Origin: Phyllobates terribilis | Lineage: Eukaryota | Assembly: GCF_046119375.1 (NCBI RefSeq) | Contig: NW_027362769.1 | Coordinates: 360,096,001-360,160,000 of the forward strand | Reading direction: 5' to 3' | Length of the DNA stretch: 64,000 nucleotides | Part shown: positions 1-64,000 of the stretch, one piece after another | Layout of the letters: each line of letters starts with the position of its first letter | How positions within the stretch are numbered: position 1 is the first letter of the stretch | The notes under the pieces: model-generated | What the model saw: the letters and a program-made list of their open reading frames with translations, nothing else | What the model was told of the DNA's origin: nothing | The model's database searches: none | Position numbers and translations under genes: made by a program

Positions 1-632
1 AGTCTTCATGTAATGTTTGGCCCACTGGAGCCGTTTCTGCTTGTGTGAAGTGGATAGAGGAGGTCGACAGGATGGCGTATGCACAGCTGCAAACCTCTGA
101 AGGACCCTGCATCTTGTTGTTCGGGGGACGTTGGAGGCACCAGCAGCTTCAAAAACTTGTCTGCTGCTATGACAAGGCTTTCTTGCCGCTGCTCTTTTAA
201 CCTGACGTAATTGCCTGTAGGAAAGAGTCCTCAATTTGCCCTTATCAGCAAGCACACGTGTGTACTGTGAATCAGCTACATACTTCTTGATTGCCAAGAC
301 ACTTCATCCTGATCATCGCACAATGTTGATTGTAGTCATGCCTTGACCTAAACACTCCACAATTTGTTGCTTCTCAGCAGCCGACACATCCTTTTTCTTT
401 CCCATTTTGGCAGAAAATGTAGGCTGCTTAATAATGTGAGAGAGCCTTCTTAAGTAGTCTTGCCTTTCATTGGACACACCTGCCAAACTAATTAGCACAG
501 GTGTCTGCAATTGCTTACAGTGATATAAAGAGCCCTGACACACATCACCATCAATGAGTTTAACTGACAAACAAACAAATTCTTCCCTTATCACTCCTAA
601 ACACTTTTTGCATAATAATTTGGAACGCGGTG
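1..632 (-). mobile_element. Tc1/mariner remnant (5' end and terminal repeat)
   Basis: Minus strand starts TA|CACCGCGTTCCAAATTATTATGCA (TA at 633-634). Transposase start MGKKKDVSAAEKQQIVECL is followed by a premature stop. Duplicate of 25035-25666. Confidence 0.85.
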
Positions 633-703
633 TACATGTGCTTTTCCACAAAACACCAGTGGTTCACGTAGTGACTCTTACAGTTCTAACTTGCCAACCG
701 TGG

Positions 704-2530
704 TCTGTATGGAATTGTTCAATAAAGGGCCCAAAATTAAGATAACATAGATGGGAGAGGTCTCTATGAATAGGAATTCCTAAGTATTTGATACCCTGTG
801 AGGGCCAGGCAAAGGGAAAGTTGGACTGGATGGAATCCTATATGGATTTAGGGAGGGAGACATCGAGGGCCTCAGACTTCGCTGCATTGATTTTAAAATT
901 TTACCATGTAACAAAGTGATCTATTTCAGCCATAACAGCAGGGATGGATATATGTGATTGAGTGATATATACTAGGACATCATCAGCAAATAGAGAGCAC
1001 TTGTACTCGGTGCCTCCCACCTCAATCCACCTAATATTGGGGTTATGGCGAATTGATGAAAGCAGGTGCTCCGTCACTAGGATGTATAAGAGAGGGGACA
1101 GAGGACATCCATGCCTTGTCCCATTGGTGATTGTGAAAGGTGATGAAAATGTTCTGACGCACCCCCTGGGCCTTGGGACACCCGGAGCCGGACCCTTTTT
1201 GGTGGATGCTGGTGGTTGTAGTCTTCATGGCGGCGACCCGGTTCCGTGGCTCAGGGCGGTCAAACCAGTGGCGGAACTATTTATGTGGTTTTGATGTTTA
1301 AATGTCCGACTACGCCACCCGTGGTTTGCGGTCAGTGTGAACCGCCGCTACAGGGCAGACCGCTGAGGCTGGTGTTGTGGGTGCAGAAGAGCGTAGCATA
1401 ACTCCCCACGGGAGGAGTATAGCCTCAGGGCAGTGTATGCGGAGGATGGGGGTGATGGTGCAGGGCAGCAGCAGTAACGACACGGAGTCAGTGATGCAGT
1501 CCAGGGCCTTTACTCACAGTTCTTATTATCCAGACCACGTCTGCAGGTAACGGCTGCCCACGTCGTACTGTGCTCACCAGGTGAGGGGCTCAGACAACTC
1601 CCAGATAACTTTGGAGCACTTCACAGGACCCCCTTTGTGTGTCCTTTGTCTGGCCTTTCTTACCAACACTTCTGTCCGGCTGCCTCGGGCCTCCTCTTGG
1701 TAAACTTGGCGCCAGTTTCCCTGACCCTATGTGGTGCCTTCCTAGCGGGTGTAGCGAGGGGCTGCGCCACATAAAATGTCAGAGCCTCCGGTTTCTAGCT
1801 GAGGGTCGTTTCCTGCCTCCACTAGTTCGGGGACCGGTCTCCCCCTTTGGCCTGACCCCTCCACGCAGGTGGATTCGGGCGTGCGGTGGCGACTCGCCCG
1901 TCCGCACCCCTGGGATCCCTTCATTCCTCGTTCCTGGAGCCTTCTCTGCTCCTCTTCCTTCCTTCTCCCTCTTCCAGGCCTGGCCCTCTGTTACTAGGCC
2001 CGCCTCCGGAGCAGAGCTCATGCAGAGCCCCTGCTCCCTGCCACTTCTGCTCAGACTTCTCTGCACTGAACTAAGATGGTGCCCACCTTTTATACTCCCT
2101 TCTCAATGCACCCAGGAACTGCTTCCTCCCTGCTCCTGCACTACAGGGTTCCCCTTCCTCAGTGTTCCCTCCCCCCACTCCAGCCAGGGACAGGGACTGT
2201 CGTGCCCATCTCAGGGGCATATTGGTCGCCCTGCCCCACGGCAATGTGGTGTAATGCATGCAGGTGTCGGGTCCTGATCCACACTCCATCCTTACCTGAG
2301 AGTGAGATATCACACCTCTGGGTGAGGTGCAATACGTCTGTAGCAACCGAGCCCTCAGGGTGCTACAGTTCCATTTATCTTCAGCCTAGGTGACGTATTG
2401 CGATACAGGGCCGTGATTTTGGCTATAAAAGGGTCCCCTAGACCCCTACCCCAAGCTTTTTAAGAGAATCATATATGGCGTGCCAGGAGACTCTATGGAA
2501 TGCTTTCTCAGCATCCAACGAGAGTATCTA
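704..2530 (-). pseudogene. L1/Tx1-type reverse transcriptase fragment, split by a solo LTR
   Basis: Minus-strand motifs SLDAEKAFHRVSW (about 2480-2525) and PRLKING|TFSSPFTITNGTRQGCPLSPLLY...LFADDVLVY (continuing below 1155). The frame rejoins when 1155-2367 and one GTTC are removed. Confidence 0.85.
1155..2367 (-). mobile_element. Solo LTR (gypsy-like by 4-bp TSD)
   Basis: TG...CA ends with a 4-bp duplication GTTC (1151-1154 / 2368-2371). Its minus-strand start TGTAGCACCCTGAGGG resembles the start of the LTR at 8727. Confidence 0.75.
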
Positions 2531-2781
2531 ATTACAAATTTTTAACTGCATCTAGCCCAGGAAATACTTTGTGCCTAGTAGCAGTGTCTGCTAGTCAGCG
2601 GATTATACCGGCTGTTAAGCAAGCTACACCACCTGTAGTTTAGACACTTAATTTTTTCAAAGGAAATGCTTCGGGACCATGGGATACTTAGTGAAGAGCA
2701 TCAGGAGGCACCCCAAGGCATAGGGGCTGGGACTGGCAGTAGGATGCCTTGCGGTGGACAGCCGAGCTCGATCCTTATAAA

Positions 2782-2905
2782 AGCTTTTTAACTGCAGCAG
2801 CTTTAGGGAACGCTACTGGAGCTGGAATTACCGCGGCTGCTGGCATGAGACTTGCCCTCCAATAGATCCTTGTAAATGGATTTAAAGTGTATTCATTCAA
2901 ATTAG
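2782..2905 (-). pseudogene. Decayed 18S rRNA fragment (530-loop region) inside the hAT element
   Basis: Reverse complement contains ATTGGAGGGCAAGTCTCATGCCAGCAGCCGCGGTAATTCCAGCTCCAGTAGCG...GCTGCAGTTAAAAAGCT, roughly 85% similar by eye to vertebrate 18S recalled from memory. No flanking rDNA. Confidence 0.9.
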
Positions 2906-3410
2906 AGAGACAATTTAAATTAAAAAGCTTAGAGCTGCCTCCACCACAGGGGGGCTCGCTCGACCCACCAGTGGACAGGCACCAGTATTGGGAGAGGGGG
3001 ACTGGCCGTCAGGGTTCACCGCGGCTCTGGCACAAACCCGGCGACACGGAGGTGGCACGGGCAGGAGCGGACTGGCCGTGTCGGCTTCTCACTTTTTGGA
3101 TTTTAGAAGGGCATGACATGCCTATATCTGTGTCTCCCCCTCCTTTTACTCCTCCACCTCTTTTATTTTCGCATGACTATATGTACTTTTCACTTTTCCA
3201 TGTGTTAGTTATGTCTTCTAAGCAGTTTGTCAGCTTTTGGACACCTTTGAAGGTGTTTTCTATGTGTTTCTATGTGTTTTTGTTTGCCTGCCATTGGTTT
3301 TAACGGTGTTCGAAGGTGTTCGACGAACAGTTCGACGAACAGTTCGGCGAACACACGGGTGTTCGACGAACCGAACCGAACTCGAACACTACGGGGGTGG
3401 CTCAACACTA

Positions 3411-6400
3411 ATAGGGACATCAGACCGCCCTTACTATTCTTAAAAGGCCAGCAGTTGGCCCTCGCTATTGTTAGAGAGCCGTCAGGTGGCTATGCGTTGT
3501 TGTTCCCATTATTACCAAGTGGGTCTCCTATACTGTTGTTGCGTATCCAGTGACTGCAAGGGCTGCCAAAAATTTGGACGCAATCCAATACCCCTTTGAA
3601 GAGACATAGAGGAGGGTCTCAGTAAAAAAATGTTCCCATTATAAAGGAGCGGGTCTCCTATAGTGGTAATGCCCATGCTGTGACTGCAAGGGCTGCCAAA
3701 ATTTGGGAAAAAACCCTCTAAGAATTTAAAGACACATAGAACAGGGCCACAGTAACGACACATTCCATTTAGATAGGAGAGAGTCTGCTATACAGTTATA
3801 GGTTATGCAGTGAGTCCAATGGCTGACCAATTGTAGGATAAACCCCACTAAGAATTTAAAGACACATAGAGCAGGGCCACAGTAACAAGGTACGACATGT
3901 ATCCATTAGAAAGGAGAGGGTGTGCTATACAGTTATAGGGTATGCAGTGAGTCCAACGGCTGACCAATTTTAAGAAAAAACCCACTAAGAATTTAAAGAC
4001 ACATAGAGCAGTGCCACAGTAATGACAAATTCTCATTAGAAAGGAGAGAGTCTCCCATAGTGTTGGCCTATGCAGTGAATGCAAGGGCTGCCAAAAATTT
4101 GGAGGCACTTCAATGCCCCTTGGAAGAGACGTGGAGGAGGGCCTCATAAAAAAAATGTTCCCTTTAAAATGAAGTGGGCCTCCTATACTTATAATGCCCA
4201 TGCACTAAGTGTATGAGCTGACAAACATTTACCCCTGGGGGGTACACATGAACATACTGTATACATTTTTTTTTTTTTACGGGCATCATAAACACACTTT
4301 AAAAAAATTATGTGGGTGATGCATCACGGACCACGGTCACCCTGGTGATATGGTGGTGGAGGATGAGGATGAAGAGAAGGACAAGAGCAAATAGCCAAAA
4401 TCAGGAAGCGTATACCAATGTGTGGGAAAAGGTGCATGGGAATACACCTCCCAAGAAAAGACACTGGATTTGAGTTTATGTTACGCTGCTATCATTCGGT
4501 GGCGTAGAGTAGTCTTGCCCAATCCATCCCTTGTTTATTTTTATAAGAGTCAACATGTCAGCATTTTCAGTTGACAGGCGGATGCACTTATCAGTTATAA
4601 TTCCACCAGCGGCACTAAAAACCCACTCTGATAAAACGCTGGCGGCAGGGCAGGCCAGGACCTCCAAGGCATAGAGAGCCAGTTCATTCCACGTATCCAG
4701 CTTGGATACCCAATAATTATAAGGCACAGCGGAATCATGGAGGACGTTGGTACGGTCGGCAAGGTACTCCCTCAGCATCTTGCCAAACTTTGCACTCCTT
4801 GTGAGAGTACCCCGCACCTCAGGGCCTGTGCGATGGGAGGGTCTGAGAAAACTCTCCGAGAATTTTGACAGTGTTCCCTGGCCTCTGCTGGATAGGAGTT
4901 GTGTCTCTCTCGCCTGTACTCCTTCGTTGTCCAGCAAAATTTTTTTAATAGTTCCGCAACTAGTGCCTTCTGGTACTGCCCCATTTTTGTAGTCCTGTCC
5001 GCCTCAGGAATAAAAGATATAAAGTTCTCCTTGTAGCGTGGGTCTAGAAGTGTCACCAACCAGTAATGACTGTCACCCAAAATTTTGAGAACGCGAGGGT
5101 CATGGGAAAGGCAGTATAACATAAACTCAGTCATGTGTGCCAGACTACTAACAGGCAAGACTTCCATGTCCTCACCAAGAGGAAGACTGACCATGCTCTC
5201 CTCCTCCTCCTCCTCCTCTCTGTCCTCTGGCCATCCACGCTGAACAGACGGTATTACAGCTGTGCAGGTAGTACAGTCAAGTGCATGAAACTAGCTCCTG
5301 TCCTTCCTCCTCCTCCTCTTCCTCATTGTCACCCAATCCATGTTGGGATGAGATGAGGCTTGGCTGTGTGTAATCACCCTTTATGGTTCCTTGCTCCATC
5401 TCATCGTGCTCTGCCTGCAATGCATCCTCTTTGATTGTGAGCAGAGAGCGCTTCAGAAGACAGAGCAGCGGGATTGTGATGCCAATTATGGCGTCATCGC
5501 CGCTCACCATCTTGGTGGCATCCTCAAAGTTTTGGAGAATTGTACATATGTCTGACATCCATGTCCACTCCTGATATCTTATCTGTGGAGTCTGTACTGA
5601 ATACCGACGGCCTTGTTGATGCTGGTACTCAACAACTGCACTCTTCTGCTCACAAATCCTTCCCAACATCTGCAGTGTAGAGTTACAATGCGTGGGGACA
5701 TCACACACCAGTCTGTGAGCCGGAAGCTGCAAATCCTGCTGAAGCACGGCAAGGGCGGCGGAAGATGTAGCTGACTTTCTAAAATGGGAACACAGGCAGC
5801 ATACTTTGACAAGGAGATCAGGTTGCTCAGGGTAGGATTTGAGAAACCGCTGAACCACGAGGTTAAGCACATGGGCCAGGCATGGTACGTGTGTGAGTTC
5901 GCCTCTCCTCAGATCCGCCACCAGGTTCTGCCAATCTTCACAAACGACCATGCCTGGCTGTAGGTACAGCGATGTGAGTTACAGAATTGCCTGCTCTTTC
6001 AGAGCTGTCCACAACTCTTCAGAATTGTGCGGTTTGTCACCTAAGCATATTAGCTTCAACACAGCCTGTTACCGCTTGGCCGAGGCAGTGCTGCAGTGCT
6101 TCCAGGTTGTGATTGTGACTGATGTGGTAATTTCGGAGATGGAGGCTGAGGTGCATTAGCTGTAGACTGTGGGGGGCAACCCTGAATAATCTAGGACCCG
6201 CGATCCTTGGCGTCGGGAGGACTTGTTCCGTCCCAAGGTCTGACTGGGTCCCGGCTTCCACTATGTAAACCCAGTGTGCTGTCAGCGAGATGTACCGTCC
6301 TTGCCCACAAGCCCTTGTCCACGATTCCGTGGTTAGGTGGACTTTCCTGGTAACTGGGTTGTTGAGGGCACGGCTAATGTTTTGGGACACGTGCTTGTGT

Positions 6401-6549
6401 AATGCGGGGACGGCACACCAGGAGAAATAGTGGCGGATGGAGACCGAGTACCGAGGAACGGCCGCCGCCATCAGGTTGAAGAATGCTTCCGTCTCAACGA
6501 GCCTAAAAGACAACATTTCTAGCTCAAGCAGTCGCAAAATGTGGGACAT
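3411..6549 (-). mobile_element. Decayed hAT element family B, left arm (transposase remnant 4476-6549 plus 3' subterminal region)
   Basis: Frameshifted minus-strand ORFs with VHLTTESWT..GQGRYISLTAHWV, PCLAHVLNL, CDVPTHCNST and CPAASVLSEWVFSAAG. Confidence 0.9.
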
Positions 6550-9500
6550 TACACAAGCACGTGTCCCAAAACATTAGCCGGGCCCTAAACAACGTAGTTA
6601 CCGGGAAAGTCCACCTAACCACGGACACGTGGACAAGTGCTTGTGGGCAGGGACGGTACATCTCGCTGACGGCACACTGAGTTAACATAGTGGAAGTCGT
6701 GACCCAGTCGGACCTTCGAACAGAACACGTCCTTCCAACGCCAAGAATTGCGGGCCCTAAGTCAATCAGAGTTGCCACCACAGTCTACAGCTCCTGCACC
6801 TTATCCTCCTCAGCCTCCTCCTCCTCTTCATCCTCCATCTTCGAAATGACCACATCAGTCACAAGCTGGAAGCACTGCAGCACTGCCTCGGCCAAGCGGC
6901 AACAGGCTGTGCTGAAACCAATATGCTTAGGTGACAAACCGCACAATGCTGAAGAGTTGCGGACAGCTCTTAAAAGCAGGCAGATCAGTGGCTTACACCG
7001 CTGAACCTACAGCCAGGCATGGTCGTGTATGAAATTGGCCGGAACCTAGTGACGGCTCACACACATATCCTGCCTGGCCCATGTGCTTAACCTCGTGGTT
7101 CAGCAGTTTCTCAAATCCTACCTGGAGCTGCCGGATCTGCTTGCTAAAGTATGCCACCTGTGTATCCATTTTAGAAAGTCACCTACAGCTTTCACCGCCC
7201 TTGCCGTGCTTCAGCAGTGTTTGCAACTTCTGGCTCACAGACTGGTGTGTGATGTCCCCACGCATTGGAACGCTACACTGCAGATGTTGGGAAGGATTTG
7301 TGAGCAGAAGAGGGCATTTTTTGAGTACCAGCATCATCAAGGCCGTCGGTATGATGTTCAGACTCCACACATAAGACCTCAGGAGTGGACACGGATGTCA
7401 GACATATGTACCGCCTTCCAAAACTTTGAGGACTCCACCAAGGTGGTGAGCGGCGATGACGCCATAATTACCGTCACCATCCCGCTTTCTGTCTTCTCTC
7501 ACAATCAGAGAGGATGCATTGCAGGTGGAGCACGATGAGATGGATCAAGGAACCATATAGGGTGATTATACACAGCCCAGCCTCATCTCATCCCAACGTG
7601 GATTGGGTGACAATGAGGGAGAGGAGGAGGAGGAGGTAGAACTGGAGCTAGTTTTATGCACTATAGATGGTACTACCAACACAACTGTCATACCGTCTGT
7701 TCAGCGTGGATGGCCTGAGGACAGAGAGGAGGAGGAGGATAGCTTGGTCAGTTGTCGTCTTGGAGAGGACATGGAAGTCTTGCCTGTTATCAGTATGGTA
7801 CACAAGGCTGAGTTTATGTTACGCTGCCTTTCCTGTGACCCTCAGGTTCTCAAAATTTTGGGTGACAGTCATTACTGGTTGGTGACACTGCTAGACCCAC
7901 GCTACAAGGAGAACTTTATATCTCTTATTCCTGAGGCGGACAGGTCTACTAAAATGGGGCTGTACCAGAAGGCCCTTGTTGCGGAGCTATTTCAAAAACT
8001 CCCATCTGAAACCGCTGGCGGCAGAGGTCACAGTTTGTTGGACAACCAAGGAATACAGGCGAGAGAGACACAACTTCAATCCAGCAGAGGCCAGGGAACA
8101 CTGTCAAAGTTCTGAGAGAATTTTCACAGCCCCTCTCATCGCACAGGCCCTGAGGCGTGGGGTACTCTCACAAGGAGTGCAAAGTTTGGCCAGATGCTGA
8201 GGGAGTACCTTGCCAACCGTACCAACGTCCTCCGTGATTCCTCTGTGCCTTATAATTATTGGGTATTCAAGCTGGATACGTGGAATGAACTGGCTCTCTA
8301 TGCCTTGGAGGTCCTGGGCTACCTTGCCGCTAGCGTTTTATCAGAGCGGGTTTTTAGTGCCGCTGGTGGAATTATAACTGATAAGTGCATCCGCCTGTTC
8401 ACTTAAAATGCTGCTGCTTTGTCTTAGCGGGTTTTTAGTGCCGCCGGTGCAATTATAACCGAAACTGAAAATGTTGACATGCTGACTCTTATAGAAATGA
8501 ACATGGGCTGGATTGGGCCCGACTTCTCAACAACACCAGATGATAGCAGCGTAACATAAACTGAAATCCAGTGTCTTTTTTGGGAATTGTATTCCCATGC
8601 ACCTTTTCACACCCACACATGGGTATATGCTTCCTGATTTTGGCTATTTGCTCTTGTCCTCCTCCTTCTCCTCATCCTCATCCTTCACCACCATATCACC
8701 AGGGTGACCGTGGTCCGTTATGCAACTATTGCGCCCCTGAGGGTTCAGTCGCCACAGGGGTACTGCACCTCAGTAGAGGTGTGGCATCTCCTCTTCCAGG
8801 TAAGGATGGAGCACTTCTCAGGACCCTACTTCACCATTCAATACTACACCACTCCTGTCCTGAGGGGGGCTTTAAGGCACCGGGGTGCTGACCCAGCCGG
8901 GATAGAGGAGATGAGGGGTACCAAAGATAGGGAGAACAATGTAGTGGGTGAGGGTGGAGGACACACTTTTAGGATGCACTAATGGCATCATATATAATCT
9001 TCAGCCATCTTAAGTTCAAGGTCTTTGATTGTGATCTTCATCACTGAACGTGGCTTTCTGTTAGAGCCTGCAGCTGATTGGAGATACACGGTCCTCATGC
9101 TCTGGCCTTGAGACGAGGAGCGGGCTAGAGTTAACCGCTGTCTCTACCCGGTCAATGTCCCTACTTAAGAAGGCCTGGAGGGGAGCGGAGGAGACAAGCT
9201 CCACAGGCAAAAGGATCCCAGGGGGATGTGGACGGAGCGGCATACGCCACCTGCTACCTTCATTCTGGCCTAGTCAGAGGGACTCCTGCTGCAAGAGGGG
9301 TGACCGGCCCCCGATATCTGACTGTGTACTTCACGTCACTTTTGGAAAATCCTGGCTGCTTAGTGGATCCCGGAGGGGGACACAAGCGGGAGGAGTAGGA
9401 GAAAGTGAGGGAGAAGGAGAGGAACACACCAACGGGGTCTTGACAGGTGCTTTTGATCTATCTGGAAAGTGCTGGACCCCCTTCCCGGTGGCCGCAGCAC

Positions 9501-11174
9501 GCCGCGAGGAGCAGAGGGAAGCTTTACAGCTAAAGTTCATCTTAATGTGAGTAAAAACACTGGATGACTTCACACCCCGCTTCAGCCTGTTATTTACTGC
9601 GCGGCACTGCACCCACCATTCCTTCCTCACACTGCCCTGAGGCTCGCTCTGCCTGCGGGGAGCCGTCCCATCTTAGCTGTCTGTAACACCGGCCTCAGTG
9701 GACTGAAACAGCGCTGGTGTCCATCACCGGAAACCGTAGGTGGCGTAGTTTAAATACCACTCAACCCTGAAAGACCATTACATCTTTTATGTGACCGCCC
9801 TGGGCACGGAACGGGACTAGGCCACGACTGCATCCCCCCCAACATCTGACCCGGCTCCGAGTAATCCCACTTCCCAGGGTGAGGGCTGTGAGCGTCACAA
9901 AACACCCACATAATTTTTGTTAAAGGGTGTTTATGATGCCCGTAAAAAAAAATTTATACAGTATGTTCATGTTTACCCCCCAGGGGTAAATGTTTGTCAG
10001 CCCATACACTTAGTTCATGGGCATTACAAGTATAAGAGACTAGCTCCTTTCTAATGGGAACATTTTTTTTTATGAGGCCCTCCTCCACGTCTCCTTCCAA
10101 GGGCATTGGAGTTCCTCCAAATTTTTGGAAACTCTTGCATTTACTGCATAGGCAAACACAATGGGAGACCCACTTCCTAATAATGGGAACATTGTTTTCA
10201 GGAGGCCCTCCTCTACATCTCTACCAAGGGGCATTGGAGTAGGTCCAAATTTTTGGCAGCCCTTGCTTTCACTGCATTGGCAAACAGTATAGGAGACCCA
10301 CTTCCTAATAATGGGAATATTGTTTTCAGGAGGCCCTCCTCTAAGTCTCTTCAAAGGGGTATTGGGGTGCGTCAAATTTTCAATGGGGTATTGGGGTGCG
10401 TCCACATTTTGGGCAGCCCTGCCACTCACTGCATATGCAATAACAGTTTAGGAGACCCACTCTTTAGAAATGGGAACAGCAAAGCATAGCCGGCTGATGG
10501 CTCTCTAAGAATAGTGAGGGCCGACTGCTGGCCCTTTAAGAATAGTAAAGGTCCACTGATGGCCCTATAAAAATAGGCTTTATGACTTTCAGAGTCCCCC
10601 TCCTTCATAAATGAAACAGGATGTGTCTGATCATGTCTCACACACCACATGGCCAGATAAGGTTGTAAAATGTTAAAATGACATTTCCCGATGAATGCAT
10701 TTGTCATGGTTGAAAGCAATGCAAAAGTGCAAAAACGCATGAAAAACGCTACGTGTGATCATAGCCCAAGGTGTGGAGAAGTATTTTTGGTTTTGGTTAT
10801 TTATTTTGCCTTGTATACAAGTCATTACCCTGGAAAGGATGTTCCTTAACATATTTCCCAGGAAAATCCATTTTGGTTTAGTTTTTGTATGTTTTCTTGT
10901 GAGTCCGTAAAAGTTGCGTAATACCTCTGACAACGTTGTTGACAGCAGTGACCTGGGAGTCCGAAATGCTGTTCCCATACCATTTGAACACTGTTCCCAT
11001 CGATGTGGGCAATTTTTAGGCCCTCTGTAGACTGCCGGGGGGAGCCGCCTGAAAAATGCTCGAGTTTCCCATAGACTTACATTGTGCTCGTTGCTCGGGT
11101 CGAGCACCCGAGTATTCCAATGTGCTCGACCCGAGCAGCAAGCAGCCGAGCATTTTAGTCCTACCCCATCAGTA
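6548..11174 (+). mobile_element. Decayed hAT element family B, right arm (transposase remnant about 6548-8559, 3' end near 11174)
   Basis: Plus-strand ORF pieces with LNLVVQQFL, CDVPTHWNATL, LLDPRYKE and SVLSERVFSAAG. Inverted homologue of 3411-6403. GCTCGGGTCGAGCACCCGAG subterminal repeats and a degenerate terminus CCCATCAGTA. Confidence 0.85.
8727..9899 (+). mobile_element. Solo LTR inserted in the hAT-B right arm
   Basis: Interrupts sequence that is continuous in the left arm (4270-4350 reverse complement). Ends TATTGCGC...GCGTCACA with an imperfect 4-bp duplication CAAC/AAAC. Confidence 0.7.
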
Positions 11175-11899
11175 GTGAGCTGTTATTAATAGGCTGGGAA
11201 GATCCATGGATAGTGACCCCATCCCGGCATAATAACACCAGACCCCAGCTGTCTGCTTTCCCTAAGCTGATTAAGAAAAATGAGGGGGACACCACACCAT
11301 TTTTTCTTTCTTTACTATGTAAATACATGTACAGTAAGCTACACACGTACTGCGCTAATTATATATCTCACTGACATCTTTCTTTCTATTCTATGCATAT
11401 ATCTATTCTATCTATTCTATTCTGACGGGTCACACTGTGCATATACACTCATGGTCTGTGTGACGATTTTTTTCTCGCACCCATTGCTTTGCATTGCTGA
11501 CTCTCGTCCGATATATTCGGCCACTCGCAGCAAGCAAGGATGAGCACATTATTGCAAGAAGATGACCAGGATGGGGCATTACTACAAGAAGGTTGTACTA
11601 TCCATTGCGGGCGCCCTCACATAGTTCCCCTGCACTCTTCATGAGGGACACTGACAAACTCACTACCCTGGTCATGGTAGTATCCTCACGCTCCTCTCCC
11701 CACTTCTCCTGAGCACACTACACTGCTCCCATGCTCTTAAAGGGGCAGCGTGCGCACCTGCAAAGATTCCCCCAGCCAACAGTTCGGAGGCATCTTGTAT
11801 AAAAGGCACTCTCCCCAATAAGGAGGTGCCTGAGCAACCCCTACAGTTACTTTGTGTTTGTGTGTGTTCAACTGTATGTTGACAGATATATACTGTACA

Positions 11900-12420
11900 C
11901 ATAGCTCCCAACCGTCCTGTTTTCGGCGGGACTGTCCCGCTTTGAGGGCTCAGTACCGCATCCCGTCACGGCTCAGCTGTTCTCCCGGCTGTGGAGGGTG
12001 GTGTTGCGGTGGTGGAGCAGCGGGCACAGGTAGTAGACAGCAGTCACAACTACCACGTGTGCCCCCTGCTAAACATAATGAATATTCACTCTTCTCCATG
12101 CCCATGGGAGTGGAGAGGAGTGAATATTCATTCTCTTTAGTAGCGATCACAGAGGATCGCGGAGTCGCAGCAGGAGCTGCGCTCGTGCTGAAAGTGCGCA
12201 CTAATAAGGAGAGTGACTATTCACTCCTGTCCACGCCCATAGTCCCAGTGTGGAGAGGAGTGAATATCCCCGCAACTCACCTTGGCATCTAATAGAGCAT
12301 GGCAGTGATGTCATGCGCTGCTCAGATACTGAGATCAGCTACTGACACACAGGACACAGCGCTGGAGCAGAGGGGAGGAAGGAAGGAGCGTAGAAGCGTT
12401 TATTTTTTTCATGTGTGCAG
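11900..12420 (+). mobile_element. Probable left end of a non-autonomous DNA transposon
   Basis: Starts CATAGCTCCCAACCGTCC...GGGACTGTCCCG, resembling CATACCTCCCAAC-type amphibian element ends (from memory). Internal hairpins ATATTCACTC...GAGTGAATAT near 12082-12128 and 12217-12267. No matching right end seen in the window. Confidence 0.45.
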
Positions 12421-12425
12421 TGATG

Positions 12426-13135
12426 GGGGGCCATGCACACTAGGATTGTGGGGCCATACATACCAAGATAGGGGATTAGGGGGCCATGCACACCAGGATT
12501 GGGGATGAGGTGACCATGCATACCAGGAATGGGGATGAGGGGGCCATGCATACCAGGAATGGGGATGAGGGGGCCATGCACACCAGGATTGGGGATGAGG
12601 GGGCCATGCATACAAGGATTGGGGATGAGGGGGCCATGCATACCAGGATTGAGGAAGAGGGGTCCACGCACACCAGGATTGGGGAGGAGGGGGTAATGCA
12701 TACCAGGATTGGGGAGGAGGGGGCCATGCATACCAGGATGGGAAGGAGGGGACTATTCATACCAGGATTGGGGATAAGGGGGCCATGTATACCAGAATTG
12801 GGGAGGAGGGGGCCATGCATACAAGGATTGGGGAGGAGGGGGCCATGCATACCAGGATTGGGGAGGAGGGGGCCATGCATACAAGGATTGGGGAGGAGGG
12901 GGCCATGCAAACCAGGATTGGGAGGAGGGGGCCATGCATACCAGGATGGTTGTGATGGGGCCATGCATGCCATGAATGGGGATGAGTGGGCCATGCATAC
13001 CAGGATGGGGATGAGTGGGCCAAGCATACCAGGATTGGGAGGAGGGGGCCATGCATACCAGGATTGGGGTGGAGGGGGCCATGTATACCAGGAATGGGGA
13101 TCAGTGGGCAATCCATAACAGGAATGGGGATGAGG
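12426..13135 (+). repeat. 30-bp G-rich minisatellite, about 24 copies
   Basis: Unit GGGGCCATGCATACCAGGATTGGGGAGGAG. Confidence 0.95.
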
Positions 13136-13244
13136 GATGTCTGCTGAATGCCCCTCATTACCAGCTCCCCTTTGACAACTCCTCCTGTCAGGGGAGAAAG
13201 AAATCGGTAAATGGGCGTGTATTGGTGTGTGGCCAAAATTTGCC

Positions 13245-13936
13245 TGCTCTTTATACTGTAAATGCTGCTCTATATACTGTATATACTGCTCTATATACTG
13301 TACACACTGATCTATACACTGTATATACTGCTCTATATACTATACACACTCTCTACATACTGTACACATTGCTCTATATACTGTCTGTGCACACTGAACT
13401 ATATACTGTAAAGACTGTTCTATATACTGTACATACTGCTCTATATACTGTAAAGATTGTTCTATATACTGTACATACTGCTCTATATACTATACACACT
13501 CTCTACATACTGTACACATTGCTCTATATACTGTCTGTGCACACTGAACTATATACTGTAAAGACTGTTCTATATACTGTACACACTGAACTATATACTG
13601 TACACACTGCTCTATATACTGTACACGCTGCTCTATATATTGTATAGGCTGCTCTATATACTGTACATGCTGCTCTATATACTGTACACACTGCTCTATA
13701 TATTGTACAGGCTGCTCTATATACTGTACATGCTGCTCTATATACTGTACATGCTGCTCTATATACTGTACACACTGAACTACAGTATATACTGTACAGA
13801 CTGCTATATATACTGTACACACTGCTGTATATACTGTACACTCTGCTCTATATACTGTACAGGCTGCTCTATATACTGTACACACTGCTCTATATACTGT
13901 ACAGGCAGCTCTATATATATTGTACACGTTGCTCTA
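13245..13936 (-). repeat. 21-bp minisatellite, about 33 copies, inverse orientation of the 50882-64000 satellite
   Basis: Unit TATATACTGTACACACTGCTC is the reverse complement of GAGCAGTGTGTACAGTATATA. Confidence 0.95.
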
Positions 13937-14151
13937 TTATCTGGGACATCTATAAGGCTGCTGATCTGGGCTGTACAGATGTTGTGTTGGGGATGAGTCG
14001 CATTGTGAAGCTGGCGCCTTATCAGAGCTCTTCCCTCCATTACCTGCCGCAGCGTCACAGCTTCACACAGGGTCAGACACGATATTACATAGGTGATTGC
14101 AATCAGCCCCCTATGTGGATACGTGTTCACCCCCCAATACTCTGCACATTC

Positions 14152-14274
14152 GGGGTGTACTTATATTACAGGTCAGGGAGGTGGCAGTCAGCGGAGGCCA
14201 TCGCCTGTGTTACCCTTATGGGCTCTCAGCAGCTCCAGGTCGTCCCCACATCGTACAATCCGCTTCCTGTACGA
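14152..14274 (+). repeat. 123-bp unclassified repeat, inverted partner of 50663-50785
   Basis: GGGGTGTACTTATATTACAGGTCAGGGAGGTGGCAGTCAGCGGAGGCCATCGCC...CTGTACGA, about 90% identical by eye to the reverse complement of 50663-50785. Confidence 0.9.
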
Positions 14275-14594
14275 TGGATATTGTAGTAAAGATCCCTGTG
14301 ATGGTGACAAGAGCCGGGAATAGGAGGAACGAGCTCCCGCAGCAGTTTTATCTCCCCGGATACACAGTGATGCGCAGATCGGGAGGACGGCGGCGATGAT
14401 CCCGGGACCTCCTCTCGGCTCTTTCCCGGCATCTCTGCTGGTGACGGCTACAAACGGTCAGTGGAGATGATGGAGAAGAGGAAGCGACGGAGAAAGCGCG
14501 CTCTGCTGTCCGGTGTTAGCCGGTAAAGGGCTTTTATCCCGGGCAGGAAAGCACAAGGGGAGAGCGGAGCTTCACTCGGGCTCAGCAGGGAGGA

Positions 14595-14685
14595 GGCGGG
14601 GCCTGTGCTCAGTGTCAGCCAATAGATGCTCAGGACGGTGCAGATCAGCAGCCAATCAGTGCGCAGTAAGCCTGTACATATAACA
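14595..14685 (+). promoter_or_regulatory. Histone H1 proximal promoter
   Basis: GGCGGG box near 14596, CCAAT boxes near 14619 and 14652, TATA-like TACATATAA near 14674, about 75 bp before the ATG. Confidence 0.6.
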
Positions 14686-14754
14686 GGCGCCTCCAGCTCC
14701 GGCCTCAGTGTTTTCCTATCAGGAGATATTTGTGTTCTAGTTCCGCAGCACACG

Positions 14755-15462
14755 ATGGCCGAGACCGCACCAGCCGCCGCTCCCCCTCCCGCAGAACCGG
14801 CCGCCAAATCCAAGAAACAGCCGAAGAAATCCGCCGCCGGGGGCGCCAAGAAAAGCAAGAAACCCTCCGGTCCCAGCGTCGCCGATCTGATCGTGAAAGC
14901 CGTGTCCGCCTCTAAGGAGCGCAGTGGGGTGTCTCTGGCCGCCCTGAAGAAGGCTCTGTCTGCCGGAGGATACGATGTAGAGAAGAACAATAGCCGCCTG
15001 AAGCTGGCCGTCAAGTCTCTGGTCACCAAGGGCGCCCTCCTCCAGGTGAAGGGCAGCGGCGCCTCCGGGTCCTTCAAGCTGAACAAGAAGCAGCAGGAGA
15101 CTAAGGACAAAGCGGCCAAGAAGAAGTCAGCAGCTGCGGCCAAGCCCAAGAAACCCGCTGCAGCCAAGAAAGCCGCCAAGTCTCCTAAGAAGCCCAAGAA
15201 GGCTCCGACCGCTGCCAAGAAGAGCCCGAAAAAGGCCAAGAAGCCCGCAGCAGCTGCCAAGAAGGCGGCCAAGAGCCCCAAGAAGCCAAAGGCCGCTCCG
15301 AAGCCCAAGAAGGTGACGAAGAGTCCGGCTAAGAAAGCGACCAAGCCCAAAGCTGCCAAGAGTCCTGCTAAGAAGGCGGCTAAAGCCAAGAAAGCCACCA
15401 CCTTGTCCGCTTCAGAGCTGTATGATCAGAGCCACCACCTTGTCCCCTTCCGAGCTGTATGA
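14755..15462 (+). CDS. H1: Linker histone H1 with truncated C-terminus fused to satellite (214 native aa plus 21 satellite-encoded aa); probably non-functional or misprocessed
   Basis: MAETAPAA start, globular domain [21 protein letters not shown]...[13 protein letters not shown] and KSPKK-rich tail. Native sequence stops at 15396 and continues [21 protein letters not shown]. No histone stem-loop follows. Confidence 0.93.
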
Positions 15463-15914
15463 TCAGAGCCACCACCTTGTCCCCTTCTGAGCTGTATGAT
15501 CAGAGCTACCACCTTGTCCCCTTCAGAGCTGTATGATCAGATCCACCACCTTGTCCCCTTCAGAGCTGTATGATCAGATCCACCACCTTGCCCCCTTCCG
15601 AGCTGTATGATCAGAGCTACCACCTTGTCCCCGGCAGAGCTGTATGATCAGTGCCACCACCTTGTCCCCGGCAGAGCTGTATGATCAGTGCCACCACCTT
15701 GTCCCCGGCAGAGCTGTATGATCAGAGCCACCTCCTTGTCCCCTGCAGAGCTGTATTATCAGTGCCATCATCTTGTCCCCTGCAGAGCTGTATGATCAAT
15801 GCCACCACCTTGTCCCCACCAGAGCTGTATAAGTGCCACCACCTTGTCCCCGGCAGAGCTGTATGATCAGAGCCACCACCTTGTCCCCTGCAGAGCTGTA
15901 TGATCAGTGCCACC
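15394..15914 (+). repeat. 37-bp HDE-derived satellite, H1-proximal block (about 14 units)
   Basis: Unit GCCACCACCTTGTCCCC(TT/TG/GG)CAGAGCTGTATGATCAG(A/T). Confidence 0.95.
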
Positions 15915-16820
15915 TAGAGATGAGCGTTGTTCTACTCGAACTGTTCGCCAATCTCAAATTCGAGCTGTTTTGGGCGGTGTTCGAGCCGGTCGGCGAACAC
16001 GAACAATTTGAGAAAAATTCGGCTGTTCGAGGTTATGTTCGATAACTGTTCGTGCACCAAAATCATAACTGGATTTTTTCTCAGTAATGATGAAAATTAA
16101 TGTTAATACGCAGTTTGAGTGTACAGCGGGGCAGGGGATGGATCTCTGCAGGAACAATGAAGATCTCCATTTTTTTTTCTCTTTCCCGCATTTGCAGTGG
16201 GGAGGTGCAATCTGTCAGCCTATCAGCAGCGCACACACGGAGCGAAGTGCTTTTTTTCACACAAGCAAGGGCATGTGTGATTGGCAGTGTATGTCACATG
16301 TCCTTGCCCTATAAGACCAAGCCATTTTCCCCGTCGCCACCATTTTCTCACTGCTGCAGCTGCGTGTTAGACGGCACCGCTGTTGCTGTGTGCGCTATAC
16401 CTTGTTAATTTCAAGCCAATTTTCGCACAAATATACAGATAGCTTGGGAGTAGGGAATAGTTGTGATTGCAGTCCTTTTAAGGACTAGGTTACAGCATTT
16501 CCTACGACTTTTATCAGGCAGGTCTGTGCTCTTAAATAGATAGATTGTGGGAGTAAAGACTAATTGTAATTGGAGTCCTTTTCAGGACTAGGTTACATCA
16601 GTTCCTATCAGTTTTTGCCAGGCAGGTCTGTGCCAGTGCTGTGCAAGTTTTTTTCACAGCATTTGGCTGAATCTAGCAAAGCTAATCCTTTTTGGCCTAT
16701 TGCAGAGTGTGTTAGTCAGTGGAGTAGCCTATCTGTGTTGCAAGATATACCACCTGTGTATAGAATACCAATTTTTTTACTGCACCTAGTGAAGTAAAAT
16801 CTTTTGGGCATAGCATCATT

Positions 16821-19800
16821 CTATTAGTCCATCTATACTGACCTCCATCAGGTTGCAAACTGAATATAATTTTTTTCTGCATCTAGCTCTGAAAAAATAT
16901 TTGGGCTTCTAGCGGTGTGTGGGACTTGGTCTATTAGTCCATCTATACTGACCTCCATCAGGTTGCAAATTAAAAATAATTTTTTTCTGCATCTAGCTCT
17001 GAAAAAATATTTGGGCTTCTAGCAGTGTGTGGGACTTGGTCTATTAGTCCATCTATACTGACCTCCATCAGGTTGCAAATTAAAAATAATTTTTTTCTGC
17101 ATCTAGCTCTGAAAAAATATTTGGGCTTCTAGCAGTGTGTGGGACTTGGTCTATTAGTCCATCTATACTGACCTCCATCAGGTTGCAAATTAAAAATATT
17201 TTTTTTCTTCATTTATCTCTGAAAAAATATTTGGGCTTCTAGCAGCGTGTGGGACTTGTTCTATTAGTCCATCTATACTGACCTCCATCAGGTTGCAAAT
17301 TAAAAATAATTTTTTTCTGCATGTAGCTCTGAAAAAATATTTGGGCTTCTAGCAGTGTGTGGGATTTGGTCTATTAGTCCAGCTATACTGACCTCCATCA
17401 GGTTGCAAATTAAAAATAATTTTTTTCTTCATTTATCTCTGAAAAAATATTTGGCCTTCTAGCAGTGTGTGGGACTTGGTCTATTAGTCCAGCTATACTG
17501 ACCTCCATCAGGTTGCAAATTAAAAATAATTTTTTTCTGCATCTAGCTCTGAAAAAATATTTGGGCTTCTAGCAGTGTGTGGGATTTGGTCTATTAGTAC
17601 ATCTATACTGACGTCCATCAGGTTGCAAATTGAATAAAAAAAATTTCTGCATCTAGCTCTGAAAAAATATTTGGGCTTCTAGCAGTGTGTGGGACTTGGT
17701 CTATTAGTCCATCTATACTGACCTCCATCAGGTTGCAAATTGAATAAAAAAAATTTCTGCATCTAGCTCTGAAAAAATATTTGGGCTTCTAGCGGTGTGT
17801 GGGACTTGGTCTATTAGTCCATCTATACTGACCTCCATCAGGTTGCAAATTAAAAATAATTTTTTTCTGCATCTAGCTCTAAAAAAATATTTGGGCTTCT
17901 AGCAGTGTGTGGGACTTGGTCTATTAGTCCATCTATACTGACCTCCATCAGGTTGCAAATTAAAAATAATTTTTTTCTGCATCTAGCTCTGAAAAAATAT
18001 TTGGGCTTCTAGCAGTGTGTGGGACTTGGTCTATTAGTCCATCTATACTGACCTCCATCAGGTTGCAAATTAAAAATATTTTTTTTCTGCATCTAGCTCT
18101 GAAAAAATATTTGGGCTTCTAGCAGTGTGTGGGACTTGGTCTATTAGTCCATCTATACTGACCTCCATCAGGTTGCAAATTAAAAATAATTTTTTTCTGC
18201 ATCTAGCTCTGAAAAAATATTTGGGCTTCTAGCAGTGTGTGGGACTTGGTCTATTAGTCCATCTATACTGACCTCCATCAGGTTGCAAATTAAAAATATT
18301 TTTTTTCTTCATTTATCTCTGAAAAAATATTTGGGCTTCTAGCAGCGTGTGGGACTTGTTCTATTAGTCCATCTATACTGACCTCCATCAGGTTGCAAAT
18401 TAAAAATAATTTTTTTCTGCATGTAGCTCTGAAAAAATATTTGGGCTTCTAGCAGTGTGTGGGACTTGGTCTATTAGTCCATCTATACTGACCTCCAGCA
18501 GGTTGCAAATTAAAAATAATTTTTTTCTGCATCTAGCTCTGAAAAAATATTTGGGCTTCTAGCAGTGTGTGGGACTTGGTCTATTAGTACATCTATACTG
18601 ACGTCCATCAGGTTGCAAATTGAATAAAAAAAATTTCTGCATCTAGCTCTGAAAAAATATTTGGGCTTCTAGCAGTGTGTGGGACTTGGTCTATTAGTCC
18701 ATCTATACTGACCTCCATCAGGTTGCAAATTGAATAAAAAAAATTTCTGCATCTAGCTCTGAAAAAATATTTGGGCTTCTAGCGGTGTGTGGGACTTGGT
18801 CTATTAGTCCATCTATACTGACCTCCATCAGGTTGCAAATTAAAAATAATTTTTTTCTGCATCTAGCTCTGAAAAAATATTTGGGCTTCTAGCAGTGTGT
18901 GGGACTTGGTCTATTAGTCCATCTATACTGACCTCCATCAGGTTGCAAATTAAAAATAATTTTTTTCTGCATCTAGCTCTGAAAAAATATTTGGGCTTCT
19001 AGCAGTGTGTGGGACTTGGTCTATTAGTCCATCTATACTGACCTCCATCAGGTTGCAAATTAAAAATAATTTTTTTCTGCATCTAGCTCTGAAAAAATAT
19101 TTGGGCTTCTAGCAGTGTGTGGGACTTGGTCTATTAGTCCATCTATACTGACCTCCATCAGGTTGCAAATTAAAAATAATTTTTTTCTGCATCTAGCTCT
19201 GAAAAAATATTTGGGCTTCTAGCAGTGTGTGGGACTTGGTCTATTAGTCCATCTATACTGACCTCCATCAGGTTGCAAATTAAAAATATTTTTTTTCTTC
19301 ATTTATCTCTGAAAAAATATTTGGGCTTCTAGCAGCGTGTGGGACTTGTTCTATTAGTCCATCTATACTGACCTCCATCAGGTTGCAAATTAAAAATAAT
19401 TTTTTTCTGCATGTAGCTCTGAAAAAATATTTGGGCTTCTAGCAGTGTGTGGGACTTGGTCTATTAGTCCAGCTATACTGACCTCCATCAGGTTGCAAAT
19501 TAAAAATAATTTTTTTCTGCATCTAGCTCTGAAAAAATATTTGGGCTTCTAGCAGTGTGTGGGATTTGGTCTATTAGTACATCTATACTGACGTCCATCA
19601 GGTTGCAAATTGAATAAAAAAAATTTCTGCATCTAGCTCTGAAAAAATATTTGGGCTTCTAGCAGTGTGTGGGACTTGGTCTATTAGTCCATCTATACTG
19701 ACCTCCATCAGGTTGCAAATTGAATAAAAAAAATTTCTGCATCTAGCTCTGAAAAAATATTTGGGCTTCTAGCGGTGTGTGGGACTTGGTCTATTAGTCC

Positions 19801-20187
19801 ATCTATACTGACCTCCATCAGGTTGCAAATTAAAAATAATTTTTTTCTGCATCTAGCTCTGAAAAAATATTTGGGCTTCTAGCAGTGTGTGGGACTTGGT
19901 CTATTAGTCCATCTATACTGACCTCCATCAGGTTGCAAATTAAAAATAATTTTTTTCTGCATCTAGCTCTGAAAAAATATTTGGGCTTCTAGCAGTGTGT
20001 GGGACTTGGTCTATTAGTCCATCTATACTGACCTCCATCAGGTTGCAAATTAAAAATAATTTTTTTCTTCATTTATCTCTGAAAAAATATTTGGGCTTCT
20101 AGCAGCGTGTGGGACTTGTTCTATTAGTCCATCTATACTGACCTCCATCAGGTTGCAAATTAAAAATAATTTTTTTCTGCATCTAGC
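16821..20187 (+). repeat. 110-bp tandem array inside the hAT (30.6 units, 990-bp higher-order repeat)
   Basis: CTATTAGTCC recurs in exact 110-bp register from 16821 to 20121. Variant ACGTCCATCA at 17611, 18601 and 19591. Confidence 0.97.
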
Positions 20188-20301
20188 CCAGCCAATAGTT
20201 TTGGCCTAATACCACAGTTTGGCCACTCAGCTCTGCTCGGTTACCATCCATTGTTTTTTTGTGCAAACAACTCCAGAGTTGTGAATTAGTTAACCACCAA
20301 A

Positions 20302-23300
20302 ATGAGTGGAAAAAGGCCTGCTGCTGGTGGAAAGGGGAATAGGCGTGTTGGGAAGGGGAAAAAAGGTTGTGTCCGTGGGGTAGGTGCAGAAGAAAGACCA
20401 TCTTCCAGCCAAACTAAAATGTCTACTTCTTTTAGCGGACAATGTGATAAGATCCCTTTCTTACGGCCACGCCAATCGCTACAAATTCCAGATGAGGCAC
20501 AAAAACAGCAGGTGCTTCAACGGATATCAAGTGCTCCTTTAAGTGCGCTCTCCTCCACATCAACTTCAACATCACAAATACTCCAGTTCTCAAAGGTGTC
20601 ACCCAAATCGCACTTGCTTCCTCACAGCTCCCAAATCTCCAGCTGCCCGTCTGAGTATGAGGTAGAACAGATGGTTGAGTCTGCAGAGCTGTTTACTCAT
20701 ACTATAGCCTGGGAATCAGAGGTCGACTCCAGCGCTTCTGTGAATCCAGACGAGGAAATGATCTGCACTGATGCCCTGAATCTTTATGAGTCGGATCCAG
20801 GACCAGACGCAGAAGGTTCTGACCATAATGTAGACCCTCATTCCCAAACTGTAACTCCTGTTGGTGGAGACAATGAGGAAGACGATGATAAGACTCAAAT
20901 ACCTGATTGGAGCGACAACTTTAGTTTTTTGTCAGGGCAGGAACAGGTTGGCTCTGAGGACGACGGGTGTGATAACGCACAGGGTGATGATGATGAGGTC
21001 GGAGATCCCACTTACTGTCAACCCACAGTCAGCCAAGAGATGAGGTCAGCAGAGGAGGTGGAGGAAGATGCTAGTGACGACGAGGTCAGGTTGCGCCTTC
21101 CTGGACAGAGACGTAGTACTGGAAGCACGTCAACAATTGCATCCTCAAACACAACTCTGCCTCTCACCACAAGTCGTGGTGGCTCTTCAGGTCGCATGGG
21201 TGCTAAGCCTTGCATAGCCTGGGCATTTTTTCAGATCGAAAAAGATGACCCAACTCGTGTTATCTGTAACATTTGTCAGCAAAAGCTAAGTAGAGGCCAA
21301 AAAATACATAGTTTGAGTACTTCATGCATGAACCGGCACATGGACATGAAGCATAAGTTGCAGTGGGAAGCTCAGTGTGCTACAATGCGGCCTAGCCGGC
21401 CGGGCCAATCACCGTCTGCCATATCTTGTGCATCCGCGGCCTCTTCATCCTCTGTGACTGGGGGGACAGCAGTCACACCTGTTTTGGGGCGCAGACCTGC
21501 CACCTCTTTACCCGCAACAGCCAGCGTGATTGGCAGGTCATCATTTTCTTTGGAGGTGGTAACACCAGCTGGTGTTGAGCGCTGTCCGACATCGATAGCA
21601 CCACCTTTGGATCAAGGCAACCTAACATGTCCGCCTGCATCTTCCTCACAGACCGGCAGTTTGCCGGGGACACCCTTATCAACCCCGTCTAAGCACAATA
21701 GCCAGCCCTCAGTCCCTCAGATGTGGACAAGTAAAAGACCATTTCCTCCTAGCCATGAGAAAGCTAAGAGGTTGAATTTCACCATCTGCAAGCTCTTGGC
21801 TACAGAAATGCTGCCTTTCCGCCTGGTGGACACAGAGGATTTTCGAGACCTTATGTCCGTCGCAGTGCCCCAGTACCAGATGCCCAGTCGGCACTACTTC
21901 TCAAAGAAAGGTGTGCCTGCGCTCCACCAGCATGTCGCACACAACATCACCGCTTCTTTGAGAAACTCTGTGTGTGACAGGGTGCATTTCACCACAGACA
22001 CTTGGACGAGTAGGCATGGACAGGGGCGTTACATGTCGCTGACTGGGCACTGGGTAACTATGGTGACAGCAGGACAAGGGGCTGCTGTCCAAGTCTTGCC
22101 GTCCCCACGAGTTGTGCGTCAATCCTCTTTATGTCAAAGTTCCTCCACTGCTTCTGCCTCCTCAACCTCCTCTCGGTCTTCCACCTGCACCCAAAGCCTG
22201 TCTGGTCATGCCACAAGCTTTCTAACTGCGCAGAAGGGATCCTGCACACCTCCTTACTATGCTGGCAGTAGGGCTCAACGTCATCAGGCGGTTTTTACAT
22301 TGAAATGTCTGGGAAATGTGAGTCACACAGCTGAGGAGTTGTGGTCAGCTCTGGAGAACCAATTTCATGAATGGTTGTCTCCACTGGACCTGAAACCAGG
22401 GAAGGCCGTGTGCGACAATGCTGCAAACCTGGGTGCGGCCCTTCGCCGGGGCAATGTCACACACGTGCCTTGTATGGCTCACGTGTTGAACCTGGTTGTC
22501 CAGCAATTTTTAGCCCACTATCCCAGACTAGATGGCCTTCTGCAGAGGGCACGGTCGCTGTGTGCTCACTTCCGCCGTTCGCATCCCGCAGCTCAGCGAC
22601 TTACATCTCTACAGAAGTCGTTGGGCCTGCCACTTCACCGGCTAAAATGCGATGTGCCTACCCGGTGGAATTCAACTCTGCACATGTTGCAGCGACTGTG
22701 GCAGCACCGACAAGCCCTGGTGCAATACGTTCTGACGTATAGCCTGGGCCAACGAGATTCAGAGGTGGGGCAAATCACGCTGGAGGAGTGGTCTCAGATC
22801 AGGAACCTATGCACCCTTCTGCACAGTTTTGAAATGGCGACGAAGATGTTTAGTGCTGACGATGCCATTATCAGCATGACTATTCCGGTGATTTACATGC
22901 TGGAGCACATGTTAAACAGAATTCGGAGTCAGGTGGTGGCACAAGAGGAGGTGGAGGAAGTAGAGGAGGAGGAGTTGTATGCGGAAGGGCTAACATCTGC
23001 AAGGTCCAGACGGTCGGCAGCACCAAGGCGGCAGGCATGTGAGAGTGGGGGAGATGGTTTTACCAGGGCGCATGGTAGCAGCCAAACTAGTGAGGAAGGT
23101 GCAGGAGCCCAAGAAGAAGTGGAGGACGAACTGATGGAAGACTCATCAGATGAGGGAGACCTTGATCACATTTCTGTTGTGCGAGGTTGGGGGGAGAGGA
23201 CAGAGGAAGGAAGCATGATTGTTACCTCGCCACCAACACAACAGGGACTTGGTGCTCCTGGATGCGCAACACACATGAGTGCCTTCTTGCTGCACTACCT

Positions 23301-23967
23301 GCAACATGACCCTCGAATTGTGAGAATTAGAAATAATCCTGACTACTGGGTTGCCACACTGTTAGATCCCCGGTACAAAAGTAAATTTGCAGAAATTATT
23401 CCTGCCATAGAAAGGGATGCACGCATGCAGGAGTATCAGCAGAGACTGTTGCAGAATCTTACATGTGCTTTTCCACAAAATACCAGTGGTGCACGTAGTG
23501 AATCTCACAGTTCCAACTTGCCAACCGTGGGACCGTCAAGTGTTCAGCACTCAAACCGTAACAGAACCACAGTATCTGCTGGTAACATCAATTTTGCGGA
23601 ATCATTTCACCACTTTTTTAGCCCACAGGAGACAAGAAGTCTGACACATAGTCAACGCCTAGAGACGATGGTACAGGAGTATCTCCAAGTAAACATTGAA
23701 GCCGCGACTGTGTCACTGGACCCTTGCTCTTTTTGGGCTTCCAATCTGGATAAATGGCCGGAGCTAGCCACTTACGCCTTGGAGATCTTGTCATGCCCCG
23801 CAGCCAGCGTTCTGTCTGAACGTGTGTTCAGCGCTGCTGGTGGTGTGCTGACAGATAAGCGCACGCGGCTCTCCACTGATAATGTAGACAGACTCACGTT
23901 CATAAAGATGAACAAATCATGGATCCGAAACGACTTTTCTACCCCTGTGTCATCCTGGGGAGAGTAA
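20302..23967 (+). CDS. hAT-family transposase, 1221 aa, uninterrupted ORF
   Basis: BED finger (AWAFF...CNIC...MNRHMDMKH), FTTDTWTS, VCDNAAN, PCMAH (CxxH), DVPTRWNST, and SERVFSAAG in the C-terminal dimerisation region. Confidence 0.95.
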   Translation: MSGKRPAAGGKGNRRVGKGKKGCVRGVGAEERPSSSQTKMSTSFSGQCDKIPFLRPRQSLQIPDEAQKQQVLQRISSAPLSALSSTSTSTSQILQFSKVSPKSHLLPHSSQISSCPSEYEVEQMVESAELFTHTIAWESEVDSSASVNPDEEMICTDALNLYESDPGPDAEGSDHNVDPHSQTVTPVGGDNEEDDDKTQIPDWSDNFSFLSGQEQVGSEDDGCDNAQGDDDEVGDPTYCQPTVSQEMRSAEEVEEDASDDEVRLRLPGQRRSTGSTSTIASSNTTLPLTTSRGGSSGRMGAKPCIAWAFFQIEKDDPTRVICNICQQKLSRGQKIHSLSTSCMNRHMDMKHKLQWEAQCATMRPSRPGQSPSAISCASAASSSSVTGGTAVTPVLGRRPATSLPATASVIGRSSFSLEVVTPAGVERCPTSIAPPLDQGNLTCPPASSSQTGSLPGTPLSTPSKHNSQPSVPQMWTSKRPFPPSHEKAKRLNFTICKLLATEMLPFRLVDTEDFRDLMSVAVPQYQMPSRHYFSKKGVPALHQHVAHNITASLRNSVCDRVHFTTDTWTSRHGQGRYMSLTGHWVTMVTAGQGAAVQVLPSPRVVRQSSLCQSSSTASASSTSSRSSTCTQSLSGHATSFLTAQKGSCTPPYYAGSRAQRHQAVFTLKCLGNVSHTAEELWSALENQFHEWLSPLDLKPGKAVCDNAANLGAALRRGNVTHVPCMAHVLNLVVQQFLAHYPRLDGLLQRARSLCAHFRRSHPAAQRLTSLQKSLGLPLHRLKCDVPTRWNSTLHMLQRLWQHRQALVQYVLTYSLGQRDSEVGQITLEEWSQIRNLCTLLHSFEMATKMFSADDAIISMTIPVIYMLEHMLNRIRSQVVAQEEVEEVEEEELYAEGLTSARSRRSAAPRRQACESGGDGFTRAHGSSQTSEEGAGAQEEVEDELMEDSSDEGDLDHISVVRGWGERTEEGSMIVTSPPTQQGLGAPGCATHMSAFLLHYLQHDPRIVRIRNNPDYWVATLLDPRYKSKFAEIIPAIERDARMQEYQQRLLQNLTCAFPQNTSGARSESHSSNLPTVGPSSVQHSNRNRTTVSAGNINFAESFHHFFSPQETRSLTHSQRLETMVQEYLQVNIEAATVSLDPCSFWASNLDKWPELATYALEILSCPAASVLSERVFSAAGGVLTDKRTRLSTDNVDRLTFIKMNKSWIRNDFSTPVSSWGE

Positions 23968-24179
23968 AAGCTTGATGATTGGTTAAAATCACCCTACCAA
24001 CCGTTTTAAGCTTTCAAATTACTAATCATGTTTATCTGTATCTTGACTGGAAAATAATTTGGGCTTTGTAGCAGTGTGCAGCACTGATCCTATTAGGCCA
24101 TCTATAATAAGCTTCACCAGATTTAAAATTAAAAATAATTTTTAGCTGCATCTAGCCCGGAAAATAATTTTGGGGCTCC

Positions 24180-25737
24180 GAGATGCGCAAGACACATAAG
24201 TGCCTTCTTGCTGCACTACCTGCAGCATGACCCTCATATTGTCAGAATTCGAAGTAATCATGACTACTGGGTTGCCACACTCTTAGATCCCCCAAACTTT
24301 TCGATCAACCTTTTCATTTTAATAAAGACCAAAAAAATGGTCATTTTTGAAATTATAAGCATTAGCAGGTTGTTAGAAACTGAAATCAAACAGTTTTCAA
24401 CTCAAAACTTTATTCTAGGTGATGTTACATTTTCACATAGGACCCCTTGTTCGAAAGGAGCTTCTGAACTCTCTCGTCCATTGAATTTGTCAGGTTTTGG
24501 ATGGTTTCTGCTTCAATTGTTTTGCATGAGGACAGAATACCCTCCCAGAGCTGTTGCTTAGATGTGAACTGCCTCCCGCCATCATAGACACTCCTTTTAA
24601 TGATGCTCCAAAGGTTCTGAATGGGGTAGAGGTCAGGGGAGCATGGGGGTCACACCATAAGTTTGTCCCCTTTTATGCCCATATCAGCCAGAGATGCAGA
24701 TGTTTTATGTGCAGCATGAGATGGTGCATTATCATGCAGAAAAATGATCTTGCTGTGAAATACACGGTTCTTCTTCTTGAACCATGGCAGGAAGTGCTGT
24801 TTGAGAAAATCCACATACATTATGGAGTTCATCTTTAGCGCCTTCAGGGATCCTAAAGGGGCCGACAATCTCTCTCCCCATGATTCCAGCCCAAAACATT
24901 ACTCCACCTCCTCCTTGTTGGCGCTGTAGCAGTGTTTGCGTGGGGTGTCCATCAACCAGCCATCCTCCACTCCATTCATCTGGACCATCGAGCGCTGCAC
25001 GGCACTCATCCGTGAACAAAACAGTTTTGAAATCAGTCTTCATGTTATGTTTGGCCCACTGGAGCCGTTTCTGCTTGTGTGAAGTGGATAGAGGAGGTCG
25101 ACAGGATGGCATATGCACAGCTGCAAACCTCTGAAGGACCCTGCATCTTGTTGTTCGGGGGACGTTGGAGGCACAAGCAGCTTCAAAAACTTGTCTGCTG
25201 TTATGACAAGGCTTTTTTGCCGCTGCTGTTTCAACCTGACGTAATTGCCTGTAGGAAAGAGTCCTCAATTTGCCCTTATCAGCACGCACACGTGTGTACT
25301 GTGAATCAGCTACATACTTCTTGATTGCCAAGACACTTCATCCTGATCATCGCACAATGTTGATTGTAGTCATGCCTTGACCTAAACACTCCACAATTTG
25401 TTGCTTCTCAGCAGCCGACACATCCTTTTTCTTTCCCATTTTGGCAGAAAATGTAGGCTGCTTAATAATGTGAGAGAGCCTTCTTAAGTAGTCTTGCCTT
25501 TCATTGGACACACCTGCCAAACTAATTAGCACAGGTGTCTGCAATTGCTTACAGTGATATAAAGAGCCCTGACACACATCACCATCAATGAGTTTAACTG
25601 ACAAACAAACAAATTCTTCCCTTATCACTCCTAAACACTTTTTGCATAATAATTTGGAACGCGGTGTACATGTGCTTTTCCACAAAACACCAGTGGTTCA
25701 CGTAGTGAATCTTACAGTTCTAACTTGCCAACCGTGG
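24180..25737 (+). pseudogene. Second hAT transposase fragment (about 24180-24292 and 25667-25737) split by a Tc1
   Basis: LHYLQHDPHIVRIRSNHDYWVATLLDP matches 23290-23370. TACATGTGCTTTTCCACAAAA matches 23460 onward. About 90 bp of hAT and one Tc1 end are missing at the left junction. Confidence 0.85.
24293..25666 (-). mobile_element. Decayed Tc1/mariner element (transposase remnant 24425-25439)
   Basis: VLFTDECR, FLHDNAPSH and PCSPDLYPIQNLW (catalytic E replaced by Q), with stops and frameshifts. One terminus, followed by TA at 25667-25668. Confidence 0.9.
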
Positions 25738-27411
25738 TCTGTATGGAATTGTTCAATAAAGGGCCCAAAATTAAGATAACATAGATGGGAGAGGTCTCTA
25801 TGAATAGGAATTCCTAAGTATTTGATACCCTGTGAGGGCCAGGCAAAGGGAAAGTTGGACTGGATGGAATCCTATATGGATTTAGGGAGGGAGACATCGA
25901 GGGCCTCAGACTTCGCTGCATTGATTTTAAAATTTTACCATGTAACAAAGTGATCTATTTCAGCCATAACAGCAGGGATGGATATATGTGATTGAGTGAT
26001 ATATACTAGGACATCATCAGCAAATAGAGAGCACTTGTACTCAGTGCCTCCCACCTCAATCCACCTAATATTGGGGTTATGGCGAATTGATGAGAGCAGG
26101 TGCTCCGTCACTAGGATGTATAAGAGAGGGGACAGAGGACATCCCTGCCTTGTCCCATTGGTGATTGTGAAAGGTGATGAAAATGTTCTGACGCACCCCC
26201 TGGGCCTTGGGACACCCGGAGCCGGACCCTTTTTGGTGGATGCTGGTGGTTGTAGTCTTCGTGGCGGCGATCCGGTTCCGTGGCTCAGGGCGGTCAAACC
26301 AGTGGCGGAACTATTTATGTGGTTTTGATGTTTAAATGTCCGACTACGCCACCCGTGGATTGCGGTCAGAGTGAACCGCCGCTACAGGGCAGACCGCTAA
26401 GGCTGGTGTTGTGGGTGCAGCAGAGCGTAGCATAACTCCCCACGGGAGGAGTATAGCCTCAGGGCAGTGTATGCGGAGGATGGGGGTGATGGTGCAGGGC
26501 AGCAGCAGTAACGACACGGAGTCAGTGATGCAGTTCAGGGCCTTTACCAACACTTCTGTCCGGCTGCCTCGGGCCTCCTCTTGGTAAACTTGGCGCCAGT
26601 TTCCCTGACCCTATGTGGTGCCTTCCTAGCGGGTGGAGCAAGGGGCTGCGCCACATAAAATGTCAGAGCCTCCGGTTTCTAGCTGAGGGTCGTTTCCTGC
26701 CTCCACTAGTTCGGGGACCGGTCTCCCCCTTTGGCCTGACCCCTCCACGCAGGTGGATTCGGGCGTGCGGTGGCGACTCGCCCGTCCGCACCCCTGGGAT
26801 CCCTTCATTCCTCGTTCCTGGAGCCTTCTCCGCTCCTCTTCCTTCCTTCTCCCTCTTGCAGGCCTGGGCCTCTGTTACTAGGCCCGCCTCCGGAGCAGAG
26901 CTCATGCAGAGCCCCTGCTCCCTGCCACTTCTGCTCAGACTTCTCTGCACTGAACTAAGATGGTGCCCACCTTTTATACTCCCTTCTCAATGCACCCAGG
27001 AACTGCTTCCTCCCTGCTCCTGCACTGCAGGGTTCCCCTTCCTCAGTGTTCCCTCCCCCCACTCCAGCCAGGGACAGGGACTGTCGTGCCCATCTCAGGG
27101 GCATATTGGTCGCCCTGCCCCACGGCAATGTGGTGTAATGCATGCAGGTGTCGGGTCCTGATCCACACTCCATCCTTATCTGAGAGTGAGATATCACACC
27201 TCTGGGTGAGGTGCAATACGTCTGTAGCAACCGAGCCCTCGGTGCTACAGTTCCATTTATCTTCAGCCTAGGTGACGTATTGTGATACAGGGCCGTGATT
27301 TTGGCTATAAAAGGGTCCCCTAGACCCCTACCCCAAGCTTTTTAAGAGAATCATATATGGCGTGCCAGGAGACTCTATGGAATGCTTTCTCAGCATCCAA
27401 CGAGAGTATCT
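25738..27411 (-). pseudogene. L1/Tx1-type RT fragment split by a solo LTR (copy of 704-2530)
   Basis: ORF 25935..26297 contains TRQGCPLSPLLY and LFADDVLVY. LDAEKAF motif near 27385-27405. Confidence 0.85.
26189..27249 (-). mobile_element. Solo LTR (copy of 1155-2367 with a 150-bp deletion)
   Basis: Same GTTC TSD (26185-26188 / 27250-27253). Lacks the equivalent of 1514-1663, which is bounded by TTAC microhomology. Confidence 0.75.
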
Positions 27412-27663
27412 ACTTACAAATTTTTAACTGCATCTAGCCCAGGAAATACTTTGTGCCTAGTAGCAGTGTCTGCTAGTCAGTGGATTATCCCGGCTGTTAA
27501 GCAAGCTACACCACCTGTAGTTTGGACACTTAATTTTTTCAAAGGAAATGCTTCGGGACCACGGGATACTTAGTGAAGAGCATCAGGAGGCACCCCAAGG
27601 CATAGGGGCTGGGACTGGCACTAGGATGCCTTGCGGTGGACAGCCGAGCTCGATCCTTATAAA

Positions 27664-27785
27664 AGCTTTTTAACTGCAGCAGCTTTAGTGGACGCTACTG
27701 GAGCTGGAATTACGCGGCTGCTGGCATGAGACTTGCCCTCCAATAGATCCTTGTAAATGGATTTAAAGTGTATTCATTCAAATTA
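27664..27785 (-). pseudogene. Decayed 18S rRNA fragment (copy of 2782-2905)
   Basis: AGCTTTTTAACTGCAGC...GGAGCTGGAATTACGCGGCTGCTGGCA...CTTGCCCTCCAAT, with one base fewer than copy 1 in the conserved CCGCGG. Confidence 0.88.
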
Positions 27786-28291
27786 GAGGGACAATTTAAA
27801 TTAAAAAGCTTAGAGCTGCCTCCACCACAGGGGGGCTCTCTCGACCCACCAGCGGACAGGCACCAGTATTGGGAGAGGGGGGCTGGCCGTCAGGGTTCAC
27901 CGCGGCTCTGGCACAAACCTGGCGACACGGAGGTGGCACGGGCAGGAGCGGACTGGGCGTCTCGGCTTCTCACTTTTTGGATTTTAGAAGGGCATGACAT
28001 GCCTATATCTGTGTCTCCCCCTCCTTTTACTCCTCCACCTCTTTTCTTTTCGCATGACTATATGTACTTGTCACTTTTCCATGTGTTAGTTGTGTCTTCT
28101 GAGCAGTTTGTCAGCTTTTGGACACCTTTGAAGGTGTTTTCTATGTGTTTCCATGTGTTTTTGTTTGCCTGCCATTGGTTTTAACGGTGTTCGAAGGTGT
28201 TCGACGAACAGTTCGACGAACAGTTCGGCGAACACACGGGTGTCCGACGAACCGAACCGAACTTGAACACTACGGGGGTGGCTCAACACTA

Positions 28292-31200
28292 GTGCCACCA
28301 CCTTGTACCCTGCAGAGCTGTATAATCAGTGCCATCATCTTGTCCCCGGCAGAGCTGTATAAGTGCCACCACCTTGTCCCCGGCAGAGCTGTATGATCAG
28401 AGCCACCTCCTTGTCCCCTGCAGAGCTGTATGATCAGTGCCACCACCTTGTCCCCGGCAGAGCTGTATGATCAGTGCCACCACCTTGTCCCCGCCAGAGC
28501 TGTATTATCAGTGCCACCACCTTGTCCTCGGCAGAGCTGTATGATCAGAGCCACCTCCTTGTCCCCTGCAGAGCTGTATGATCAGAGCCACCACCTTGTC
28601 CCCTGCAGAGCTGCATTATCAGTGCCACCACTTTGTCCCCTGCAGAGCTGTATGATCAATGCCACCACCTTGTCCCCACCAGAGCTGTATAAGTGCCACC
28701 ACCTTGTCCCCGGCAGAGCTGTATGATCAGAACCACCACCTTGTCCCCTGCAGAGCTGTATGATCAGAGCCACCACCTTGTCCCCTGCAGAGCTGTATAA
28801 TCAGTGCTATCATCTTGTCCCCGGCAGAGCTGTATGATCAGTGCCACCACCTTGTCCCCGCCAGAGCTGTATAAGTGCCACCACCTTGTCCCCGGCAGAG
28901 CTGTATGATCAGAGCCACCTCCTTGTCCCCTGCAGAGCTGTATGATCAGTGCCACCACCTTGTCCCCGCCAGAGCTGTATAAGTGCCACCACCTTGTCCC
29001 CGGCAGAGCTGTATGATCAGAGCCACCTCCTTGTCCCCTGCAGAGCTGTATGATCAGTGCCACCACCTTGTCCCCGCCAGAGCTGTAATAGTGCTACCAC
29101 CTTGTCCCCGGCAAATCTGTATGATCAGAGCCACCTTCTTGTCCCCTGCAGAGCTGTATGATCAGTGCCACCACCTTGTCCCCTGCAGAGCTGTATAATC
29201 AGTGCCATCATCTTGTCCCCGGCAGAGCTGCATTATCAGTGCCACCACTTTGTCCCCTGCAGAGCTGTATGATCAGTGCCACCTCCTTGTCCCCTGCAGA
29301 GCTGTATGATCAGAGCCACCACCTTGTCCCCTACAGAGCTGTATGATCAGTGCCAACACCTTGTCCCCTGCAGAGCTGTATAATCAGTGCCATCATCTTG
29401 TCCCCGGCAGAGTTTTATGATCAGTGCCACCACCTTGTCCCCGGCAGAGCTGTATGATCAGAGCCACCTCCTTGTCCCCTGCAGAGCTGTATGATCAGAG
29501 CCACCACCTTGCCCCCTTCCGAGCTGTATGATCAGAGCCACCACCTTGTCCCCTGCAGAGCTGTATGATCAGTGCTACCACCATGTCCCCGGCAGAGCTG
29601 TATGATCAGAGCCATCACCTTGTCCCCGGCAGAGCTGTATTATGAGTGACACCACTTTGTCCCCTGCAGAGCTGTATGATCAGTGCCACCACCTTGTCCC
29701 CGCCAGAGCTGTATAAGTGCCACCACCTTGTCCCCGGCAGAGCTGTATGATCAGAGCCACCTACTTGTCCACTGCAGAGCTGTATGATCAGTGCCACCAC
29801 CTTGTCCCCTGCAGAGCTGTATAATCAGTGCCATCATCTTGTCCCCGGCAGAGCTGCATTATCAGTGCCACCACTTTGTCCCCTGCAGAGCTGTATGATC
29901 AGTGCCACCACCTTGTCCCCACCAGAGCTGTATAAGTGCCACCACCTTGTCCCCAGCAGAGCTGTGTGATCAGAGTCACCACCTTGTCCCCTGCAGAGCT
30001 GTATGATCAGTGCCACCACCTTGTCCCCTGCAGAGCTGTATAATCAGTGCCATCATCTTCTCCCCGGCAGAGCTGTATGATCAGTGCCACCACCTTGTCC
30101 CCGCCAGAGCTGTATAAGTGCCACCACCTTGTCCCCGGCAGAGCTGTATGATCAGAGCCACCTCCTTGTCCCCTGCAGAGCTGTATGATCAGTGCCACCA
30201 CCTTGTCCCCGCCAGAGCTGTATAAGTGCCACCACCTTGTCCGCGGCAGAGCTGTTTGATCAGAGCCACCTCCTTGTCCCCTGCAGAGCTGTATGATCAG
30301 TGCCACCACCTTGTCCCCGCCAGAGCTGTATAAGTGCTACCACCTTGTCCCCGGCAGAGCTGTATGATCAGAGCCACCTCCTTGTCCCCTGCAGAACTGT
30401 ATGATCAGTGCCACCACCTTGTCCCCTGCAGAGCTGTATAATCAGTGCCATCATTTTGTCCCCGGCAGAGCTGCATTATCAGTGTCACCAATTTGTCCCC
30501 TGCAGAGCTGTATGATCAGTGCCACCTCCTTGTCCCCTGCAGAGCTCTATGATCAGAACCACCACCTTGTCCCCTACAGAGCTGTATGATCAGTGCCACC
30601 ACCTTGTCCCCTGCAGAGCTGTATAATCAGTGCCATCATCTTGTCCCCGGCAGAGCTGTATGATCAGTGCCACCACCTTGTCCCCGGCAGAGCTGTATGA
30701 TCAGAGCCACCTCCTTGTCCCCTGCAGAGCTGTATGATCAGTGCCACCACCTTGTCCCCTGCAGAGCTGTATGATCAGTGCCACCACCTTGTCCCCACCA
30801 GAGCTGTATAAGTGCCAACACCTTGTCCCCGGCAGAGCTGTATGATCAGAGCCACCACCTTGTCCCCTGCAGAGCTGTATGATCAGTGCTACCACCATGT
30901 CCCCGGCAGAGCGGTATGATCAGAGCCACCACCTTGTCCCCGGCAGAGCTGTATTATGAGTGCCACCACTTTGTCCCCTGCAGAGCTGTATGATCAGTGC
31001 CACCACCTTGTCCCCGCCAGAGCTGTATAAGTGCCACCACCTTGTCCCCGGCAGAGCTGTATGATCAGAGCCACCTCCTTGTCCCCTGCAGAGCTGTATG
31101 ATCAGTGCCAACACCTTGTCCCCTGCAGAGCTGTATAATCAGTGCCATCATCTTGTCCCCGGCAGAGCTGCATTATCAGTGCCACCACTTTGTCCCCTGC

Positions 31201-34200
31201 AGAGCTTTATGACCAGTGCCACCACCTTGTCCCCACCAGAGCTGTATAAGTGCCACCACCTTGTCCCCGGCAGAGCTGTATGATCAGAGCCACCACCTTG
31301 TCCCCTGCAGAGCTGTATGATCAGTGCCACCACCTTGTCCCCTGCAGAGCTGTATAATCAGTGCCATCATCTTGTCCCCGGCAGAGCTGTATGATCAGTG
31401 CCACCATCTTGTCCCCGCCAGAGCTGTATAAGTGCCACCACCTTGTCCCCGGCAGAGCTGTATGATCAGAGCCACCTCCTTGTCCCCTGCAGAGCTGTAT
31501 GATCAGTGCCACCACCTTGTCCCCGCCAGAGCTGTATAAGTGCCACCACATTGTCCCCGGCAGAGCTGTATGATCAGAGCCACCTCCTTGTCCCCTGCAG
31601 AGCTGTATGATCAGTGCCACCACCTTGTCCCCGCCAGAGCTGTATAAGTGCTACCACCTTGTCCCCGGCAGAGGTGTATGATCAGAGCCACCTCCTTGTC
31701 CCCAGCAGAGCTGTATGATCAGTGCCACCACCTTGTCCCCTGCAGAGCTGTATAATATGTGCCATCATCTTGTCCCCGGCAGAGCTGCATTATCAGTGCC
31801 ACCACTTTGTCCCCTGCAGAGCTGTATGATCAGTGCTACCTCCTTGTCCCCTGCAGAGCTGTATGATCAGAGCCACCTCCTTGTCCACTGCAGAGCTGTA
31901 TGATCAGAGCCACCACCTTGTCCCCTGCAGAGCTGTATGATCAGTGCCACCACCTTGTCCCCTGCAGAGCTATATAATCAGTGCCATCATCTTGTCCCCG
32001 GCAGAGCTGTATGATCAGTGCCACCACCTTGTCCCCGCCAGAGCTGTCTAAGTGCCACCACCTTGTCCCCGGCAGAGCTGTATGATCAGAGCCACCTCCT
32101 TGTCCCCTGCAGAGCTGTATGATCAGTGCCACCACCTTGTCCCCTGCAGAGCTGTATAATCAGTGCCATGATCTTGTCCCCGGCAGAGCTGCATTATCAG
32201 TGCCACCACTTTGTCCCCTGCAGAGCTGTATGATCAGTGCCACCACCTTGTCCCCACCAGAGCTGTATAAGTGCCACCACCTTGTCCCCGGCAGAGCTGT
32301 ATGATCAGAGCCACCACCTTGTCCCCTGCAGAGCTGTATGATCAGTGCCACCACCTTGTCCCCTGCAGAGCTGTATAATCAGTGCTATCATCTTGTCCCC
32401 GGCAGAGCTGTATGATCAGTGCCATCACCTTGTCCCCGCCAGAGCTGTATAAGTGCCACCACCTTGTCCCCGGCAGAGCTGTATGATCAAAGCCACCTCC
32501 TTGTCCCCTGCAGAGCTGTATGATCAGTGCCACCACCTTGTCCCCGCCAGAGCTGTATAAGTGCCACCACCTTGTCCCCGGCAGAGCTGTATGATCAGAG
32601 CCACCTCCTTGTCCCCTGCAGAGCTGTATGATCAGTGCCACCACCTTGTCCCCGCCAGAGCTGTATAAGTGCTACCACCTTGTCCCCGGCAGAGCTGTAT
32701 GATCATAGTCACCTCCTTGTCCCCTGCAGAACTGTATGATCAGTGCCACCACCTTGTCCCCTGCAGAGCTGTATAATCAGTGCCATCATTTTGTCCCCGG
32801 CAGAGCTGCATTATCAGTGCCACCAATTTGTCCCCTGCAGAGCTGTATGATCAGTGCTACCACCATGTCCCCGGCAGAGCTGTATGATCAGAGCCACCAC
32901 CTTGTCCCCGGCAGAGCTGTATTATGAGTGCCACCACTTTGTCCCCTGCAGAGCTGTATGATCAGTGCCACCACCTTGTCCCCGCCAGAGCTGTATAAGT
33001 GCCACCACCTTGTCCCCGGCAGAGCTGTATGATCAGAGCCACCTCCTTGTCCCCTGCAGAGCTGTATGATCAGTGCCACCACCTTGTCCCCTGCAGAGCT
33101 GTATAATCAGTGCCATCATCTTGTCCCCGGCAGAGCTGCATTATCAGTGCCACCACTTTGTCCCCTGCAGAGCTGTATGATCAGTGCCACCACCTTGTCC
33201 CCGGCAGAGCTGTATGATCAGAGCCACCACCTTGTCCCCTGCAGAGCTGTATGATCAGTGCCACCACCTTGTCCCCTGCAGAGCTGTATAATCAGTGCCA
33301 TCAACTTGTCCCCGGCAGAGCTGTATGATCAGTGCCACCACCTTGTCCCCGCCAGAGCTGTATAAGTGCCACCACCTTGTCCCTGGCAGAGCTGTATGAT
33401 CAGAGCCACCTCCTTGTCCCCTGCAGAGCTGTATGATCAGTGCCACCACCTTGTCCCCGCCAGAGCTGTATAAGTGCCACCACCTTGTCCCCGGCAGAGC
33501 TGTATGATCAGAGCCACCTCCTTGTCCCCTGCAGAGCTGTATGATCAGTGCCACCAGCTTGTCCCCGCCAGAGCTGTATAAGTGCTACCACCTTGTCCCC
33601 GGCAGAGGTGTATGATCAGAGCCACCTCCTTGTCCCCTGCAGAGCTGTATGATCAGTGCCACCACCTTGTCCCCTGCAGAGCTGTATAATATGTGCCATC
33701 ATCTTGTCCCCGGCAGAGCTGCATTATCAGTGCCACCACTTTGTCCCCTGCAGAGCTGTATGATCAGTGCTACCTCATTGTCCCCTGCAGAGCTGTATGA
33801 TCAGAGCCACCACCTTGTCCCCTACAGAGCTGTATGATCAGTGCCACCACCTTGTCCCCTGCAGAGCTGTATAATCAGTGCCATCATCTTGTCCCCGGCA
33901 GAGCTGTATGATCAGTGCCACCACCTTGTCCCCGGCAGAGCTGTATGATCAGAGCCACCTCCTTGTCCACTGCAGAGCTGTATGATCAGAGCCACCACCT
34001 TGTCCCCTGCAGAGCTGTATGATCAGTGCCACCACCTTGTCCCCTGCAGAGCTATATAATCAGTGCCATCATCTTGTCCCCGGCACAGCTGTATGATCAG
34101 TGCCACCACCTTGTCCCCGCCAGAGCTGTCTAAGTGCCACCACCTTCTCCCCGGCAGAGCTGTATGATCAGAGCCACCTCCTTGTCCCCTGCAGAGCTGT

Positions 34201-37200
34201 ATGATCAGTGCCACCACCTTGTCCCCTGCAGAGCTGTATAATCAGTGCCATCATCTTGTCCCCGGCAGAGCTGCATTATCAGTGCCACCACTTTGTCCCC
34301 TGCAGAGCTGTATGATCAGTGCCACCACCTTGTCCCCGCCAGAGCTGTATAAGTGCCACCACCTTGTCCCCGGCAGAGCTGTATGATCAGAGCCACCTCC
34401 TTGTCCCCTGCAGAGCTGTATGATCAGTGCCACCACCTTGTCCCCGCCAGAGCTGTAAAAGTGCTACCACCTTGTCCCCGGCAAAGCTGTATGATCAGAG
34501 CCACCTTCTTGTCCCCTGCAGAGCTGTATGATCAGTGCCACCATCTTGTCCCCTGCAGAGCTGTATAATCAGTGCCATCATCTTGTCCCCGGCAGAGCTG
34601 CATTATCAGTGCCACCACTTTGTCCCCTGCAGAGCTGTATGATCAGTGCCACCTCCTTGTCCCCTGCAGAGCTGTATGATCAGAGCCACCACCTTCTCCC
34701 CTACAGAGCTGTATGATCAGTGCCACCACCTTGTCCCCGGCAGAGCTGTATGATCAGAGCCACCTCCTTGCCCCCTGCAGAGCTGTATGATCAGAGCCAC
34801 CACCTTGCCCCCTTACGAGCTGTATGATCAGAGCCACCACCTTGTCCCCTGCAGAGCTGTATGATCAGTGCTACCACCATGTCCCCGGCAGAGCTGTATG
34901 ATCAGAGCCATCACCTTGTCCCCGGCAGAGCTGTATTATGAGTGACACCACTTTGTCTCCTGCAGAGCTGTATGATCAGTGCCACCACCTTGTCCCCTGC
35001 AGAGCTGTATAAGTGCCACCACCTTGTCCCCGGCAGAGCTGTATGATCAGAGCCACCTCCTTGTCCCCTGCAGAGCTGTATGATCAGTGCCACCACCTTG
35101 TCCCCTGCAGAGCTGTATAATCAGTGCCATCATCTTGTCCCCGGCAGAGCTGCATTATCAGTGCCACCACTTTGTCCCCTGCAAAGCTGTATGATCAGTG
35201 CCACCACCTTGTCCCCACCCGAGCTGTATAAGTGCCACCACCTTGTCCCCGGCAGAGCTGTATGATCAGAGTCACCACCTTGTCCCCGGCAGAGCTGTAT
35301 GATCAGTCCCACCACCTTGTCCCCTGCAGAGCTGTATAATCAGTGCCATCATTTTGTCCCTGGCAGAGCTGCATTATCAGTGCCACCAATTTGTCCCCTG
35401 CAGAGCTGTATGATCAGTGCTACCACCATGTCCCCGGCATAGCTGTATGATCAGAGCCACCACCTTGTCCCCGGCAGAGCTGTATTATGAGTGCCACCAC
35501 TTTGTCCCCTGCAGAGCTGTATGATCAGTGCCACCACCTTGTCCCCGCCAGAGCTGTTTAAGTGCCACCACCTTGTCCCCGGCAGAGCTGTATGATCAGA
35601 GCCACCTCCTTGTCCCCTGCAGAGCTGTATGATCAGTGCCACCACCTTGTCCCCTGCAGAGCTGTATAATCAGTGCCATCATCTTGTCCCCGGCAGAGCT
35701 GCATTATCAGTGCCACCACTTTGTCCCCTGCAGAGCTGTATGATCAGTGCCACCACCTTGTCCCCACCAGAGCTGTATAAGTGCCACCACCTTGTCCCCG
35801 GCAGAGCTGTATGATCAGAGCCACCACCTTGTCCCCTGCAGAGTTGTATAATCAGTGCCACCACCTTGTCCCCTGCAGAGCTGTATAATCAGTGCCATCA
35901 TCTTGTCCCCGGCAGAGCTGTATGATCAGTGCCACCACCTTGTCCCCGCCAGAGCTGTATAAGTGCCACCACCTTGTCCCCGGCACAGCTGTATGATCAG
36001 AGCCACCTCCTTGTCCCCTGCAGAGCTGTATGATCAGTGCCACCACCTTGTCCCCGCCAGAGCTGTATAAGTGCCACCACCTTGTCCCCGGCAGAGCTGT
36101 ATGATCAGAGCCACCTCCTTGTCCCCTGCCAAGCTGTATGATCAGTGCCACCACCTTGTCCCCGCCAGAGCTGTATAAGTGCTACCACCTTGTCCCCTGC
36201 AGAGGTGTATGATCAGAGCCACCTCCTTGTCCCCTGCAGAGCTGTATGATCAGTGCCACCACCTTGTCCCCTGCAGAGCTGTATAATATGTGCCATCATC
36301 TTGTCCCCGGCAGAGCTGCATTATCAGTGCCACCACTTTGTCCCCTGCAGAGCTGTATGATCAGTGCTACCTCCTTGTCCCCTGCAGAGCTGTATGATCA
36401 GAGCCACCACCTTGTCCCCTACAGAGCTGTATGATCAGTGCCACCACCTTGTCCACTGCAGAGCTGTATAATCAGTGCCATCATCTTGTCCCCGGCAGAG
36501 CTGTATGATCAGTGCCACCACCTTGTCCCCGGCAGAGCTGTATGATCAGAGCCACCTCCTTGTCCACTGCAGAGCTGTATGATCAGAGCCACCACCTTGT
36601 CCCCTGCAGAGCTGTATGATCAGTGCCACCACCTTGTCCCCTGCAGAGCTATATAATCAGTGCCATCATCTTGTCCCCGGCAGAGCTGTATGATCAGTGC
36701 CACCACCTTGTCCCCGCCAGAGCTGTCTAAGTGCCACCACCTTGTCCCCGGCAGAGCTGTATGATCAGAGCCACCTCCTTGTCCCCTGCAGAGCTGTATG
36801 ATCAGTGCCACCACCTTGTCCCCTGCAGAGCTGTATAATCAGTGCCATCATCTTGTCCCCGGCAGAGCTGCATTATCAGTGCCACCACTTTGTCCCCTGC
36901 AGAGCTGTATGATCAGTGCCACCACCTTGTCCCCACCAGAGCTGTATAAGTGCCAACACCTTGTCCCCGGCAGAGCTGTATGATCAGAGCCACCACCTTG
37001 TCCCCTGCAGAGCTGTATGATCAGTGCCCCACCTTGTCCCCTGCAGAGCTGTATGATCAGTGCCACCACCTTGTCCCCTGCAGAGCTGTATAATCAGTGC
37101 TATCATCTTGTCCCCGGCAGAGCTGTATGATCAGTGCCACCACCTTGTCCCCGCCAGAGCTGTATAAGTGCCACCACCTTGTCCCCGGCAGAGCTGTATG

Positions 37201-39479
37201 ATCAGAGCCACCTCCTTGTCCCCTGCAGAGCTGTATGATCAGTGCCACCACCTTGTCCCCGCCATAGCTGTATAAGTGCCACCACCTTGTCCCCGGCAGA
37301 GCTGTATGATCAGAGCCACCTCCTTGTCCCCTGCAGAGCTGTATGATCAATGCCACCACCTTGTCCCCGCCAGAGCTGTAAAAGTGCTACCACCTTGTCC
37401 CCGGCAAAGCTGTATGATCAGAGCCACCTTCTTGTCCCCTGCAGAGCTGTATGATCAGTGCCACCACCTTGTCCCCTGCAGAGCTGTATAATCAGTGCCA
37501 TCATCTTGTCCCCGGCAGAGCTGCATTATCAGTGCCACCACTTTGTCCCCTGCAGAGCTGTATGATCAGTGCCACCTCCTTGTCCCCTGCAGAGCTGTAT
37601 GATCAGAGCCACCACCTTGTCCCCTACAGAGCTGTATGATCAGTGCCACCACCTTGTCCCCTGCAGAGCTGTATAATCAGTGCCATCATCTTGTCCCCGG
37701 CAGAGCTGTATGATCAGTGCCACCACCTTGTCCCCGGCAGAGCTGTATGATCAGAGCCACCTCCTTGTCCCCTGCAGAGCTGTATGATCAGAGCCACCAC
37801 CTTGCCCCCTTCCGAGCTGTATGATAAGAGCCACCACCTTGTCCCCTGCAGAGCTGTATGATCAGTGCTACCACCATGTCCCCGGCAGAGCTGTATGATC
37901 AGAGCCATCACCTCGTCCCCGGCAGAGCTGTATTATGAGTGACACCACTTTGTCTCCTGCAGAGCTGTATGATCAGTGCCACCACCTTGTCCCCGCCAGA
38001 GCTGTATAAGTGCCACCACCTTGTCCCCGGCAGAGCTGTATGATCAGAGCCACCTCCTTGTCCCCTGCAGAGCTGTATGATCAGTGCCACCACCTTGTCC
38101 CCTGCAGAGCTGTATAATCAGTGCCATCATCTTGTCCCCGGCAGAGCTGCATTATCAGTGCCACCACTTTGTCCCCTGCAGAGCTGTATGATCAGTGCCA
38201 CCACCTTGTCCCCACCAGAGCTGTATAAGTGCCACCACCTTGTCCCCGGCAGAGGTGTATGATCAGAGTCACCACCTTGTCCCCTGCAGAGCTGTATGAT
38301 CAGTGCCACCACCTTGTCCCCTGCAGAGCTGTATAATCAGTGCCATCATCTTGTCCCCGGCAGAGCTGTATGATCAGTGCCACCACCTTGTCCCCGCCAG
38401 AGCTGTATAAGTGCCACCACCTTGTCCGCGGCAGAGCTGTTTGATCAGAGCCACCTCCTTGTCCCCTGCAGAGCTGTATGATCAGTGCCACCACATTGTC
38501 CCCGCCAGAGCTGTATTAGTGCTACCACCTTGTCCCCGGCAGAGCTGTATGATCAGAGCCACCTCCTTGTCCCCTGCAGAACTGTATGATCAGTGCCACC
38601 ACCATGTCCCCTGCAGAGCTGTATAATCAGTGCCATCATTTTGTCCCCGGCAGAGCTGCATTATCAGTGCCACCAATTTGTCCCCTGCAGAGCTGTATGA
38701 TCAGTGCCACCTCCTTGTCCCCTGCAGAGCTGTATGATCAGAGCCACCACCTTGTCCCCTACAGAGCTGTATGATCAGTGCCACCACCTTGTCCCCTGCA
38801 GAGCTGTATAATCAGTGCCATCATCTTGTCCCCGGCAGAGCTGTATGATCAGTGCCACCACCTTGTCCCCGGCAGAGCTGTATGATCAGAGCCACCTCCT
38901 TGTCACCTGCAGAGCTGTATGATCAGTGCCACCACCTTGTCCCCTGCAGAGCTGTATGATCAGTGCCACCACCTTGTCCCCACCAGAGCTGTATAAGTGC
39001 CAACACCTTGTCCCCGGCAGAGCTGTATGATCAGAGCCACCACCTTGTCCCCTGCAGAGCTGTATGATCAGTGCTACCACCATGTCCCCGGCAGAGCTGT
39101 ATGATCAGAGCCACCACCTTGTCCCCGGCAGAGCTGTATTATGAGTGCCACCACTTTGTCCCCTGCAGAGCTGTATGATCAGTGCCACCACCTTGTCCCC
39201 GCCAGAGCTGTATAAGTGCCACCACCTTGACCCCGGCAGAGCTGTATGATCAGAGCCACCTCCTTGTCCCCTGCAGATCTGTATGATCAGTGCCACCACC
39301 TTGTCCCCTGCAGAGCTGTATAATCAGTGCCATCATCTTGTCCCTGGCAGAGCTGCATTATCAGTGCCACCACTTTGTCCCCTGCAGAGCTGTATGATCA
39401 GTGCCACCACCTTGTCCCCTGCAGATCTGTATGATCAGTGCCACCACCTTGACCCCGGCAGAGCTGTATGATCAGTGCC
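28292..39479 (+). repeat. 37-bp (and 34-bp variant) HDE-derived satellite, main block, about 300 units with higher-order duplications
   Basis: Continues the 15394-15914 array in register after the TSD. Ends ...AGAGCTGTATGATCAGTGCC|CGTATATG, where unique sequence resumes. Confidence 0.97.
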
Positions 39480-39954
39480 CGTATATGCTGCCGCTTCTAG
39501 ATTATAGTGTGTACAGGGAGCGGCTCCAGTGTTATAATGAATAAGCTTTTCCCCACATCTCCGCATAGAGCTGCGCTGTGTCCCGATCACACCAGTGCAG
39601 GTGACCGATCAGTGTAATCAATGGAGGGAAGGGGCCGATGTCCTACAGAAATCTACATCATCCTAATCAATCACCACTTGTAACCTGCGTCTTTATTAGT
39701 GAAAGGATTAGTGTGCGGTTATTACTTCGATGTGAGAATTGGAGAACCAGTGATTTGACTGATGATAGAGTAGACCCTGTACAGCTCCGTGTACTGGTGA
39801 CATAGAACAGTGACGACGGCGGCTCTTGCTGTAGAAGCCGCATGTAGACATGGTGTGACCCTGTGCCAGTATCCGCAGCCAGAAAAGAGAGAACAGAGAC
39901 CCTGCCCCTCTTTTTGAGGGCGGGATTAATGGGCGTTGGGATGATTTTGTGAAT

Positions 39955-40532
<578 letters not shown>

Positions 40533-40563
40533 ATCCGTCCTACACGTCTGACTATAACACAAA

Positions 40564-40579
40564 GGCTCTTTTCAGAGCC
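40564..40579 (+). terminator. Histone 3' stem-loop (H3)
   Basis: AAA-GGCTCTTTTCAGAGCC-ACCAA, with AACGAGCTG starting 18 nt after the stem. Confidence 0.97.
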
Positions 40580-41289
40580 ACCAAATCCTCCATAATAACG
40601 AGCTGATCCCTCACATCTGCTTCATATTCTGCTGAGTGTTCACTTGTGCTCAGTAACATCAGGGGCGCTCAGTTCTCTGCTCAGTCCGCTATTGATATCT
40701 GGGGGGATTATTCCCTCCAATGCAGTTATAAGGGTGTGTAGAAATGATCTGATGACTACACGAAGTACATTCTACTCATTCAACCACTTAATATTCGTAT
40801 CCCCACTAGTTTTCGCACCGATCTTGCCGCACATCCAATAATATCAGCTTTATATAATGTATTAGGAGTCTGGACTGTGTTTTGAAGGAATAAATGCGCA
40901 GATTTCTTGGTGTATATGATGCGATCATTATAGGACGTCCATTATCCAGCGCTATCTCCTGTGAACACTCGCTGACTCCTATCAGCCGCACGGGTCTGAT
41001 CCTGGAAACGTATCAGGGTTAAGAGACTAATATCCTCTGCAGCTCTGTAGTAGGTTTATCTAGATAATATTAACCGACATTTTATAAAATCCCCGCCTCC
41101 TTCTTTCAAAGTTCTCTGTAAACTGCAGTATCTCGTTTCTTTATATTCCCGGCACTCGGAATATTGCTGGTGTGATGGAGTCACCATTGTTAGGATCGGT
41201 TCTGCACTTTATGTTATTGAAAACGGATACTGGATCCTGGAAATGATAGAGATTCCTGTATGGAACCAAGAGACCATTGATCGCTCAAC

Positions 41290-41580
41290 ACAAGCAAATT
41301 TCCTGATATCCGACCGTCCTGAAACCACGTGATCCAGAAGGACAAAGAACAGAAAAAGCCATCAGCCCCTGAGCGGCAACTTCCTATTCGGTAACTATTA
41401 ACATTAGCTCCTCCCCTTCCTCTGCTGATTGGCTGAACACAGGACGTTAGGGAGTTTGAATTTCCCGCTCCTTGTAGTTTCCGCAGCTTCTACATGTAAT
41501 TGTGTTACTACTTCTGCTGTGAAGAGAAGTGTCCGGTCTATAGATAAACTCCACTGAGCACATTCATGTAGTCACCTTCC
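41290..41580 (-). repeat. Spacer module copy A (E2F-like TTTCCCGC plus CCAAT)
   Basis: 41401-41487 is the reverse complement of 42400-42487. Homology with 49770-50015 extends about 100 bp on each side. Confidence 0.8.
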
Positions 41581-42339
41581 AGATCACAGTGTATTCTCCA
41601 TTGGATATGGGACCACTGGAATGAGAATCAATCAGCTGCTCAGTGATTATGTTATTTATACTGTTCCTTTTTTATTTGCTCAATCTGAGCTGTTGTCTTT
41701 ATCTTCTACAGGAAGATAACAAATGTTCTCTAAGTGCAAATCCTCAAATGAAGAAACAAGTGATATCTGAGTTTTATGATCTCTGTCAATTACAATACAA
41801 GTGTTATTAGGAGAAAGTAAATATTGTCATTTCTGATGAGCGGAAAATCCCAGTGGTGGCAAAATATTAAGTATCTGAGCAGTGCTGCTGACCGCGGCTT
41901 CCTCCCTGCACTGTCCTTAGAAGAGGCAATAATCCTGGCTGCCACAATCCTCCTCTGATCGTGTCCAGGCATGGTCACATGCTGCTGCTCCTGGCAAATC
42001 ACCGCACCCCAAGAGCAATTCTATCAGAAGTGACAAGCCCGTTTTGGAAACGTCACAGAGCTCAGTCAGGATCCTATAGATTAGTCACCGGGAGCAGCCA
42101 GAATGTCACATGTATTAATACATGTAGATTGTACAGAATGAAGCCATGGCAAGGGATGATGAGGGGAGTAGTAAGATGCGGAAATGACCATGGAGATGTG
42201 AATAGCATGTTAGGAATATGCTGGTATGATGGAAGTGGGGGTTAATCACTGTCAGTGCCGCTATCTGTATATTCAGCAGTGATCTGATGCTTCTGCTCAG
42301 CTTCATCTCACTTGCAGGAGGTTGGTGTCGTGTCTGCCC

Positions 42340-42921
<582 letters not shown>

Positions 42922-42953
42922 TTGTATTCTCTGCTCCATCCTGACAACCCAAA

Positions 42954-42969
42954 GGCTCTTTTCAGAGCC
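42954..42969 (+). terminator. Histone 3' stem-loop (H4)
   Basis: GGCTCTTTTCAGAGCC-ACCAC, with purine-rich AGAGGCT 18 nt after the stem. Confidence 0.97.
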
Positions 42970-43239
42970 ACCACATCTTCTAAGTGAGAGGCTACAATCT
43001 CCTGTTGCTGTGCCGGGAGCTGATCTCTACTGTGCACTGGTGATCTCTGTATTCTGACTGGTAGATCGCTCAGGTGTCCGGTTCTCATCAGTGTAAGTTT
43101 TGTGCTTCCCATATTGGGGAGAACGGCGGACAGTGATTCTATCACTAGTGAGATAACACTGATCTGCGGTTACTACAGAACATTGGATCCAGGTCCTGCA
43201 GTGAGAAGAATGTGACTCTACTACATATTTCCACATCAG

Positions 43240-46200
43240 ATTATTATAGCGCCATTTATTCCATGGCACTTTACATGTGAAGAAGGGGTATACATACAAG
43301 AGCAATTACAATAATCTTGAACACAATGTGATGGCGACTGGTACAGGAGGAGCGAGGTCCCTGCCTGCGATGGCTCAGTCTACAAGGGATGGGTGAGGGT
43401 AGAGCTGGTCGTGCAGCATTATTTGTGGAGTGGTGGTTTCTGCAGGTTGTAGGCTTGTCGGAAGAGGTGGGTCTTCAGGCTCTTTTTGAAGGTTTCCACT
43501 GTCGACGAGAGTCTGATGTGTTGGGGTAGAAAGTTCCAGAGTAGGGGAGACGCACGGGAGAAATCTTGTATGTGATTGTGGGAAGGGGCGATAAGAGGGG
43601 AGCAGAGAAGGAGATCTTGTGAGGATCGGAGGTTGCGGGAGAGTAGGCAAGATATATGTGGAGGAGACAGGTTGTGAATGGCTTTGTATGTCATGGTTAG
43701 GGTTTTTAACTGGAGTCTCTGGGCAATGGGGAGCCAGTGAAGAGATTGACAGAGGAGAGGCTGGGGGAAAAGTGGATTAGTCGGGCAGCAGAGTTTAGGA
43801 TGGATTGGAGGGGTGCGAGAGTGTTAGAATGGAGGCCACAGAGCAGGAGGTTGCAGTAGTCAAGGCGGGAGATGATGAGAGCGTGCACTAGTGTTTTTGC
43901 AGATTCATGGTTGAGGAATTTGCGGATCCGGGAGATATTTTTGAGTTGGAGTCGGCAGGAAGTGGAAAGGACTTGGATATGTGGTTTGAAGGAGAGTTCA
44001 GAGTCCAGGGTTACCCCAAGGCAGCGAGCTTGATGGACTGGGGAGAGTGGGCAGCCATTGATGTTGATAGGTCAGTTTGGGGGGGTTGAATGAGATGGCG
44101 GAAAGATGATGAATTCTGTTTTGTCCATGTTAAGTTTTAGAAATCTAGCAGAGAAGAAGGATGAAATAGCAGACAGACATTGTGGGATTTTGGTTAGTAA
44201 GGAGGTGATATCAGGTCCAGAGAGGCAGATCTGTGTGTCTTCAGCATAGAGGTGATAATGAAAGCCATGAGACTCTATGAGCTGTCCCAGGCCTAAGGTG
44301 TAGATGGAGAAGAGCAGGGGTCCTAGAACTGAACGTTGGGGGACACCGACAGATAGGGGGTGAGATGAGGAGGTGGTCTGTGAGTGAGAGACACTGAATG
44401 TCCTGTCTGTTAGATATGAGGAGATCCAGGATAGGGCCCAGTTTGTGATGCCGAGAGATGAGAGTTTTTAGTAAGAGGGAATGGTCCACTGTGTCGAAGG
44501 CAGATGACAGGTCTAAGAGGAGGAGGACAGAATAGTGTCGCTTATATTTGGCGGTTAGTAGGTCGTTGGTAACTTTGGTCAGTGCAGTTTCAGTAGAATG
44601 GTGCGGTCGGAAACCAGATTGTAGGTGGTCGAAGAGGGAGCAGGAGGAGAGGTGGGAGGACAGCTCAGAATTGACGTGTTGTTCCAGTAGTTTTGAGGCA
44701 TAGGGGAGAAGTGATATGGGGCGATAGCTAGACAGAGAGGATGGGTCAAGGGAGGGCTTTTTGAGGATGGGTGTGATTGAGGCATGTTTGAAGCATGAGG
44801 GTAAGACACCTGTTGTTAGTGACAAGTTGAAGAGGAGGGCTAGCGCTGGGATGAAGATAGTGGTAAGGTTTGGGATGAGGTGGGACGGGATTGGGTCAAG
44901 TTTACAGGTGGTGAGGTGTGATTTGGAAAGCAAAGAGGAAAGTTGATCTTCCGTAATGGTGGAGAGTGTGGTTTTGAAGGAGGAAGGTTGAGTAGGTGTG
45001 GGGAGGGGCTGTGGGGGCTTTAGGCAAAAGCTTTGTCTGATGGTGTCAATCTTCTGTTTGAAGAATGAGGCAAAGTCTTCGGCTGAAATAAGAGGAGAGG
45101 AAGGAGGCACTGGGGGACGGAGGAGAGAATTGAAGGTGTTGAATAGTTGTTTGGGGTTGTGAGACAGGGAGGATATGAGAGACGTGAAGTATGTTTGCTT
45201 TGCTGCAGTGAGTGTGGACTTGAAGGTAGTGAGAGACTGTTTGAATGCGATGAAGTGCTCATTGGAGTGGGACCTTTTCCATCTACGATCAGCAACCCTG
45301 GAGGCTCTTCGCAGTTCTTTAGTTAGGCTGGTGTGCAAGGGTTGTCTGTTGATTGTGCGGACTTTGGTATGTGTGAGGGGGTCGACCGAATCGAGAGCTG
45401 CAGCTGTTGTGGTGTTGTATAAAGTGGCTGCAACATCTGCATCATGTAAGGAACTAATGTCTGTAAGAAGGAGAAGGGATTCAGAGAGTGAGTGTAGGTC
45501 AAGGTGTTTGAGATTTCTGCGAGGGTATGCAAGTTTGTGAAGTGGGGATTGTTGCCCTGGAGAGAAGAGGATAGAGAATGTAAGTAGGTTGTGGTCAGAG
45601 AGAGGGAGAGGTGAGTTAGAGAGGTTAGATGGGGAACAGAGGCTGGAGAAGATAAGGTCCAGTGTGTGGCCGTCTTTGTGGGTGGGTGTGGAAGACCACT
45701 GGGTAAGACCAAAGGAGGAAGTGAGGGATTGAAGCTTAGTGGTGGCTGAGAGGGAAGTGTCAATGGGGATGTTGAAGTCACCCATGAGGATAGTGGGGAT
45801 GTCAACGGAGAGGAAATGAAGTAGCCAAGTGGTGAAGTGGTCAAAGAAAGTGGTTAGTGGTCAAATAAAGTGGTGGCTGATCCTGGGGGGCGGTAGATGA
45901 CAGCCAGTTGGAGGGGGAGTAGATGCGCACGCAGTGCACTTCAAAAGAGGGGAGAGAAATTGAGGGTGGCAGTGGAATATGGGTGAAGGAACAGTTATCT
46001 GAGAGGAGGAAACATATTCCTCCACCGTGCTTGCCGGTGGGGCGGGGGGTATGGGAGAAGAGGAATTCGCCGTACGAAAGTGCAGCAGGAGAGGCCGTGT
46101 CAGAGGGGGTGAGCCAGGTTTCAGTGATGTCGAAGAAGGAAAGCTTGTTGGTGATGAAGAGGTCGTGAATAAAGGAAAGTTTGTTGCAGACGGAGCGAGC

Positions 46201-46600
46201 GTTCCATAGAGCTCCTGTTAGGGGGATTGGGGAAGGGGGGGGCTGGGCGGATGGGTATAAGGTTAGAACGGTTACGAGAGTTTGGGATAGATCGTCGGTA
46301 GGAGGTGGAAGTGACTGTGGGGATGTGGTGAGGATCTCTAGCTCCAGTGACTCCACATTCTCTAGGTTTCCCGGACTAGGGGAGCAGTATTCACTGATGG
46401 AAGACTCGGGGTTCAGCGACGCTCCGGTCGCTGGTTGATGCATATAGTGTAGTCGCTCTATCCAGATGCTGGGATGTGCCCTGTGTGATCTGGAGACTGG
46501 TATCCTTTTCGGCAGATTGCAGCACATTCAGTTTTGTGGACAAAGATCCTGACCAGGGAAGACTAACCTGCCTTTCCAATTGGATCCCTTTCTTGAATTA
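43240..46600 (-). mobile_element. L2/CR1-group LINE, frameshifted (endonuclease plus RT)
   Basis: Minus-strand LWNARSV...ETWL and GDFNIP (APE); YRPISLL, QSGFRPHHSTETAL and LDLSSAFDTVDH (RT). Catalytic motif reads YAED. ATAATAAT-type 3' tail near 43240. The 5' boundary is approximate. Confidence 0.9.
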
Positions 46601-47785
46601 CGCCCCCACCTCCAATGGGGAGTTCGTTTTTTTTTCTCTGTATAAAAACCTAAGATTCTGCAGTTATTGGGCCCTGATTAGTACCAGGCTCAGTGTATAT
46701 GCAGGGTACGAGATCCTTTGTGCGGCTGCCTGTAATATTGGTAGCTGTTACAGCCTGGGACGTGTCTGTTATACACTCCTGACATGTACTGGTGTGTCTG
46801 CTCCTCAGTCTTTCACTTTTGGAGCTGACACCGCTGACTTTGGGTGATGTGATGTGTCTTCTTATGGATCTATAACATAAATATTACACACAGTGGATGC
46901 GGGGGAGTGGTGATACATATAGCTCTGTGCACACAGCTCATACCCTGCTGTGATGCGATTATTACAGAACAGAAATCCAAGTCTTGCCATGAGATGAATG
47001 TGTTGATTCTGCTACATGATATTTTTTCAGATCAGTGTAGAACGCAGGGGCAGCGAATATTCACTGCATGAGGCAGCTGGATAGATGGCCGCCCTGTGTA
47101 CCCGGTATGTAGACTCCAATGTGATGACCGCTGATCTGTTTAGCCAATGAGTAGTAACCAGATATAAGGGTTTCCTCCTCCGTTTAACTCCTTAGTGGCC
47201 GTGTGACTGCTGATCACACACATGCTTTACTCAAGCGGCTCCTTCCCCCACTACAGACCCGCAGCGCTCACATCAGGCTCCTGGTAGAACATGAGAGACT
47301 TGTCTTAGTCTGTGGTGGGATCGGAACTGACACCACAGGGAATCTGCAAAGAATAATACGTGGGTGAGTGAGGAGCCTCCTGCACGTGTAGATGGAGCGG
47401 AGAAGCATCAGATCACTGCTGAATATACAGATAACGGCATTGATTGGAATTAACCCCCTCTCCCCCTACATGAGGATTGTGTGGAGCGCAGAAAACCCAA
47501 GCAAAGTAATCGTCCGATTTATAGGTTTTATGGAATAAAAAACATAATGACTGGACTCCATGCTTAATCTTCCCCTATGCAAATATTTATCAGTCATCCC
47601 TTGTACACTGCTGAATATACTAGATCACTGCACCATCACCACACCAGTAACATGTAGCAGGATCTACCTGTGCATTTAATGCTTCTACTCTATAGTAAAC
47701 AATGTATCGTGTAGTTCTATCTGACGCTGCAGGCGATGGTTCTCTTATCCACCAGCGGTGCCGGCTCTGATGAGGAGGATGTGGT

Positions 47786-47801
47786 GGCTCTTAGAAGAGC
47801 C
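47786..47801 (-). terminator. Histone 3' stem-loop (H2A)
   Basis: Minus strand GGCTCTTCTAAGAGCC-ACCAC, with AGAGCCGG 18 nt after the stem. Confidence 0.96.
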
Positions 47802-47835
47802 TTTGGTTGTTCGGACAGATGTGGAGGAGCGGCGC

Positions 47836-48941
<1,106 letters not shown>

Positions 48942-48975
48942 NNNNNTCCGTCTGCTGCTCCGTCATCACCCCAAA

Positions 48976-48991
48976 GGCTCTTCTAAGAGCC
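48976..48991 (+). terminator. Histone 3' stem-loop (H2B)
   Basis: GGCTCTTCTAAGAGCC-ACCAC, with AGAGCTGT at 49009-49016. Confidence 0.96.
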
Positions 48992-48997
48992 ACCACC

Positions 48998-49536
48998 CCG
49001 TCTCCATCAGAGCTGTGGCTGCTCCTGTGTCCTCTCCCGTCTTCATCAGAGCTGTGGCTGCTCCTGTGTCCTCTACCGTCTCCATCAGAGCTGTGGCTGC
49101 TCCTGTGTCCTCTCCCGTCTTCATCAGAGCTGTGGCTGCTCCTGTGTCCTCTGCCGTCTCCATCAGAGCTGTGGCTGCTCCTGTGTCCTCTCCCGTCTCC
49201 ATCAGAGCTGTGGCTGCTCCTGTGTCCTCTCCCGTCTACATCAGAGCTGTGGCTGCTTCTGTGTCCTCTCCCATCTACATCAGAGCGGTGGCTGCTCCTG
49301 TGTCCTCTCCCGTCTACATCAGAGCGGTGGCTGCTCCTGTGTCCTCTGCCGTCTACATCAGAGCTGTGGCTGCTCCTGTGTCCTCTCCCGTCTACATCAG
49401 AGCTGTGGCTGCTCCTGTGTCCTCTCCCGCCTACATCAGGGCTGTGGCTGCTCCTGTGTCCTCTCCCGCCTACATCAGAGCTGTGGCTGCTCCTGTGTCC
49501 TCTCCCGTCTACATCAGAGCTGTGGCTGCTCCTGTG
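48998..49536 (+). repeat. 39-bp minisatellite containing the H2B HDE, 14 copies
   Basis: Unit CCGTCT(C/A)CATCAGAGCTGTGGCTGCTCCTGTGTCCTCTC; the first unit holds the HDE of H2B. Confidence 0.95.
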
Positions 49537-49769
49537 TTCTGTCTATTCACAGGGTAAATGACAGGTGGCGCTAGTACAGCTGATTAACCCTTTCTAGACT
49601 GATAGTGAAACCTATGAATGAGTCCTTCACAGCTCTGATCCTTTCAGTAATCTTATGAGCGAGTTGTCCTGTGTTCAGTGGCTTTTTACTCAACCACTTG
49701 CTCCCCAGATCTGATATTCCGGGGTCTCCTTCATCCGGTATAACATGATTCGTTTAGTTCATGTTTCTC

Positions 49770-50015
49770 CGAATAACATGAGACATTTGTGTAGATTTTA
49801 TCTATAATTCCGGACACTTCTTTTCACAGCGGAAGAAATTACATCATTACATTTAGAAGTTGTGGAAACTACAATGAGCGGGAAATTCATAATCCGCAGA
49901 GGAAGAGGAGGAGCTAATGTTACCAATGGGTGAATTCCCGCTCAGTGCTTGATGGATTTTCTGTTCCTTGTCTTCATATAACACGTGGTCCTATGTCGGG
50001 CCGATATCGGGAACA
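49770..50015 (+). repeat. Spacer module copy C
   Basis: TATCTATA..CCGGACACTTCT...GGAAACTACAATGAGCGGGAAATTCA...GAGGAGCTAATGT...CCGCTCAG...CACGTGGT...GATATC, colinear with the reverse complement of 41290-41580. Confidence 0.75.
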
Positions 50016-50373
50016 CCTGCATGTGTGCCGCGATTATTCCTCGTTTACATCACATACAGGAGTCTGTAGAGTTTCGGGATTAGGGCAGCAGATCTTTCTC
50101 TTCAGTACATTGCATCACAATCACTATTGTGGAGGACTATATACTGATCGGGGATTTATCCTACAAGAGACATTTCTAGAAAGATCAATTCTACTTTCCC
50201 ATGCAGATCTCATTATGTCTCCCCGATCATCTCCTCAGCAGTTTTCCAGTAATCCATTTACAGATCAATTCTACAGCTAAAGGCAGGAGGTTTGTGACAG
50301 GACACGTACGATTGTGGATTGCAGATTGCTGAGAGTTCATTGCTCAGAACATTACACTCTGCTGTCAGGAGCC

Positions 50374-50481
50374 TATAGGTCAGGCATGCAGTATAGGTCA
50401 GGCATGCAGTATAGGTCAGGCATGCAGTATAGGTCAGGCATGCAGTATAGGTCAGGCATGCAGTATAGGTCAGGCATGCAG
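50374..50481 (+). repeat. 18-bp minisatellite, 6 copies
   Basis: Unit TATAGGTCAGGCATGCAG. Confidence 0.95.
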
Positions 50482-50662
50482 TTAGATCCTCAGTCATCAC
50501 ATCCTCCTCAGGAGATTCTTTCCTGCTCAGGTACTGATCGCTCTTCTGCTCTTTCTCTTGTCCTCTCCCTCTTTATCCACTGACACTGAACATGGGCCCC
50601 GTCTCCTCCCAACCGAGAGAAGCTCCGCACTCCAGTTGTGCTTCCCTGCCGGATAATGTCTG

Positions 50663-50785
50663 TCGTACAGAAAGCGGATTGCACGATGTGGAGACGATCT
50701 GGAGCTGCTGAGACCCCAGAAGGGTAACACAGGCGATGGCCTCCGCTGACTGCCACCTCCCTGACCTGTAATATAAGTACACCCC
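50663..50785 (-). repeat. 123-bp unclassified repeat, inverted partner of 14152-14274
   Basis: Minus-strand translation GCTYITGQGGGSQRRPSPVLP matches the plus-strand translation at 14093..14323. Confidence 0.9.
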
Positions 50786-50881
50786 ACTATTGTGCAAAAG
50801 GTGAACTGCTGAGAGAAGACACAAAATGCAGCGTCTACACACAGAGCACAGCTGTATATAGTGCACAGACTGCACAACAAT

Positions 50882-53800
50882 TATATACAGCAGTGTGTAT
50901 AGTATATAGAGCAGTGTGTACAGTATATAGAGCAGTGTGTACAGTATATAGAGCAGTGTGTATAGTATATAGAGCAGTGTGTAGAGTATATAGAGCAGCC
51001 TGTACAGTATATAGAGCAGCCTGTACAGTATATGGAGCAGTGTGTACAGTATATAGAGCAGAGTGTACAGTATATAGAGCAGCCTGTACAGTATATAGAG
51101 CTGCCTGTACAGTATATAGAGCAGTGTGTAGAGTATATAGAGCTGCCTGTACAGTATATAGAGCAGCCTGTACAGTATATAGAGCAGTGTGTACAGTATA
51201 TAGAGCAGCCTGTACAGTATATAGAGCAGCCTGTACAGTATATGGAGCAGTGTGTACAGTATATAGAGCAGAGTGTACAGTATATAGAGCAGCCTGTACA
51301 GTATATAGAGCTGCCTGTACAGTATATAGAGCAGTGTGTACAGTATATAGAGCAGTGTGTACAGTATATAGAGCAGCCTGTACAGTATATAGAGCAGCCT
51401 GTACAGTATATGGAGCAGTGTGTACAGTATATAGAGCAGAGTGTACAGTATATAGAGCAGCCTGTACAGTATATAGAGCAGCCTGTACAGTATATGGAGC
51501 AGTGTGTACAGTATATAGAGCAGTGTGTATAGTATATAGAGCAGCCTGTACAGTATATAGAGCAGAGTGTACAGTATATAGAGCAGCCTGTACAGTATAT
51601 AGAGCAGCGTGTACAGTATATAGAGCAGCCTGTACAGTATATAGAGCTGTGTGTACAGTATATAGAGCAGCCTGTACAGTATATAGAGCAGTGTGTACAG
51701 TATATAGATCAGTGTGTACAGTATATAGAGCAGTGTGTACAGTATATAGAGCAGAGTGTACAGTACATAGAGCAGCCTGTACAGTATATAGAGCTGCCTG
51801 TACAGTATATAGAGCAGTGTGTACAGTATATAGAGCAGTGTGTATAGTATATAGAGCAGCCTGTACAGTATATAGAGCAGCCTGTACAGTATATGGAGCA
51901 GTGTGTACAGTATATAGAGCAGCGTGTACAGTATATAGAGCAGCCTGTACAGTATATAGAGCTGCCTGTACAGTATATAGAGCAGTGTGTACAGTATATA
52001 GAGCAGTGTGTATAGTATATAGAGCAGCCTGTACAGTATATAGAGCAGCCTGTACAGTATATGGAGCAGTGTGTACAGTATATAGAGCAGTGTGTATAGT
52101 ATATAGAGCAGCCTGTACAGTATATAGAGCAGAGTGTACAGTATATAGAGCAGCCTGTACAGTATATAGAGCAGCGTGTACAGTATATAGAGCAGCCTGT
52201 ACAGTATATAGAGCTGTGTGTACAGTATATAGAGCAGCCTGTACAGTATATAGAGCAGTGTGTACAGTATATAGATCAGTGTGTACAGTATATAGAGCAG
52301 TGTGTACAGTATATAGAGCAGAGTGTACAGTACATAGAGCAGCCTGTACAGTATATAGAGCTGCCTGTACAGTATATAGAGCAGTGTGTACAGTATATAG
52401 AGCAGTGTGTATAGTATATAGAGCAGCCTGTACAGTATATAGAGCAGCCTGTACAGTATATGGAGCAGTGTGTACAGTATATAGAGCAGCGTGTACAGTA
52501 TATAGAGCAGCCTGTACAGTATATAGAGCTGCCTGTACAGTATATAGAGCAGTGTGTACAGTATATAGAGCAGTGTGTATAGTATATAGAGCAGCCTGTA
52601 CAGTATATAGAGCAGCCTGTACAGTATATGGAGCAGTGTGTACAGTATATAGAGCAGAGTGTACAGTATATAGAGCAGCCTGTACAGTATATAGAGCAGC
52701 CTGTACAGTATATGGAGCAGTGTGTACATTATATAGAGCAGTGTGTACAGTATATAGAGCAGTGTGTACAGTATATAGAGCAGTTTTGTACAGTATATAG
52801 AGCAGTGTGTATAGTATATAGAGCTGCCTGTACATTATATACAGCAGTGTGTACAGTATATAGAGCAGCATGTACAGTATATAGAGCAGCCTGTACAGTA
52901 TATAGAGCAGTGTGTACAGTATATAGAGCAGTGTGTATACTATATAGAGCTGCCTGTACAGTATAAAAAGCAGTGTGTACAGTATATAGAGCAGAGTGTA
53001 TACTATATAGAGCTGCCTGTACAGTATAAAAAGCAGCGTGTGCACTATAAAGAGCAGGGTGTACAGTTTATAGAGCAGTGTGTACAGTATATAGAGCAGC
53101 CTGTACAGTATATAGAGCTGTCTGTACAGTATATAGAGCAGCCTGTACATTATATAGAGCAGTGTGTACAGTATATAGAGCAGCCTGTACAGTATATAGA
53201 GCTGCCTGTACAGTATATAGAGCAGTGTGTACAGTATATAGAGCAGCCTGTACATTATATAGAGCAGTGTGTACATTATATAGAGCAGTGTGTACAGTAT
53301 ATAGAGCAGTTTGTACAGTATATAGAGCAGCCTGTACAGTATATAGAGCAGCCTGTACAGTATATAGAGCTGCCTGTACAGTATATAGAGCAGTGTGTAC
53401 AGTATATAGAGCAGCCTGTACATTATATAGAGCAGTGTGTACAGTATATAGAGCAGTTTGTACAGTATATAGAGCAGCCTGTACAGTATATAGAGCTGCC
53501 TGTACAGTATATAGAGCAGCCTGTACAGTATATAGAGCTGCCTGTACAGTATATAGAGCAGTGTGTACAGTATATAGAGCAGTCTGTACATTATATAGAG
53601 CAGTGTGTACAGTATATAGAGCAGTGTGTATAGTATATAGAGCTGCATGTACAGTATATAGAGCAGTGTGTACAGTATATAGAGCAGTTTGTACAGTATA
53701 TAGAGCAGTGTGTACAGTATATAGAGCAGCCTGTACATTATATAGAGCAGTGTGTACAGTATATAGAGCAGTGTGTATAGTATATATAGCTGCCTGTACA

Positions 53801-56800
53801 GTATATAGAGCAGTGTGTACAGTATATAGAGCAGTTTGTACAGTATATAGAGCAGCCTGTACAGTATATAGAGCAGTGTGTACAGTATATAGAGCAGTTT
53901 GTACAGTATATAGAGCAGTGTGTACAGTATATACAGCAGTGTGTACATTATATAGAGCAGTGTGTACAGTATATAGAGCAGCCTGTACATTATATAGAGC
54001 AGTGTGTACAGTATATAGAGCAGCCTGTACAGTATATAGAGCAGAGTGTACAGTATATAGAGCAGTGTGTATAGTATATAGAGCAGCCTGTACAGTATAT
54101 AGAGCAGTGTGTACAGTATATAGAGCAGTGTGCATACTATATAGAGCTGCCTGTACAGTATATAGAGCAGCCTGTACAGTATATAGAGCAGTGTGTGCAG
54201 TATATAGAGCAGTGTGTACAGTATATAGAGCAGCCTGTACATTATATAGAGCAGTGTGTACAGTATATAGAGCAGTTTGTACAGTATATAGAGCAGCCTG
54301 TACAGTATATAGAGCAGCCTGTACAGTATATAGAGCTGCCTGTACAGTATATAGAGCAGTGTGTACAGTATATAGAGCAGTCTGTACATTATATAGAGCA
54401 GTGTGTACAGTATATAGAGCAGTGTGTATAGTATATAGAGCTGCATGTACAGTATATAGAGCAGTGTGTACAGTATATAGAGCAGTTTGTACAGTATATA
54501 GAGCAGTGTGTACAGTATATAGAGCAGCCTGTACATTATATAGAGCAGTGTGTACAGTATATAGAGCAGTGTGTATAGTATATATAGCTGCCTGTACAGT
54601 ATATAGAGCAGTGTGTACAGTATATAGAGCAGTTTGTACAGTATATAGAGCAGCCTGTACAGTATATAGAGCAGTGTGTACAGTATATAGAGCAGTTTGT
54701 ACAGTATATAGAGCAGTGTGTACAGTATATACAGCAGTGTGTACATTATATAGAGCAGTGTGTACAGTATATAGAGCAGCCTGTACATTATATAGAGCAG
54801 TGTGTACAGTATATAGAGCAGCCTGTACAGTATATAGAGCAGAGTGTACAGTATATAGAGCAGTGTGTATAGTATATAGAGCAGCCTGTACAGTATATAG
54901 AGCAGTGTGTACAGTATATAGAGCAGTGTGCATACTATATAGAGCTGCCTGTACAGTATATAGAGCAGCCTGTACAGTATATAGAGCAGTGTGTGCAGTA
55001 TATAGAGCAGTGTGTACAGTATATAGAGCAGCCTGTACATTATATAGAGCAGTGTGTACAGTATATAGAGCAGCGTGTACAGTATATAGAGCAGTGTGTA
55101 CAGTATATAGTGCAGCATGTACAGTATATAGAGCAGCCTGTACAGTATATAGAGCAGCGTGTACAGTATATAGAGCAGTGTGTATACTATATAGAGCTGC
55201 CTGTACAGTATGTAGAGCAGCCTGTACAGTATATAGAGCAGCGTGTGCAGTATATAGTGCAGCATGTACAGTATATAGAGCAGCCTGTCCAGTATATAGA
55301 GCAGTGTGTACAGTATATAGAGCAGTGTGTATAGTATATAGAGCAGCCTGTACAGTATATAGAGCAGTGTGTACAGTATATAGAGCAGTGTGTATACTAT
55401 ATAGAGCTGCCTGTACAGTATATAGAGCAGCCTGTACATTATATAGAGCAGTGTGTATAGTATATAGAGCAGCCTGTACAGTATATAGAGCAGTGTGTAC
55501 AGTATATAGAGCAGTTTGTACAGTATATAGAGCAGTGTGTACAGTATATAGAGCTGCCTGTACAGTATATAGAGCAGTGTGTACAGTATATAGAGCTGCC
55601 TGTACAGTATATAGAGCAGTGTGTACAGTATATAGAGCAGTCTGTACAGTATATAGAGCAGTGTGTACAGTATATAGAGCAGCTTGTACAGTATATAGAG
55701 CAGTGTGTACAGTATATAGAGCAGCCTGTACAGTATATAGAGCAGTGTGTACAGTATATAGAGCAGCCTGTACAGTTTATAGAGCAGTGTGTACAGTATA
55801 TAGAGCAGTGTGTATAGTATATATAGCTGCCTGTACAGTATATAGAGCAGTGTGTACAGTATATAGAGCAGCCTGTACAGTATATAGAGCAGTGTGTACA
55901 GTATATAGAGCAGTTTGTACAGTATATAGAGCAGCCTGTACAGTATATAGAGCAGTGTGTACAGTATATAGAGCAGCCTGTACATTATATAGAGCAGTGT
56001 GTACAGTATATAGAGCTGCCTGTACAGTATATAGAGCAGCCTGTACAGTATATAGAGCAGTGTGTACATTTTATAGAGCAGCCTGTACAGTATATAGAGC
56101 TGCCTGTACAGTATATAGAGCAGCCTGTACATTATAGAGAGCAGCGTGTACAGTATATAGAGCAGCCTGTACATTATATAGAGCAGTGTGTACAGTATAT
56201 AGAGCAGCGTGTACAGTATATAGAGCATTGTGTACAGTATATAGTGCAGCATGTACAGTATATAGAGCAGTGTGTACAGTATATAGAGCAGTGTGTATAG
56301 TATATAGAGCAGCCTGTACAGTATATAGAGCAGTGTGTACAGTATATAGAGCAGTGTGTATACTATATAGAGCTGCCTGTACAGTATATAGAGCAGCCTG
56401 TACAGTATATAGAGCAGCGTGTGCAGTATATAGAGCAGGGTGTACAGTATATACAGCAGCCTGTACATTATATAGAGCAGTGTGTACAGTATATAGGGCA
56501 GTGTGTACAGTATATAGAGCAGTGTGTACAGTATATAGAGCTGCCTGTACAGTATATAGAGCAGTGTGTACAGTTTATAGAGCAGCGTGTACAGTATATA
56601 GAGCAGCCTGTACAGTATATAGAGCAGTGTGTATAATATATAGAGCAGCCTGTACAGTATATAGAGCAGTGTGTACAGTATATAGAGCAGCGTGTACAGT
56701 ATATAGAGCAGTGTGTATAGTATATAGAGCAGCCTGTACAGTATATAGAGCAGAGTGTACAGTATATAGAGCAGTGTGTACAGTATATAGAGCAGTGTGT

Positions 56801-59800
56801 ATAGTATATAGAGCTGCCTGTACAGTATATAAAGCAGTGTGTACAGTATATAGAGCAGCCTGTACAGTATATAGAGCTGCATGTACAGTATATAGAGCAG
56901 TGTGCACAGTATATAGAGCAGCTTGTACAGTATATAGAGCAGTGTGTATAGTATATTGAGCTGCCTGTACAGTATATAAAGCAGTGTGTACAGTATATAG
57001 AGCAGTATATACAGTGTATAGAGCAGTGTTTACAGTATATAGAGCAGCCTGTACAGTATATAGAGCTGCATGTACAGTATATAGAGCAGCCTGTACAGTA
57101 TATAGAGCAGTGTGTACAGTATAAAGAGCTGCCTGTACAGTATATAGAGCAGTGTGTACAGTATATAGAGCTGCCTGTACAGTATATAGAGCAGCCTGTA
57201 CAGTATCTGGAGCAGTGTGTACAGTATATAGAGCAGTCTGTACTGTGTATAGAGCAGTGTGTACAGTATATAGAGCAGCCTGTACATTATATAGAGCAGT
57301 GTGTACAGTATATAGAGCAGCCTGTACAGTATATAGAGCAGCCTGTACAGTATATAGAGCAGAGTGTACAGTATATAGAGCAGCCTGTACAGTATATAGA
57401 GCAGCGTGTACAGTATATAGAGCAGTGTGTACAGTATATAGAGCAGTGTTTATAGTATATAGAGCTGCCTGTACAGTATATAGAGCAGTGTGTATAGTAT
57501 ATAGAGCAGTGTGTATAGTATATAGAGCTGCCTGTACAGTATATAGAGCAGTGTGTACAGTATATAGAGCAGCCTGTACAGTATGTAGAGCAGGGTGTAC
57601 AGTATATAGAGCAGCCTGTACAGTATATACAGCAGTGTGTACAGTATATAGAGCTGCCTGTACAGTATATAGAGCAGTGTGTATAGTATATAGAGCTGCC
57701 TGTACAGTATATAGAGCAGAGTGTACAGTATATAGAGCAGTGTGTATAGTATATAGAGCAGCCTGTACAGTATATAGAGCAGTGTGTACAGTATATAGAG
57801 CAGTGTGTATACTATATAGAGCTGCCTGTACAGTATATAGAGCAGCCTGTACAGTATATAGAGCAGCGTGTGCAGTATATAGAGCAGTGTGTACAGTATA
57901 TAGAGCAGCCTGTACATTTTATAGAGCAGTGTGTACAGTATATAGAGCAGCGTGTACAGTATATAGAGCAGTGTGTACAGTATATAGAGCAGCATGTACA
58001 GTATATAGAGCAGCCTGTACAGTATATAGAGCAGTGTGTATAGTATATAGGGCAGCCTGTACAGTATATAGAGCAGTGTGTACAGTATATAGAGCAGCCT
58101 GTACATTATATAGAGCAGTGTGTACAGTATATAGAGCAGCCTGTACAGTATATAGAGCAGCCTGTACAGTATATAGAGCAGCGTGTGCAGTATATAGAGC
58201 AGGGTGTACAGTATATAGAGCAGCCTATACAGTATATAGAGCAGCCTGTACAGTATATAGAGCAGAGTGTACAGTATATAGAGCTGCCTGTACAGTATAT
58301 AAAGCTGTGTGTACAGTATATAGAGCTGCCTGTACAGTATATAGAGCAGCCTGTACAGTATATAGAGCAGTGTGTACAGTATATAGAGAAGCCTGTACAG
58401 TATATAGAGCAGCCTGTACATTATATAGAGCAGTGTGTACAGTATATAGAGCAGCCTGTACAGTATATAGAGCTGCCTGTACAGTATATAGAGCTGTGTG
58501 TACAGTATATAGAGCTGCCTGTACAGTATATAGAGCAGCCTGTACAGTATATAGAGCTGCCTGTACAGTATATAGAGCAGTGTGTACAGTATATAGCGCA
58601 GCCTGTACAGTATATAGAGCAGTGTGTACAGTATATAGAGCAGCCTGTACATTATATAGAGCAGTGTGTACATTATATAGAGCAGTGTGTACAGTATATA
58701 GAGCAGCCTGTACAGTATATAGAGCTGCCTGTACAGTATATAGAGCAGCCTGTACAGTATATAGAGCTGCCTGTACAGTATATAGAGCAGTGTATACAGT
58801 ATATAGAGCAGCCTGTACATTATATATAGCAGTGTGTACAGTATATAGAGCAGTGTGTATAGTATATAGAGCTGCCTGTACAGTATATAGAGCAGTGTGT
58901 ACAGTATATAGAGCAGTTTGTACAGTATATAGAGCAGCCTGTACAGTATATAGAGCAGTGTGTACAGTATATAGAGCAGTGTGTACAGTATATAGAGCAG
59001 TGTGTATAGTATATAGAGCTGCCTGTACAGTATATAGAGCAGTGTGTACAGTATATAGAGCAGTGTGTACAGTATATAGAGCAGCCTGTACAGTATATAG
59101 AGCAGTGTGTACAGTATATAGAGCAGCCTGTACAGTATATAGAGCAGTGTGTACAGTATATAGAGCTGTGTGTACAGTATATAGAGCTGCCTGTACAGTA
59201 TATAGAGCAGTGTGTACAGTATATAGAGCAGCCTGTACATTATATAGAGCAGTGTGTACAGTATATAGAGCAGTGTGTATATTATATAGAGCTGCCTGTA
59301 CAGTATATAGAGCAGTGTGTACAGTATATAGAGCAGTTTGTACAGTATATAGAGCAGCCTGTACAGTATATAGAGCAGTGTGTACCGTATATAGAGCAGT
59401 TTGTACAGTATATAGAGCAGTGTGTACAGTATATAGAGCAGTTTGTACAGTATATAGAGCAGTGTGTACAGTATATAGAGCAGCCTGTACATTATATAGA
59501 GCAGTGTGTACAGTATATAGAGCAGCCTGTACAGTATATAGAGCAGAGTGTACAGTATATAGAGCAGTGTGTATAGTATATAGAGCAGCCTGTACAGTAT
59601 ATAGAGCAGTGTGTACAGTATATAGCGCAGTGTGTACAGTATATAGAGCAGTTTGTACAGTATATAGAGCAGTGTGTACAGTATATAGAGCAGCCTGTAC
59701 ATTATATAGAGCAGTGTGTACAGTATATAGAGCAGCCTGTACAGTATATAGAGCAGTGTGTATAGTATATAGAGCAGCCTGTACAGTATATAGAGCAGTG

Positions 59801-62800
59801 TGTACAGTATATAGAGCAGTGTGTATACTATATTGAGCTGCCTGTACAGTATATAGAGCAGTGTGTACAGTATATAGAGCAGTATATACAGTGTATAGAG
59901 CAGTGTGTACAGTATATAGAGCAGCCTGTACAGTATATAGAGCTGCATGTACAGTATATAGAGCAGCCTGTACAGTATATAGAGCAGTGTGTACAGTATA
60001 AAGAGCTGCCTGTACAGTATATAGAGCAGTGTGTACAGTATATAGAGCAGCCTGTACAGTATATGGAGCAGTGTGTACAGTATATAGAGCAGTCTGTACT
60101 GTGTATAGAGCAGTGTGTACAGTATATAGAGCAGCCTGTACATTATATAGAGCAGTGTGTACAGTATATAGAGCAGCCTGTACAGTATATAGAGCAGCCT
60201 GTACAGAATATAGAGCAGAGTGTACAATATATAGAGCAGCCTGTACAGTATATAGAGCAGCGTGTACAGTATATAGAGCAGTTTGTACAGTATATAGAGC
60301 AGCCTGTACAGTATATAGAGCAGTGTGTACAGTATATAGAGCAGTTTGTACAGTATATAGAGCAGTGTGTACAGTATATACAGCAGTGTGTACATTATAT
60401 AGAGCAGTGTGTACAGTATATAGAGCAGCCTGTACATTATATAGAGCAGTGTGTACAGTATATAGAGCAGCCTGTACAGTATATAGAGCAGAGTGTACAG
60501 TATATAGAGCAGTGTGTATAGTATATAGAGCAGCCTGTACAGTATATAGAGCAGTGTGTACAGTATATAGAGCAGTGTGCATACTATATAGAGCTGCCTG
60601 TACAGTATATAGAGCAGCCTGTACAGTATATAGAGCAGTGTGTGCAGTATATAGAGCAGTGTGTACAGTATATAGAGCAGCCTGTACATTATATAGAGCA
60701 GTGTGTACAGTATATAGAGCAGCGTGTACAGTATATAGAGCAGTGTGTACAGTATATAGTGCAGCATGTACAGTATATAGAGCAGCCTGTACAGTATATA
60801 GAGCAGCGTGTACAGTATATAGAGCAGTGTGTATACTATATAGAGCTGCCTGTACAGTATGTAGAGCAGCCTGTACAGTATATAGAGCAGCGTGTGCAGT
60901 ATATAGTGCAGCATGTACAGTATATAGAGCAGCCTGTCCAGTATATAGAGCAGTGTGTACAGTATATAGAGCAGTGTGTATAGTATATAGAGCAGCCTGT
61001 ACAGTATATAGAGCAGTGTGTACAGTATATAGAGCAGTGTGTATACTATATAGAGCTGCCTGTACAGTATATAGAGCAGCCTGTACATTATATAGAGCAG
61101 TGTGTATAGTATATAGAGCAGCCTGTACAGTATATAGAGCAGTGTGTACAGTATATAGAGCAGTTTGTACAGTATATAGAGCAGTGTGTACAGTATATAG
61201 AGCTGCCTGTACAGTATATAGAGCAGTGTGTACAGTATATAGAGCTGCCTGTACAGTATATAGAGCAGTGTGTACAGTATATAGAGCAGTCTGTACAGTA
61301 TATAGAGCAGTGTGTACAGTATATAGAGCAGCTTGTACAGTATATAGAGCAGTGTGTACAGTATATAGAGCAGCCTGTACAGTATATAGAGCAGTGTGTA
61401 CAGTATATAGAGCAGCCTGTACAGTTTATAGAGCAGTGTGTACAGTATATAGAGCAGTGTGTATAGTATATATATCTGCCTGTACAGTATATAGAGCAGT
61501 GTGTACAGTATATAGAGCAGCCTGTACAGTATATAGAGCAGTGTGTACAGTATATAGAGCAGTTTGTACAGTATATAGAGCAGCCTGTACAGTATATAGA
61601 GCAGTGTGTACAGTATATAGAGCAGCCTGTACATTATATAGAGCAGTGTGTACAGTATATAGAGCTGCCTGTACAGTATATAGAGCAGCCTGTACAGTAT
61701 ATAGAGCAGTGTGTACATTTTATAGAGCAGCCTGTACAGTATATAGAGCTGCCTGTACAGTATATAGAGCAGCCTGTACATTATAGAGAGCAGCGTGTAC
61801 AGTATATAGAGCAGCCTGTACATTATATAGAGCAGTGTGTACAGTATATAGAGCAGTGTGTACAGTATATAGAGCATTGTGTACAGTATATAGTGCAGCA
61901 TGTACAGTATATAGAGCAGTGTGTACAGTATATAGAGCAGTGTGTATAGTATATAGAGCAGCCTGTACAGTATATAGAGCAGTGTGTACAGTATATAGAG
62001 CAGTGTGTATACTATATAGAGCTGCCTGTACAGTATATAGAGCAGCCTGTACAGTATATAGAGCAGAGTGTGCAGTATATAGAGCAGTGTGTACAGTATA
62101 TACAGCAGCCTGTACATTATATAGAGCAGTGTGTACAGTATATAGGGCAGTGTGTACAGTATATAGAGCAGTGTGTACAGTATATAGAGCTGCCTGTACA
62201 GTATATAGAGCAGTGTGTACAGTTTATAGAGCAGCGTGTACAGTATATAGAGCAGCCTGTACAGTATATAGAGCAGTGTGTATAATATATAGAGCAGCCT
62301 GTACAGTATATAGAGCAGTGTGTACAGTATATAGAGCAGCGTGTACAGTATATAGAGCAGTGTGTATAGTATATAGAGCAGCCTGTACAGTATATAGAGC
62401 AGAGTGTACAGTATATAGAGCAGTGTGTACAGTATATAGAGCAGTGTGTATAGTATATAGAGCTGCCTGTACAGTATATAAAGCAGTGTGTACAGTATAT
62501 AGAGCAGCCTGTACAGTATATAGAGCTGCATGTACAGTATATAGAGCAGTGTGCACAGTATATAGAGCAGCTTGTACAGTATATAGAGCAGTGTGTATAG
62601 TATATTGAGCTGCCTGTACAGTATATAAAGCAGTGTGTACAGTATATAGAGCAGTATATACAGTGTATAGAGCAGTGTTTACAGTATATAGAGCAGCCTG
62701 TACAGTATATAGAGCTGCATGTACAGTATATAGAGCAGCCTGTACAGTATATAGAGCAGTGTGTACAGTATAAAGAGCTGCCTGTACAGTATATAGAGCA

Positions 62801-64000
62801 GTGTGTACAGTATATAGAGCTGCCTGTACAGTATATAGAGCAGCCTGTACAGTATCTGGAGCAGTGTGTACAGTATATAGAGCAGTCTGTACTGTGTATA
62901 GAGCAGTGTGTACAGTATATAGAGCAGCCTGTACATTATATAGAGCAGTGTGTACAGTATATAGAGCAGCCTGTACAGTATATAGAGCAGCCTGTACAGT
63001 ATATAGAGCAGAGTGTACAGTATATAGAGCAGCCTGTACAGTATATAGAGCAGCGTGTACAGTATATAGAGCAGTGTGTACAGTATATAGAGCAGTGTTT
63101 ATAGTATATAGAGCTGCCTGTACAGTATATAGAGCAGTGTGTATAGTATATAGAGCAGTGTGTATAGTATATAGAGCTGCCTGTACAGTATATAGAGCAG
63201 TGTGTACAGTATATAGAGCAGCCTGTACAGTATGTAGAGCAGGGTGTACAGTATATAGAGCAGCCTGTACAGTATATACAGCAGTGTGTACAGTATATAG
63301 AGCTGCCTGTACAGTATATAGAGCAGTGTGTATAGTATATAGAGCTGCCTGTACAGTATATAGAGCAGAGTGTACAGTATATAGAGCAGTGTGTATAGTA
63401 TATAGAGCAGCCTGTACAGTATATAGAGCAGTGTGTACAGTATATAGAGCAGTGTGTATACTATATAGAGCTGCCTGTACAGTATATAGAGCAGCCTGTA
63501 CAGTATATAGAGCAGCGTGTGCAGTATATAGAGCAGTGTGTACAGTATATAGAGCAGCCTGTACATTTTATAGAGCAGTGTGTACAGTATATAGAGCAGC
63601 GTGTACAGTATATAGAGCAGTGTGTACAGTATATAGAGCAGCATGTACAGTATATAGAGCAGCCTGTACAGTATATAGAGCAGTGTGTATAGTATATAGG
63701 GCAGCCTGTACAGTATATAGAGCAGTGTGTACAGTATATAGAGCAGTGTGTACAGTATATAGAGCAGCCTGTACATTATATAGAGCAGTGTGTACAGTAT
63801 ATAGAGCAGCCTGTACAGTATATAGAGCAGCCTGTACAGTATATAGAGCAGCGTGTGCAGTATATAGAGCAGGGTGTACAGTATATAGAGCAGCCTATAC
63901 AGTATATAGAGCAGCCTGTACAGTATATAGAGCAGAGTGTACAGTATATAGAGCTGCCTGTACAGTATATAAAGCTGTGTGTACAGTATATAGAGCTGCC
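50882..64000 (+). repeat. 21-bp satellite, more than 620 units, running off the window end
   Basis: Unit GAGCAGTGTGTACAGTATATA with GAGCAGCC, GAGCTGCC and GAGCAGAG variants. Block duplications of 567 bp and 5,649 bp. Confidence 0.98.

Follow-up and report, generated by a model that had tools for sequence, protein, structure and literature searches.

A cargo-laden hAT transposon family in the Phyllobates terribilis genome: abundance, probable stepwise loading, and a likely target for Tx1-type retrotransposons

In the genome of Phyllobates terribilis, copies of a single hAT transposon of about 11 kb (range 9-12 kb) number at least 49,000 and together make up approximately 5% of the assembly. 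Our analysis strongly favors the view that this is an autonomous family, equipped with a predicted transposase of its own, that was loaded step by step with fragments of other elements. Among its copies are whole elements with separate 8-bp target site duplications (TSDs), intact reading frames, identical internal junctions, and forms free of either a long terminal repeat (LTR) or a Tc1-type passenger carried by the others. The family was encountered in a stretch of 64,000 nucleotides (hereafter the window; positions 360096001-360160000 of its contig in the 10.57-Gb assembly), where a preliminary description had recognized a cargo-bearing hAT at two insertion sites. Both insertions are real, but the family numbers tens of thousands of copies, not two.

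Comparison of the window with itself aligned positions 1-3410 (copy 1) with 25035-28291 (copy 2) at approximately 98.5% identity, with 49 mismatches, of which 8 fall within the first 300 bp, and gaps of 150, 2 and 1 bp; the largest of these, at 1510-1659, reflects a loss confined to copy 2, the segment being present in nine other copies compared. The mismatches within the first 300 bp and the large gap had been noted previously, as had the shared nested stack, which in both copies runs to the same right terminus, GCTCAACACTA. The flanks, also described as unrelated, show no homology in the 2 kb compared on each side, copy 1 residing inside another hAT and copy 2 within a 37-bp satellite. The left end of copy 1, predicted to lie upstream of the window, was found there exactly as anticipated, with ATAGGGAC directly preceding TAGAGATGAGC at 7,639 bases before the window start (contig position 360088362), and copy 2 (15915-28291) is bounded by two occurrences of GTGCCACC, a perfect 8-bp duplication. 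That a segmental duplication or an assembly artefact produced both copies, as their 98.5% identity within 25 kb and their adjoining long satellites might suggest, is exceedingly improbable. Homology stops at the terminal repeats and gives way to unrelated flanks, each copy has its own 8-bp duplication (which already refutes this alternative), dispersed copies number in the tens of thousands, and contigs from other organisms bridge identical junctions. Transposition twice within 25 kb, which the preliminary description took as meaningful, carries no such weight: at a density of one copy per 214 kb, the chance of a neighbour within 25 kb is 11-21%, and the spacing of the two copies is thus a chance event. 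Local hopping from copy 1 to copy 2 was considered and rejected, the two not being sisters on either the transposase or the Tc1 tree.

Table 1. Features of the two copies of the composite hAT in the window (positions are those of the window; TIR, terminal inverted repeat)
Feature	Position	Strand	Remarks
Copy 1, right part of composite hAT	1..3410	+	11,049 bp whole; left end found upstream
Copy 1, 5' part of dead Tc1-type passenger	1..632	-	sole remaining end; TA at 633-634
Copy 1, sister-hAT transposase fragment, second piece	633..703	+	93% to own gene
Copy 1, L1 reverse-transcriptase fragment, left of LTR	708..1154	-	
Copy 1, solo LTR	1155..2367	.	1213 bp; TG..CA; GTTC duplication
Copy 1, L1 fragment, right of LTR	2368..2531	-	
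Copy 1, decayed 18S rRNA piece	2700..2930	-	Rfam core 2810-2930; probable Tx1 landing site at ~2826, undeleted
Copy 1, right TIR and target duplication	3400..3418	+	TIR 3400-3410; ATAGGGAC 3411-3418; inside another hAT
Copy 2, target duplication and left TIR	15907..15925	+	GTGCCACC 15907-15914; TAGAGATGAGC 15915-15925
Copy 2, internal 110-bp satellite	16820..20187	+	30.6 units; length varies among copies
Copy 2, intact single-exon hAT transposase (predicted)	20302..23967	+	1221 aa; zf-BED, D..D..E, CxxH and RW motifs, dimerization domain
Copy 2, sister-hAT fragment, first piece	24170..24289	+	89% to own gene, 93% to sister lineage
Copy 2, Tc1-type passenger	24290..25666	-	one end lost; broken reading frame
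Copy 2, second hAT piece, L1 and solo LTR	25667..27410	.	hAT piece 25667-25737; L1 ~25742-26188 and 27250-27410; LTR 26189-27249
Copy 2, 18S piece	27580..27811	-	probable Tx1 landing site with common 1-bp deletion
Copy 2, right TIR and target duplication	28281..28299	+	TIR 28281-28291; GTGCCACC 28292-28299; inside 37-bp satellite

From left to right the element (Table 1) consists of its left end, a 110-bp satellite whose length varies between copies, a transposase gene consisting of one exon, at least one further 110-bp-like unit, the cargo and the right end; its terminal inverted repeats of 11 bp match at 9 of 11 positions. The cargo comprises a fragment of a sister-hAT transposase split by a Tc1-type element, an L1 reverse transcriptase (RT) fragment split by a solo LTR, and a piece of 18S rRNA sequence, in that order. 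The copy 2 transposase contains the Pfam domains zf-BED and Dimer_Tnp_hAT, together with the D..D..E, CxxH and RW motifs of such proteins, and finds its best match among solved structures in Hermes (E 1e-19); the frame of copy 1 is broken after approximately 609 aa. Within the cargo, the L1 fragment matches Pfam RVT_1 and the 18S piece Rfam RF01960 (E 2e-17), and the Tc1-type fragment reaches HTH_Tnp_Tc3_2 at an E of 0.003 only, which falls short of the curated cut-off. The sister-hAT fragment is 89-94% similar to the transposase sequences compared, and the Tc1-type passenger was inserted into it at a TA. LTRs at fetched loci are 68-79% similar to the solo LTR, and one of them lies beside a pol frame whose RT, RNase H and integrase follow the order typical of Gypsy elements.

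Abundance was assessed by exact matches on both strands of the whole genome, for which reversed-pattern controls gave no matches. The junction between hAT fragment and Tc1 occurs 49,449 times, that between L1 and LTR 31,104 times, the LTR-empty site 4,209 times and the empty 18S site 61,017 times; the right end accounts for 82,235 matches, a figure that includes other families with an identical end. Thirteen copies measured 9.3-12.1 kb (mean 10.8 kb), and 49,449 copies of 10.8 kb correspond to 0.54 Gb, or 5.1% of the genome if all are full length, an estimate that exact matching lowers and truncated copies raise. Of 33 junctions in the initial 16 Mb of contig C1, 30 were accompanied by the right end within 15 kb. 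The same interval contains 41 right ends lacking an exact junction, and the 40 that were fetched include 18 cargo-bearing copies, 14 members of a palindromic non-autonomous family with the ends alone in common, 6 members of a sister lineage in which the transposase is inverted and the cargo differs, and 2 carrying Tx1 inserts. Copy samples were drawn from the start of one contig, where copies are sparser than average, with the exception of the first ten-copy comparison.

Movement of the element as a unit is documented by 20 copies picked by position from 31 that had both junction and right end. In 16 of these both ends lay within the fetched DNA, and 13 of the 16 are flanked by perfect 8-bp duplications, all distinct, so that the cargo has been amplified by transposition. 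The remaining three have non-matching flanks, and the four copies without a left end in the fetched DNA contain large inserts or a truncation, which argues that recombination between copies also acts. The genome search with a cargo junction and the tabulation of duplications, both proposed at the outset as a check, thus agree with the left end in supporting the earlier claim of a single mobile unit equipped with its own transposase. Sampled copies are 0.8% apart pairwise, and in 7 of the 20 the transposase frame spans 1210 aa or more and retains all five motifs. Among 40 copies, transposase changes common to at least three have a pN/pS of 0.42, versus 0.93 for private changes (Fisher p 0.006), revealing purification of the shared changes; no such signal is apparent for Tc1 (45 copies; shared 0.70 versus private 0.88, p 0.56). 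Target preference is pronounced, with T at the second and A at the seventh place each in 28 of 31 duplications, and this nTnnnnAn pattern is that given for Hermes in the available text of PMC10368747. By its sequence characteristics the element is accordingly a hAT and a probable member of the Ac group of that superfamily: it has 8-bp TSDs, short TIRs, a predicted transposase with zf-BED, DDE, CxxH, RW and dimerization features, and the nTnnnnAn preference.

The order in which the cargo was gained would appear to be the L1 and 18S pieces first, then the hAT fragment with its Tc1, and finally the solo LTR. All 20 fetched LTR-empty sites lie inside hAT copies and show a single GTTC, and LTR-free copies are 3.1% apart versus 1.0% for LTR-bearing ones. 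The transposase and Tc1 trees agree in their ladder-like progression from old copies to young ones. Both were rooted manually, with an LTR-free copy chosen as root, and lack support values, so that trees alone cannot fix the order. With a substitution rate of approximately 3.1e-9 borrowed from Xenopus (as given in the accessible part of PMC9250109), rough ages of 1.4 Myr for the young burst and 5 Myr for the LTR-free wave are obtained. A sister lineage, represented by locus L126, has a longer L1 piece along with the 18S piece, and neither Tc1, hAT fragment nor LTR. In other organisms, whose data are collapsed contigs of which none spans the whole element, corresponding forms are seen: contigs of organisms D and E contain a longer L1 with the same left edge as L126 and no LTR, one contig of organism E joins across the LTR site, organism B has both LTR-bearing and LTR-free forms, and in organism C a single contig starts in the second hAT piece, crosses the LTR and reaches the right end. 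The depth of Tc1 in organisms D and E is approximately ten times that of the transposase, as would be the case for a free family, contig depth being a hint only.

A search for a pre-Tc1 ancestor, namely the hAT fragment without Tc1, gave 3,233 Tc1-free matches, none of which proved ancestral among the 20 fetched; all 20 are derived forms in which a deletion joins the element's transposase gene to the hAT fragment of its cargo, with the LTR kept, and the four having both ends also have duplications. The count of free Tc1 ends (15,624 matches) was uninformative, most of them being hAT-borne. The idea that Tc1 was intact in older copies was discarded: among 20 LTR-free copies, 8 have a Tc1 frame ending after 262 aa at one common position, and 12 have a shorter frame or none; Tc1 lengths of 321-374 aa represent stop-to-stop frames.

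These observations bear on whether the entire load was instead acquired at once, by capture of a block of old genomic DNA during gap filling or template switching, with the shorter forms arising by later losses. Some features are in keeping with such an event: the edges of the L1 and 18S pieces show no duplication or tail that would mark an insertion, the joint between hAT fragment and L1 resembles a template switch, and the Tc1-free forms are indeed derived. Block capture is also the explanation favored for hobo_AC of Anolis carolinensis in the available text of PMC3014272, and has been proposed for Pack-TIRs. As a single step, however, it is very unlikely here, given that thousands of LTR-free copies carry a clean single GTTC and are the older ones by divergence, and that sister lineages and organisms D and E possess L1 and 18S without Tc1 or LTR. 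Block capture is a likely means for individual steps, namely for L1 and for the hAT fragment with its Tc1, within an overall stepwise acquisition.

Stepwise loading may be reconstructed as follows. The 110-bp satellite, the 18S piece and a longer L1 fragment, common to sister lineages and to two more distant organisms, would have been present at the first stage; a sister-hAT fragment already holding Tc1 would then have joined, with L1 trimmed by approximately 150 bp; a Gypsy-type solo LTR would have landed in the L1 piece, in the version that made the latest burst; and the element's transposase gene would have recombined repeatedly with the hAT fragment in the cargo, with loss of Tc1 and of the end of the gene, creating non-autonomous forms. 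Passengers were thus likely gained singly in an actively copying lineage and multiplied at every subsequent jump. A hAT transposase requires only the ends of its element, so that a passenger load rides free, and copy number would rise through cut-and-paste transposition during replication and through gap repair. One might alternatively suppose that passengers were kept because they help, for example by an LTR or Tc1 promoter or an 18S RNA signal, and that the loaded version out-competes lighter ones, since the most heavily loaded version is the commonest (31,104 versus 4,209). We regard this as unlikely: the Tc1 frame is stopped already in LTR-free copies and frameshifted in young ones, Tc1 lacks a purifying signal, Tc1-free forms have spread too (3,233), and a single founder lineage accounts for the counts.

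The 18S piece has a further role, as a likely specific target of several families of retrotransposons that, by their likeness, probably belong to the Tx1 clade. Four copies met by chance contained long inserts at one spot in this piece, and one of these inserts (locus L051) encodes ZCCHC3-type RNA-binding domains (ORF1), Exo_endo_phos, RVT_1 and zf-RVT, and has no LTR. The 3' junction of such inserts occurs at 608 sites, or approximately 1% of the total, with the hAT-type letter in 99 of the first 100, and all 20 occupied sites fetched (loci found through that junction) contain related Tx1-like elements at the same base. Together with L051 these inserts form nine groups by unrelated 3' ends, in LTR-free, LTR-bearing and sister-lineage hosts. 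A few Tx1 insertions merely copied along by the hAT, with no site-specific targeting, could explain why some inserts are 93-99% alike, and composite Tx1 forms are known in Xenopus from the portions available of PMC1950540 and PMC4494074. Targeting is the better explanation and mere copying an unlikely one, in that nine groups share an identical base and one 99%-identical group sits in different host sub-lineages; even nine founder events at one base would need targeting. No true rDNA arrays were found in the searchable assembly, where they are seemingly absent: it yielded only seven motifs of the true-18S type, three of the four fetched being hAT-borne, as are all four occupied sites of the T type.

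A 1-bp deletion at the landing site is present at 47,042 sites, approximately 77% of the 61,017 empty sites, the figure being approximate because different patterns were counted. Among empty sites in the older LTR-free copies, 9 of 19 have the deletion. Of 24 occupied sites, 19 were readable on the far side; 11 are clearly and 5 probably undeleted, 3 are ambiguous and none is clearly deleted. Sixteen undeleted of 19, set against the 50% expected from the older LTR-free share, gives p 0.002, with the qualification that insertions of the same family are not independent; for this reason, and because the Tx1 wave may predate the deletion, escape from insertion is to be read as a lead only. It is tempting, though doubtful on present evidence, to envisage a three-layer parasite system in which the hAT spread a scrap of 18S to some 61,000 sites, so multiplying the habitat for a radiation of 18S-specific Tx1 elements, and then may have escaped them through the 1-bp deletion now at about 77% of sites, reaching about 5% of the genome within a few Myr.

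Autonomous hATs that carry cargo are already known, and hobo_AC is a close precedent. In the available text of PMC3014272 it is an autonomous hAT of 9-15 kb with 290 young copies (1.1%), 11-bp TIRs starting with TAG (TAGGCTTGMTC), 8-bp duplications of the type NTRNNYAN, embedded fragments of other transposons, recombinants between copies, and non-autonomous partners that share its ends. By that description the two elements have in common their size, 11-bp TAG-type ends, 8-bp duplications, carried fragments, recombinants and non-autonomous partners; our family likewise is autonomous by its predicted gene, falls within the 9-15 kb range, and has embedded fragments common to many copies. The terminal repeats differ (TAGAGATGAGC here versus TAGGCTTGMTC), and copy number (at least 49,449) is approximately 170-fold that reported for hobo_AC. 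It further differs from the described hobo_AC in its true nested insertions, for which empty-site intermediates could be dated and are preserved both in this genome and in other organisms, in its internal satellite, and in an rRNA piece occupied by many retrotransposon groups. New aspects are its abundance, the survival of intermediate forms, and the use of the 18S piece as a retrotransposon landing site.

As a whole, by analogy, the element resembles hobo_AC more than it does Pack-TIRs. The preliminary description had likened it to a Pack-type element with its own transposase, and the cargo has indeed moved and an intact transposase is present; Pack-type fits only loosely, because no host gene is carried and because Tc1 (at TA) and the LTR (4-bp duplication, empty sites) are nested insertions. 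Common to both is a terminal-repeat transposon that takes the sequence it has captured to further sites, each with its own duplication. According to the accessible text of PMC8277862, multicopy Pack-TIRs are rare (four cases, e.g., Pack-hAT-N8_XT with three copies), and carry pieces of host genes in non-autonomous elements or relics, in contrast to an autonomous element with transposon debris and tens of thousands of copies. The host genes that define Pack-TIRs and Pack-MULEs are replaced here by transposon debris and an old 18S piece; neither a host gene fragment in the cargo nor a parental rDNA array in the assembly was found.

Similarities to other systems are more limited. Hermes and related Ac-group hATs (as covered in PMC10368747) also have BED-finger transposases, imperfect TIRs and nTnnnnAn targets, the protein and element described here being respectively twice and four times as long as those of Hermes. 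Transposases like Xenopus hAT-10, which the available part of PMC9250109 reports from frogs and from a salamander with copy numbers in the hundreds, are alike by description in their BED finger and imperfect TIRs. The wheat CACTA elements (PMC4290129, in part) are large DNA transposons occupying a sizeable share of a giant genome, and belong to a different superfamily. With respect to the landing site, Tx1L inserts in Tx1D of Xenopus laevis and Tx1-Mar in Mariner-N4_AMi (PMC4494074, PMC1950540), in each case a Tx1-clade retrotransposon at a single site inside a DNA transposon; here the target, into which about nine groups insert, is instead an 18S-derived piece in an autonomous hAT, and 18S is absent from the Tx1 targets named in the available text of those two reports. 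A literature search returned no description of this hAT family or of 18S-targeting Tx1 elements, a weak negative in that hobo_AC was missed as well. Fungal Starships, in which other transposons reportedly hitchhike as live passengers, similarly ferry elements, although they are of another superfamily and the passengers here are dead.

A single DNA-transposon family thus enlarges this genome by approximately 0.5 Gb. Repeat annotation would assign some 4 kb of each copy to Tc1, L1, LTR or rRNA, so that genome-size studies, possibly including that of PMC12822217, would see an inflated level of recent retrotransposon activity. With thousands of copies preserved at each stage, the order and pace of cargo gain become directly measurable, and at the 18S site target specificity, and escape from it, can be tested by counting natural insertions. 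As a hAT with an intact frame that has moved loads of 11-12 kb tens of thousands of times, the element is also a candidate large-cargo vector.

The terminal sequences of the element, an autonomous hAT of about 11 kb carrying Tc1, L1, solo LTR and 18S rRNA fragments as dead cargo, are also borne by a non-autonomous family, 4-6 kb in length, which has long inverted repeats in its interior as well as 200-bp tandem units, and of which only the outer 148 and 199 bp are common to the element. This family accounted for 14 of the 40 right ends sampled, and two of its members (L036 and L037) are flanked by target site duplications. In three copies of the element itself (L061, L065 and L097) both ends are intact and each flank fits the target pattern, but the two flanks do not match, an arrangement expected if two copies had recombined. 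Some copies of the element's family have inserted within or next to others (Table).

Locations of related elements and neighboring repeats (L, loci and C, contigs of the same assembly)
Feature	Location	Domain
Linker histone H1 frame and 37-bp satellite	window 14671-15914 and 28292-39479	Pfam Linker_histone
Older hAT	window 4320-8724	
21/42/63-bp satellite	window 50882-63996	
Inverted outlier of that satellite	window 13244-13937	
GC-rich piece adjoining 18S part	window about 2930-3090 and 27840-27934	
Non-autonomous 4-6 kb family	L022, L024, L031, L036-L042, L044, L049, L057, L059	
Copies of the element's family within or next to others	C7:346.4 Mb, C3:311.0 Mb, L117, L133	
Sister lineage with other cargo	L021, L034, L046, L052, L055, L060, L126	
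Older sister hATs, 110-bp array before 18S piece	L142, L145, L162, L165, L166, L168	

Copy 1 landed in an older hAT that contains an inverted duplication (about 2 kb, 85% identity). Copy 2 inserted within the array of the 37-bp satellite, whose approximately 320 units directly abut the 3' end of the H1 frame and whose first part constitutes the last codons of the H1 gene itself. The 21/42/63-bp satellite spans at least 13 kb, and its 0.7-kb inverted outlier is found 37 kb from the main array.

A sister lineage of the element has a transposase 86-89% alike and different cargo. Six of its copies carry the transposase inverted, with one common breakpoint, and the inverted form therefore spread as such. 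The GC-rich piece beside the 18S part has matches in very deep, loose-ended contigs of three other organisms, and for this reason may be one further captured repeat. In older sister hATs (85-89%), the 18S piece is immediately preceded by a 110-bp array, and in three of them its letters are nearer the Rfam consensus; the 18S piece is therefore old in this hAT clade.

Follow-up and report, generated by a model that had tools for sequence, protein, structure and literature searches.

The canonical metazoan histone 3' processing signal consists of a stem-loop (a 16-nt hairpin with a 6-bp stem and a 4-nt loop, which binds SLBP), an ACCCA or ACCA sequence and a purine-rich element which pairs with the 5' end of U7. 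To our knowledge, the satellites found at newt histone clusters have units of a few hundred bp, with no reported derivation from such a signal. In Notophthalmus, these satellites flank the histone clusters and are transcribed by read-through on lampbrush chromosomes (Diaz et al., 1981; Gall et al., 1981, as these works are cited in PMC5615363), with the transcription of newt histone-cluster satellites also reported by Epstein et al. (1986; PMC2114352). It is understood that processing is severely inhibited once the uninterrupted U7 duplex is cut down to 9 bp from about 15 bp, that strong U7 duplexes permit processing without SLBP and that CPSF73 degrades the downstream product in the 5'-3' direction (PMC7026596). 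In the oocyte nuclei of Xenopus, U7 accumulates in Cajal bodies (PMC2173734).

The window analyzed here (the whole stretch of 64,000 nucleotides from the dendrobatid frog Phyllobates terribilis) was found to possess a long tandem array of a 37-bp unit lying next to, and co-oriented with, histone genes. The array begins inside a histone H1 gene and stops 642 bp ahead of H3, with H1, array and H3 all being on the plus strand. The best reading, to which we give a probability of roughly 70%, is that the array is a neutral satellite born from the histone H1 3' processing signal. A satellite grown from this signal seems to be undescribed, as literature searches for one derived from a histone downstream element or an H1 stem-loop returned nothing relevant, although with poor coverage of subscription journals this is weak evidence of novelty.

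Structure of the 37-bp array

Tandem Repeats Finder placed the array at 15393-15914 (14.2 copies) and 28291-39479 (306.2 copies, also reported with a period of 219). Combined with reading of the sequence, this gave a proximal block of 14 units (15394-15914, plus strand) and a distal block of 306 units (28292-39479, plus strand), the latter ending in TCAGTGCC and having an irregular higher-order pattern with a period of 219 and longer. Using the core AGAGCTGT as an anchor, with up to two mismatches allowed, 320 head-to-tail units were counted in a gap-free register, spaced by 37 bp (270 times), 34 bp (47 times), 36 bp (once) and 38 bp (once). Excluding a hAT element which lies within it, the array totals 11,701 bp. 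The sequence-only reading had proposed about 320 tandem U7 sites over 11.7 kb without stem-loops, which these counts bear out.

The array matches itself at 87% of positions at period 37 and at 89% at period 219, and variant strings (e.g., D-A-B and C-F-E) recur along it. With short units standing head to tail over a long stretch, and with a sign of concerted evolution or higher-order pattern, it has the features of a satellite. No clean higher-order period was obtained by ungapped autocorrelation of the array, because the 34-bp units shift the phase, and the pattern is described qualitatively only. The first seven proximal units form an edge subtype, with TTC replacing TGC/GGC ahead of the HDE core.

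The unit consists of the 3' half of a histone stem-loop followed by ACCAC, a 12-nt spacer and AGAGCTGTA. In the consensus, ACCAC follows (A/T)GCC, with unit positions 5-9 agreeing with the consensus in 80-99% of units, and the cleavage context ACCA/ACCCA is found directly 3' of the stem sequence. This architecture is as it had been written in the earlier formula for the unit, but the first position is T in 67% of units and A in 33%, making TCAGTGCC and not TCAGAGCC the commoner form. Two thirds of the units carry a mutated stem half, AGTGCC, an observation which was counted on the side of neutrality.

Neither GGCTCT nor GGCTCT-N4-AGAGCC occurs in the array. Lacking a 5' stem half, the units have no hairpin and no SLBP site. 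An Rfam search of 28291-39600 at E<=1 gave no Histone3 match, no cryptic stem-loop and no other known RNA, with the proximal block giving no Histone3 match at the gathering score. Neither a poly(A) signal nor a stem-loop was detected within the array. Its distal boundary (39479/39480) reads ...TCAGTGCC and then CGTATATG, in agreement with the unit-boundary sequence at which it had been said to end. Beyond this, a unique flank (39480-40121, plus strand) was read up to the H3 start codon, the H3 promoter lying within it together with a relic 21-bp satellite monomer. A protein search with a 98-aa repeat-encoded ORF of the plus strand gave no match, a result which is uninformative on how widespread the satellite is, and the 37-bp unit was likewise not found by exact-pattern matching in metagenome contigs.

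The hAT transposon splitting the array

The proximal and distal blocks are a single array interrupted by a hAT transposon (15915-28291, plus strand), which was identified from Tandem Repeats Finder output, the ORF list and its target duplication. Comparison of the flanks revealed the 8-bp target-site duplication GTGCCACC at 15907-15914 on the left and at 28292-28299 on the right. Within it lie a 1221-aa transposase ORF (20302-23967), nested elements and, at 16820-20187, an internal repeat of 110 bp. The rightmost 3.26 kb of the transposon shares 98% identity with positions 1-3410 of the window, and its terminal sequence ...CAACACTA recurs at position 3410 beside a different flank. With a length of 12.4 kb and some 30 AATAAA/ATTAAA hexamers, it stands between 306 of the 320 units and the H1 promoter. 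That the array tolerated an insertion of this size was also counted for neutrality.

The H1 gene and the origin of the unit

The native part of the histone H1 coding sequence (14755-15393, plus strand, from the ORF list) has 213 codons and shares 95% identity over 213 aa with the H1 of Ranitomeya variabilis. Its reading frame (ORF 14626-15462) extends into the array by a repeat-encoded tail of 22 codons and a stop (15394-15462, plus strand). Normal dendrobatid H1 proteins have PAAKK at their end, and in alignment the H1 proteins of relatives end in AKAKKPAAKK, whereas this copy passes from AKAKK directly into repeat-encoded residues. The copy is truncated by a deletion, which has taken out the five terminal codons (PAAKK) and the stop as well as the 3' UTR and the stem-loop's 5' half. 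Upstream of the array, the promoter elements and reading frame of H1 are intact.

Four other histone 3' ends in the window were available for comparison. Those of H3 (40564-40604, plus strand) and H4 (42954-42994, plus strand) comprise a stem-loop and downstream element and were detected by Rfam Histone3 at 35.9 and 37.5 bits, respectively, the H4 element AGAGGCT lying 17 nt past the stem. That of H2A (47761-47801, minus strand) has the stem-loop at 47801-47786 and the element AGAGCCGG at 47768-47761. In H2B (48976-49537, plus strand), the stem-loop (48976-48991) and ACCAC lead directly into 14 copies of a 39-bp unit containing the H2B downstream element. As had been claimed from the sequence, the H3 and H4 stem-loops have TCAGAGCC with ACCA(C) as their 3' half and tail, and the element of the 37-bp unit has the same spacing as three of these genes, with 17 nt between stem end and AGAG in the unit, H2B, H2A and H4 alike. 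Without gaps, the unit and the H2B 3' end share 28-29 of 37 positions (z = 8.6-9.1), while the maximum in 500 shuffles was 22 and none reached the observed value. Chance resemblance was rejected on this comparison.

It is highly improbable that the likeness to histone signals is accidental or that the array or its junction with H1 was misassembled. Short motifs such as AGAGCTGT do arise by chance and long satellites are hard to assemble, but here some 20 specified bases agree with the histone signal, correctly spaced (z about 9 against shuffles), and the array sits exactly at the expected position of the H1 3' end. The same sequence follows the stem-loop in a Ranitomeya imitator H1 model, and structured variant patterns and a clean hAT insertion with target duplication are rare in collapsed or chimeric assemblies.

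The R. imitator model (P0009) reads through the H1 stop, and its tail translates into the stem-loop and then the 37-bp unit. The residues KGSYKSHH fit the stem-loop and LLPAELYDQC fit the unit from GCAGAG to CAGTGC, after which there is a second ...RRAV element; the related-species evidence for the H1 3' end is thus a read-through protein model, not DNA. Since this model has the same sequence after its own stem-loop, derivation from the 3' end of another histone gene was rejected. Together with the match to H2B, the equal spacing and the joining of the array to H1, the model supports the proposed origin of the 37-bp unit as a copy of the H1 3' processing signal. In R. variabilis, only 882 bp separate the H1 stop from the next H3 start, which would leave room for a few units at most and suggests that the size of the array is not fixed. 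Two H1 contigs of more distant animals (Logan run assemblies) have an ordinary single stem-loop with one downstream element and no repeat.

The H2B array (48997-49537) has 95% matches between copies, and its core is mutated in 3 of the 14 units. It is a second, independent and younger amplification in a different phase, as its unit length, phase and homogeneity all differ from those of the 37-bp array. A 21-bp satellite bounds the histone cluster on both sides, and tandem repeats make up about half of the window (estimated from the Tandem Repeats Finder table). Such a repeat content, with a second array, suggests a region prone to slippage.

On the preferred reading, the ancestral H1 3' end would have had a stem-loop ending in TCAGAGCC, followed by ACCAC, a 12-nt spacer, the U7-complementary AGAGCTGTA, TGA and TCAGTGCC. 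The two 8-nt near-repeats would thus have stood 37 nt apart, and replication slippage or unequal exchange between them may have duplicated the segment. Slippage between TCAGAGCC and TCAGTGCC had been put forward earlier; it fits the T-form at the array end and the mixture of A and T units, and the mechanism is one that we infer from these. Unequal crossing-over would then have enlarged the array to its 320 units, homogenizing them in part and giving rise to a loose higher-order pattern. Subsequently, a deletion across a short GCC/AGCC microhomology presumably took away the H1 terminus together with the 5' half of the stem-loop, from which point the frame would have continued into the repeat for 22 codons, with the gene left without an SLBP-binding hairpin. 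Later still, the hAT element probably landed in unit 14. This would be an unusually clear case of satellite birth, with seed, bounding near-repeats and the mature 11.7-kb array all readable in one window, where the younger H2B array, made in the same way, also stands.

The U7-complementary core

Against the 5' region of U7, AGAGCTGTA gives a 9-bp perfect match with a predicted duplex of -14.0 kcal/mol, the partner being the mammalian U7 5' region (PMC7026596), not the U7 of the frog. The real elements of the window gave predicted values from -8.6 to -18.8 kcal/mol, with the unit being stronger than H3, H2A and H4. By its sequence, then, the unit carries a purine-rich U7-complementary downstream element at a fixed distance, and the 9-nt match is intact in 255 of 316 units (81%). 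The plus-strand repeat RNA is predicted to be unusually unstructured (z +3.3), so U7 sites would be accessible in it. The core has no high-frequency variant except T29C, while the ACCACC part has several. Retention of the 9-bp match per unit, the unstructured RNA and the rarity of core variants other than T29C were counted against neutrality.

The sequence-only reading had asked whether the core is more conserved than the rest of the unit, and no excess was found. Rare variants numbered 27 over the 9 core sites (3.0 per site) against 47 over the 28 other sites (1.68 per site), and the perfect core 8-mer was present in 262 of 316 units against 283 of 316 for a spacer 8-mer. Neither a deficit of rare variants in the core AGAGCTGT(A) relative to the rest of the unit (one-sided Mann-Whitney p 0.86) nor lower minor-allele counts in the core (Mann-Whitney p 0.30) was detected. 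There is no sign of purifying selection on the U7-binding motif relative to the linker, although such within-array tests are weak under concerted evolution and an absent signal is no proof of neutrality.

It had been suggested that the repeats serve as a U7 decoy or histone-locus-body scaffold. Read-through RNA from H1 or the hAT element would then offer U7 snRNP tens to hundreds of complementary sites, titrating it or raising its concentration at the histone locus; the lampbrush chromosomes of oocytes would be the likeliest setting. The strength and perfect complementarity of the 9-bp match, its retention in most units and the accessibility of the RNA would allow this, as would the intact H1 promoter and frame and an array with nothing to stop or process a transcript. 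The Cajal bodies of Xenopus oocytes and the read-through transcription of newt satellites (PMC5615363, PMC2114352) offer precedents. We nevertheless consider it unlikely, as the core-conservation test lends it no support, the hAT element with its poly(A)-type hexamers separates the H1 promoter from most of the units, the purine core has AGAG only and not AAAGAG, and a match of natural strength, such as the 9-bp one here, normally needs SLBP on a stem-loop to hold U7, and not one unit has a stem-loop. The broader proposal, that poison-frog histone loci hold hundreds to thousands of tandem U7-complementary sites whose read-through RNA would act as a multivalent platform concentrating or buffering U7 snRNP, is also unlikely; many such sites are present in the DNA, in an array now split by a hAT element with poly(A) signals. 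If true, this would make the repeat RNA a naturally occurring scaffold or sponge of the histone-processing snRNP.

Fail-safe processing or termination is likewise improbable. Behind an H1 gene with an intact stem-loop, extra elements would give U7 snRNP more chances on read-through RNA, and CPSF73 could cut or degrade this RNA and free the polymerase before the next gene, with the present array being an overgrown, broken copy. Both arrays of the window do start from a histone cleavage site, with the downstream element being repeated, co-oriented H3 lies so close beyond the 37-bp array that read-through would interfere with it, and both SLBP-free processing with strong duplexes and degradation by CPSF73 are documented (PMC7026596). 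However, this H1 copy is without any stem-loop, neither array shows preferential conservation of the core (the mutated H2B units included), and the H1 3' ends of the two more distant animals have a single element. A neutral satellite with no function, as we infer, is the preferred reading.

For histone mRNA biology, the locus is a natural construct in which hundreds of downstream elements without stem-loops stand beside an H1 gene that lost its hairpin. Both the possible binding of U7 snRNP to such RNA in vivo and the fate of an unprocessable H1 transcript could be studied with it. Were the repeats transcribed and bound, they would bear on the concentration of U7 at amphibian histone loci; otherwise the array is simply a well-documented neutral satellite.

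Comparison with known systems

Like the canonical metazoan histone 3' processing signal, the unit has the 3' half of the stem with its ACCAC tail; the spacer is of the usual length, and the 9-nt U7-complementary element occupies the offset seen in H2B, H2A and H4 of the window. The unit differs in having no 5' stem half, hairpin or SLBP site, in being repeated 320 times, in the A-to-T change in the stem half of most units and in its shorter purine core. The H2B array resembles the 37-bp array in starting at a histone cleavage site, in repeating a U7-complementary element and in lying on the same strand as its gene, but it is preceded by an intact stem-loop and numbers just 14 copies of a unit that leaves out the stem half and differs in length and phase, and it is much more homogeneous.

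The 37-bp array resembles the newt histone-cluster satellites in being a long tandem array that immediately follows a histone gene of an amphibian cluster, in the same orientation. Its unit, however, measures 37 bp and can be recognized as a copy of the processing signal itself. The array has head-to-tail units of two lengths (37 and 34 bp), variant strings that recur, deviant edge units and a tolerated transposon, all in common with slippage-seeded satellites and minisatellites. The difference is that the seed in this case is a defined functional RNA-processing element whose boundaries are still readable, including the near-repeat pair TCAGAGCC/TCAGTGCC.

The histone cluster and its truncated H1 gene

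The window is a histone gene cluster in the order H1(+), H3(+), H4(+), a LINE-like reverse-transcriptase ORF(-), H2A(-) and H2B(+). The H1 protein (14755-15462) shares 95% identity over 213 residues with an H1 of Ranitomeya variabilis, the next best matches being to other dendrobatid frogs, which places the source among poison frogs in or close to Ranitomeya. Dendrobatid H1 proteins end in AKAKKPAAKK. In the window, the frame runs from AKAKK (last codon 15391-15393) directly into the GCC-ACC-ACC of a tandem repeat, reaching a stop 22 codons on (15460-15462). The gene thus lacks its five final codons, its own stop and 3' UTR, and the 5' half of the stem. A short microhomology (GCC/AGCC) is common to this junction and the repeat unit. 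The promoter region is retained, with two CCAAT boxes and a TATA-like element. Two substitutions convert SVSELI, found in all six of the compared frog H1 proteins covering the site, to SVADLI, and an additional Q is present in KKQQETK. These changes suggest relaxed constraint on an H1 gene which has lost its 3' end, and the gene looks like a damaged paralogue.

Structure of the 37-bp array

The repeat has a unit of 37 bp and was located by Tandem Repeats Finder at 15393-15914 and 28291-39479, with the consensus (T/A)GCC-ACCAC-CTTGTCCCC(T/G)GC-AGAGCTGTA-TGATCAG. Anchoring on the core AGAGCTGT with at most two mismatches gave 320 units with none missing in register, spaced by 37 bp (270 cases), 34 bp (47), 36 bp (one) and 38 bp (one). 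The two blocks are separated by a hAT transposon (15915-28291) with an exact duplication of 8 bp, GTGCCACC, on either side (15907-15914 and 28292-28299), and the terminal sequence of the hAT is seen again at position 3410 beside an unrelated flank. Without the hAT and one copy of the duplication, the array is continuous and 11,701 bp long; the sequence-only reading was thus correct in its coordinates, unit, copy number and size.

In the bulk of the array, strings of variant types recur and a 34-bp deletion variant appears about every sixth unit, a pattern as expected under unequal crossing-over. The first seven units beside H1 (edge-type units) form a separate subtype with TTC before the core, and are nearer than bulk units to the H2B flank at that one position only. 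Two strings resembling splice sites also occur in each unit (15394-39479), a good 3' one (CTTGTCCCCTGCAG|A) and a 5' one, GTATGA, which are probably incidental and would be relevant if the repeat were ever transcribed.

The right-hand 3.26 kb of the hAT (25035-28291) is 98% identical to window 1-3410, both copies including a Tc1-like ORF and a 120-bp 18S rRNA fragment (2810-2930 and 27692-27811; Rfam 63-72 bits). As both hAT copies terminate in ...CAACACTA beside different flanks, the cargo-carrying element transposed as a unit. Internal to the hAT are 30 copies of a 110-bp tandem repeat (16820-20187, 95% matches), each with an ATTAAA or AATAAA hexamer. Fragments of hAT transposase ORFs, in inverted partial copies, lie on both strands upstream of the cluster (4476-8115).

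Probable origin of the array in a histone 3' processing signal

Across unit borders, TCAG(A/T)GCC+ACCAC corresponds to the loop end, 3' stem half and tail of the H3 and H4 hairpins located with Rfam in the window. The distance from stem end to AGAG is 17 nt in the unit, as it is in H2B (AGAGCTGT), H2A (AGAGCCGG) and H4 (AGAGGCT). When the unit was compared without gaps at every rotation and offset, with 500 shuffled units as control, it shared 28/37 identities with the H2B 3' end (z 8.6), rising to 29/37 for edge-type units (z 9.1), and 26-27/37 with that of H2A (z 6.0-7.5). No shuffled unit (0/500) exceeded 22 identities in the H2B comparisons, and chance likeness is excluded.

P0009, an H1 protein model of Ranitomeya imitator, continues past its stop, with ...AKAKKPAAKK followed by KGSYKSHH, the translation expected of a histone hairpin, AAAGGCTCT-TATA-AGAGCCACCAC. 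It next reads LLPAELYDQC, of which AELYDQC is the exact product of GCAGAGCTGTATGATCAGTGC in the unit, and the window repeat includes PAELYDQC when translated. Further on, a C-rich stretch and RRAV correspond to a second ...GCAGAGCTGTATGA. Back-translation thus points closely to an intact R. imitator H1 in which the stem-loop would be followed by a 37-bp-type unit and then at least a degenerate second one. Together with the spacing and the H2B and H2A identities, this tail supports the proposed origin of the array in the H1 processing signal.

The array terminates in a complete TCAGTGCC followed by unique sequence. In the ancestral flank, TCAGAGCC (stem) and TCAGTGCC would have stood 37 nt apart, and exchange between them would yield exactly the unit, with the T form always in the last repeat and an A/T mixture inside. 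The unit, the T-form last repeat and the mixture (A 33%, T 67%) were all observed, in keeping with the suggestion that these direct repeats bounded the ancestral unit. The array is concluded to be a satellite seeded by a defined RNA-processing signal.

The same kind of event has occurred independently behind H2B, where 14 copies of a 39-bp unit carrying the downstream element (48976-49537 including the stem-loop; 95% matches between copies) begin exactly after the ACCAC of an intact hairpin, in a phase differing from that of the H1 array. The AGAGCTGT core is mutated in three of the 14 units, and this array is a separate, younger amplification. Tandem repeats make up about half of the window (estimated from the Tandem Repeats Finder table), indicating a region generally prone to such amplification. 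A 21-bp satellite of the TATATAGAGCAGTGTGTACAG family brackets the cluster in opposite orientations (13244-13937 and 50882-63996), with a relic monomer just past the 37-bp array (~39520-39545). Upstream of H1 lie 23 copies of a 30-bp repeat (12450-13136), with long proline/glycine-rich ORFs on both strands which are probably meaningless.

Potential for U7 binding

It had also been proposed that transcripts of the array act as a U7-binding decoy or histone-locus-body scaffold. Pairing was computed with the 5' region of U7 from mouse and human (PMC7026596); no U7 of the frog itself was found in the window. Each unit is predicted to form a perfect 9-bp duplex of -14.0 kcal/mol, within the span of the real elements of the window (H2B -18.8, H3 -11.6, H2A -11.3 and H4 -8.6 kcal/mol; shuffles about -7), and so to be a site of natural strength. 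Such a role is also favoured by plus-strand repeat RNA less structured than 200/200 shuffles (z +3.3), and by the array containing no poly(A) hexamer. However, the core is no better conserved than the rest of the unit, contrary to what the proposal expected: 262/316 units keep the core 8-mer perfect, compared with 283/316 that keep the spacer 8-mer TTGTCCCC. Of the rare, recent variants (at most three copies each), 27 fall in the 9 core positions and 47 in the remaining 28. Mann-Whitney tests of core against other sites gave p 0.30 when minor-allele counts were compared and p 0.86 when only rare variants were. As 320/320 units were captured, ascertainment does not bias this comparison. Furthermore, no unit in the array has a hairpin, whereas on natural substrates the U7 snRNP is anchored by SLBP on the hairpin; without SLBP only strong duplexes work, and processing is severely inhibited once the uninterrupted duplex is shortened from about 15 bp to 9 bp (PMC7026596). 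The locus has also tolerated the insertion of the 12.4-kb hAT, whose roughly 30 AATAAA/ATTAAA hexamers now stand between 306 units and the H1 promoter, and array size is not constrained, as only 882 bp separate H1 from the next H3 at an R. variabilis locus. The decoy or scaffold function is unsupported and has a low probability.

In full-text searches with incomplete coverage of the literature, no described satellite was found to originate from a histone downstream element or an H1 stem-loop. The satellites around newt histone clusters undergo read-through transcription on lampbrush loops (PMC5615363, PMC2114352), and U7 is concentrated in Cajal bodies in Xenopus oocyte nuclei (PMC2173734). 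By analogy these systems make a decoy or scaffold a reasonable idea, but they are no evidence for one in the window.
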